DNA of 64,000 nucleotides from Kudoa neothunni. Taxonomy: Eukaryota > Animalia > Cnidaria. The stretch is taken from the NCBI GenBank assembly GCA_964304625.1, contig OZ199840.1, forward strand, positions 3,671,631-3,735,630, read 5' to 3'. Positions 1 to 64,000 of the stretch are shown in pieces. Every line of letters begins with the position of its first letter. Positions within the stretch are counted from its first letter, which is position 1. The notes beneath the pieces are model-generated. The model worked only from the letters and a program-made list of their open reading frames with translations, searched no databases and had not been told where the DNA came from. Made by a program: the position numbers and the translations under genes.

Positions 1-1682
1 AATATCTTTTTAAGCTTGTGCAGGTGAAAATCCGATCAATCGTATCAATAGCTCATTTAATTTTTTCATAATATTTGATGTTACCTGGCTTCTTTTTTTT
101 TCATCGTTAAATGTGTTTGTATAAGCTGTTGAATTGGCTAAAATTAACAAATCCTTATTATTTTAGGGACTTACGAGGCTAGAATTTTCTTTTCATTAAA
201 CAGAAAAAGTGTGCTAAATGACTCCTTCGTTTTATTTTTTTCATTATACGCCGAACATTCCTCTTATTTACTTTAAGTGTTGTAACCATGGTAAGAACCA
301 TTTTCAATAACTGAAAGTTCATTGCAACAATGATTATAATAATGAAAGTCAAACATATTGGCATTACACGTAACATTTCTGTAAAAATTGCCATCCAAAA
401 ATATGTTAAAAAATCCGTTATATTAAAGATTCTCTGAGTAGAAACATTCGTAAGGCCTTACTTAAAAAGTTTTCTTCTAATATTTTGGAGGTTTTTAAAG
501 CTTCTGCAGTCGAGATAAGGTTATTGCCATCATATTCAGATAAATTAATGACAGAATCAATGCAATCAAAGAATTAATGATTTCACTGAAGTCGGAATTA
601 TGTCCAGTGGAATATATTTCGTTAAAGGCCTCCATAAAGACAAATTTCCGTAGTAAGAATAAGCGAGATTCGTGTATATTTGTATAATCTCGCAGGCAAG
701 TATATCCCATTTTTCTCGTTATTTCGTCAATAGAATTTGCTAATATTCTCGACTCCATTTTATTATAATTTTAGACATAAAATGATAATTCAAAACTTAT
801 TCGGCAGCCATACAATATAATAAATTTCATAAGAATGGATAGAGTTTCAGAAAATTTAGATAATTGAGGTTCCTAAAATATCCCATCCGTCATGTGTCAT
901 GTAAGGGTTAAAAACGAATTATACTTAACTATTAAAATTAAGAAGACAATTTAGATTTCCACAGTAAATATTAGATAGGAATCACGGCAAAAAACCAGCG
1001 ACCTACAGAGTACAGAAGGGGCAGGAAATACGCCGCCCATTGCTAAAGTGTTTTCTCGATTACGGGACCTACCTCGAAAATAAGACCAAATGTTATTCTT
1101 GAGCCAGTTATTAATATGAGACCTAGCAGAATATCCCAAATCTCGATATTCTGAATTGTATAACAAAATATCTCCAACGTTGTAATTTTATCAGATAGTC
1201 AATAATAATAATAATAAAAATTTTTAAGGTAAAACACTCATTCGATACGTAGATTTGGATATCTAACAGTGATTTTATCTTCATTTCTAACGAGAAGACA
1301 AGCATACTCACAAAATTTCATTAAACATCGTATTTCCTTCGATAGAAATATTATTCTGTCTAATTAAAAACGTCTTTTCTGTTACATGAGCTAAATAATG
1401 CAAAGGGAGTTTGGCGTGTTAAAAATTAGACTTAATTCCCCGTATTAGTTATCAGATCAAAAAACATAAGCCCCTCTCATATTTGGAAATAAGTAACCGC
1501 ACTTAAAAGTTGACGGAAAAACAATCCCACATCCACACAACATGTACAAACATCGCTAATTTTGTAAGATTATGCTCGCTCAACGAATGTTAATTACACA
1601 GAAAAAAATTAACCGCACTGATAAAAAATAAAATATCAAACAGAATTAAGGCGCTATATAAGGGGTTAAACAGACTAAAAAA

Positions 1683-3672
<1,990 letters not shown>

Positions 3673-4014
3673 ATTCGATTATAATGACGATTATTGCGTG
3701 CGCATCCTGAGCATATTTTTACATATTTTGGAGCTGTGATTTGATTGAAGTTAGAATAGCTGATTGACTCATTTTCGTCATTTCCAAATTAATTAGAAAA
3801 TAAATTGAAAAATTTAATGTAACAAATTACAGTAATTATTATATTTCCTAAATATTTTATCATACGTTGCTAAGATACAATAAACAATTTTAATCCTCTG
3901 AGTACGTCAAGATATTATACAGTATAATTCATGGTTGAGTCGATCGTGAAGTGTTATTATAATTTTTGACCAATTTCCAATGCTTTTTTTATGAATATGT
4001 CAAAATTCAGATAA

Positions 4015-5205
4015 CCCCTTAGATGAATTTAAGTTTTCTCAAACAGAAAATCACATATACCTATATAATATTAAAATTCAACGAGAACACTTAGGTTTAG
4101 AATTTAGAATTAATAATTACTGTTAAGTAATAAGATTAAAATTTCGGTTTATAGATAAATGAAACCTTAAAATTGATATTGATCCAAATAATAGTGGTTA
4201 TATTAATTGGTTCTATCTTTATTATAAGTAAATTGGTAATTACAATATGAATACTCTTGTTTAGGAGTTGTTTATGGTCAATTTAAGTCATTACATTCGT
4301 ATTGTGATTTATTATATCCAGGTTAGGGGTTTTAAACATCACGATCAATTTTTTAGCTTGATTTAACTTGTTTGTTGAATTTTTTAATTTAATAAAATTA
4401 ATTTAACTTCAATATTTATAGTAAATTGTTTTTACGTATTAGAAACTTCTCATATGTGGTTTCGCCTTGAAGGTGATTTTGTACAAAACGTAAGATTGGG
4501 GTACCCAAAACAGCTTAAAATTTCGAATTATTTATTAAACTATAAATTTTCGTTGCTTGTATATTAGATTATTATCGAAATATATGTAATAACGAAATTT
4601 TTTGTAATGTTTTGGACTCAAATAACTCATCAGGAATAAATTCCTGAATACATTGCAACCTCGGAAGTCGACCATAATACCTTCTAGAAATGTGTTCGAA
4701 TTCCGAATAATTTTTTTCCGTGCGAAATAATAGAAACTAATTTAATCCGTTATCGCGCATCAAATAAATAACTATTTTTACTTATAAAAACTGTGCGTAT
4801 CTTGTATTTATAAAATGGAAAAAATATGTACTAACTATTGTAATGAAAATGAGATATAGGGTAAATATTTTTTAGTCGTCGTACGATAGATTATGGAGGG
4901 TTCTCTTTCGATGACGTTCCCACGAGTTGAATGGGAAAATCTCCTTCTAGAATTTCCTTTCTTCTCTGTTTTTGTTCCAAGTACCTTTTCTTTATGTGTT
5001 CGAGCTCGAAAATATTTCGAATTCAAAATTTTTGGTCGAACTCTGAAGTGGCACTCTTTGTATTTGAATGATATAACGAAATTTCAGCTATGTAATCTTC
5101 ATTTTAATAAGTAAGCTTTAAATTGTATATTTGGAAATCATTATTGTTTAAAATATATAAAGCAATTTCTAAGGTGCCAAAAACGATACGGTACATTTAA
5201 AGGGG
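4015..5205. mobile_element. Possible non-autonomous piggyBac-type element (MITE-like), degraded
   Basis: Left end ATAA|CCCCTTAGATGAA; right end TACATTTAAAGGGG|TTAA. The inverted ends are imperfect and there is no clear coding remnant. Confidence 0.3.
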
Positions 5206-5209
5206 TTAA

Positions 5210-6503
5210 AATGCAAGACTCGACAACCCGGGTGTGTGCCAGGCCGAAATATATATAAATCCTTTAGTTGTAATGGATTTTTCATAATACAAATAAAAAT
5301 CCTGTAATATCCCACCAATTCCACATCGAAAAAAAACTTTGATTCCCCATTTGGTGGGTTTATTTGATATATACTGTTTTACACTGCATTTACCCTTAAA
5401 AGGAATCATTTGTTCGTCGAGTGAATTTATGCTCTCTGGAATAATTTTTAAAAATGCCTGACTCAAATGCTCAATAAGGTCTAATTTTGACAAACCGGTA
5501 AAAAGTTTGGGACGGCCGATCGTTGGTTACATTGTGAATATTATCAAAATGTAAAAATTTGCGGCAACTACTCAAATCTATCTGTAGAAAGTAAACCCGA
5601 AATAGGGGAATACTTGAAATGTTTGGACCAATAGCATCGATAACAAGGTGTCCGTACGACCATCATTATAATTATGATTCCTAAATAAGTTTTAATTTCT
5701 AAACTGTTTGTCTTGAAATTCGGATTATTTTGTGTGACGCATCGGTTTGATTTGGTTACAATTAATTTGATCAAATCATCATCAGCTACAAATTGATTGA
5801 AATAATAGATGGGGTGAATTAAATGATCTAACTTTGAAAATTCATAGTTTATACCGCATAATTCCTCTGGCAAATTTTAAATGATATCTTGTTTCTTCCA
5901 TTTAAGGCCAATGTCAAAATCATCAAATGATGAACATTCTTTGGCATCTAAATAATCATTCATTAATGATGACGAAGAAAATGTTGTATCGTCTTCAGAA
6001 TATGTATCTGGTTCGTATATATCGACACACAGGTAGAACTATAATTTCCGAAGTTCTTTTTCCAATTTTATCCTCACCATTACAAATGTCGTAATCCATT
6101 GCAATTGACCAAAAATAGATCCACGAGTTCCTGTTGTTCAATTTACTGACAAGAATTAAAATCGTATTATTTCAGATAATGATAAGTTTCTTAAAATTTT
6201 AACAAGCAAATATAGTTAACAACAATATATTTTAATTGCAAAAATTTTAGTTTCAGAGAATAATTTAATTCGGTTTACAAATTAATACATTACTTCAAGG
6301 ACGAACGAGGTATCGAGAATTGAACATTGTTAATGCAATTAAATACACATAAAGTTCCTTAAAAAATATAATATTAACTATTTTTAAACATCAGTTTGAG
6401 TTGAAGTTATACGTCTGTAGCGAATGTGAAGCAATAGTTAAATGTTTATTTTAGACAAAGAAGAAGTTAATGTTCAGCATACCGCACAATAGCCATGAAA
6501 GGG
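5210..6503 (-). mobile_element. Truncated piggyBac (PGBD-like) transposon remnant
   Basis: Broken ORFs contain SLDEQMIPFKGKCSVKQYISNKPTKWGIKVF (first catalytic Asp region) and EIKTYLGIIIIM...LSTDRFE. The 5' terminus is TTAA-CCCTTTCATGGC on the minus strand at 6503-6507. Confidence 0.85.
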
Positions 6504-7190
6504 TTAATAAAAATATGGTCCGCATTGGAATTTGGGTATGTCTGTTTGGGCCGTCACTCAAAAAGGTTGCCCACCCCAGCCTTAGAGGGTTAACTCCGTT
6601 ACATTTTTTTAGCATGTTTATGTGATGAAAAAGTCGATTATAAGAAAAAGGATAATTATAAAAGTACTTCCCAATAAATATAATATTTTTAATTTATCAT
6701 CGACTACATTGCGGCCGGCCGGATAAAGAAACTTTCCGAGTCAAATTTGGCTCGCCGACCCCGTATCAAAACCAAAACTTGTAAGTGACTATTGGCACGA
6801 CAAATAATGAAATATAGTAGATTCTTAAATATTAAACCTGTAAAAAGTTTGTAAGTAAAAGTTAGTGGGATTAAATATTACAGTACGAATTTTATATCCA
6901 AGCCTGCGAATGATAAATTATACATTAGTAGTATCTAATCTAAAAACTTGACCGAGTTTTACAAAAAATTAATCAGCTGTAGTTAATAGCCCATTTTCTC
7001 TTTATTATACTCGTGGTCGATGTTAGTCTTAAAGTATGCAACCATTTATCCAAGTATTTTTTTATAAATAAATTAACCTCAAATAATTAAAGTGTTAAAC
7101 AAATCAATAAATAAAATAAACCGCATACTTATAAGCGGATTATAATTGGCGCACTTATCCTAACCGCGCAGCTACTAATCCGTCATCACC

Positions 7191-10100
7191 ATGGAGAAGG
7201 AGAGCATTCCAGTATTTTTTTAATTTCCAATCCACAAGAACCGTATGTGGGACATTAAAATATATTATTGCGTTGTTATAGGGTAGAGCAACTGTTTCAA
7301 ATACAACAAGACGAATTTCTGCTCGTTTGTCACTTTCGAAAACCCAATCCAATAATAATAATAATAAGCCTATCACAACTGTATTGTCTTTGAGCGAACC
7401 GAGATTTTCATTATTGTTTTATCAGAATAATACCACAAATAAAGCTACAATATCTAACAACGCTAGAACAACCACGACCTCCCGTTTCAATAGACCGGCA
7501 CCAATGGCGAGAACTACCGCTACAACTGCTAGAAGAACCAATGCTACAACAACAGCTGCACCTAGATCTACATTAGGTAGACCTAGAGCAACAACAATAA
7601 CAAAAACTACAACCAGGCCTTTATCTACTGCTTCAACTACAGCCGCAACTAAAAGACCCTCGTCTAGTAGTTGTTTGGATTTTGGCGCCTTTTTTTATAA
7701 ATCACATATGTTTATAGCAACTACATTTGGATCAAGAAATGCATCTGCAGCTTCGCAAGTTGGCAAACGTACTATAGGATCTAATTCAAGGGTTACATCA
7801 GCACCTGGTCAGCGAGCTGCTTGGGATATTCGTGGTAAATACGCTGATCTTCAGAAACAATACGAAGATATGCAAAAAGATGTAATTATGTTTTTTCTAT
7901 TTTTAAGCAATTTGGTTAATGATTAATAGCATGAAAATCAGCTGAGTGAGCTCAAAAAGGAGAAAGAGCTTATAGAAGAGCAATCGTTTATCTCACAATC
8001 AAAAGCCAATCAACTTGAAATTGATCTAACCAATGCACACTCAATGATATCTACGCTGAAAGATGAGATAGATAATTTCCCGCAGAAATTGGCCGAAAAA
8101 GAACAGAACATTAATGAACTGCTGGAGAAAATATCCAACCAACAAGTAATTATCTCCAATCTAACTAATATCGTTGAACAGTTGACCTCTTCACGTGACG
8201 ACCTCGAAGCTAAATATAACCACTTGAAACATGATCATGCTAATGCGACAACCAATTACCAACTATTGGAGGTGATTTAAATAATGTGCGCAATTTTTTC
8301 ATGATTAAAAAATCAAGTTTTAAAAGTTTAACCCTTGCTTCAAAGTATATTTATAATTTTTATTCTAATGCAGAAAAGCTGCTCTATATATTTCAACTAT
8401 CTAAACGCCATTATTTATATGGTGGGCGCGGAGGATATGTTAAGGTATGTGTGTAACTTTTTTTCTTTATTTTATTTTAAGCGAAAATATTAAACGTAAT
8501 ACTCAATTATGTAAGTACTTTTAAAAACACCATTACACTATAAAGTACACATAGGAAAAAAGGAAATAAAATATTTTTTCAAAGTTATTGATATTATATG
8601 CGCTGAATAGCAAAAGTAACCACCTCCAGGTATTCGAGGGTTCAATATGAAAAGATAATTTTAACGAACGTTTTCGATTTTGAAACAATAAGTGTGAAAG
8701 ATATTAACTGTAGCTTTTATTTCATGTAATTTTTTGTTTTCTTTTTAAGTTTTTAATTATTAAAAATTTAATCTCTGGTCTGCGACTCCCTCTATATTTA
8801 TAAATCCCAAAAATAAACTTTATAAGTGATTTGTACAGTTTTTAGAGGGTTGATTAAAAATGGAAAATACGTTGGCGTGTAAAACGTTTCAGATTAGTGT
8901 TTATTCTTGAAATAATCATTTTTGTAAATTACTATGAATGCCAGTAATTATGGATTCAGTACTTAACAATATTTCGTCCTAATCTCTACCTCATCTAATA
9001 TGAAACCGGCTGTATTGTTTGAAGTTTTTATTTTTATATGCCTTTATTATATTTATATTAATAATTTTATTTTATTTAGTTATCAATAAAATTAACAAGT
9101 TTAAGGTTTTTAAACGAACTCTCATATTAATCTACTACAACACAAGAATACTCATATTGTATATTGGCGTTATAGACTAGTTTGATTTAAATATACGTTT
9201 AATCGCCTCCCTTAAATTAGGCAGGGGTTCTCAGCTGGAGGTAAATTTTAAATGACAGAGCGTAAATTAAGTGACATCAAAATTTGATAGGGGCAATTTT
9301 TGTGAAATGAAGTTTGTGATGTACATGAGGATTTCTAAGGAATTATATTATTCTGGGCTATTAAACTCAATGCGAGATTGTCAGAAATGGTTCAAATGTT
9401 TTTAGGAATAAATATTTAGCAACTATTTATGATACTATAATCGGTCTCTTTCTTATGACTAATTTATTTTTTAGTAATGTAGCCTAATAATAATAATAAT
9501 AATTAAAGTGACTATTTCCACGGTAAATAATATTTTAATGATATGTAAATGATAGTAGTTTTGACTATTTTTAATTATTTCTGGCCTCTAAGAGGGCAGG
9601 ATTGAGATAGAAATAATTTAATTTAACAAAATCTAAAAAATTAAATCTGTAGAGGGCTTGTGAGTAAGAGTTGATGGTGGAAAATTGTCATTATGCGAAC
9701 GCACATGTCTTTAGGATCAGAATTTACCCCTCAAAAACCTCTGCCATAGATAAACCATAATAAAACCTTAAAGTAAATATGAATATGGCTATCAAATTGA
9801 GGGGGTAAATTTGAAATATCGGTTGAGAACCCCTGCCTGAAATGAGATACAAGAGAATGACAAACATTTTTTTAAATTTTCTTGAGTGCGCCAAAGCGAG
9901 GGTTAACTGATAATTTTAATAAGAGATGTTTAATTTTGTAAATGCGGCTGAAAAAAATAATATCTTCCACCTTAGGATAAACTAAACTGCAAAGATGAAC
10001 AATTGAAACAGGCCGCTCTTCGAATCGAATCTTTGGAAGGCGAGTTAGTCGAGAGCACAAAACAACTTGGCAAACAAGATATGCAACGCCGCATTCTTCA

Positions 10101-11074
10101 TCACAGAATTATGGAACTGAAAGGAACAGTTCGTGTCGCTTGTAGGGTACGGCCTGTGTTGTCGGGCGAACAGGACTCCACAGTCTACTCTATCGAATAC
10201 AACAGCAGCGATTCCTCTATGCGAATCGTTTCCACTCAGTCGAGAGATGTAATCAACTGATGATTGGCTGATTTAGTTTGAATTGAAATATGAATGTTGA
10301 TAGAATGTGAGCGGTGAAAAAGTTGATTCCGTTCCATATTGGTTCAAATTTGACAATTTCTTTGGTGCTCATGCTTCCCAGAAGAATGTTTTTGATGAGA
10401 TTGAACCCCTTATTCAAAGTGCTCTCGATGGCTACAACGTGTGCATTTTCGCTTACGGCCAAACCGGCAGCGGCAAAACTTTCACCATGGAAGGTGACAC
10501 TGTACACTCCGACAAACATGGTATGATCCCTAGGTCGGTCAACAAAATCTTCGAATCAATGCCTCACATGAGAAGAAACGGATGGTCGTATAGTGTCTAT
10601 GTGTCATTTATCGAGATCTACAATGAGAATCTTCGAGATTTGTTGGGATCGATGGATGAAAAGACCGGCGCTCCAAAAAGCGAACTCAAAATATACCAAC
10701 CTTCTTCTATTGGTGGCCCCAACACCAACAACACCATTGTCACCGGCACATTTAACAAAGGTAACCATAATGATGGTTATCCTGTTTTTAATTAATAATT
10801 TCTTAAGTCAATGATATTGAGATTACCAATTTGAAAGTTGTTCAAGTGCACAATCCACAAGAAGTACACTCAATAGAATACTATTTCAATTGACTTCAAT
10901 CCGCTAATCATATCAATAATAGGTGCATGAATTACTTGGAATTGCTCACAAAAATCGTACTGTAGGAGCCACCAAATGTAATATTAACTCCTCAAGAAGT
11001 CATAGTGTATTTCAGCTGAAGCTTGTTGGGGACAATCATCTTTTGAAGGAAACATCTGTTGGTAATTGTTTGCT

Positions 11075-11120
<46 letters not shown>

Positions 11121-11822
11121 AACGCATTTTTCGCGGTCAAATTTAAAATATATTCTTCTTTATAGTTGGTATAGAATTTTATTTGTCAGAATCTAACTCA
11201 TATATTTATGAGTTGTTTTTGAATTATTGTTGCCACCATTATATATCAATAAGTAATGGGAAAACTCATACCTGGGATTTATTCGAGAAGGGGTCATTAG
11301 AGATTTCGATAAAATTTGATTAAACTGAGCTGAATTAACCCGTTTCCATGCTTATGATTGTTTAATATCGCCAAAATGATTGTATGCGTTATCGTAATTC
11401 ACTTCCATTTTAGGGAAAATAAATCTGGTTGATTTGGCAGGGTCTGAAAGACTAAAAGAATCCCAAGCAGAAGGAATTAGACTAACTGAAACACGCCATA
11501 TTAACAAAAGTCTGTCCACTTTACGCAAGGTCATGCAGTCGCTTTCCGATAAAGACTCGCATGTTCCATTTCGTGACAGTAAACTCACCCATCTTCTCCA
11601 GACATCGTTAGGAGGAAACAGTAAGAGGTAATTATTCAAACGCACATGAGCGTTGGCCAATTTAACGTTGTTGATTTTTATATTTTAAGTCTCATGTTTG
11701 TAAACATTTCGCCATTAGAAGAACATTTTAATGAATCTGTCAACTCGTTGCGATTTGCTGCCAAAGTAAATGAGGTGCAAATTGGAGTCGCGACTCAAAA
11801 CAAAAAGAAACTTGCATACTAA
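7191..11822 (+). CDS. KIFC1: Kinesin-14 C-terminal motor (KIFC1/HSET/Ncd/Kar3-like), about 11 exons
   Basis: Basic T/R-rich N-terminal tail, coiled coil, neck [15 protein letters not shown]-loop [10 protein letters not shown], switch I NINSSRSH, switch II DLAGSE and [17 protein letters not shown] in CACCATGG context at 7191; TAA at 11820-11822. Confidence 0.92.
8335..8640 (-). mobile_element. Partial copy of the piggyBac-type MITE family seen intact at 40407-41336, inside a kinesin intron
   Basis: The reverse complement aligns by eye to about 40407-40715, including the terminus CCCTCGAATACCTGGAGG. Confidence 0.7.
9222..9835. mobile_element. hAT-like MITE in a kinesin intron
   Basis: Perfect 12-bp terminal inverted repeat CAGGGGTTCTCA...TGAGAACCCCTG and repeated subterminal GGGGTAAATT/AATTTACCCC motifs. 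No 8-bp target-site duplication is evident. Confidence 0.7.
11081..11117. repeat. (TA)n microsatellite in a kinesin intron
   Basis: Uninterrupted TA run. Confidence 0.95.
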
Positions 11823-12469
11823 TCGCCATCTTCTATTTTATAATTGATTAGATTGCTTGAGCACCTTATGTTTATGAACTACTGTTGTTTTAATTCTATC
11901 CCTGAATATTTTTTTATATTAGCCATGGAAAGCTGTCCTTGTTATTATTTTATAGATTTGTATGTCTTTAAGATATTGAATCATGTTTTAGTGATTCATT
12001 GGTTGTGGTAGCGCGATGTATTTTATCCACCACCTTTACTTTAATACTAATAAAATATTTACATATACGTTAAATTAACTACACGTATAGATAATAAGCT
12101 AAAATACAGATATTATTAAAAACTTTAAACGGTGTTCAATATATATGATTGAAGTAAGTTTGAATACGTATATTTTTCCGCTTTACTACACACAATAAGC
12201 AATGAGCATTCTATACGTTCTGAGGGGAAATTGAAAAAGGTGCGCAACAAATATTAATTGTTAATTATACAAAAACTAAGATTTATTTTCATGTTATTTG
12301 ATTTAAATATACTTCTAATACATTATTCAATATTTATAAAGAAAATGAACCAGATTGGATCTCAAATCCCACAGTTATTATGCAAAACTTATCGTACAAA
12401 GTGTGTAATATTCGGATGTGCACTAAACATAGTTGACTTTTTTTTGTTTAAAAGGTCAAACCCCTGGTG

Positions 12470-12878
12470 CAACTTGTTAGGTTGGTTAGACCTTCCCCAT
12501 TTACGCTTTAGGCACCGCAGCGTCATATTAAGGCGACTTACATTTATGCGGTAGTGTGGGATTTTAACCCATAAAACATCCTCGTTTCGGAGCAACCATG
12601 CCCTGGATAACCCAGAATTAGTCCGGGAGAGTCGTCTGAATGCGGGCGTCAGTTCTACGGAAAATCCCTACTGGGTTGTATTTCGTCTGAGTTCTACCGT
12701 TTCGCCAGGCTCCCCTCCCAGCTGCAAGCAAGGCCACGACAAATCGTAAACCTTCGCGGTTACTACAGCCTTCCTACTTAATTTCGGAATGGGAATACAG
12801 TAAAACCCCGACTAGGCTTCGAACTCGCAACCTCATGATATGCTATCTCGACCTAACACCACTATGCCATATTGTCCA
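12470..12878 (-). mobile_element. Putative tRNA-derived SINE
   Basis: About 400-bp GC-richer island. Its minus-strand head has an A-box TGGCATAGTGG (12859-12869) and a B-box GAGTTCGAAGC (12816-12826). The 3' boundary is approximate. Confidence 0.55.
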
Positions 12879-13623
12879 GGCCTTTACTATACGTAGTTGA
12901 TGGTATGTAACTCATTCGTCTTCTAAGCGCGCATAAGCTATATTTGGTTATAAGGCGCTTATTTACAAAAGTTTTAATATTTTTGAATATTTAGCCAATT
13001 CTTTAAATTAATTCGGCGCCATCGTTAGCTCAAAGGATGTTTAGAAAATAATGCTTTAATTGGTTTAAAGTTTTTTAAATTGATTATACGATATCACTCA
13101 AAAAATCGAAATCGCTCATTTTCAGATGATAGTTAATTTAAGTTAACATTTATTAATAGAAAATACAATCAATTATTTATAAGAAAACGCTATCTTTGTG
13201 TACACAGTGTAGGCGTACACAAATACACCCCCTTTCAAAAGCAAGTGATTGAAATATTTGGTTTGATACATACATTTCAAAAGTCTTATTATTAATTAAT
13301 CATTTTAAATACAATAAAATGTCGATATTTGTTTAGGTAATGATGAATCGGTAATTTATATCATTCAGGTTGATTTAGCTCTTGTAATACATGGACTGTG
13401 CCCTCAGATTTCATTGAAATCACTCGCAATGGAGATTGTAGCGCCTAATTTTAATAACGCTGTTTTATTTGAAATTCGTCAAAATATTTAAAATTAACTT
13501 ATTTAGATTGATATTTAGAAACCTGGTATATTTTTGTAATAACGAGCGTATTATAGTTCATAATAGAAAATGATAACTAATTTGAGCGATAAAAATTAAT
13601 TTTCGTAAGTTACTTTTTAGCAA

Positions 13624-14858
13624 CAGTAAGGTCTCGATATTGCGCACTAAATTCGGACTTGAGTTTTCACTGCTCAATAGCTAAGTTTCGTACGTGCGCA
13701 ACCGGGGTACATTTTTTATTTTGTAACACATAAATGATAAGACCTTGTTTTTGTTATTAAATTAAATATGTTAAAGGCGTCTATCTAATAATGTACGAAC
13801 TTTTCACCTTTCGCCAACTTTTGATCTAAAGTTTTTAACATATCACGAAGATAGTTGATAACATCCATCCCATCCATTTTTTTGATCGTTAATATGTATT
13901 GAAAGAAAATTCATAAATTTCTTTAAAACAGGCAGTCTATTTAAATTTACCAATGAGATTATGTGGAAATTTTATCTCTATAATTTATGCACTATAATTT
14001 TATTACAGGTTTTTTGATTGTTCCATTTTTTTCTATTAATTCAACTCTTTCTTTATATCATATGTTCCTTAAGTGCATTGATCATAGGAAAGAGCGGTCT
14101 CATCGAGATTTAATATATTTTCTATTTCGTATCCACGTTTTACCCAATAAAATTTGATTACCCCATCATTAACAATATTATCATAAACTCTCCATCTTCT
14201 CTGCGAAGAGTGAATTTTTAAACAACAGAAAATCTTAAAATATTTAAGGAAACCTTCTGTTTCATTTAAATCAGTGATTCAATATCATCAACAAAAAGTT
14301 TTGCCCTCTCGGTGATAAAAACTCTAGAATATTTGTCTTTTTTGGTGTTCTGATACAATCACGTCATATAATGCAATTTGAAGTTGGGTGTGGTTTTTAT
14401 TTATAATCCCTTTACTGAAAGAAACAACATTGGAGTCAATTATATCAGATTTATTAGATAAAATTCTATTCAGAGAAGAATAACTAATTTTAATTTGATT
14501 AAAACTCGCAATAACAGAATTCATGATATTCATTCTACAGTGCTATAGAGTAATTTGTTGGCAGTTTAGGTTGAGGTAATTGAATCATAATATTGGGTAG
14601 TTCCAATTTTATACCAAAATTTCTTTCTTCTTTCATAATACCGAACGTTCCAATGTGTAATTTAGTGGATTAATCGAATTAAAATTTGAGGACCCTGAAT
14701 TTTTAAAAAAATGCGCTTTTAAATTTTATTTCATATTTTTGGGTATAACTCTAGAGTAGAAGACTATATACATCGAAAAGGTTACAATCTTAGTTACAGA
14801 AATTTGAGAAAAATGTCGACTACCCTATGTCGAACCTTGAAATATCGAGACCTTACTG
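13624..14858 (-). mobile_element. pogo/Tigger-like (Tc1/mariner superfamily) degraded transposon
   Basis: Terminal repeat CAGTAAGGTCTCGATATT at both ends, with TA after the right end. Remnants include a CENP-B-type HTH region (ISYSSLNRILSNK...QLQIALY) and ILNLDETAL (first DDE Asp). Confidence 0.8.
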
Positions 14859-17171
14859 TATTAGTTTTTGCTATTTTTATAGTCTGTTAAAAATTATCTT
14901 AATTTTATGTTCACCAATCACATTTGATATAAGTACGAAACTTTATTCTTTTTGTTAAATCGTTTGTAAGGTCTAATTGAAAGTATTGGTGTATATTTTT
15001 AGTAGTTTAAAAGATTTAAATACAGAATATTACTAACCCTTGGCGAACTGGATAATTTGCGCTAGGTTGTTAATAGAACGCAAAATTTTACATAATAATC
15101 TCATCACAACTAAAAATATGAATTTTACGTCACTACACTTTATATCTGCCTAAGGAGTTTCATTAAAAATTAAGAATTATTAAATTTTTCTAACAATAAA
15201 ATTGGATTATATCATAATAATAAACCGTTTTCATTCTGATTTATTGTTAGATCATATTAAAGTTAAAAACCTACACAATGATGTTAATATAAGGAAGATA
15301 GCCAACTAAAATAAAAATTAAGATTTAGCTAACGGTAAAAATTACCTGGTTAAATATACTTTCATATCTAAACTAAAAACTACCATTTTACTCAAATTGC
15401 TATAACATTCCTACTTTTAATCTATGTGCCTAACTAAACATCATCCTCTTCTATCGAAAAAATATCATACTTAGACATAATTAGAAAAATTCATATAAAA
15501 CTTAATATTCTTGATAGGAATATAGTTTTAAGGTTCTTATTCCCTAGAAAATAACTAGTTATTTAATTATTGCTTTATTTTGTTCAGAGATATCCATTTT
15601 ACAAATATACAACGAAATTTCAACATGTTGTTAATTTTATGGTTACCATTATATAATGCTGATACTATGCATATTAGTCGGTTAATATGGTAGAGAGTAC
15701 GAAGAAATTCCAAAATTTGCAACAACGTTGATCTCTTAGAAATTTACGCAACTCCAATAAATATAATGATTCATATAATAGAATCACCAACAATACTAAC
15801 TAGCTAACATAATACGAACTCTAATTTGGTGAAACGCTAATACTCCTAGGTTATGTTTTCTATTGTTCTCCCAATGAAGCACAAATGGGGTAAATTTTCC
15901 CCATAAACATTGTGTCCACACAAAACTTAAGATTTGAATTGTTGGAGCCACCTTTAAATATAGTTAAATAAAAATATTACTCTTATACAAATAATCATTA
16001 CCATCAGTTGGGTTGGTTGGATTGTTAGGATTGGTAGGATTCGTTGGTCTACATAAGTAAGTAAGTAAGTAATAAACAAACAAATTGTCATAAAAGGAAG
16101 TTACGGTGGATTCCCTCCTTGTGGAACAGCGATGCATCTGCCAGGTTGGACGCACACCTTTCATTATTAATATTATAGTTGATAGATGGATATTTTTGAT
16201 ATTTTACTTGTCCACGCTGACACCTATTTTGGCAAGCGTCTTTTATTTGACTTTTATCCACACATGTGTTTTTGTAGCATACCTAAGTTAATCAGTCTCA
16301 TCTCCAACATAAAAATCAATGTCCATGATTACTTTATTGTCATGACAAAGTGCTCCCTCAGGTTTCACTCTCAATTTATCATCCATCGGACCCTCGGGAT
16401 AGCTTTTATTATTTTATTACATTGTCTCAGAAAAATTAAAAATTTGAGATTACTGGCATTCAGAATTTTCCAAGCCAGGCGACCTCATCTCAAAGCTATG
16501 CTTTTTCTCGGTGGAATAAAACGTTCCGCTGCAGACAGCTAAACCACAGTTTTGTTTGTATGCACTATTTTCAACTTAAGACGTCTTAAACGAGATGTAG
16601 TTACAGTTTGCAAAACAAATAATCGGTATCTTCCCCGAACGATTTCAGCGCCCTGCAGTTACGTTCTTTGAACGTGACATGTTTGTCGCATAACTCAGAA
16701 TTGACAAGTTCTTGAGCTAAATTTTATTGTTAAATTATTTAATTTACGATTAAAATTACATTTTGGGAATGGAATCTTGCAGATATAATCTCTTGATGGG
16801 CAAATGCCGTTAAAACAAAATGCCTACAGAATCGTTTAATAATCGAATAATCTACTATTAGAATATTTACGCCATCTTTACAAGGTGAGCCATCTGCTAG
16901 TTTCAAATCAGGAGCCACGCACTTGTCAAAAAGTCAAAACTTTGCATACATCTTCACATAAATTAAAGTTTACTCGAGGACTTTGACCATCGCAATACTC
17001 CGGAATGTCACATTTGTCTTTGGCTGGACGACAAACAGATCTTGACGTCAATATCTGAAATTTCAAAAGTAGGAAAATTTAACATATAATTTGATATTTT
17101 ACTTTTCCGTTTCTACAGCACTCACCATGTGAGCATGGTCTACCGGTATCCCCAAAATTGTCATTACTACC
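13696..17171. repeat. Left arm of a ~3.5-kb inverted duplication (partner 29887-33390)
   Basis: About 99% reverse-complement identity by eye. ORF 16186-16542(+) is identical to ORF 30516-30872(-). Confidence 0.95.
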
Positions 17172-20100
17172 ATTATTATTATTATTATTATTATTGTTGT
17201 TATTATTATTATTGTTGTTATTATTATTGTTGTTATTATTATTGTTGTTATTATTGTTGTTGTTATTATTGTTGTTGTTATTATTATTATTATTGGAACC
17301 ATCGGAGCCTCTGCAGTTGACACAATTAGAACCATTTCCTCCAACTTCGCACATCTAATTGGTGGTTTCAACCAAAGAGAGATGCAATAATTACCTCTTT
17401 CAAGCCACAATCGCAAGTCTCGCCGGGTTCTACAACTCCGTTTCCGCAGACGTTCGAACTAAACTAAATAACTGTGCTATTTCTGATTATAATAACGTGC
17501 TTCCCTACAAATTTTGCACTCACACCCTCACTAAGAGAAGTCAACGCTAATTTCCCGCGTAACGTTGATTTTTAATACAAGCAGTAGAGAGTAATGTTTA
17601 CGGAAAATTTGGCATAGCTTTATAAATTTCCTAAATTTTATTATCTTTTATTAATTTAAATTAGTTTGATTGTCTCTATCTGTCATAGGAGGTTATTATA
17701 AAATTTATAAATCCGTATTTCGCTGTCTCATGACGAACCAAGCGAGTTATTTTTATTTAATAGTGTTATTTTTGAATAAAATTGTTAATAATTATACATT
17801 TAAAATGTTTTTAATTTATTGTATAATATAACCTAAATTATTTAATGTTATAAAATTTAAACAAAAATATTAAAATAAAATAGATGAATTGTCGTCTTAT
17901 TTAATACAGTGGGTAACCGATTTTACGTAATCTCTACGGGGTTGGCAAAAAAGTACGTAAAGTCCACAACGACGGATTTACACGTACCAAGCGGGCGCAC
18001 GCGCACTCAAAAAAAGATTTTTATTTGTTAAAACTATATCACGGACTTTAAAATTACGTAAATAAATTGAGTAAACTTTATTTATTTATATTTATAAGTA
18101 CACAATAATAGTGAATTCCAAATTTATTTTCTAAAACATGGATAAAATTCTGTTATTTTCAATTTTCTAATTTTCCTTCAATGACATTTCATAAAACTCT
18201 TCTTCAATTTAACACAATAGGTTGTATTTTCTACTACCACCGACTTTGGTATGCGTTTGAAATTTGCACACAATCAATTTCTTATTTTTATGGAACTTTA
18301 TAGGTGTTATTTTGACCCCCTCCTGTTCGATATCCTTCATAGTTGATTACACAACGCCCGTATTTTCAATAATACAAACCATTTAATGTTTAATTATCTC
18401 CTACTCGAGTATTATTTCGTCAATTTCATCCTTTTTTTTATTTCATAAAAAGAATATAATGTGGAACTCTCGAATTGACGATTTGTAATTGTTTTTTAAT
18501 TTATAGGAGAAAGAGTTCCAAAGAACCTCAATATTTCATAGTTTTCTTTAAATGTTCAACGCCTCTGGTTATCAGTGATCATAGCTAGTGATTGCGTAAA
18601 ATTCGCAAGTGGTATAGAAATCGGAATAAAAATGTATTTAAAATTAGTCACTACGGATTTTACGTACCTTGGCATTATTTGATATTAAATGAATATTTTC
18701 TATTTGTAAAATAAGGAATATTTATTACAATAAACTTTTGAATATAGACATTTAAGATGAGAATCACTAAGTCGTTTTTTTAGAGTGCGTAAAATCGATT
18801 GCCGACTGTATAAAAAATTAAATAAAAACGTTGAGATACCTAATTTCTGTTTCGAGAATAACACATCTAAAAGGATATATGTATATAATTATTTATTTAA
18901 TTCTGAGACTATTTAGCTCTCTCGGTTGTTTAAAAAATAGTTCAAATCGCGACACTTTGTTAATTAACGAAATGCATAGAGGCTTCCGGTGTTTTAACGA
19001 CGTATTATGATCGTCAATATTTAGGAATAGGACCTTAATAATTATTACAGTTCAAATGAAACCAATGGGTAATTTAATGGGGGCCAACGAATACAATGCG
19101 AAAACCTGTTTGATTTGATTTTATATTTATTTGAGCTGATTTTCGCGTCGATTGTAAGGAAGCACTGTTATAATGCAAGCATTACAGATTCTTTTTGCGA
19201 TTCAACTATGCATGATTTTGTTTTAGCTGCTTTAAGTACGATATCAATGGAGCAAGTGTGAAAAGTTGGTGGAAGTTTTTCTTCCCTTTAATTTATACTC
19301 AAGTATCCGATTGAGATAGCAACTAATACCATGTGAAGACGTATGGTAGCATAATACAAAGTTTGCTATGTGTGCATTGACATGCTGGGGTAATTCGTCC
19401 TATTGGATGAAAAATTATATTTTTGAGTGATGTAATAAAAATATCAAGTCAACTAACAAACATTTTTTTACATTATTCCCATTTTATTCGATTAACAATG
19501 TCGATGAAAATTATCTCAATAACAGCTGAAAGAATTCGTACTTACCGACATGGGGCATACCCAAGTTATGCCCAAGTTCATGAACTACTGTTCTAGAAGC
19601 ATGATTGACATTGAATTTTGATTTCACGCCAACCTGTAAAAAGTTTTTAACCCAGTGATGTGCTCAAATAAATAAATATTTACTTGAGAAACAGCTACAC
19701 CATAACCGCAGACTGCACCTACTGTGCCCAAACCCAATATTGCCCCACTTTTAGAAGCAATTGGATCGATCTCTCTGTAAAGTGAAAAAAAATGATTGGA
19801 TGAACAGTTTATTATTTTGTATATAAACAGGAAGTTGATGTAAAAGATTATACATAAATAACGAAGACATATCTCCCCTTTGCTTATTTCTCATATTTAA
19901 TTTGAGGAAGGAGTTGTATGCTTTATAAATTTCCGTTTTTGACACCTCGATTGGATCCTTACTCCAAATTTCCCATTTTCTTACTCTTATGACCAAATTG
20001 TGCCACATATAATTCTGGAATAAAAAAATAATTGGTATAACGAAGATGAATTTTAATACAATCTGAATAGCTTTAATAATATCTTCTAGGTATTTTTTAG

Positions 20101-20469
20101 GATCTTTACCTTTACTTTTAAGGGTTTCAGTCTATTTGAAATTTGGTCAACATTTTTCGTTATGTATTAACAACAATTTTTGAGAACGAATATGAAAATT
20201 ATTTTAAAATTACTAAATAACTTGAGCTAAAAAAATCCACATCTAGATTTAACTTATTCTTCGATCTTAATAGTTTGCTTGGATTTTTATAGTCCTAACA
20301 CAGGTTAGTTTTGAATGAATAAATGAATATGGTTACAAAAACGCCCTTTTTATGAGAATATTGATGACAATTAACATGATCTAAAATATCTCTCAATTAT
20401 CATTCCAACAATTCCAATAGTACCTTGAAACTGCAACAGAAAAAATATTATAATAATCTGAACCAACAT
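15860..20469 (-). CDS. Secreted adamalysin/ADAM-like metalloprotease-disintegrin, paralog A (about 21 exons)
   Basis: Signal peptide MLVQIIIIFFLLQFQ, then DYKNP, HELGHNLGMPHV, Met-turn CIML, CGNGVVEPGETCDCG, N41, CSHGECC and CRPAKDKCDIPEYCDG. These are followed by Cys-rich/EGF-like exons, a PTNP repeat and a terminal exon ending ICASLGEQ-TAG. Confidence 0.88.
17172..17294 (-). repeat. Coding (AAT/AAC)n microsatellite encoding 41 Asn in paralog A
   Basis: 123 bp, in frame between GSDGS and GSNDNFG. Confidence 0.95.
17907..18808. mobile_element. Tc1/mariner-like non-autonomous element in an intron of paralog A
   Basis: TA-flanked on both sides, with an imperfect ~28-bp terminal repeat (CAGTGGGTAACCGATTTTACG / CAGTCGGCAATCGATTTTACG). 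Confidence 0.7.
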
Positions 20470-21152
20470 CAACGACTATATCAGATGTTTTTTATTATGT
20501 TGAGTGAACACCCTAATTAAGATGAATATTATGTGTCGAATGAAATTCGTCGTGAATTTTTTCAGAGGTAACATTTATTCGAAACCTAAACGGGCTCGAA
20601 CTAGTTCAATTTTTATCTTTTAAAATTTTTATAATGGTAAATAAATGTACTTGGTGTAGTTAAACCGAATCATTACAAACAATATACATATGTATGAGAT
20701 TTTTTCAACAAGTATTCAGATTTTTTGTTTTCATTTTAATTAATACATAAATATAAACGGAATCTTTCTACTGGCTATTTGTTTTTCCTTCTTCGGCGAC
20801 TCTATAATCCATAATTTTGAAAATGACACCCAAAATCCATCTGCTGAAGGATTTTGTCAAATTTCCGTAACATATGAATCATAAATTATTTCTGTATACC
20901 ATAATATTTTTACCGACGGAGGCTTTTTTAAAACAACGAGCTAAATGACTAATATCCTTTCTATTTAGAGGAATCTATGTCAACAAGTGCACATGTATTC
21001 CTTTTTTGTTTATTAAGCATTTATGGAAGCATCTTTATATATAAGTATATCTTTTATAAACTTATTGTATTATCAAATTAAAATCCCACGCATATTCATA
21101 AAGATAAATCTCCTTTAGTATTTCCACGTCATCGCTAATCAGATTATGTAAA

Positions 21153-23849
21153 CAGGGTTGCCAGAATTGGTACGACTTTGACGCAAGTTGGTACGTTTAA
21201 AGTCAACGAGTTTCGAGATAAAATTATTATAGGTGAATGCCACATAATGAGATAAAGTGTTAGAAGACATGAAGCAATGTATCCATTCATATTCCTCAAA
21301 TAGCTCGAAACCTCAAAATGAATATAGTGGGTGGCGGGTAACACGTAATCCCTTTGGGACTCGATAAAAAGTGCGAATTAGCCGGCGATGATGAGTAATA
21401 CGCACTTTGGAGCGCATGCGTACATCAACATTCAATTATTTTCTTATTATTATTGTAATAATTTACTTTAGAGAACATCTATTAATTTAACTTGTTTGCT
21501 GTACTCCATGTAAACATTATACAAATCTTTTTTTAAGTTTTAAGTGTACTTTTAGAAATAAATAGAACCATTTTTTGTTTTAAATCCCTTTATACATTTG
21601 AGACGTTAATATTGTTTTTATGATTTAGATATTTATTAATTAACTTGTTCTAAATAGGATGTACTAATGTCTCTTAGATAACCGGAAAATATAGTTATTT
21701 TTTTCATCGTCTTTGTTTCGATATGTAATATTTTTAAAGTGATACTTTAATAATATTTTAAGTGGTTGAAAATTGTCCTGTTCAACCAACAAGATTTCTT
21801 GTTCTACTTCTGATATTTCCTGTAAAGAAAATTGCAATAAAACTGAATCATGATTTGTCTTAGTTAAATTTCAACCTCATTTTGAGTTTATAAATTTTTA
21901 GAGTTATTTTTAGGCGTACGTTCACCAACAAAATTTCGGATCTCTATAAAAGTTTAACCTACACAGATTAAACTATTCTTTAAAACTTTAAAAACAACAA
22001 TAGCTAACATCATAGACAGTTTACATAATTGTCTTCACAATTTCATTACGTTTAAACATGATTTCCTTTGAGGAATAACTCTGAAATATTTGACCTTATT
22101 CAAGCAATCCGTTCGCATGTTTTTCGTCGGATTCATCGTTTGTTCAGTTTTTTAATATTTACAGTTCCATTCTCATATAATTCCATAATTTTTAATTTCG
22201 TGGATAGGTTATTATTTATAATTAATATGAATATAAAAAATTATTTTTAATGGTGTGGCTTTAAGTTTTTGATATTAACTTCAAATAGTTTATTGCTTTG
22301 TATTTTTTATTTATTATAAGCATATTATGAAGATTTATATCAACCATACATACAAATCAAGTAATACCTGCAAACGATTTTAAAGTCAATTTCAGGAAAA
22401 TGGTGCGTATTACCCAACAATGCGTTTAAATTACAATATTTTATTGATTGCTTGTATGGAAATTATTTTTCACGTGTAACAACAACTAAATTAAGTTTAT
22501 AAACGTCAAACTAGGTAATATGTTCGACAAATAGTAAATTCTATATGAACAAGCAAAAGTAGGTATTATCTGTCACCCATTGTATTACGGATCACAATAA
22601 TTATTCGCAATCGAGCATCAGATCATATTGTATCTCTGCTGCATACGATGGCTGTCTCTTGAGCAAGTTATTCATGAAATATTCGAAGAATGAACGGTTC
22701 TCACAACGCTTCTTAAGGTTTGACCATCAGAAAACAGGGCTAAACTTGCACCTAAAATATTCTCACTTCTATTTAAGCTCATAAATGAAATTTACTAAAT
22801 TTTTTTTAATTTCTTCTCACCCCTAGCCACTAAATTCAAAGTTGAATCACCAGATGAGAGTTTAGATTTCATAAACTAAGGAATTTCTTTTAAAATATTG
22901 TTAAAATGAAACTTAACGATTTTTGGAAGGGTCTGATCAAAAACGAACACCTTCTGGAGCTTAAATTTGAAATACCCTTCAAATTATATTCTTCCGGATA
23001 AGTTTTATTATAGTTTGAAAGTAGAATCAATTTAGAATGAAAATACTACTGGAACAAATACTCAAGATTTTGTTTACTTTCTTAACAAAACCCTAGATTT
23101 CCATTTATTCCTGACGAAGGAGGTATTTCAAAGATTTTAAACATTGCAAGATTTATGCCTGTACAATTATATGAAGCAATGTATCCAGCAAATGTCAATG
23201 AAGGAAAATCCCATTCCATTACACCTCTCTCAAAGAGATTTCCAAATATTATTGTTGAAGATATGTATTTAAATTTGGATAGTTAATAGATAGAACTTAG
23301 CCTGTAAAACAACGGTCATTTCATTTAAAATGATCCAAAAAATATTGGTATACGGCAACAAATGAAAGAAGCGGAGAAACATTTAAGTATCGATTACTGT
23401 CAAAATGAATCCTACTTTTATTTGCTTTTCCTCATTCGTCTGGATCCGCTGACAGATTATTTTCATTAGCGAATAAAAAAAAAGTTAAAAACAGATTTAT
23501 ATAGGAAGATGAAACAATAAATGCTCTACAATATATTAAATGCTTACCGACAGACGTCAGTCGCACGAGGTGGAATCCATCTGACCAATTAACTAAAATG
23601 ATTGAAAAAATAGACCTATTTGATAAGGAGGAAAGTGATAATGAATTAATATTTTGATATATAAATAGATCCTATCAATTATTTTTTCTCTTTCGATTAT
23701 TTAATGTTGGTAGAATTATATTGTTCGTATTATTTTTAAAATATTGTATCTTTTTTAAATTTTAGTACGCTTTTAAACTTTTTGGTACATTTTGGTATGT
23801 TTCCATTACATTATTTGGTACGATTTACAAAATTCGTCTGGAAACCCCG
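21153..23849 (+). mobile_element. Degraded hAT transposon between paralogs A and B
   Basis: Terminal repeat CAGGGTTGCCAGA / CGGGGTTTCCAGA with repeated subterminal TTGGTAC motifs at both ends. Decayed coding remnants include VTHCITDH near 22572. Confidence 0.6.
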
Positions 23850-24579
23850 TATTTGAGCAATTTCGGGGATAATACTCATAAAATATGATTATGCGAATGA
23901 GTTTTGTTGTAGAAGTGAACTCAATTAAATCGGATTACTTCAACTTTTTTTTGTCTTATTAATTGAATTTTTTATAGTTATAAAAAGTCTAAAATAAATA
24001 AAAAATTGATACTTTTGTCTAAATCTGTTAATTTTTTATTAAAATATTTTTATTATTTGACATAGTACGATTTTTAAAAATGAAACTTAAAGAATAATTT
24101 AAATCGAAAAGTTTGTAAAGTTAACAAACAATTTACAAGTACGCAGCGAAAATTCTACGTCCGATCTTCCCAAAATAAAACAAGGATTGCCATCTTCGTT
24201 TTATTAGACAACGAAATCCGCACCTCTTCTATATACCTTCCATATACGATAAGGCGTAGCTCAATAAAACTATCTGGTGTATTTAGACCTACGCGTAATA
24301 TACAAATAATTTCAATAATGAAGTAAAGATAAATTCATTATTTCGTTCCAATTTAATGTTAATATTTTAAAATGTCTCGATAAAATTTTCATTATTATAT
24401 TATGTATTAATAATTAGGTTCATCTAAAAGTTAATTAAATAATACAAAAGTTTTATTCATTAATATTTTGAATTAAACGCATCTCGTAAGATGTTCCTGA
24501 ATTATATCAAAAGGAAACATGACGATTGATTAAACTGAGTAAAATAACGATGCATTTATTAATTCTTTACAAATAAAAT

Positions 24580-25010
24580 ATTTTAACGTTGATGATTTAC
24601 CTAACAAATTTCTCAACAAAAATTTCAAATTGTGATCCAATCTCTCACCCTCAAATCATTGTACGCACATCCAGTAAGGAAGCGCAGTTCTACGTATCAG
24701 TACAAATCATAATACTAACTTCAGAATCCTTGCATTTATATGTAGTTATCCACGTAAAGTAATCATAAATCGGTAATTTAATCGAATGTATCAGCATTGA
24801 ATGTGGAATATTAGAACCATAGAAAATTTAGATATCTACTAATAAGTTTTGTTGTAAACTGTTCAAAAGCTAAAAAGTGAGATTAAACTAAACAAGCTTC
24901 CATTAAATCTTCAGCATTTCCTGAAATTTTACCTTTTGAGCTCAAGGGATTGACATATAACCAATATATTGGCTGAAGGTGGACACATGTCTGGCCATTA
25001 TACCGTGCAT
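24580..25010 (-). pseudogene. Possible highly degraded LTR-retrotransposon integrase fragment
   Basis: Frame-broken motifs WPDM, DYFTW and EIGSQF occur in integrase-like order. The evidence is weak. Confidence 0.3.
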
Positions 25011-25337
25011 CAGGAGTTTTCGGGTTTTAAACCAGCCCTGACTAGATAGATATAAAATTTTAAAGCAGCAAAATAAAGTGTTAGTTAATACAATATTTAT
25101 TTGACGTTCCACCGAAATCATTCAATCGGAATTCATTAGAATCTAACCGCAAATCTCATCCTTATTTCTAACACTATTATTCCAGGTGTGGCTCATTGAT
25201 TTCTTGTTATAAGCATTTATAATAATTATTAAAATTAAGCGGACTCAAAACGATTGGTTCGTTGCGTCTAATTACACGGGTAAGCTCACATATCTTCTCT
25301 AAGGCGATCCCGGCGGTCCATTCGAAAATTTGAGTTG

Positions 25338-28300
25338 ATGATGTTTGAATATAGGACATGCCTTCTATTTTTGTTATTTATCGGGACATATATAGGTATT
25401 AGAAGAAGAATTCATAATCTAATGTGAGTTTAGAGATATGCTTAGCCAATAAATATTCCAAAAGAAATACAAAAATGGTAGAATCAATTCTTAGACGCAC
25501 ACCTCTGTCAACACTAATAATGTTTCTATGTAGGATTACAAAAACCCAGCAAAAATGTTGAGAGCCGAGAAACGATTGAATGCTGATGTGGATTTCTATT
25601 CGTCATCATTTGTTGTAAATGTGTAATGGCTTCTATTATGTTTATAACTTTTATAGCGTGAATCATTGCAGCGAAAGAAAATAGATCCAAAAAAGTATCA
25701 AGAAGATCTACTTAAGGCCATACAACTGGTAACTTTATTGACTTGAAACCTACCTTTAATATGTACTATTTTAGAATTATATGTGGCACAACGTGGCTAT
25801 AAGGATAAGGAAGTATGAAGTTTGGTCAAAAGATCCATTTCCAGTTTCGAGAAAAGATCTTTACGCTATCTATCATGCATTTTTCAAATATTCAAGAAAA
25901 GTCAGTAGAGACGCGGATTTGGTATCTTTATTTGGGTATCTTTCATATTCAATTATTCATTCGTTAACAAATCAAAATATTTTTTAATTTGTTGATTGTT
26001 TTATATATTCTAACGAATAAAATATGAAAGAATATTCTACTTAATACGTATATATATACATATTAAAGATTATCTTTAATTACAAAATTTTTTTTACTAG
26101 ATATAATTTAAAATGTACTGTTTTTATTTTTCGAGGATTCATCATATATTAAAAAATAATTTGATATACAATTTTTTTAATGAAATATAAAACTATTTGA
26201 TCGGGTTTCTATATTCTAGAGATTTGGACCCAAAAGCAGGAGGTAGAAGAAGTGTCGTTGGATTAGGTACAGTAGATTCTGTTTGTAGACATGGTGTTGC
26301 TGTTTCGCAGGTCAAGAAATGAATTGAATCTCAATTTTATACAACATATATAAAATAGATCGGCTATGGAGCCGGTTATGATATGCTTGAGGCATCAAGA
26401 ACTGTCGTTCATGAACTGGGTCATAATTTTGGAATGAACCATGTGAGTATGTACTGCGTTGGTCAATATAATATTAACATAAAGACGGATTAATTTCAGT
26501 TTTTTTGAATAATACATAATTTTACTATTTGAAATGGGAAAATAAAATATTTTGTATTTTTAACCCTCTAAGCTACGAAAAATACCATCCTCCAACCAAC
26601 TTTGGTAAATATCACTTCAAACTTTTTTGCTTAAACTTACTTTAAAATTATTTTAATTTGATTCGCAAATTTTTAAATAATTCTATCCTAAGAATTTTGA
26701 GAAAACCCGAAATTACTGCGTTAAGTAAGCTCACTCGTGTAGCTTCGGTTATGTGTCGTACGTTTACGGAATAAATTAAACTAAAACAATACTATCAAAC
26801 AGCCATAAAACGACATTTTTGATACAAAATAAACTTTGATAAAATAGTAAAAAAATGAGAATTCAACTTAGACACAATCTGTACATTTATTCGAAAAATG
26901 AAATTTGCAATAGAATTCACTACAATTTAAACATTTATTGGATGGTTTTTGTTATTTTGACGTGGGGAAAATACGCAACACACTTGTTTTATCTTCATGT
27001 TTCTGCTCATCAGCGGCTGGTACGGGGTCTAGGTCATTTCCTTCAAAAAAGTTCGCCTTAATTTCGTTTTATCGTTATATATGTTTCAATATAACGCAAA
27101 AGCATTTATTAATGATAGATAAGTCGACCATATTGAAAAATACAACCATGAGCCATCTCCTGTTAAATCGTCTTACATAAACAGACGACAATATTTTTTC
27201 AACAGTGTCCACTCCCTTTTTTGTTTTGTTGTACCACAATATTGTTTGGGGTTTTTTCTTTCCACATTCACTAGGAATATTCGACTTAATAGTCCCAGTC
27301 AATAAAAGAACCACACATTCTCTTTTCTTGTCAACATATTTTTTTGAAAAATGCGAAGGTGGTGCCGTACAACTCTCTGTGTTTGGAAGGAAGAACACAT
27401 GGTGGTGATTCTCTTTTATGTCATATGGTCCCTAGATACGTTAACTATCTCTCTAATAACCTGGTCGCTAACTTTAAGGATGAAAAGAAGTTGTCCGCCA
27501 CGATCGTTCTTCCGGAATGAAACAACGGGGCTGCCAGTGACAAGACAATACTTTCTCCAACGCTATAGCTTCGGTCAGTTTTACCTCCGTTTTTTCCAAG
27601 GTATGGAGAAATATTTACGATATAATTATCCAAAGGATCGACAAGAAGGAAAAACTTCAACCTGTATTTCGCTGGTTTCAATGGCATATATTGCCTAAAT
27701 GGGCACCTTCATCTAAAAGATACTAACTGCTCATTAACAGTAATATCTTCATTGGGTGGAAAACATATCGACAATATTTGTATCCACATGTTCCATACAT
27801 TGCGAATCAGACAAAATTTGTCGTTTTCTCTCCGTTGTTCTCTAGTAGCCTGTCATCGAAATGAAGACTTTAATATTCGTCGAAATCGGTGATAAGTGAA
27901 GAGTTGTCGACAGATATGCTTCCCTTCAGGTAAACTGAAAAGTTCAGTCAGTGGCTCCTCTCTATCCTTAGGAACGGCCATTAATATTAAGGTTCCCAAG
28001 AACCCTTTAAATTCTGTTTCATCCAGATCAATCCATGAGTCGCGAAATTTGGCTTTCCCAAATATATTTGTAAATTTTGTTATCCCTTCACAAATTTTGG
28101 TTGTGAAAAATATAACAAAGCAATCCAAAATATTTGTGACCCGTTGTGTAGCATATGCGGTTGGACCAGGATAGGAATTCATAATCTTCTCCATAGATGT
28201 CCTCGATGAAATAAGTTTCTTTACTGTCCAGAGAATTCCGTTTTTGCGTGTTGTAGCATTATAAGAAAGCTCATTCTCTGAAATTTCGTGAGAATAGTCC

Positions 28301-30985
28301 TATGGTTCTAACAAACGGTCATCCAATTCACTCTCAGAAGACAGATTTTCATCAAAAAACTCATCAAGGTCACTCATTTACTTTATCCCCAGTAAATTGT
28401 TTTTGTACGAAGGGTTATTCAAATAAGCCCCTCTCTATTAATTGAAGATATATTTATAATCAGAACTGAATTATCACATTAACGTTCGGTTAATATCAAT
28501 AAAAAAATTAATCATAAATATTATCAATCTATAATTTTTTAATTAAAAAAACAAGACTAACACGCCTGCGGAAAGGCGAGTTATATCCACCATGGTTTTC
28601 GCCGTGGTGGCACATTGTCATGGAAATAAGCCGAAATTGATTACTTGTCGTAGTAGTTTCGATTTTTCTCAAAGTTCTTGCGATAGTATTTTTCAATAAT
28701 TTGCAAATCAAATTAAAAAAATTTTTAAAGTAGATTTAAACAAAAAAGTCTGGGGTGTTATTTATCCCAAGTTGGTTAACAAATGGATTTTTTAGAGGGT
28801 GATCCAATTAGATTTTTTCGTTACATTTTAATAAATGCTATAATTCACAAACTTAGATGAATAGCCCAAATTTTAAAAGATTTGAAAAAACGCGCGAGAT
28901 TTTGTGATCAGAATAAAAGTGCTTTGGGGTGTAATACACCCCAAGTCGGTTAGAGGGTTAGAAGATTAAGGATAGAAAATTAAATTTTCTGATTTATTAA
29001 ATCACAACCTTTTCTTATAAAAAACTCAACTAATTTTAATTTTTGAAAATTTTTTGATATCACTAAGGGTTCGCGATTCAAGTGGTGATAATCTGTAGGT
29101 CGCATAACAAGCGAATGCCAATGTCCAATGGATACCAGGTGTATTATGCTTCCTAACAGCTTTACATGGTAAACGCATGATTTCATCTTAGCAATCTATA
29201 GAGATATAGGAAAGAAAGATTACCACCCGCGTTTCACACTTGCTCAATGAGAGTTCTTTTGAAGAATGCAAAAAAATTTCGTTGTTTAAGGGAAAAAATG
29301 AAGGAGGGAGTAATGTGTTGGGGATAGCTACTTGTAATAATTTAACAATTATCAGTATAACACCAATGCTTGTGGAAATGGTATTGTGGAAAGGGGTGAG
29401 ACCTGTGATTGTGGATTCAAAGAAGTATCTTTATTTCTTGTAGTTGTCTTTACATGATTAATTTTTTCTTAGGCTTGTGAGATATCCAAAAACGGTTCTA
29501 ATTGTGTCAATTGCCGAGGCTCTGATGGTTCCAATAATAATAACAACTACAATAATAATAATAATAACAACTACAATAATAATAACAACTACAACAATAA
29601 TAATAACAACTACAACAATAATAATAACAACTACAACAATAATAATAACAACTACAATAATAATAATAACAACTGCAACAATAATAATAATAATAACTAC
29701 AATAATAATAATAATAACTACAACAACAACTACAATAACAACAACTACAACAACAACTACAACAATAACAACAACTACAACAACAACTACAACAATAACA
29801 ACAACTACAACAACAACTACAACAATAACAACAACAACTACAACAACAACTACAGCAATAACTACAACAAGAATAATAATTATTATGGTAGAAATGACAA
29901 TTTTGGGGATACCGGTAGACCATGCTCACATGGTGAGTGCTGTAGAAACGGAAAAGTAAAATATCAAATTATATGTTAAATTTTCCTACTTTTGAAATTT
30001 CAGATATTGACGTCAAGATCTGTTTGTCGTCCAGCCAAAGACAAATGTGACATTCCGGAGTATTGCGATGGTCAAAGTCCTCGAGTAAACTTTAATTTAT
30101 GTGAAGATGTATGCAAAGTTTTGACTTTTTGACAAGTGCGTGGCTCCTGATTTGAAACTAGCAGATGGCTCACCTTGTAAAGATGGCGTAAATATTCTAA
30201 TAGTAGATTATTCGATTATTAAACGATTCTGTAGGCATTTTGTTTTAACGGCATTTGCCCATCAAGAGATTATATCTGCAAGATTCCATTCCCAAAATGT
30301 AATTTTAATCGTAAATTAAATAATTTAACAATAAAATTTAGCTCAAGAACTTGTCAATTCTGAGTTATGCGACAAACATGTCACGTTCAAAGAACGTAAC
30401 TGCAGGGCGCTGAAATCGTTCGGGGAAGATACCGATTATTTGTTTTGCAAACTGTAACTACATCTCGTTTAAGACGTCTTAAGTTGAAAATAGTGCATAC
30501 AAACAAAACTGTGGTTTAGCTGTCTGCAGCGGAACGTTTTATTCCACCGAGAAAAAGCATAGCTTTGAGATGAGGTCGCCTGGCTTGGAAAATTCTGAAT
30601 GCCAGTAATCTCAAATTTTTAATTTTTCTGAGACAATGTAATAAAATAATAAAAGCTATCCCGAGGGTCCGATGGATGATAAATTGAGAGTGAAACCTGA
30701 GGGAGCACTTTGTCATGACAATAAAGTAATCATGGACATTGATTTTTATGTTGGAGATGAGACTGATTAACTTAGGTATGCTACAAAAACACATGTGTGG
30801 ATAAAAGTCAAATAAAAGACGCTTGCCAAAATAGGTGTCAGCGTGGACAAGTAAAATATCAAAAATATCCATCTATCAACTATAATATTAATAATGAAAG
30901 GTGTGCGTCCAACCTGGCAGATGCATCGCTGTTCCACAAGGAGGGAATCCACCGTAACTTCCTTTTATGACAATTTGTTTGTTTA

Positions 30986-31021
<36 letters not shown>

Positions 31022-31215
31022 TGTAGACCAACGAATCCTACCAATCCTAACAATCCAACCAACCCAACTGATGGTGATGATTATTTGTATAAGAGTAATA
31101 TTTTTATTTAACTATATTTAAAGGTGGCTCCAACAATTCAAATCTTAAGTTTTGTGTGGACACAATGTTTATGGGGAAAATTTACCCCATTTGTGCTTCA
31201 TTGGGAGAACAATAG
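25338..31215 (+). CDS. Secreted adamalysin/ADAM-like metalloprotease-disintegrin, paralog B (21 exons)
   Basis: Signal MMFEYRTCLLFLLFIGTYIEICLA, then DYKNP, HELGHNFGMNHV, CIML, CGNGIVERGETCDCG, a ~118-codon N/Y tract, CRPAKDKCDIPEYCDG, Cys-rich/EGF-like exons, PTNP and TAG at 31213-31215. All introns are GT-AG and phase-compatible. Confidence 0.9.
26564..28957 (-). mobile_element. Degraded piggyBac transposon inside the intron after the zinc-motif exon of paralog B
   Basis: Ends TTAA|CCCTCTAA ... TTAGAGGG|TTAG. Fragments include ETEFKGFLGTLILMA, YMPLKPAKY, TIVADNFFSS and YNKTKKGVD. Subterminal GGGG-N-CCCC repeats are present. Confidence 0.9.
29533..29886 (+). repeat. Coding AAT/AAC/TAC repeat, ~118 codons of Asn punctuated by Tyr, in paralog B
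   Basis: 354 bp in frame, built from (N)3-6Y units. Confidence 0.95.
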
Positions 31216-33390
31216 AAAACATAACCTAGGAGTATTAGCGTTTCACCAAATTAGAGTTCGTATTATGTTAGCTAGTTAGCATTGTTGGTGATTCTATTAT
31301 ATGAATCATTATATTTATTGGAGTTGCGTAAATTTCTAAGAGATCAACGTTGTTGCAAATTTTGGAATTTCTTCGTACTCTCTACCATATTAACCGACTA
31401 ATATGCATAGTATCAGCATTATATAATGGTAACCATAAAATTAACAACATGTTGAAATTTCGTTGTATATTTGTAAAATGGATATCTCTGAACAAAATAA
31501 AGCAATAATAAAATAACTAGTTATTTTCTAGGGAATAAGAACCTTAAAACTATATTCCCTATCAAGAATATTAAGTTTTATATGAATTTTTCTAATTATG
31601 TCTAAGTATGATATTTTTTCGATAGAAGAGGATGATGTTTAGTTAGGCACATAGATTAAAAGTAGGAATGTTATAGCAATTTGAGTAAAATGGTAGTTTT
31701 TAGTTTTAGATATGAAAGTATATTTAACCAGGTAATTTTTACCGTTAGCTAAATCTTAATTTTTATTTTAGTTGGCTATCTTCCTTATATTAACATCATT
31801 GTGTAGGTTTTTAACTTTAATATGATCTAACAATAAATCAGAATGAAAACGGTTTATTATTATGATATAATCCAATTTTATTGTTAGAAAAATTTAATAA
31901 TTCTTAATTTTCTAATGAAACTCCTTAGCAGATATAAAGTGTAGTGACGGTAAAATTCATATTTTTAGTTGTGATGAGATTATTATGTAAAATTTTGCGT
32001 TCTATTAACAACCTAGCGCAAATTATCCAGTTCGCCAAGGGTTAGTAATATTCTGTATTTAAATCTTTTTAAACTACTAAAAATATACACCAATACTTTC
32101 AATTAGACCTTACAAACGATTTAACAAAAAGAATAAAGTTTCGTACTTATATCAAAATGTGATTGGTGAACATAAAATTAAGATAATTTTTAACAGACTA
32201 TAAAAATAGCAAAAAACTAATACAGTAAGGTCTCGATATTTCAAGGTTCGACATAGGGTAGTCGACATTTTTCTCAAATTTCTGTAACTAAGATTCGTAA
32301 CCTTTTCGATGTATATAGTCTTCTACTCTAGAGTTATACCCAAAAATATGAAATAAAATTTAAAAGCGCATTTTTTTTAAAAATTCAGGGTCCTCAAATT
32401 TTAATTCGATTAATCCACTAAATTACACATTGGAACGTTTCGGTATTATGAAAGAAGAAAGAAATTTTGGTATAAAATTGGAACTACCCAATATTATGAT
32501 TCAATTACCTCAACCTAAACTGCCAACAAATTACTCTATAGCACTGTAGAAATGAATATCATGAATTCTGTTATTGCGAGTTTTAATCAAATTAAAAATT
32601 AGTTTATTCTTCTCTGAATAGAATTTTATCTAATAAATCTGATATAATTGACTCCAATGTTGTTTCTTTCAGTAAAGGGATTATAAATAAAAACCACACC
32701 CAACTTCAAATTGCATTATATGACGTGATTGTATCAGAACACTAAAAAAGACAAATATTCTAGAGTTTTTATCACCGAGAGGGCAAAACTTTTTTGTTGA
32801 TGATATTGAATCACTGATTTAAATGAAACAGAAGGTTTCCTTAAATATTTTAAGATTTTCTGTTGTTTAAAAATTCACTCTTCGCAGAGAAGATGGAGAG
32901 TTTATGATAATATTGTTAATGATGGGGTAATCAAATTTTATTGGGTAAAACGTGGATACGAAATAGAAAATATATTAAATCTCGATGAGACCGCTCTTTC
33001 CTATGATCAATGCACTTAAGGAACATATGATATAAAGAAAGAGTTGAATTAATAGAAAAAAATGGAACAATCAAAAAACCTGTAATAAAATTATAGTGCA
33101 TAAATTATAGAGATAAAATTTCCACATAATCTCATTGGTAAATTTAAATAGACTGCCTGTTTTAAAGAAATTTATGAATTTTCTTTCAATACATATTAAC
33201 GATCAAAAAATGGATGGGATGGATGTTATCAACTATCTTCGTGATATGTTAAAACTTTAGATCAAAAGTTGGCGAAAGGTGAAAAGTTCGTACATTATTA
33301 GATAGACGCCTTTAACATATTTAATTTAATAACAAAAACAAGGTCTTATCATTTATGTGTTACAAAATAAAAAATGTACCCCGGTTGCGC
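29887..33390. repeat. Right arm of the ~3.5-kb inverted duplication (partner 13696-17171)
   Basis: Near-identical reverse complement of the left arm. It differs by a few substitutions, by (ACTT)n length and by scattered 1-bp indels. Confidence 0.95.
30987..31020. repeat. (ACTT)n intronic microsatellite, longer than the equivalent tract in the left arm
   Basis: TTACTTACTT... run at 30987-31020, compared with about 4 units at 16054-16070. Confidence 0.85.
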
Positions 33391-33469
33391 TTGCGCGAAA
33401 AAAGTGTGGGGGGGGAGGGGTAGTAAAAACTCAAGTCCTGATTTCCTGTGTAATATAGCGACCTTACTG
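32223..33469 (+). mobile_element. pogo/Tigger-like element, counterpart of 13624-14858
   Basis: TA|CAGTAAGGTCTCGATATT ... GACCTTACTG|TA. Near-identical to the left copy except for the last ~80 bp. Confidence 0.8.
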
Positions 33470-33510
33470 TAGTTAACTTGACTTCTTAAACGTAACTCAA
33501 TCATTATTAA

Positions 33511-34961
33511 CCTTTCAAGCGCCTAAAACCAGTTTTACAAATTCCTTCACTTGGAATCCAATGGACCCCCGCCCCCATTTGTTTAACTTGAATTATGGAG
33601 AAAATGTAATAAGTAATTTATTAAAGTATGAGTGAAAACTATCTCTAAAATATTGAATAATGTCACAATTATAACACTGCCAGTTGTTAACGATCATTTC
33701 CGAAGCAGTTAAAAAGTTAAATTAAGCATCTAATTTAACATGTTTAACCTTATTTTTATATTTAATGAGTTCTAATAACGATATGTATCATTCTACATTA
33801 ACAAAGTCTTAAAAATTGTTTCCTTTATGATTAATTTCTTAATAATCACATCCAATAAAACCCCTAATACATATATACATATTGGTTTAAAACATCAAAT
33901 GCGAGATATTTATATTATGTTAGTTTTTAATGTTACAATATACCACGAAAAAAACTGTTAAATTTTTTTTATTACAACCGATTCTACAAACAAAAAAATT
34001 CCTCTCATTTCTGTCTCGATATTTTGAACAATAACAGCATCACTTGCGACAAAGAAATTTGAGCGATTATAATTTAGATCTGAAAATTAACATATAGAAA
34101 ATGACTACAATATAGACCAACAGCCGTTGGTTTGTCAAGTCTTTAAATAATATTGATTGTGAGGTATGAGCGACGCGAATAGAAACAATATTTGAAACTC
34201 CAACGTGATACCAGTACTAATAATAATCCTAATCCCTGTCCGCGCTATCTATTAGCCATAATATTGATAATTATAATTGTCAAAATTGTTAATATTTGAA
34301 ATAACAGTTGAGTTAAAGACTCACCATAAAATATGAGGTATGTATCAGCAAAGGAGTTTATTCTGTTTGGAGTGTAGAAGTGTGAACCTTGAGGCTCCGA
34401 AAAATATTTCGGTTAGAGTTTTTAGTTATTTGAAGTTTCTCAGAAAACCAATTAACACCGTCCATATCTTCATATATAGTTCGATATAATTTGTTATCTT
34501 CAGAAACATTGGAATGACGTTAATAATAAAATTATCAAAAAATCTCATAAAAGCTATTGATATCGGATTCAAATTAATTCAAAATATTACATTAAGAATC
34601 ATTGATGGCAGCATTTCACTCGTCGGTAATGATCGGTATTTAACGTATGCATAGTTTTTTCAAATTATCTCTGTTTCCTCTCGATAAAATTTTGTTTAAC
34701 TTTCAAAATATTGTTTAATTATTTTTCTTTATTGTTTGATAGAAAAACAACATGGGGTCTATTTGACCTAAAAACGAGGAATGTGTAAGTATTTGGATTA
34801 TTTCGTGACCTGAATGTACAAATTAAAATTTCCTGTAATATTTTAATAGAACTCATATTTATAGAAAAATAGTTGTGATCTTAATTTAACTGATATAAGA
34901 TTCTCTAAAATTGATTCGAACATCCATTGAATTCCAATGGACCCCAAATACCGAGCGTAGG
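33511..34961. mobile_element. Possible degraded piggyBac-derived element
   Basis: TTAA|CC...GG|TTAA ends, with the subterminal motif (AAT)CCAATGGACCCC near both ends. The terminal repeats match poorly. Confidence 0.35.
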
Positions 34962-35025
34962 TTAATTATATCTCGAGGGTAGTCTCCATATTTTCAACTT
35001 AAAGAAGCTGCAACAAACTAGTTAA

Positions 35026-38000
35026 CCCTTCCGGTACCAACTGGGGTATTTAAGTGACCCCATATTATCTATTTTGTTTCTAACTCCAAAAATCAGCTTC
35101 TGATAGTCTTCAAAATTTCAGAATACCTCAATTACTATTATTTCGATATTTTTATGAAAATATTTTTTACAATATAATTAAATCTGATGAATAAATTCAA
35201 AAATAATACTAGAGTTAATTTTTAATGCATCGGGTTAGTTTTCTAATGTTACATATTTGTTTTATAAATATTAAAAATAGCTTTATCACCCCGAAAATTT
35301 GATAATATCCGTTCTATTATATGAAAAAATGGTGCGCCTTTCTAAATATTACCGCCTCGCGGATTAACGAGGATTAATCCGATTACGCCTCGCGCTTAAC
35401 ATTTCTTGTGGATATTGAGGTAGCAATTGTTAAATAACTTTTTTTGAGGCATCGGTAATATCTAGTATGAGACTAGACCAAACCATTGATGATGTTGAAA
35501 AACTTGTTGAGGATTCTTCTTCTGTAGATAATGATAGTTGCTCAGAATACGAAATATCTGAATCAGATGATTGCGGTGAAGATGATTGTGTTATTAGTGA
35601 TATAGATAGTGATGAAGATTTCCAAAGTGACGTTAAATTTGCTCAAGAAAACCCGAATAATCATTCTATTTTTTCTTCCCCGTCTGGTCTTGAATGGTCC
35701 AAAAGAATTTGTTCGAAAACGAAAACTAAATCACACAACATCGTTACTTCATCCTCAGGCATTTTAGAGGAGGCAAACAATATAACGTCCATTTTTGATG
35801 CCTTTGAATTGTTTATGTCGGATGATATAATTAATGAGATAGTAAAATACAGCAACAAGTACTACGAAGAAACTAACCCAGAGACACACACGACAATAAC
35901 TAAAAATGAAATAAAAGCATTTATAGGCATATTAATCGCTGCTGGGCGTTCAAATGGTAAGATGCTTGCTCATAGGAATATGTGGGATGGTAGTCCATTA
36001 TTCAAACAATTATTCTTCCCCACAGTGATGTCCAGAAACAGATTCACTTATATTTATAGAAAAATCCGTTTTGACGATAAAGCAAATAGAATTTATCGGT
36101 TTCAAATTACAAACGACAAATTCGAACCTTGCCGCCAAATTTTCGATCTGTTTAATGAAAATTGCTTGAAATATTATTCACCAGGCACGCATATTACAGT
36201 GGATGAAAGGTTAGTAAGGTTTAGGGGTAAATGTCCGTTTCGGGTATACATGAAGAGCAAGCCCGGACGATTCGGGATCAAACTTTGAGTGGCTGCAGAC
36301 GTAGAAACGTCATACCTATTAAACATTCAACCGTATACTGGGAAGATCGGTGGAACAAGGGAAATAAATCAGGCTGAAAATGTTGTCACAAGACTTGTCT
36401 CTCCATTTTATAGAACTGGCCGAGGAGTGACCGTAGACAACTTTTTTACATCCGTTTCTTTAGCCACGAAACTCTTCAAAGAGAACCTGACATTGACAGG
36501 GACAATTAGGTCGAATAAACGCGATATCCCCAAAGAATTTTTAAAATCGCCACGCCGAGAGGTTTTCTCCTCTCTGTTCGGGTTTTCTGGTCATCTTTCA
36601 CTTTCTTCCTATGTACCCAAAAAGAACTATGCGGTCAATATATTGTCTACCGAATTTCATGATTCTTCAACAGAAGACACATATAGAAAAAGACCAACGG
36701 TGATTCTTCACTATAACAAAACCAAAGATGGTGTTGATAATGGGGATAAAATGACCCAGCCATACTCCTGTTCGCGACCTACTCGTAGATGGCCACTGAA
36801 GATTTTCATGGAGATCATTGATATGGCTGCGTTGAACGCATATATTATTTGGATCCAAAAAAATTCTGATTGGAAAAAAAATGATCGTAGCAAGCTTCAG
36901 AAATTTATTCGCGAGCTTGCTATAGAATTGGCAACACCCAATGTAGCATATCGTCGTGAGAATTCCCATACTCTTCAATCCCACATAAAGTATGGTTTCC
37001 GATTTTTTGAAATCTCTACCAATAATGACGATTTGACGATATCTGAATATAATTCCACTCAGCAATCAAAGAGAAATAGATGCCATTTTTGTCCTCGGAA
37101 TAAGGATAAAAAATCCAGCCTGAGATGTTTCAACTGCTTCAAGTTTGTTTGCATAAAACATAGAGTAAAAAGAAATGTTATTTATTGTTTGGATTGTACC
37201 AATTCTTTGGAATAAATCGTGTTAATATATTTTTTTATTCGGCATATGATTGCAGATTATAAATTATACACAAATTTTCACTGGTAATTGAGTGCGACGT
37301 GTAATTCATTTTACGATCTCTAATGCATTATCATTTATGACATATACAATTTTGGTCTATTATAATAAATAAATTCTACCTAAGGCTCAACGGATTCACA
37401 ATTTTTGAATTTATACACAGTCATGCCATTTGGGATAAAAAATATCGGCCTGTTGAAAAAACGAATAAAATTAACCTCGCTACAGAGGAAAGAATAATTT
37501 TGTTTACAAAATAATTCTCTACTTGGAGAAATTTTACCAAATATGACTCGTAGAATTAAGAAAATATCTACATAAAAGTAGATATTCTAATTTCTGTTTT
37601 CGCTACTATTTTGCGAATTTCAAAAATAATAAAATAATGACAAGGCGAAAGTGATTTTGTTGTACAAATAAATATTAAAAATAATTACGTACAAATATGA
37701 CAGATATGTTGAATATTATTTTTGGTGCCTTAAACACTGATGCTCAAATAATGCAAACTGAAGTCACTGCGTCACTCATTGTTTAAAAATATTATCATTT
37801 TGTGTATTATTCCATGGATGTAACACTATTGACACGGCAAATAATATTTAGAGGTCACTAATTTCGGCTATATTTAATTATTTATATCGCATCGCTTCGC
37901 TTTTGCCTGTCAGGAATAATTAAATAGAGCAGATTTTAAACGATTAAATCTATACAAAGTTTGTGAGTAAGAGTCGCTGAGATCAAAAATTTATATTGAG

Positions 38001-38544
38001 TACGCGTACATGCAGTTTATGACTAAATTTTGTGTCTATAGCATCTGCCTACTAAAATTTAGGAAATAATATAGATCAGCATTGGATAATAGAAGTCTTC
38101 GCTCATATAGCTTAAATTTGATCAAAGCGGCAATCACATCAATCTATCATTAGCTACGGATTCACCGACTTATACCGAAAAACGATGAGTATTTAATTGC
38201 TGCGATGGTCATGATTTTTTCTAATTATTCATAATTTTTTGATCATTAGTCTTCCATATATCCTGTTTCGGCATAAAACTGATAATATTTGCTATTTACG
38301 CTACATTTTGATGCATTTGTATCATTGTCCGTGCAATGGTTTTCGTCATGAACAAAATGATTTATGTATAGGTCAAATAATAAAAACTAATTTTATTGGG
38401 CATGAATTATCATATTTGTGTCTCTTATTTTTGGTGAAATAGTTTCTAGCAGATTGAACAAGTTTAAGGTGTATTTCGGCTGGGGTACGTTAGTGACCCC
38501 AGTTGGTCACTCACGTTCTGTTATCGTAGTTGGTACAGGAAGGG
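35026..38544 (+). mobile_element. Full-length piggyBac transposon (3519 bp)
   Basis: TTAA on both sides and a 17-bp terminal repeat CCCTTCC(G/T)GTACCAACT. Subterminal GGGGTA-N5-GTGACCCC lies at about 35043 and 38482. The element carries a transposase reading frame. Confidence 0.95.
35467..37215 (+). pseudogene. piggyBac transposase (582 codons) with a single in-frame TGA at 36286-36288
   Basis: Acidic N-terminus, DDD triad contexts TVDERL, TVDNFF and GVDNGD, and C-terminal Cys-rich domain CHFC...CFNC...VCIKH. The TGA falls where GIKxW is expected. Confidence 0.92.
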
Positions 38545-38725
38545 TTAATAATCCAAACTTTTGTTTGCGCATCAAACGACCTAAATTTTCTATCCGTTCT
38601 GTTGCACATACACGCACGCACGCACGCACAGATATTATTCATTTGTGGCAATTCGGATTGTGCGCACACACACACTCAACCTATCCAATGTTAGTATCTG
38701 TGATTGCCTTTAAACCATCTACTCA

Positions 38726-39839
38726 ATGACTTATAGGGGACCCACAGTTACAGGAACATCAGTTATCGGAATAAGGTATAACAATGGGGTTCTACTTTGT
38801 GCAGATACTCTTGGTAGACATTTTTTTGTAAAATTATTTCAATTCAACTAATACTATTTGTTTAGCATCTTATGGATCGTTAGCGAAACTCACCAATGTA
38901 ACTAGGTTTTTCAAAGTTAACCAATACACCATTATTGGAGCATCTGGTGATATTTCTGATTTTCAGTACATCCAAGAGTTGATTGAATATATCAAGTCGG
39001 TTCATTTATTTTAGCAATTTTTCGTATAAACTAATTTTTACTTTTACCTAAGGGCGGACGATGATTTTCTAAGTGATGGTGCTGAAAAAAGTCCCCGTGC
39101 AATCCACTCTATTCTCACTCGTATCTTATACAATCGGTAGGTATTATGTTGGTTGGAGTAACCACAAATTGCTTATAAACATTGGAAATTGTTGTAGTCG
39201 TTGTAAATTCGACCCTTGCTACAATATTGTCGTTGTATCGGGTTTCTACAACAACCAAAGGTATTCTGTAAATAACATAAACTGACTAACACGTGATTTC
39301 AGTTTTTTGGGATATATCGATCTAATTGGCAATTCCTACGAAGATAGCTCCATATGCTCGGGATTTGGTGCTCATTTAGCTAGAGTGACTATTTGGTTCG
39401 TGGTCTCTGCTAACGTATGAACTTTGTTTAATTTAGCCGCTGTTGCGCAAAGCGCTGGAAAAACACCGGCACAATCTCACCGAAGAACAAGCTTACGAGA
39501 TCCTAAAAGATGCTGCTCGTGTATTACTTTATCGTGATTGTCGAACATTGAATAAAGTAATGACTTTATTTTCACACTAAAAGCTACATGATATTTATGT
39601 TATTTGTTGGATGCATTGTTAGCTGATATAATTGGTTAATTTTAAGCGTTAACTTTTGTCCAACTAATAATTGTTTGATTTTCAAAAAAGAATGTGGCGG
39701 CGTATTCACTTTTTTATCTCTAATAACGTATTTTTAGGTGGAGATTGCTATGGTGAATTCTAACCATTGTGGTATTAGCCCACCGTTCTCCCTGGAAACC
39801 AATTGGTCTATTTCTCAATATGTTAAGGGATTTGAGTAG
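38726..39839 (+). CDS. PSMB4: 20S proteasome subunit beta type-4 (beta7/Pre4), multi-exon
   Basis: Splicing gives GPTVTGTSVIGIRYNNGVLLCADTLASYGSLAK...IGASGDISDFQYI...LYNRRCKFDP...SGFGAHLARPLLRK...LLYRDCR...ETNWSISQYVKGFE-TAG. The start codon is uncertain (38726, or a split ATG from 38688). Confidence 0.92.
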
Positions 39840-39978
39840 TTGAACTATTGGAAATTGTAGCAGTGTTCCTATCACTATAACTATTGTTATGCGATATTGT
39901 TGTTTCCTTGGATATAATAATTGGTTTTTGTTTCTCAATTAATGTGACGCACGCCCTTTGTATAAATTAATCTTATAT

Positions 39979-42900
39979 TCAAAAAATTAACACGTAATTA
40001 GGATCATAGTTAAGTTCGGTTAGCAGCTTTTTCACATTAGAAACCATAGGTGGGGGTCCACAAAGAAGAATAATGGGTGAGGTGGATGGCGATGGAGCTT
40101 GTTGTCGAAGTATCTCCTCACTAACGTAACCAGTGCTCATGTTCCAATCTAAATCATTCAGATAAATTATAATCCCTTTACAATGTATCGTTAACTGGTT
40201 CAAATAAATTTATTAACCACTCTAGTTTTGTTAAAATTAAATAATAAAGTGTTATTCATTACAATAGATATATTTTAATCCATAAGGATTAGAATTTTTA
40301 AAAAGGCCTTTGTTTCTAGGTGCATATAAATTTAGTGTCCTGTGTGTTGTTTGCATTAGAGTTAAATACTACTTCTCTATGGGAGTACAATGACTTTATT
40401 GTTTAACCCTCGAATACCTGGAGGTAACCACTATGGCCAATCATTGCTTATTATATCAATAATTTTTATAAACTATTTTATTTCTTTTTCTCCCTTTGTA
40501 TTTTATAGAATAATGGTGATTTTAAAAGTACTTACATAATAGGGGGTTACGTTGAACTTTTTAGCTTAAAATCAAAAAAGAAAATAAATCACTCACATAC
40601 TTTAACACATCCTCAGTGGCCACCATGTAAATAATGACGTTCAGATAGTTGAAATTTATTAAAAAGCATTTCGGCAGTGAATTAAAAATTATAAATGTTC
40701 TTTGAAGCAACAAATTTTTTAAAACTCACTTTTTTGATTCTGTTAATTAATTTAATCTGGCATGTTAATCACGCTTATTATAATAATTTTTTAAAATTAC
40801 ATATCAACATAAAGCGATAGGTTAAATATGGTTGTTTCAAATTTAAGTTAGACCGTCTTATCGTAACCCAAAAATCCTTAGACTATGTATATTTTTTATT
40901 CATAAATTAATTTATAATGCCAACTTTCAAGTTATAAAATACAAATTTATATATTTAAAAGACCTCTATTAACAGGGGAAGAGATTTCATAATAAAATCT
41001 TTCATTTTTGGAATAAAACAAAAACTTAGCTGCTAAAATATTAATAATAAGCAAATGTGAAAAATGAAGCCATAATACAACAGTTTATTTCGAATTTTTC
41101 ATACCATTCCAAATATATACAGGCATAATTATCCCTGTTCTTTACATTTGCGCAAATAAACGTCATAAAAATGCATCAATGATTTATTTTTATTAAATTT
41201 ATTATATTTTAAAATGTAAATAATTATGTTCTTAACCTTAAGTGCAGCAATTTTTATTATTTTCATACATTTTTTATGAAAATAAAATGGTCACCTCCAA
41301 GTATTTGTGTAACTTTTTTCCTCAGGTGTTCGAGGGTTAAATTACGTTAACCTTCCGAGTGCTCTGAAAATTACTATAAACTTAGTGGTTATGGGGTCAT
41401 AGATGTTCACACAATTTTCTTATATTATTTTAATTTAAAAATATTGAAAAACTTTTTGGTAAAATTTAAAAGAAATCTATCGACGAATTCATACCGAATT
41501 TCGAAAAAACATAAAAGCCGAGAAGATACGATTAGAACCGATCTTAATAAGAGGATCGATTTGTCTGCAATTATTAAAATTATAATTTATTTAATTATTT
41601 TGTAACTTAAATTAGCTAAATTTTAAATAAAGCTATATTTTAGACCAGTGACAATAATTTCATTTTAGTAAAATTAAGTTTTTCCCAATGTAGTAAGTAA
41701 CGCGTATATTATTTGGATAAGATGATTGTTAACGATCATTGATAGAATAAAACATTTTAAATTTTATGATTAACACCGTGTGAAAAAATTAAAAAAATAA
41801 CAAATTACAAAAAACATATATGTACCAACCAGAAAAATTAGATTAATAACCAAGAAAGTCTAGTTTGACGTTTCCCAACCTTTTTTTCACCAAGTCCTAA
41901 TTTTTCTTGAAAAAAGTTCTGTTCCTCGCCTTCTCAAAAAGTATTAGTTTTTTAATTTTAACCATTTATAACTTTCAATCAAACTTCTTGTCACATTAAA
42001 ATGTGAAAGCAAGTAATATACACTTCTTTTCTCATTAAACTCAAAATTTATTCGATCAGATCAAACTAAATTTATCGATTGACCTTAAAAATTAACTTTT
42101 TAATTTTTTACGTCGTCAAAAGCAGCGCGAAATGAAACTCGTGATAATCCAACCCATATCAAACTAAACAGTAATGTATACGGACCTTATAAACCAAAAA
42201 TAAATAATCCATATTAAATTAAGTTAAATCAATCACGAAGGAGATCACCATTATAAATGAGGCTAGATTGGGATCGAAACTATTTCGATCCTTTCGAGCC
42301 AAAGACCACGGTAAATGTTATTATTCATTTTTTTATAATTATTCGTTGTGTTTGGTATTGTTTTATTATATTCATAGTCATTCAAAAATAATCTACATCA
42401 AAAATCAAGGTATTAATCTCAGTGTGTGCCTCGCTGGCCAATTATTTCATCATTATCCATGTCACATCAATGCTCAGGATTATCGATGTCCCGTTTGAGC
42501 TGCTTATTAAGCTTAAGCGTTCAAAAATTCTTCCACGTCTCACTGGCAAGTAGTGGTTATTATGTTAGGAAACACTTCCCTATACGATTTGGATTTCTCT
42601 GAACCCCATACTGCATTATATTTGTATTAATGTAAAGTTCAATTAGCCCTCCGATACCCAGGGAAAAAACATTGAAATATATAAATGAACAAGGAATTAT
42701 TTAGTAAAATATGTTTTACATTTTATAAACTTTATTCTTTATTCATCACAAGTGGATTGATCGCACGTACTACGGTTTGTACGGCATCGTTTATGGGGAG
42801 ATCTGTTAGAAACACCATAATGTCCGCATTTTCTGGGCCCATCGTTTATCTTTTCACTGCTATTTCGTATATTTGTTTTGAATTCCTCCAAAAGTTCCAT

Positions 42901-45900
42901 TGACAGTTTTTTGAGTAATTATCTCTTGCACTGAGGCTTATATTAACTAAGAAATTGAGGGTTCTAGTCCCATGCAATTGAAATGCATTGTGTGCTGCCG
43001 CGTCTGTTATGTTGTATAATACAGAAATTATCCAGCGTTTAGTACAGTAAATCTCAACACTTTTGATCTTATCCAACCCCTCCTTTTTAATATAATAAAT
43101 TTTTCCCCTTGTCTTTTTATGATTGCTCTGTGAAGTCCTCAGATAAAAAATATATTTTTATGCAAAATAATCATTATTTTAAATATTATAAATAATAAAT
43201 ATTTATACGTGAATGGACAAATTGTTAATGTGTGAATTAATAAGTGTATATCTAAAATTAATTATATACTTACATGTATCGTAAAAATTTGGAATAATTT
43301 TTCCAGAAAAACTTTTCATTAATTCTTCAGTTTATAAAATAAATGATTTAAATAAAAAAGTTAATTTTTGTAAATATTTTTTAATCTTCGTGGCAACCTT
43401 TGCAGTTAAATGAAAATAGGAAACTTCCCTATAATATTCTTGGATCTGACAAAAACTCTCCGCAGCACAAACAAGAAATTTCCACGTCCGTCAAACCCTT
43501 GACACTTGCTCATTGAAATCAAAGGGTTCGGTTGAATCCCGGTTGGGAATCACTGATGTAAAACCTTAGTTTATATCAAATATGTTTTAAGAATTTGTTT
43601 GCCTTTCGATTCGAGTTGGCTGAGAATAGTACTTGTCTTTGCCCCCAGCAGGAATGACGTTTGATGAGTCCTCGATTTCTATATCGCTGTCAAAATCAGG
43701 GTTATCGTCCTCATCGTTAATGGGTCCATCAATAATTGTGTCTACTTCCTCAATATTTTAGGATCAACTTATATCAGAATCTTCTGACGAAATAAACATA
43801 AAACCCTCGCCATTATTTACTGTTAGCCTGATGACCTCAGACGAAAATCCCGTTTTATCCGTAAAATGGCTTGGAATATTCCGGAATAATGGAGAATACC
43901 ATAGAGGTCTCGGTAAAGTTTGAGAACACATTAGAAACTTCTGGAAAAATATTAAAAACTAAGATAACTCCGTGATTGACTAGATAATCGCACAGTCCAC
44001 GATCATTTGTAGACATATCTTGTCTCAATTGAATACACGTAAAAATGATAATTATGTTCAAATAAAAATTTTAAATTAAATTTCTTTACTAATTCAATTT
44101 TTTAAAATCTCATTGTTATGAAATTTGTAATGCATTATTTAGAAAACCATCAGGATATACTGGTGTCACCCTCTGCACGCTTGGAAGTGGACATTCCTTT
44201 TAGCATTTGTACATCTATAACTCATTTTGACCTGACTAACTTTAACTGTAAATATAAAATTATTCTTTCAGAACCCGTAAAACATAAATATTATAAAACT
44301 TTTAATGAAATAGTAAATTTAAAACGCACTTTACTGGACAGCGTGTCAATCTCCAGGCATCCGCGGAATTTTTTTTAAATCCACGATTTATATATCTTAG
44401 ACGTTAAAAAATTGGTTAGAATTTAATATATGAAATGAAAATTCTATTAAAATAAAATAAATATAAATATTAAGAGACCTTAAATAGGAGATTATATTTT
44501 AAGAAAACCACCAAAATGGACATTCTAACCACGTCCAGGCATTGGAGGGTTAACGAAAATTTATCAGAATTAGAATATGATGAATCTGACTCAGAATCAC
44601 TATATTGAGTAGAACTAAAAATTTCACTATAGCCACTCTTTAAATCGGTAGGGTACTCTTCGTCAAAACTAATCCATTTCGCTATCACTCGCACTAATTC
44701 GTACAAGATTTTCCCTCATTTTCTCTTTATTTTGTCGATAGAATTCCACAAAACTTTGGATTATGATATTTACAATTTGTCTGCATTATTTAATAACAAA
44801 AAATCTGGGGTCATGTATGATCCCAAAAGCACTATGTGCAAAAATTACGTATATCTCCTTATTAACTTAGATAATTAAAACCCTTTTTCTCGCATTACAT
44901 TAAGCACTTGATTTTAGGAGAGTAGACATAATACCAGGCATTGTTTACTGTAATATTATATTAAAAATATATTACAATATGCTACGGGGTTTTCAATGAC
45001 CCCAAAGCGCTCGGAAGGTTAATGGAATTAAATGTATTCGAAACAATATACATTTGCAAATTTATGTTTTTTTAATTTTAAAAATTATAGAATTTTATAG
45101 AAAAAGAAATTATTGTTGAATAAAAATTTTGAATGAAATAGTATTTTATTTATAAAAATACTTTTAGGAGGATTTGAAAGCACGTGATGTACGTCGAAAC
45201 TATCAGATACGTGCGCTAATTCGTCGAATTCCTCTCTTAAAATAATATCATTGTAGGCCTATAAGAGGAGTTTCATAAATTAGAGGTTACACAGTTTTAC
45301 CTGATTAGCGAAGATAAGTTTGATTTTTGTTGAATCAACGTTCTCAATAGCAATAGCTCGAATTATTTGAAGCATTGGGGTGATTCCTAAATCCACAACA
45401 TATTATCTTATTTAGACATTAATTTTATTTGAAACAAAAATATTTTCGTCATTCATTTTATTATTATGTATTACACAAATCAAACAAATACAGTCATACC
45501 TGTCCCTCCAGCTATCATGCAAATCTGATTACTTTCAATAATATCAACGTGTTTTTGCCCGTTATTTTTTTTAGTAACCTGGAATTTACCTAAATTATTC
45601 AGTAATATTATCGAACAAATTAATACGTGATACCATTGCCGAGATAATGAATTTTGCCATGAGGACCTGTTACATCCACACAATCCCCTGGATTTAATGA
45701 ATCAAGGTATTGGGTCATTAATCCTCCTTGGGGGAACTTCTCGTTTTCTCCTTTTCTATAAATCTATCAGGGAATTAAAAATTCAGAATCAAACAACACA
45801 ATGATCTTTATCACACACTTTGATGATAAAATCAACCGAGTTGTCCACATAATCAATCGATATAGGAGTGTAACTCCGGGAAATATTCTTTCCATCAATT

Positions 45901-46282
45901 AAAGCCTTTAATCTTACGTGGTTGCCTTGATATAGACAGTCATTAAAAGCAAAAATACATAGAAAAAAATTCAACCAATATACCAATTGGTAAACCCAAA
46001 ATTTCTTTCTCATAATCAAGTTTACATTTCATTAGAATTACATTGTGTGTTTTGTTCTATAATATATAGAGAAATCAGGTTGTTTTGAGGTGGTTAGATT
46101 ACGATTTTCTCGATCAGTTGTAAAGTTACGGGAGTTTCTCCCTTTAATTTCTTGGTTAGTGAATTCGATTTTTGATGAAACATCCTATTAATCATATATC
46201 TGCCAATTAGAAGCATTGTCACCCCAAGAAATCCAACTATTAATGTTTTATTCGTAAGCAATGTCCAATAAAACTCATTCAT
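39979..46282 (-). CDS. CYB5R: NADH-cytochrome b5 reductase with N-terminal membrane anchor; last intron ~5 kb and filled with transposons
   Basis: Hydrophobic N-terminus, then GNHV, RSYTPIS, GGxMTQYL, GPHG, MIAGGTGITPM and CGPPPM; TGA at 39979-39981. The first in-frame ATG is at 46282 (the ORF-track start at 46366 is a GTG). Confidence 0.9.
40407..41336. mobile_element. piggyBac-type MITE (930 bp) in the CYB5R intron
   Basis: TTAA|CCCTCGAATACCTG ... CAGGTGTTCGAGGG|TTAA. Confidence 0.85.
41351..45018 (-). mobile_element. Decayed piggyBac element in the CYB5R intron, hosting nested insertions
   Basis: TTAA|CCTTCCGAGTGC ... GCGCTCGGAAGG|TTAA, with GGGG-N-CCCC subterminal motifs. An acidic Ser-rich remnant of a transposase N-terminus lies at about 44555-44720. 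Confidence 0.8.
42647..44549 (-). mobile_element. Nested internally deleted piggyBac element
   Basis: TTAG|CCCTCCGATACC ... GGCATTGGAGGG|TTAA. The remnant TKRWIISVLYNITDAAAHNAF matches a transposase C-terminal region, and an acidic N-terminal remnant is also present. Confidence 0.75.
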
Positions 46283-49200
46283 TAGTGAACTTAGTGTGCG
46301 AATCCCTCCGACTAATCCGCTACATAAATCTCCAATAGTTATCGTTCGATCATCGAATAAATCCACGATAAATCTATCAGTAAATCAGTCCAAATAAAAC
46401 ACCCGTTTTATTAATTATTTTATTTTAAATATTACCCGGTTTAAATACAAATCAGGATTAGTATATGATCAATTAAAGATTTGTACACAGATATACCGCT
46501 TACTTATTCTCGTCAATTTATTAATTATTCTTATTTTTTAAATAACACAATTAAAAAACTTTAAATACCTTATTTCAATTATTAATTGATTTTTTTTCTA
46601 TAAAAATTTTAAAGAATTCATAAGAATTTGCAGTTTATAAAATATTAAATATTTCATGATCATGTACGAATTGTTACGTGTAAACTCACAGTATATTATT
46701 GGCGTATCTTTATAAATAATAAATATTTGCATGGGTTTTAAAAATAAGTTTTGAAGGATTAATTATATTTTCTGTGAAGTTGATGCCTCAAAAATATTTG
46801 AATAATATCATTTATGTAATGTAATAGCGAAACTATTAGGTATAAAAATTTTCGCTCCATTTTATCACATCAATCAAGGAAATCAAATCAATCTATAAAT
46901 AGGCTCGCAAGATGTGAGCGAATCTAATGTTTATAATCCATTTTTATTTGTATATAATAATGTAAATTAAGCGTATTCGATATAGATAATTCACTCGTCA
47001 TGCTATTATGATTATCATAATCATTAGTTGTTTTTTAATTATTCGAATAAACAATAAATAAAAAAATTATATAGTATAATTGATAGAAAGTTATATGGAA
47101 ATCAACTGATTTTAATGAATAAGTTTAAATAGAATTAAAACCCCATATTTCATTAAACAATTTGTTAGACTTTTAGGTTAAATATATTTTCTTCATAATA
47201 ATCCTGCTTGCTGACTAAGGATATTACGATAATCCGGCCCTTGTAAAAATATAGTTTCCCGCCTTTGGCCTACCTGAAGCCTCTTAGATTAAATTGTCAT
47301 GTCTGGGATTAGAGACTGATCTACCCGGTTTCATAGTGTCATAAAAAAGCGATTAAACCAAATTTTTTGCGATTCTAATAAATTGTTTCTATATTTATTT
47401 TTTTTAATCACTACAACGTAGTTTTCGTGGAACATTCACTGAAAATACTTGTGGTACTTGTAACTCAATTTGGATTATCCCACCTTATTACAAACAACAG
47501 TAGAGAGAAAGTAACGTTTCGTTTTTATTTTCGATTTGAATTTTAGTGGTTTTAATAAAAAATTTTGTTTAAATTGTAATCATAAATTTCTAATGTTTGT
47601 TTTATGGTTGGGTGGTTGGATTTTTAACGCGTTTTTGCTGTAGACATTTGATTAGATAAAGAAAAAATAACATTTAAAAATTGTTACTTTTTTATTTATA
47701 TTCTAATATAGCTTGAAATTTTTCTGATTATATACGACATATAAATTATGTGCTGTCAACAAGAAAATTTGCGAGAGAAATAAAAAAATATTACTACAGT
47801 AGTTAACCAATTTTTCGCACCTTTGGCAATCGTACAACAAACGTTTTAGAAACATTCCAATTTTCAAGGAATCAATATAACTCCCTTTTATTATAATATT
47901 TGTGGAATTTTAAATCAGTAAAACATTTGTATCCCTATGTTTTTGACGAAAAGAAGATTAACCGCTTTTTGGCACATTTTACCGCCTTTAATCCTATTTT
48001 TGCTCTGATAAGCATGCAATAAAAATAATTTTCCTTTAGTTGGATGACAAATATGTATAATATATGTATATTTTCAGTCTCATTCTCCTTAAAACTGTTT
48101 TTTAATAATCAAATTTTGTTATCCTTGATAAACGTACATATTGCATTACTGTAATTCGGATTTCTGCATGGATACAAATCATATTTACAAACATTTACTG
48201 GCTACTTTATCATGTTATTTCCTGTATTTACTGGAGGTATTCTACGTCAAGAGAGATACGAGAATTATTAAAATTTAATAATTCTAATTCCAATAGATGC
48301 AGTCATATTAATAATAATTAATGTAAATATATAGACGAGAATTCTTTTTTTCTTAGGGTACCTGTTACACATCCTATATTTAGATGGGTCCATGATTATA
48401 TTGTAAACTGAATGTGATATATTATTTAATAATATAATTTAAATAAAATGAGGACAGATTAATATAGTTGAAAAAAATTGTAGGGCCCAACTTTATTTTC
48501 CCATCGTTGCGCGCGTATGGGATGCGAAAAATTGGTTACCTACTGCGATGTAACAACAAAATAATGGCACGGCGGATCGTCGAATCTATAGTTATACTTT
48601 AACCTGTCTGGGACCATGCGAAGTATTTCCTGGCCCAATTTTCGATATATCTATTTTTTAACAATCGCCCACTCAAAATAAGCTCAAAGAATATTAATTT
48701 TCCTAGAGATGGATAAAAATGTTATATTTGAAGTGTCGAATAAGAACTTTATTTTTTTATAATAATCAATACGTTTAATTTTTAATTTATTTGTTAACTT
48801 GACGTAAAACCCATTGTATCGCATTTAATAGTAATATTTTTATTAATAAATAACAGAGTTGTTAGAAACAGTTTTAAAAATTAAGTGACTTTTTAAAAAA
48901 TTCCGTTTTATTCGGATTGTAATAAGTATGATTATTCGAGTAAGAAAAAATTTTAATTAAATTATAAACTTTTCTTTTAACCTTTTTAGTACATTTCTAT
49001 GTTTTACCACATGTATTTTTGATAAATAAAATTAGACAGCAGTTTGCGTGGTCAATTATTCCTGTTTACAATAACCTAACTGTTAAAGAAATAATTCTAA
49101 AATTATTAAGGAATTTTTTACCATATTTTAAGCTACGATAATAAACCAATTTAAATTATTTTATATTGGCTGTATGAACGTGTATTTATTTTTTTGATTT

Positions 49201-49712
49201 ACAACTCTCCGAAGATTATGGTTTTAATCTCTGCTATCTCTCTTAATTTGGCTTAAAACGTCAGCGTAATTACGCACTAAAAATTAGAGAAAAATCGGGA
49301 TATACGTTAATTCTAAATATACTATTAAATCTATTGTTGCTAAGATTGAATTGGAAAAAGACCAGAGAGTGAGGCAAACAGCCTGACAAAATTGTAAGAA
49401 AAACAAATTTAACATGTTTTCCTAATTAAAACGAAATCCGAACATAATGCATGGGACGACAACAAACCCTCTGCACAAATATTGCTAGCAAGGCATAATT
49501 TACTATGATTCTTTCACACGTAATAATCTACATTGTTAATATTGAGAGCGGTAAATTGTTTCAAATTAAAAACACTATATTTAACCTATTAATATCGTAA
49601 ATAGATATGTTATTGCATAAAAAATTCTACGACAATTTTCTCTCGACATCTTGGAAACGTTTAATCAGGGTGTGCCACAAAATGTGATATAAATCATCTT
49701 GTATCGTGCTCG

Positions 49713-51468
49713 ATGATACTTCTAAATATTCTATTATTGTTTCTGTTAAATCTTGACAGTATTACAAATATTGTTGGAAAATTTATTAAGGTTTATTTAG
49801 ATCCAATTAATTGCAACAAGTTCTCTCATAAAAAGGACACATTGGTAACTACACCATCTCATCCATTTCCTTAGTCTTATTACAGGACTATAAAAATCCA
49901 AAAAAACTATTAAGGTCTAAGAAAAGATTGAATCTGGATGTGGATTTTTACAGCTCAAGTTTTTTGGTATGTAAAATATTACTTGGTCACTTTTCTCACA
50001 GAATTTGATGTGTATACAATTTATTTTGATTAACTCAACTTATAATAGACCCAAACCCTTAAAAGCAAGGGTAAAGATCATAAAAAGTACCTCGAAGATG
50101 TTATTAGAGCAATACAAATTGTACTTAAATTCGGTTACATTATTATATTAACAATGATTTATTTAAGAATTATATGTGGCATAATATGGTGATAAGGGTT
50201 AGAAAATGGGAAATCTGGGAAAAAGATCCTATCACAGTGTCGAGAACGGAAATTTTCAAGGCATACAGCTCATTCCTTGATTACAATTATAGGGATAAGA
50301 AAAGAGGAGATATGGCGTCACTATTTATGTATATTAACATATAACATAATCATATTTTAATATTATATTTCTATAATTATTGATAACTTAATTTATTGGA
50401 CAATGTAGTGAGATCGATCAAAGTAAATCTAAAAGCGGTGGTATATTGGGGTTGGGCACAGTAGATGCGGTATGCAAATATGGTGTAGCCGTTTCTCAAG
50501 TAAGTATAAAAATATGAAATATTAATAACCTCAATAAAACGTTCTTTTAGGTTGGCGCAAAAACAAAATTTGATATTCAGTACGCTTCCAGAACGGTAGT
50601 TCATGAACTTGGGCATAATTTGGGTATGCCACATGTGGGTAGGTGAATATTTTACCGGTTTCCCGTTACGCTATCTTATATTCAACAAAATATTTTCAAT
50701 ATTTTTATTTAAATAATTGCGATTTGAATCAATAATTTGGCCACATTTTTTAAAAATATTATTTTCAACCAACAGAGAAAAGTACACCAACATGTCAATG
50801 CACACATCCAAAGCTCTGTATCATGCTACCATTTGCATTCGCATGGTAATTTCCTATATTATATTTGATTCTGAAATAAAAACTACAGGGAGGAAAGACT
50901 TCCTCCAACATTCCACACTTGCTCTATTGAGATCGTACTTAAGGCAGCTAAAACCAGACAGTGCATTACTAAATCGCAACGAGAAGCTGTAATGTAGTGT
51001 ATTTTAATCAAATATAACATCTTAATTTAGTTCAACGCAAATACTTGCGGAAATGGAATCGTAGAAGCCGGCGAAACGTGCGATTGTGGCATAAAAGAAG
51101 TTTATTTACATTTCTAATTTCTCTAAAAGGCTAAATAATATTTAGGCATGCGAAATTGCAGGAGAAGGGTCTAGTTGTGTCAGTTGCCGAGGCTCAAATG
51201 GTTCCAATAATAATAATAACAACAATAACAATAATAACAACAATAACAATAATAACAACAATAACAATAACAATAATAACAACAATAATAACAACAATAA
51301 TAACAATAACAACAATAATAACGGTGGTGGTATATTTTTAATAAGGTTTGAATTTGATTATTTTATTTAGGCATTAATTATGGGAACAACCAAAAGCTTA
51401 ACTTTTGTTTGGATATCCAATTTATGGGACAAAGGTTCCCAATCTGCTTGTCGCTCGAACTTAACTAG
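49713..51468 (+). CDS. Secreted adamalysin, short paralog C (12 exons, ~367 aa), lacking the distal disintegrin, Cys-rich and EGF block
   Basis: Signal MILLNILLLFLLNL, then HELGHNLGMPHV, CIML, CGNGIVEAGETCDCG and N39-GGG. A 41-bp intron (51330-51370) leads to the homologous terminal exon ...LNFCLDIQFMGQRFPICLSLELN-TAG. The frame is intact throughout. Confidence 0.87.
51206..51322 (+). repeat. Coding microsatellite encoding 39 Asn in paralog C
   Basis: 117 bp of AAT/AAC. Confidence 0.95.
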
Positions 51469-51649
51469 GATGATAATACTTTTAAGGAATATGCGTATTA
51501 AATTTGTTTGGGATTTAGTTAGTAATAGTTGGTATGTCGTTTAATATTATTTGATTTCCTACCTCATAATAAATATCTTATTTATTATTATATAATTCGC
51601 ACAGCAGTATCTTTTAGCTTAAAACATCAGTTGATTGTAAGGTATATAG

Positions 51650-53586
51650 AAGTGTTTCCAAATCTGGGGTCATACAGCCCACATCGGGGTCATGAGAGAT
51701 TTTGTGTGGGCCATGAACAATTTTCTGACTAATTTGGACGGCGCAGGAAAACGCGGACCCGTATTGTGTAGGATACCGCTGAAATGGATAATATTATTTA
51801 ATTCTTGGACGTAGTATATGTTGATATAATATAAATATTATATTAAGTTAAGTTACATATTGTTGTTTCATGAATAAAAGAGCTTTTATCAAGATATAGA
51901 ACGGCAAAAAACTTGACAGTGTCTCTTTCCACTTCACTAGTACATGCACCGGTGTAATGGAAAGAGACAGTATCAAAAAACTTACCTCACCATGCGACCT
52001 GATACGGCCAACAGGTTTCCTAAGCAGGCAATACTCATTCTATCGTTTGTTTTTTTGTTTTTGGTATAAACAAAAATTTATTTAAATACAAATCAGACAC
52101 AGATACGAGCTAATTTTTCTATTCATTAAATTTTTGGACCCGTAACTAATCACATATTTCTTGGACCTATTTAATTTCATGATACAAAGCGGTATGACTT
52201 CATACGTTTTCAAATTCTTAATTATTTAATACTTGAATGAAATTATTCAAAAAATATTAACATGAATCGAACATTTTGAGAGAGTATACTGAGTATTAAA
52301 ATTAGCTATTAAAACCCCAATCTAGAAATTATAAGCATTATCCATCTGTAATTCTTCAGTCGAACGAATTTTGTTAGTTCATAACATCAGTTTACATGAA
52401 AATTAAAGATTTTATTATTCGGAGTTATGTGCCCGTAGCTATTCATGAAAATATAATCCGCGCGTCCAAACGATACTTTTTTACAATCCTAATATGTCAG
52501 TCATATTTACTGATGATCAACGAAATAAATTTTTAAATATTTTATTTAAAAGAAAATTATTATAAAACTAGACTTAAGTTATAAAGATTTAACTATGATA
52601 AATTATGTGCTTTCACTTAAAAATATTAGAAAGAAAGCTTTGGAATATTATATACTAGGTTAAATTTAAGAAGAAAATTTGAATGAATTATTTTAAAACA
52701 ATTTGAATTTCATATGTATTTTTTCACATATTTTATACTCATTAATGACTTCATATAACGGATTCAATAAGGAAAATTAAATCGTCATGACAATTGATGA
52801 GAAATAACAAACTTATATTTTTGTTCTAAGTCCAAAATTAATTTAAAAAAATAAAAAATTTGTTTTTAAATCAAATTATTGTATTGATTTTACACTAAAT
52901 GTAGAACAAAAATATATTTTACACCAAGAACCAATATATGGTAAATGAAGCATGCGCATTTACATGAAATAGAATGAACTCCCGATTATTCTGAAATCGC
53001 GTATCTGAAAGGCATGGAAAATTATTATTTATTTAATTTCAAAGAAAACATGCTAAATACGCGACTTAATATCCTACATTGATAGAGAGAAATTAGAAAT
53101 AAAAACATATTTTGTGTTCATTGCATTGGATATGGAGGCAACAAGTTAATAAATATTAGTAACTTTTGAATTTTTATTGATGATATCATTGAGCCCCAAA
53201 ACTGATTACGTAAAAATAATTAGTCACAAATATTATAAACAGAAAAAATATATTTAATTAGAATGCGAGAATATCATGAAAATCATTAAAAACCAAAAGT
53301 GATAAATCGATGGAGGAGTAGCTCGATCGTTTAATAATATTGGTTTAAAAAGAAATATTCTTGCTTTAAAAGTCTAGTAAAATCAGTGCCACATAATATT
53401 TTTAGGTGAACAGAATAAAAATAATTATGATAATGTATACAATTTAAATTATCATATATAATACTGGATATAAATATAATTTAAACAATAACTTTTAATT
53501 CTAGTAATCACATACACTATTTACATGGGTCATTGGATATTTTTGAAAAAATATGGATCACAACAAAAAAAGGTTGGGAAACACTG
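51650..53586. mobile_element. Non-autonomous hAT element
   Basis: Perfect 8-bp target-site duplication GTATATAG (51642-51649 and 53587-53594). Terminal repeat AAGTGTTTCCAAATCT / CAGTGTTTCCCAACCT. Confidence 0.85.
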
Positions 53587-56437
53587 GTATATAGCCTTCT
53601 AGATTAAACTAGGTGTATATCACAACTAAGTGGGATTTAATTAATTTTTTAAATATTTGGATGAAATTTGTTTTAATATAATTTTTAATTTATTGGATCA
53701 AAGAAAAATTGTCAAAAACATTTTTTAGTAAAAATGGAGTGTATTTCGAAGTTAGGCTTTTGTTGAAACAATGATTACAATAAAATCATTAATTACAAGA
53801 TCAGAATTTATTTCATAATAAAATATTGAAGAAATTATCTAATTATAACTTAAATCTATCAATGTAAACATGTCGCAGCAGACTGAATATGCGATTCTCC
53901 TCTAAGTATAACAAAAAGCTACGATTTTGATGATTATATGTTGCATCATCGATTTGTGAAAAAAACTCACTTGATATGACATATTTCGCTTTAGCCTAAA
54001 TTAATGTTTTTTAACTAACAAAAATATTACGTTCTAATGTTTTGATCCATAATTTTAGGGACTGAACGCAAAAATATTAAAACTAATCACTCTGAAGTTC
54101 AGTCTGTTTGTTCGGTGATATTAATAAATCTAGTTGACACTTAAAGCTATTTTCAGGCCAGAAATTTATGAATTTAACATTAGAATTTATATACATATTT
54201 GAAGAAAATTAGTTTAATGGCAGAATCGAATACGCAAAGTCAAAGTTGAGATATACAATCGATTCTTATTAGTGGTGCATCAGCAAAAAGTTTTATCTGG
54301 GGCCAGGTACTCGAAAAAATTGTCGATACTAAAAATATAAAAAAAATATTTTATTTTTGTTCAAAAATTAGATATATCCCTCTCAACAAGTTATATATCT
54401 GAATGAGAATTTTAAAAATGGTGAATGTGATAGAAATTACGTTTTTCTCCAGAACTGTGCTGTTTGATAAATTAGTGAGAGTGCTTGAAGTCACATAATG
54501 CATATAATGGTATAGTAAATGATTACCGTGCTTTTTAAATTATTTAATTAATCCTTGTCAAAATGACAAATTTAGTTGTTTTTATTGTTAAAACATAAAC
54601 ATTTTGAATTCCATTAATGAAGTAAGTAAGAATTATTTTGTTGATTTTTTAAAATAATACTGATTAATATATTTTTGTCTGTAAGTTTAGAATTCAATTA
54701 ACTCAAAATTGTTTGAAATATTTAATAAAATGCTGAATATTCCTATCAACGTTTTTCAAGTGAATAAATTTATGGTATATTTAAATATAAAAAACTGTAT
54801 GTAATCTATTAGATGAATGCGTTCCGGATTTCTGATCAAATTACATCATTAATTTTATTTTGTTTTGTTTTAACTGATTTAAACAATTATATTATTAATC
54901 GAGAAACTGAGACTATTATTCTCATCGAATAATTTATTTTAATCAACTAAATAATTATTTACAATATATCAAAGAGAATGATAAATTAATATAAATGACA
55001 TTATGAGATAAAATAAGATTTTTACTAAACCTATTAATAATATATATTATAATTTTGAATCTTCTTAATATTAAATTAATCAAATGATTTAAAAATGCAT
55101 TCCATGCTCAATTTTGCGATATATATAGTGCAAATAAGAAGTTTATCTCCTTCTTAACAACTTTTAGAGATATTCACTTATATTATTTTAAATTAATCAA
55201 TAAATACTAACTTTTCATTATAATATGAAATATTATTGATACTTTAATAAAATTTAATCAATATCAAACATTACTAAAATTAACCATATATGAATGCGCA
55301 CGCCATTGTATCAGCGAATACTGAAAATTTTTAGTACTCGTTTGAATAAAAGTGGTTTCAATTCAATCTTATGTATAATACATTAAATAATGATTTTAAA
55401 TACTTGAAACCATAGCTCTACATATATATGTGTATAATTCAAATTCTATAATTTGTAAATCAACTAAAAATTTAATTTACATCCATCGTTATAACCATTA
55501 AAATTTTATTTAAAATAATAATATAAAAAATTGAAATTAGAACAGGTTTAAAAAGTATTTTTGGATGATTAAATAGGCTGTAAATAAATTAATTAAATTA
55601 TTTCTAATAAATTGACATATTTCATGATGGATATATGATTTGAAACAAATTTCGTTTCAAATATTTGAACTTTATCTATTTTATAAAATCAATAAAATAG
55701 GGTTTCTTAGATAAAAACATAAAACCGATGATACCGAATACCGAAGCCGCGCTGGAAATATAGCATATTCATACTAAAATTTTATCGCACTCATCATCTA
55801 TGCGCATTTTTTATAATATGCTATAACTACTAAAAATAAATATACAGCATAGGTAGAGCTATGTTGTGGCATAAGATTGATTATTAGAATATTACATAAA
55901 ACTAGAATCGACATTTAGAAAATTTTTATATTACTTTTAATGGATTTATGTAAAAATTTGAAATAATTATTTTTAACTTTATATCAATCATTATCTAAGA
56001 ATTTTAGCGTGTGGCTGACGCCAGCCAACAAGAAATGAACGCACATTGCACTGGAGCTATTGTAATGAATATCTACGTTATTTTAATCAATTTATTTTGA
56101 TTAATATTTATATATGCATTTTTAATCAATAATAAAATCAAAGGATGGAATTTTTTTAAATATTTCGGCCGTTATAAAATCAAAAATTTGATTAGTTACC
56201 GGAATCCTTCTAATAACCAGATCCGTAAACACACCTATATGTTTACTAATAAAAAAAATCTATTTTGATAACGAATAAATAATTAAGACTAAAATGTGAC
56301 GATAATACTTATTCGATGCGTTTATAGGTTTTAACGAGTCAGCCACACCTATAATATAATGAAAGAAATTAGGATCAACATTGCGATTAAACTCTACCGT
56401 GTTACGATCACGGGCTCGGGTAAAATACAGTCTAATA

Positions 56438-59210
56438 ATGAACTCACTTTTCAATTTATTACTCCTAATAATTTTATTAGGTACAAATAATAAATCAAAA
56501 ATTATTTGATATATATTATATTTTTTAGATAAGTGTTTTGGAAATAAATTTTCTCAGAGAAATTCAAAATTGGTGAATTATTTTCAAAATAATAATTAGC
56601 AATAAACTATGTTATAAGTGCTCTTTTACGTTAGGACTATAAAAATCCCCAAAAACTTCGAAGAGCCAACAAAAGATTTCAACTTGATGTTGACTTTTAT
56701 TGTACCTCCTATTTGGTATGTGTTCCTTGGAAAATACCGATAAAAGAACTGACAAATTATAAATAGATGAAAGCTCTTCAAGGAAAGGGTAAAGACTCCA
56801 AAAAATACGTAGATAAACTGATCAGAGATGTCCAGTTTGTATTTATCATATGCCAATTTTTAAATCTAACCTAACACTTCTTGAAGAACTATATGTGGCA
56901 CAATGTAGCAGTACGCATAAGAAAATTAGAAATATGGACCAATGATCCAGTAACCATTTCAACCTCAAATATGAAGACGGCCCATACTCAATTTTTAAAA
57001 TACAATAAACGTAGTAAAGATATGGCAGATATTTCATCGCTTTTGATGTAATTTCATGGACCATTTCAGTTTATAATGCATTTCTATCTAAATAGGGATA
57101 CCGATCCCTCTGCTGGCGGAAACAAATCATTCCTTGGATTTGGAACATTGGCTAGTGTGTGCACTTACGGTGTTTCCGTCTCACAAGTGCTGGCTCCATT
57201 GCTGGGAATGATAACTTACAATTGTTAAGGTTGGTTGGGGAGCACAATGGGATCCCACTTATGGATCTAGAACAGTTGTTCACGAAATAGGGCACAATCT
57301 TGGAATGGACCATGTGAGTATGGCCTATACACATGATATTAACTTTTAACGTTGTAATTTTGCGAATTATGATAATTAAATAGATCGTATTACTCCCAAA
57401 TGCCAATGTACACATTCTCGTTATTGCATCATGATTCCCATGGCATTTTCATGGTAACGATTTATCAATGTTTTTATATTAATCAATATTTGGAGGTACG
57501 AAAAGCTACCACCAGCTTTCCATACTTGTTCTATCGATGTCTTAATTAAATTTGATAAACACAGAGACTGTATTTCAAAGAAAATGCCTCAGACAGTAGT
57601 TTTAGTTCATTGCGTGCCTTAATTTAAATTCAAGTATAAAACAAACGTATGTGGAAACGGTATTGTAGAAGATGGCGAAACTTGCGATTGTGGCTTCAAG
57701 GAGGTAAGAATTTATTAGTAAATTTAAAATTTCTATAATTATTGAAATAGGTTTGTGAAATAGAAAAGAGAGCGACTGGGTGTAAAAACTGCCAAGGCAG
57801 AGATGGCTCCGATAGCGATAATAATGGCAATAATAACAATAATAATAATAATAATAATAATAACAATAATAATAATAATAACAATAACAATAACAACAAT
57901 AATAATAATAATAACGGTCCTACTGATAACTTTGGCGATACTGGTAGACCATGCTCACATGGTGCGTGCTGTAGAAATGGACGAGTAAAATATTAAATGA
58001 GATTATATATTAAATTTTATTACGTTTGAAATCTAAGATATTGACGTCGAGATCTATTTGTCGTCCAGCCAAAGACAAATGTGACATTCCGGAGTATTGT
58101 GATGGTCAAAGTCCACAAGTAAACTTTAATTTATTTGGATATGTGTGCAGTTTTGACTTTTTGGCCAGTGCGTGGCTCCTGATTTGAAGCTAGCAGATGG
58201 CTCCCCTTGCAAAGATGGCGTAACTATTCTGAAACCAGTTTATTTGGTCATTTAACGATTATAAAGGCATTTTGTTTCAATGGAATTTGTCCTTCGAGAG
58301 ATAATATCTGCAAGATTCCTTTTCCAAAATGTATTTTAATAGTTAAACCAATAGTTGTAACTATTACATTTAGCTGAAGGACTTATCAACTCTGACTTGT
58401 GCGATAAGCATGTCACTTTTAAAGAACGTAACTGCAGGGCGCTAAAATCATTCGGAGAAGACACCAACTATTTGTTTTGTAAACTGTACTCTGAAATTTT
58501 TCTTTGAACAAATTTTAATTAAAAATAGAGCTTACAAACAAAACTGTGGTTTAGCTGTTTGCAGTGGTTCGTTTTATTCCACCGAGAAAAAACACAGCTT
58601 TGAGATGAGGTCGCCTGGCTTGGAAAATGCTGAATGCCAGTAACCTCAACATTTTAATTTTTTCACAATAGTGCAATTAACTAATTATAGTTATCCTGAA
58701 GGCCCTATGGATGATAAATTGAGAGTGAAACCTGAAGGAGCACTTTGTCATGACAATAAAGTAATCATCGTCAGTAATTCTTAATTTTGAGTTTGGACTG
58801 ATTACCTTAGATATGTTACAAAAACAAATGTGTGGAAAAAAGTCAAATAAAGGACGCTTGCCAAAATCGATGTCAGCGTGGACAAGTAAACTATCAAAAA
58901 TATTCATCTATCGACAATAATTAAATAAGGTGTGTGTTCAACCTGGTAGATGCATTGCTCTTCCTCAAGCAGGAAATCCACCGTAACTTTCTTTTATTGC
59001 GAGGTGCTTTATTTTTTTATTTAGGCCAACAAATCCAACCAATCCAACCAATCCAACTTATCCTACAAATCCAACTGATGGTGGTATTTTCTTAAATAGC
59101 TTAAATTTACTTAGTTTCTAATAGGTAATAACAAAAACCTGAACTTTTGTGTGGATTCCATGTTTCAAGGGAGAACAAACTCCATTTGTTTTTCTCTGAC
59201 ATCTGAATAG
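56438..59210 (+). CDS. Secreted adamalysin/ADAM-like metalloprotease-disintegrin, paralog D (21 exons)
   Basis: Signal MNSLFNLLLLIILLDKCFG, then HEIGHNLGMDHV, CIMI, CGNGIVEDGETCDCG, N29 and CRPAKDKCDIPEYCDG. These are followed by Cys-rich/EGF-like exons, PTNP and the terminal LNFCVDSMFQGRTNSICFSLTSE-TAG. Confidence 0.9.
57829..57915 (+). repeat. Coding microsatellite encoding 29 Asn in paralog D
   Basis: 87 bp of AAT/AAC. Confidence 0.95.
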
Positions 59211-59461
59211 AAAGATATTACCAGAATAAATACGTTTATTCCGTTAATTAGATTTCGATAGAATTAAGAATTCGAATTTAGTAATATCGTATTAGCCGCG
59301 GGATAGATTTACATTTCCTTATAAATTTATGACTCATTTAATATCTTTGAATTAAAGAAATTTTATTTGACCATTATCAATTTTGAATCATATTTAAAAG
59401 AGTAATATTATGCTATAGAATATTTTGTAAATCTATTCATTATGATTTAAGGTGTGATTAA

Positions 59462-60566
59462 CTCTCTAATGTACTAAAAATCAACCGCACTCTGGTGAAT
59501 TTTGAGAAATAAAAATATGCAAAATCTCAAAGCTAGATTTAGCTGTAAAACAACTAACGTCCCGAGTAGTTATTCTCACAATCCTACGAAAACTGTATTC
59601 GTTAAAATCTGCAATGACAATTTTTCATTATAGCTTAATATTTGAGTATATTTCATATTTATATCATGTAATAAATATTTTAATTATTATTTGAGAAATA
59701 AAATACAATATTAAATGCGAATATGATTTGTAGACACTCAGAGTGAATTTTTCGAAGGTGTTTCGTACATTTAAAACAAACATTAGTGGGTTTCTCATCA
59801 ATATTTCGTAAACTTCATTCCAACCTGAAAAATACGGTTCATTTATTTGGTGTGTTGAGTTAGGGTGGAATAGATAACGTCGAGCTCTTACGATTTTGGG
59901 CCTCAAGGATGTTTCTTTACATTAATGGAAAGATATAGTAACTTTGCAATGTTTTCAAAAACTCTTTCATAACCATATTATCTCCCAGGTATTTTGTACA
60001 TGGAAAACGCATATATAAATAATAACTCTAGTAAATGGAAAAACACTATTATACGACATCTTTACTGATTGTGGGTTGACCCGAATTCTCAAAGTTTTCA
60101 ATATCGTAAGATTCTTACGGCATATCAGTTTTAAAGTATCCATAATCACTTTAAAGGAATTTGATCCATCATTTTAACAATTATAGGTGAAATCCATACC
60201 CATTATCGCAATGATACATTTAAAAAAGAAGGCACGTGTCGCTGATATTGGTAATAACCGTATAACATCAAATTTATCCATCAGATAAACCCAAAATCTA
60301 ATTAATGTAATAATTATTATTTTATCTATCAATTGATATGAAAAAAATCTGGGGTAATCTTTTACCCCAAAAATCCATTGGTGTAAACTTGTTATAATTT
60401 TTCTGATTTTATATTTTTAATCAAAATATTTTAAAATCATGTATGACTCGTCTTTTTTTTTGGGGGGGGGGTTATAAATAAACTTATATCCTACGAAAAG
60501 AAAACAAATCACGTATACAACCGAGAACTTGTTGGAGTAAAAGTTTACCCCAAATTCATTAGATGG
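59462..60566 (-). mobile_element. Possible degraded piggyBac-derived element
   Basis: Imperfect inverted ends (CTCTCTAATG / CCATCTAATG) next to TTAA-like sites. GGGGTAATCTTTTACCCC-type subterminal palindromes lie at about 60351 and 60534. Confidence 0.35.
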
Positions 60567-60681
60567 TTATAAAATTTTTAATAATAAGACTTGGCGCATC
60601 CTTATTTTGATCCGATACAATAAAGTTGTTTTCAGGGGTGTCATTATTACCTATCTTCTATTCCGATTTTAAGCGTTTAAA

Positions 60682-60790
60682 TCAATGTTTCCCACCGGTG
60701 GGCGCGGGAAATCCTGAGTATTGGCGTGACACGGATAATGGTGAGATAATTTGGCAGTATGACGTACGTTGAAGTCAATATTGCGATTTT
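60682..60790 (-). repeat. Fragment of a dispersed (hAT-like) repeat shared with ~42420-42500
   Basis: The reverse complement aligns with 42430-42495 (CCA.ATTAT.TCA.CATTATCC.TGTCAC..CAAT.CTCAGGATT). It begins with the hAT-like CAATGTTTCCCAC. Confidence 0.5.
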
Positions 60791-62559
60791 CGATATCTCT
60801 TATATTTAAGTAACGATTAACATCAAAAAAATACAAAAATTCATGACCAATTATACAAAAATTAATAATAATAATAATAATATTTAACGTGTCCTTCACC
60901 CTAATAGAATCAGAATGGTTTGGATTTCAATCTTGTCTCATTTAGAATAGCTTTTCCCTTTTTTTTTATTAAAGCCAATATGATATTAATTAATTTTGTA
61001 CTTAAATTATTTATTCTCGGTTTATTAGCTCCGTACACACAAAAGACTTTATTAATGAAGATTCGATTATCACGAGTTTTATTTGACGCTGTTTCTGACG
61101 GAATGAAGAACTTATGTTAATTTTTAAGGTCCATCGATAAGTTAAGTTAGATCTAATCGCAACAATTTTAATTTTAATGAGAAAAGAAGTGTAAAGTACA
61201 ACCTCGGACTTCGACCATAATCCGTTCTAGAAGTGTGTTCAAACTCCGAATCAATTTTTCTCGTGTAAAGCGATAAAAATAAGTTTAATCCGTACCCCTT
61301 ATCAAATAAATGACTATTTTTATTCTTATTTATTAAAAAAATATGCACGCGTTGTGTTTATAAAATATAACAATAAATATTAAACATAATAATAAGAATA
61401 CGGTATAGGATGTAACACAAGCTCCGAATTGGGATTCGAACTAGCGTTATTGGCATTAAAAGGCGGTGGTGTCATGTCGCTCTTCTTTTGATCGTTCATA
61501 TTAGGGTTGTACCGATACCCATTCCGTTACCATGTTCTACACATGCCCACCTTTTAAATTTCAATTATTTTAGACGTTTGTTGTATTCTAATGTGATTAC
61601 GCTAAAATTATAGTAATAATTAAAAAAAGTTTAATTTCACCAAAATTAACTGATTGTACTTAAAAGGGAACCTAACTGATTGTGGTAACACAATCGAGAT
61701 TGGATATTGTGTGGATTTTTGGGACCTACAAAAAACCACACAATAAAATGTTTTTACGTAATATCCAGTTTCATGCGTGCGCGTTACATTGTAAAATACG
61801 ATTTTCTTGTGCTTACATTTGATGACTATTCCTACAAACACACTTGGTTAAAACACAGGTAATATAGAGTTAAATTAAGGAAGAGTTATTAAATTTTGTC
61901 AAAAAATCTTGTGATTTTTGTGTGTCGAAAGCTTTGCATTGATATTTTTTAAATTCCGTCCTCTATGGGATATGAATTAACCAATCCGGATGGAGCCTCT
62001 TGAATTAAAACTTTTATTAAAATGTTAACCATATTTTTTATTTATTTGATTAAACTTTTGACTTTTTTAATAATTAGTTCTATAACATCAGATTAACCAT
62101 TGTGGGCAATACGTCCACATGATTTTTATTCTCACAATTTTATAGTTATTATTTTGAGCTGAATTTTTGTTCGCCCTATTCCTTTATTGTATTATTAAGA
62201 ATAATGAAAAAAGAAATGCGAGAAACATGCATAAGAGGACGTTTTTTAGGTGCCACATACTTTACCATTACCTGATGTTTTATTGACATGCCTAATGAAT
62301 ATTGCAAACCTAATTTTTTTGTACTATTCAATGTTGAAGTGCGTAAAGATTTATAAAAATGTAAGAATAATTTTAAAGATATCTTGACACATTATTCTTC
62401 ATTATATACTGGTTTTAAAAGACGAAATTTTATTGGTATTGGGGAAACCCTATTTATTACTAGTTTCATTAGGAAATACAATTAAAAATAATGTTCTTAT
62501 ATTACTAAAATGATAGATATCGAAAGAATAAAACATTCATTAAAGCTTTAAACATGATT

Positions 62560-62900
62560 CATAATTCCAACTCACCAAGCGAATTGTGGAAATACGGAAA
62601 TACGTTCCATAAACTAAATAATAAAAATTAAAAGAAATTTACTTCAAACTTGTTTCTATCTTTGGAACAACTTATTGCTCTGAGTTTATTTATTTAACGA
62701 CGAAATTTCTAAAATCGGAGCATCGCAGACCTTTCACAAACAAACACCTGACGGAACGAATCCGTACAGCGTTAGTAGCGGACGGACCAGATTACCGTCA
62801 GCTCACTGATAATATGGAAACATAAAAACTTGTATCATCAGCAGCAATTTCGAAAAAATTTTGTTCGAAAACTTTAAATTCTTGTGTCATTACTTTATTC
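62560..62900 (-). pseudogene. Possible remnant of a hAT transposase dimerisation domain
   Basis: Decayed motifs CERS and NKLRA on the minus strand, with TAGGGTTG-like ends at about 61502 and 63240. The evidence is weak. Confidence 0.3.
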
Positions 62901-64000
62901 ATGAAGATTTAATTTTATTTATTGTCAGACTACCATAAATGATTAAATATGAAAAAAATTTTAATATTTGTTCGAACTTTATTTTAAAGGAAAAGTTCCA
63001 TGGATCATTAGCAACTAATTTACTTTGTTTGAAAAACCGTCATAAAGTATACCTGTAAAAATTATATGTAAGTTTCCTAGCGAGTAACCGAATAAGAAAA
63101 GATAAAAAACCTTTATTTCTATTCTACAACATTTTATTTGAACGTTCATCAAAAATTTGCCAAAAATGTATGTTTAAATAAGAAATAGACACATAAATGA
63201 TTTTAATGCCTTGTGGCTCGTAAAAATTTGGGCAACCTTAAAGTTGGCTCCCGATCTGGGCAAGTCTGGTCATCCCTGTAATATAATAATAATAATTAGA
63301 ATTAGAATTAGTAATTAAAAGTTTTATGAATGAATATATTTTACATATTAATAATAATCCAGTAAACTTAAATATAAGAACTTTACAGGTTGATTTCAAA
63401 ATTATATTTACATAAACTAAAACTTTTACGGTTCTAATAAAAATACTCATTCTATAAATCAAATAAATTTACATTATTATTCAAAAAATATAAAAATAAA
63501 ACATTCCCATATATATTTTCCCATCAGTCATCCTTGGGCATCAAAATAGATATCATTCAAGAATAGACTCTATTTATTATAACTAAGCATAATATATGAA
63601 GTAATTAATAAAGAGAATGAGGTTTGATTATAATTTATTATTACAATTATTTTAAGGTTTAAATTTTTATGGGATTATCTTATATTAATTTTGTGATGTA
63701 TTTTAAAGTAATAAATAAATCGACGTAACCATGTCTAGGACCCCAAGATTTTAAGTCTTACTGATAATCGTTTAACTCCTAAGCGAATTTTAGAATACAT
63801 TAAAATTAAGGAATAAAACAATTTATAAATATTTCTCATTCATCTACAATTTAACCCCACTTTAACAATGACAATTTTTCACAGATGAGACTTTAGGCGA
63901 TCATTATTAAGTTATTGTTATGCCAGTAGTAACATTATGATACTAAGAAATGAATAAAAAGAATTTTTTGACTTTTTTATATAGATTTATAAAATAAATA

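Follow-up and report, generated by a model that had tools for sequence, protein, structure and literature searches.

Breakpoints shared at a coding poly-Asn array in a mosaic cluster of predicted secreted metalloprotease genes

Introduction

Can a short repeat within a coding sequence determine which part of a gene is exchanged between paralogs? The window analysed here, a stretch of 64,000 nucleotides from Kudoa neothunni, raises this question. It contains four neighbouring, intron-rich genes (A to D; introns of ~45 nt), which are predicted to encode secreted, P-III-like reprolysins and whose mutual relationships change within the coding sequence. A preliminary description proposed that three separate events had reused a poly-Asn microsatellite as a hinge, pairing diversified protease domains with a disintegrin/Cys-rich module in a domain-shuffling system. 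Comparison of the four genes with each other and with the other paralogs in the genome reveals junctions that recur at the repeat. The locus is best read as a clean example of gene conversion and deletion of the ordinary kind; a shuffling system is not demonstrated.

Results

Four P-III-like M12B metalloprotease genes

Exon models derived from paralog alignments reveal a common 19-exon plan with open frames in A, B, C and D (minus an internal block in C), and the splice sites are kept in all four genes. Gene A (15860-20469, minus strand) comprises a signal-peptide exon, a short Cys-containing linker and exons e1 to e18, with conserved AG/GT sites and an open frame. A start codon and a hydrophobic N-terminus are present, and the stop codon ends at 15860. 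Gene B (25338-31215, plus strand) is located head to head with gene A, and its exon table gives an open frame. Its e5-e6 intron is 2.65 kb long and contains a decayed piggyBac-like element. Gene C (49713-51468, plus strand) consists of e1 to e8 and e9 as far as the array, which is followed directly by the terminal exon with the frame kept. Gene D (56438-59210, plus strand) is full length.

The translations of A to D and of an outgroup paralog (F) contain HELGHN(L/F)GM(P/N/D)H and C-I-M, corresponding to the HEXXHXXGXXH motif and the Met-turn of the M12B family. [quoted passage not shown] In exon-by-exon queries, e5 scores 18.5 bits with Pfam Reprolysin (cut-off 20.8) and 20.1 bits with Reprolysin_3 (cut-off 22.4). 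A whole-genome Pfam Reprolysin scan returned a single match, an unrelated exon, because the exons are too short; a protein search with the 58-residue catalytic exon gave no matches. The disintegrin-like domain follows the catalytic domain collinearly, in the M-D-C order of P-III SVMPs and ADAMs. Exon e8 matches ADAM10, ADAM22 and P-III residues ~214-230 (E 3e-4), and exon e10 matches RVV-X, atragin and ecarin at residues ~265-290 (E 5e-5). Pfam Disintegrin also matches e10 (E 9e-7, 30 bits; whole-domain cut-off 35.1), and the whole-genome Disintegrin scan picks up A, B and D.

No long prodomain with a cysteine switch (Pep_M12B_propep) was found by inspection. The distance from e1 back to the start codon and a signal-peptide-like exon is only 170-200 nt, and the intervening linker is ~15 residues long, including one Cys and a dibasic site. 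At the other end, the Cys-rich exons are followed by a PTNP tract, a terminal exon of 30 residues, which include two Cys but form no hydrophobic span, and the stop codon. Inspection likewise revealed no EGF-like module, transmembrane helix or cytoplasmic tail of the kind that characterizes membrane-anchored ADAMs. As predicted from their translations, A to D are secreted, prodomain-less, P-III-like M12B (reprolysin/ADAM-type) metalloproteases.

The poly-Asn array lies inside the disintegrin-like domain

Exon e9 of each gene carries an AAT/AAC array that encodes poly-Asn and is in frame in all four genes, with lengths that range from 106 to 354 nt. The array of A (17172-17294, minus strand) spans 123 nt. 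That of B (29533-29886, plus strand) spans 354 nt, has a higher-order period of 21/24 nt and is interspersed with Tyr codons. The arrays of C and D are located at 51205-51322 and 57809-57914, respectively, both on the plus strand. The array had been described as the border between the catalytic and disintegrin parts; the P-III residues matched by e8 (214-230) and by e10 (265-290) instead bracket the array, which places it within the disintegrin-like domain. A genome-wide search found no array-bearing gene beyond A to D in the 40-Mb genome, and the array is absent from outgroup paralog F.

The term cassette is used here for the region that starts at the 3' edge of the array and ends with the PTNP exon e17; most of the disintegrin-like domain and the Cys-rich region are encoded in it. 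Two low-complexity elements are located at its distal end. The (TTAC)n microsatellite (30983-31021 in B, plus strand) occupies the e16b-e17 intron, is 17 nt shorter in A than in B and is absent in D. The PTNP low-complexity exon e17 corresponds to 31027-31073 in B (plus strand), 16002-16048 in A and 59025-59080 in D.

The catalytic halves are anciently diverged

Across e1 to e7, A and C share 74-84% of their nucleotides and all remaining pairs share 47-70%, with mean upstream identities of ~80% and ~58%, respectively. The upstream dS of A and C is 0.89, every remaining pair is saturated, and the catalytic halves are highly diverged in dN (0.35-0.41). The upstream introns of B and D are 40-52% identical (mean ~45%), which equals the shuffled control. 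Upstream trees were computed in IQ-TREE with fixed models and the AU test, on nucleotides and on protein. The A with C pairing of the preliminary description holds on its dS, but its B with D pairing does not: the AU test rejected no topology (p 0.13-0.87), and the tree from nucleotides conflicts with that from protein.

The 42-nt stretch directly upstream of the array has a different affinity. Here B resembles A and C (4-7 differences), while D differs at 16 positions, and one older exchange ends ~42 nt upstream of the array, within e9a. At least one exchange therefore crossed the array or began upstream of it.

An old homogenised block links B and D

Downstream of the array, e10 to e17 of B and D are 85-94% identical, and the mean identity of A/B to D is ~90%. 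The A/B cassette is 97% identical to that of D at the amino-acid level, with a downstream dS of 0.54, a dN of 0.03 and a dN/dS of 0.06. The introns of B and D are alignable in this part, as had been noticed, with identities of 51-85% (mean ~71%) compared with the control-level values upstream. In a change-point fit, a two-breakpoint model places 83% identity inside the block and 51% outside on both sides (2dlnL 246). The 5' break falls 6-22 nt past the array, and the 3' break falls at the TTAC repeat, which is its best position, or in e17. Its distal limit is placed within 30964-31073, the latter being the last position of e17, in agreement with the earlier observation that B/D similarity ceases at the second low-complexity tract. 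In coordinates, the cassette of B (29897-31073, plus strand) is 83% identical to D ~57921-59023, possibly to 59080. The terminal exon e18 is identical in A and B, 68% identical in B and D, and 57-60% identical between C and the others. A patch with a dS of 0.54 inside saturated surroundings is the signature of interlocus gene conversion; the same pattern is observed in A/B and in a further paralog pair (P4) described below.

Near-identical inverted arms of A and B end in a transposon

A and B carry the arms of a 3.5-kb inverted repeat. The right arm (29893-33391, plus strand) extends from the remainder of e9 through e18 and then over 1.0 kb of 3' flank and 1.17 kb of transposon sequence, and the left arm (13695-17165, minus strand) is its counterpart in and beside A. 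The spacer of ~12.7 kb contains both catalytic halves. The downstream near-identity of ~99% reported earlier is confirmed, with e10 to e18 identical throughout. The last difference lies 6 nt past the array, and none occurs over the next 1.18 kb except for TTAC length, so that 29897-31073 of B and 16002-17161 of A differ, as assembled, solely in that repeat. Farther out, up to B 33391, the arms differ by four substitutions and ~16 one-base indels. Many of the arm differences are thus one-base indels, which could be assembly noise. An apparent cluster of 11 mismatches is really two offsetting one-base indels.

The near-identity of A and B does not stop at the PTNP tract but continues for 2.3 kb to B 33391 and A 13695. 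Both positions are inside copies of a non-autonomous Tc1/pogo-like DNA transposon of 1,251 bp (32221-33471) with TA-CAGT terminal inverted repeats, whose matching copy beside A is located at ~13615-14865. Near-identity stops 80 nt short of the distal end of the transposon; past B 33391, 24 of 80 positions differ, though both copies extend to the transposon terminus. The copying direction was probably from B to A, judged from the aligned exons, because A and its upstream sister C share just 57% identity in e18 and are no closer there than any other pair. An origin of A and B as an ancient whole-gene inverted duplicate with an eroded palindrome is ruled out, since upstream A is the sister of C and not of B.

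An in-frame deletion removed the cassette from C

Gene C lacks the disintegrin/Cys-rich block, as previously described. At the deletion junction (51323-51370, plus strand), GGT GGT G comes directly after the array and precedes a 41-nt intron in the position of the e17-e18 intron, and e18 starts at 51371. The reading frame thereby passes from the array into the final few bases of e17. The loss ends in the TTAC/PTNP region, which agrees with its proposed termination at the second low-complexity tract. Read-derived DNA contigs from two runs stop within the array of C without bridging it. Those on one side agree exactly with C as far as the array; those on the other side include 40 nt of the repeat, followed by GGTGGTG, the intron and e18. 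No read of two RNA runs aligned to C, a result that is uninformative on expression and splicing.

Three junctions coincide at the array, and a paralog pair without the repeat also has a homogenised block

The 5' junctions of the B-D block, the A/B arms and the C deletion all fall 3-22 nt 3' of the array. The alignments support at least three events of clearly differing age or type that end at its 3' edge. With uniform placement, a rough estimate by hand of the chance that three 5' junctions fall within ~20 nt in a gene of ~2.8 kb is ~0.0003 to 0.006. The repeated use of the array proposed earlier is therefore upheld at the 5' edge for all three junctions, whereas its extension to the second tract holds for B-D and C but fails for A/B, whose distal end is in the transposon. 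Junction 60-mers have predicted minimum free energies of 0 to -3.9 kcal/mol with z-scores of -0.8 to +1.8, weaker than control stretches. DNA folding of the kind invoked for var genes is rejected at these junctions, because the predicted folding is no better than that of the controls.

A genome-wide check of breakpoints in additional paralogs did not reveal a recurrence of the repeat hinge. In the P4 paralog pair on chromosome C2, a 1,380-bp disintegrin/Cys-rich block is homogenised with 2 mismatches, the catalytic exons share 45-59% amino-acid identity, and the 3' tail is diverged. The breakpoints of P4 are located at plain exon/intron edges, with no microsatellite. P1, P2, P3, the C1/C2 subtelomeric pair and the pair at 2.21/2.30 Mb on C3 are whole-gene duplicates and are uninformative on internal breakpoints.

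Discussion

The mosaic structure of the cluster, its breakpoints and the relative ages of the events are direct observations on the aligned genes. The explanation that we favour, with somewhat better than even confidence, is ectopic conversion between paralogs together with deletion, in which the microsatellite served as a break or homology site. The four-gene cluster would thus evolve as a mosaic by ectopic recombination among its members. The cassette would have passed between the lineages of B and D in an ancient copying event (dS 0.54) and between B and A in a very recent one, as part of a 3.5-kb long-tract conversion of inverted copies that ended within homologous transposon copies. In C, the cassette would have been deleted in frame. 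What part the repeat played, which copy was the donor and which repair pathway acted are inferred from this pattern. The AAT/AAC array may be the sole register-free homology between otherwise saturated paralogs and is likely prone to breakage or slippage, and its length differences (106-354 nt) would block the spread of heteroduplex into the catalytic half. Together, these properties would cause repair to start or stop at the edge of the array. In human sperm typing, microsatellite length heterology shifted repair to non-crossovers with long or complex tracts (PMC6485458), and conversions of several kb with template switching at their termination are on record (PMC5104497). The pattern would be a by-product of repeat instability and of purifying selection on the block (dN/dS 0.06), not of a dedicated shuffling device. 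One counterpoint to this explanation is that the evidence comes from one genome and one cluster; others are the repeat-free block of P4, the exchange that crossed the array or began upstream of it, the lack of predicted secondary structure at the junctions and the possible assembly noise in the arms.

The strongest alternative, which we regard as possible but unlikely, assigns the pattern to selection. Tracts would start and end anywhere, and the survivors would be those that homogenise the conserved disintegrin/Cys-rich block but leave both the diversifying catalytic half and the C-terminal tail exon untouched, with the array as a bystander. The P4 pair repeats the internal-block pattern with no repeat at its breakpoints, and therefore selection on surviving tracts could explain part of the pattern; the strong constraint on the block and the large dN of the catalytic halves point the same way. 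However, selection of this kind predicts ends scattered in the neutral zone or at the e7/e8 domain border, and not three junctions within ~20 nt inside the disintegrin-like domain. The deletion in C, another kind of event, has the same junction, and the distal end of the A/B arms falls in a non-coding transposon sequence, on which selection on protein has no bearing.

It is improbable that the poly-Asn and PTNP/TTAC repeats are maintained because they delimit a recombination cassette as preferred break or annealing sites, with the module homogenised, swapped or dropped and the protease domain spared. If this were true, populations would segregate many chimeric and cassette-less alleles. Even less credence is given to the poly-Asn array as a maintained recombination hinge that re-pairs diversified proteases with a removable cassette, an evolvability device such as that at var-gene domain borders. 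In favour of it, breakpoints recur both at the edge of the array and at the second low-complexity tract, the array is in frame in all four genes and absent from F, and recombination-inducing elements at the domain borders of a paralog family provide a precedent (PMC3936766). Against this, just three or four events in one four-gene cluster are observed, with no further array-bearing paralogs, and P4 was homogenised with no array. The array is not at a domain border, its junctions lack the folding propensity of var, and in practice no new protease/cassette pairings arose: exchange evens out the cassettes (A equals B, and D is 97% identical in amino acids). With only four genes involved, F devoid of the array, the repeat-free exchange in P4 and the A/B arms bounded by a transposon, the proposed domain-shuffling system is not borne out. 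An assembly artefact, in which the A/B identity is a collapsed or copied repeat or C is a mis-join in the microsatellite, is the least credible reading: arms identical over 1.18 kb, mostly one-base outer differences typical of consensus noise and the unbridged array of C would fit it, but the A/B arms are in different unique contexts with arrays of 123 and 354 nt that differ in internal structure, TTAC lengths 17 nt apart, four substitutions and differing transposon ends, the contigs of two runs match C on both sides of its array, and open frames and splice sites are kept in all four genes.

With ectopic conversion and deletion as the preferred explanation, the cluster is an unusually clean natural example, with tiny introns, saturated flanks and sharp breakpoints. 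One coding trinucleotide repeat is located at the ends of two conversion tracts of differing age and of one domain-loss deletion in the same small cluster, and domain homogenisation occurs twice in the genome (A to D, and P4). If the repeat directs these events, the cluster provides a simple, testable model for the shaping of modular evolution in secreted proteases by low-complexity coding sequence. If it does not, the cluster still documents, at high resolution, ordinary concerted evolution in which one domain is homogenised next to another that diversifies.

Three known systems invite comparison. Arm-to-arm conversion occurs in Y-chromosome palindromes, and the inverted arms of A and B are similarly kept identical. 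As in interlocus (ectopic) gene conversion between duplicates (PMC3924818, PMC3924832; long tracts, PMC5104497), non-reciprocal, near-identical patches lie between much older divergence on both sides, and tracts end where homology changes. Unlike the usual cases, the A/B tract is long (3.5 kb) and anchored by a coding trinucleotide array and dispersed transposon copies, and an older patch and a deletion share its 5' end.

Plasmodium var/rif paralogs carry recombination-inducing sequences at domain borders (PMC3936766). In A to D, a short feature of a paralog family also coincides with ectopic recombination breakpoints, and repeat length heterology is known to change the outcome of repair (PMC6485458). 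In contrast to var/rif, the junction 60-mers have no predicted secondary structure, the array is within a domain and not at its border, and three or four events, known from sequence alone, stand in place of a genome-wide hotspot map.

The SVMP complex resembles the cluster in architecture; there too, genes clustered in tandem encode secreted M12B proteases that combine a metalloprotease with disintegrin-like and Cys-rich regions. In rattlesnakes, intragenic deletion gave rise to the SVMP classes from P-III to P-I, and fusion genes between paralogs are on record (PMC7245079); inter-class recombinants are also known (PMC3217872). The P-III/P-II/P-I analogy drawn in the preliminary description is fair for C, which lost its accessory domains by an intragenic genomic deletion and thus offers an independent parallel to accessory-domain loss in these proteins. 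In both systems, the catalytic and disintegrin parts have separate histories. SVMPs are venom proteins, and for A to D the likeness is one of genes. These belong to an unrelated lineage with a tiny (40 Mb), AT-rich genome and introns of ~45 nt, and they have no long prodomain. The deletion in C, unlike those of SVMPs, is in frame, retains the terminal exon and creates no stop codon, and the exchanges among A to D are internal conversion patches bounded by a coding microsatellite instead of deletion fusions.

Gene organization and family assignment

The Kudoa neothunni assembly comprises 40.26 Mb in three chromosome-size contigs (17.15, 12.04 and 11.05 Mb) and an 18-kb piece. Self-comparison of the window (C3:3671631-3735630; GC ~30%) revealed four related genes, which were modelled from paralog alignments with conserved AG/GT sites and open frames: A (15860-20469, minus strand), B (25338-31215, plus), C (49713-51468, plus) and D (56438-59210, plus). 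A and B are arranged head to head. Unrelated-gene exons are located at 10307-10795 (plus; kinesin motor, Pfam E 1e-40) and 2772-3194 (minus; protein kinase fragment). In A-D, a signal-peptide-like first exon is followed by a short linker with one cysteine and a dibasic site, no long prodomain being present before e1, and then by the common exon plan e1-e9, e10-e16, e16b, e17 and e18, with introns of ~40-50 nt. Intron e7-e8 of A (17464-19185) measures 1.7 kb compared with 39-46 nt in B, C and D, and probably holds an insertion. The 2.65-kb intron e5-e6 of B contains a decayed piggyBac-type transposase remnant (Pfam DDE_Tnp_1_7; 27075-28194, minus); a second such remnant (35467-37215, plus) is nearly full length, its frame broken once at 36286-36288.

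The family was assigned by exon-by-exon searches; joined exons served for translation, dS and trees. All four genes carry the HELGHNxGMxH motif and a C-I-M Met-turn. Exon e5 resembles the zinc site of P-I/P-III snake venom metalloproteinases and ADAM8, e8 matches ADAM10, ADAM22 and P-III residues about 214-230, and e10 matches RVV-X, atragin and ecarin residues about 265-290. Pfam Disintegrin matched e10 (E 9e-7), and Reprolysin matches on single exons were sub-threshold. At the C-terminus, a PTNP tract precedes a 30-residue exon bearing two cysteines, and no transmembrane segment was found in the A-D proteins. These motifs, exon matches and tail mark A-D as predicted secreted, P-III-like M12B proteases.

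The poly-Asn (AAT/AAC) array in e9 follows the first six cysteines of the disintegrin-like domain and precedes the GDTGRPCSHGECC motif, so it lies inside this domain and is not the catalytic/disintegrin border for which it had been taken. The array of A is 123 nt of plain AAT/AAC. That of B (29533-29886; 354 nt) is three times the length of the others, has a 21/24-nt higher-order period in which roughly every seventh codon is Tyr (in one case Cys), and behaves like a minisatellite, not like a plain trinucleotide array. F, the closest paralog apart from A-D and used as the outgroup, maps to contig C2 (about 3.4456-3.4488 Mb) and shares the exon plan of A-D but has no array. At this locus (about 3445567-3448832), e16 continues in open frame without a conserved donor site, and the C-terminus probably differs from that of A-D.

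Mosaic ancestry of the four genes

Sequence comparison shows that coalescence time differs greatly from one part of these genes to another. Nucleotide identity in e1-e7 is 74-84% for A-C, 54-62% for A-B, 50-67% for A/B-D and 47-70% for other pairs; upstream dS is 0.89 for A-C and saturated for all the rest. In e10-e17, which C lacks, A and B are 100% identical (dS 0) and A/B-D identity is 85-94% (dS 0.54, dN 0.03). Identity in e18 is 57% for A-C, 100% for A-B, 68% for A/B-D and 60% for C-D. The preliminary description had paired the catalytic halves as A with C and B with D. The former pairing is borne out by the dS value and by the grouping of A and C in both nucleotide and protein trees. The latter is not established, as none of the three topologies keeping (A,C), which concern the placement of B and D, was rejected (AU p 0.13-0.87). 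The alignable downstream introns reported for B and D were recovered at 51-85% identity; their upstream introns show 40-52%, equal to shuffled controls. Because introns display the age differences too, protein-level selection cannot explain them.

Breakpoints at the array edge

A likelihood scan with two breakpoints, run on 2,100 aligned columns, delimited the B-D exchange, with 83% identity inside the block and 51% outside (2dlnL 246). The 5´ break falls at B 29892-29908, 6-22 nt past the array end (29886). The 3´ break falls at 30964-30993, at the (TTAC)n repeat of intron e16b-e17, and could extend anywhere to 31073, as the PTNP exon e17 is of low complexity (71-85% identity). In the 42 nt of e9 directly 5´ of the array (B 29491-29532; A 17295-17336; C 51163-51204), identity among A, B and C is 83-90% and B-D identity is 62%; counted by eye, B differs from A at 4 positions, from C at 7 and from D at 16. 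B resembles A and C here yet shares only about 58% identity with them in e1-e7, and so one or more older exchanges ended upstream of the array, inside e9a.

The last A/B difference near the array lies 6 nt past it, at B 29892, and the sole difference from there to 31073 is 17 nt of TTAC-repeat length. The downstream identity of about 99% noted earlier thus holds, reaching 100% in e10-e17, but the PTNP repeat does not bound the tract: only 4 substitutions and about 16 one-base indels occur over 31074-33391, and identity collapses at 33391 (24/80 next bases differ). This outer end falls within a 1,251-bp non-autonomous DNA transposon of Tc1/mariner/pogo type, 80 nt short of its distal end; the element (32221-33471 at B, about 13615-14865 at A) has 23-nt TA-CAGT inverted termini and is present in >40 copies genome-wide with 73-86% mutual identity. 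Because both loci possess the terminus, with differing sequence, the tract must have been resolved within transposon homology that already existed. Given the head-to-head orientation, A and B form 3.5-kb inverted arms around a ~12.7-kb spacer containing the catalytic halves of both genes. Within the arms, the inner 1.18 kb, exactly the cassette (the block from the 3´ array edge to e17, with the disintegrin-like and Cys-rich regions), is scored with 0 differences and the outer 2.3 kb with about 20. This is only suggestive of a subsequent conversion, nested in the first and confined to the cassette, since the outer differences are mostly one-base indels and possibly consensus noise. In the recent event the 3´ part of A is probably the copy and B the source, because in e18, A shows no greater similarity to C, its sister in the upstream part, than to the others.

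In C, the cassette is absent as described: the array runs into GGT GGT G, after which come a 41-nt intron and e18. The join unites the first post-array codon with the last e17 bases, in frame and with the donor site retained. In two DNA runs of a single sample, which may be the source sample, the contigs reproduce C exactly as far as the array, and again from 40 nt of array via the junction into e18; the array itself is not bridged.

The three 5´ junctions (B-D, A-B and C) are within about 20 nt of one another, and the far end is also common to two events. Our post hoc arithmetic, assuming uniform placement in a ~2.8-kb gene, gives a chance of roughly 0.0003-0.006 for the 5´ coincidence.

Other pairs of the family

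Across the genome, close mutual resemblance is limited to these four genes, and no others carry the array. There are 23 disintegrin-exon matches genome-wide, and six further pairs among them were compared. Five are recent whole-gene duplicates, and recent segmental duplication of the ADAM-like family is common in this genome. One of the five is a recent subtelomeric exchange: a segment of at least 8.8 kb bearing an ADAM-like gene is 99.84% identical, inverted, between C1:17055158-17064000 and C2:11994160-12003000, close to the ends of two different chromosomes. Whole-gene ADAM-like duplicates of about 99% identity are located at C3:2113300-2117017 and 2149129-2145399 (inverted) and at C3:2209001-2219000 and 2295001-2305000 (direct).

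P4, an independent tandem ADAM-like pair (C2:11840261-11841641 and 11848507-11849887), shares 1,380 bp with 2 mismatches, spanning only intron e7/e8 to the disintegrin and Cys-rich exons. On one side, the catalytic exons show only 45-59% protein identity; on the other, the 3´ part cannot be aligned. Neither tract end carries a repeat; both fall at exon/intron junctions. Homogenisation of the accessory block next to a diverging protease domain thus recurs in this genome, and it is independent of the microsatellite. Of the proposed repeat-hinge shuffling system, the meeting of three events at the array edge stands; the restriction of the array to four genes and the repeat-free P4 tract speak against a system.

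Mechanism and comparison with known systems

Ordinary ectopic repair between paralogs is the best reading and a plausible one, because microsatellite heterology is known to influence the outcome of repair (PMC6485458) and long-tract conversion that switches template as it terminates is documented (PMC5104497). A break or stalled fork in or next to the AAT/AAC array would allow annealing to the array of another paralog in any register. From there, copying would proceed outward through the sole region similar enough to support it and stop on reaching further homology, in the PTNP/TTAC region or in a transposon copy, while array length heterology would exclude heteroduplex from the catalytic half. 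The main rival, a selection filter on surviving tracts, is suggested by the P4 pattern and probably contributes. A role for DNA secondary structure like that in var genes (PMC3936766) was rejected, since the predicted folding of 60-mers at the junctions did not exceed that of controls.

The mosaic pattern is genuine and cleanly resolved, and what is new is the example in the A-D cluster rather than a new kind of system, the processes themselves being already known. Rattlesnake P-II and P-I venom metalloproteinases derived from P-III genes via intragenic deletions, with paralog fusions common (PMC7245079), and cDNA evidence points to inter-class recombinants (PMC3217872). C represents a convergent, in-frame equivalent of the rattlesnake P-III to P-II/P-I domain loss, and A is a counterpart of the venom metalloproteinase chimeras.
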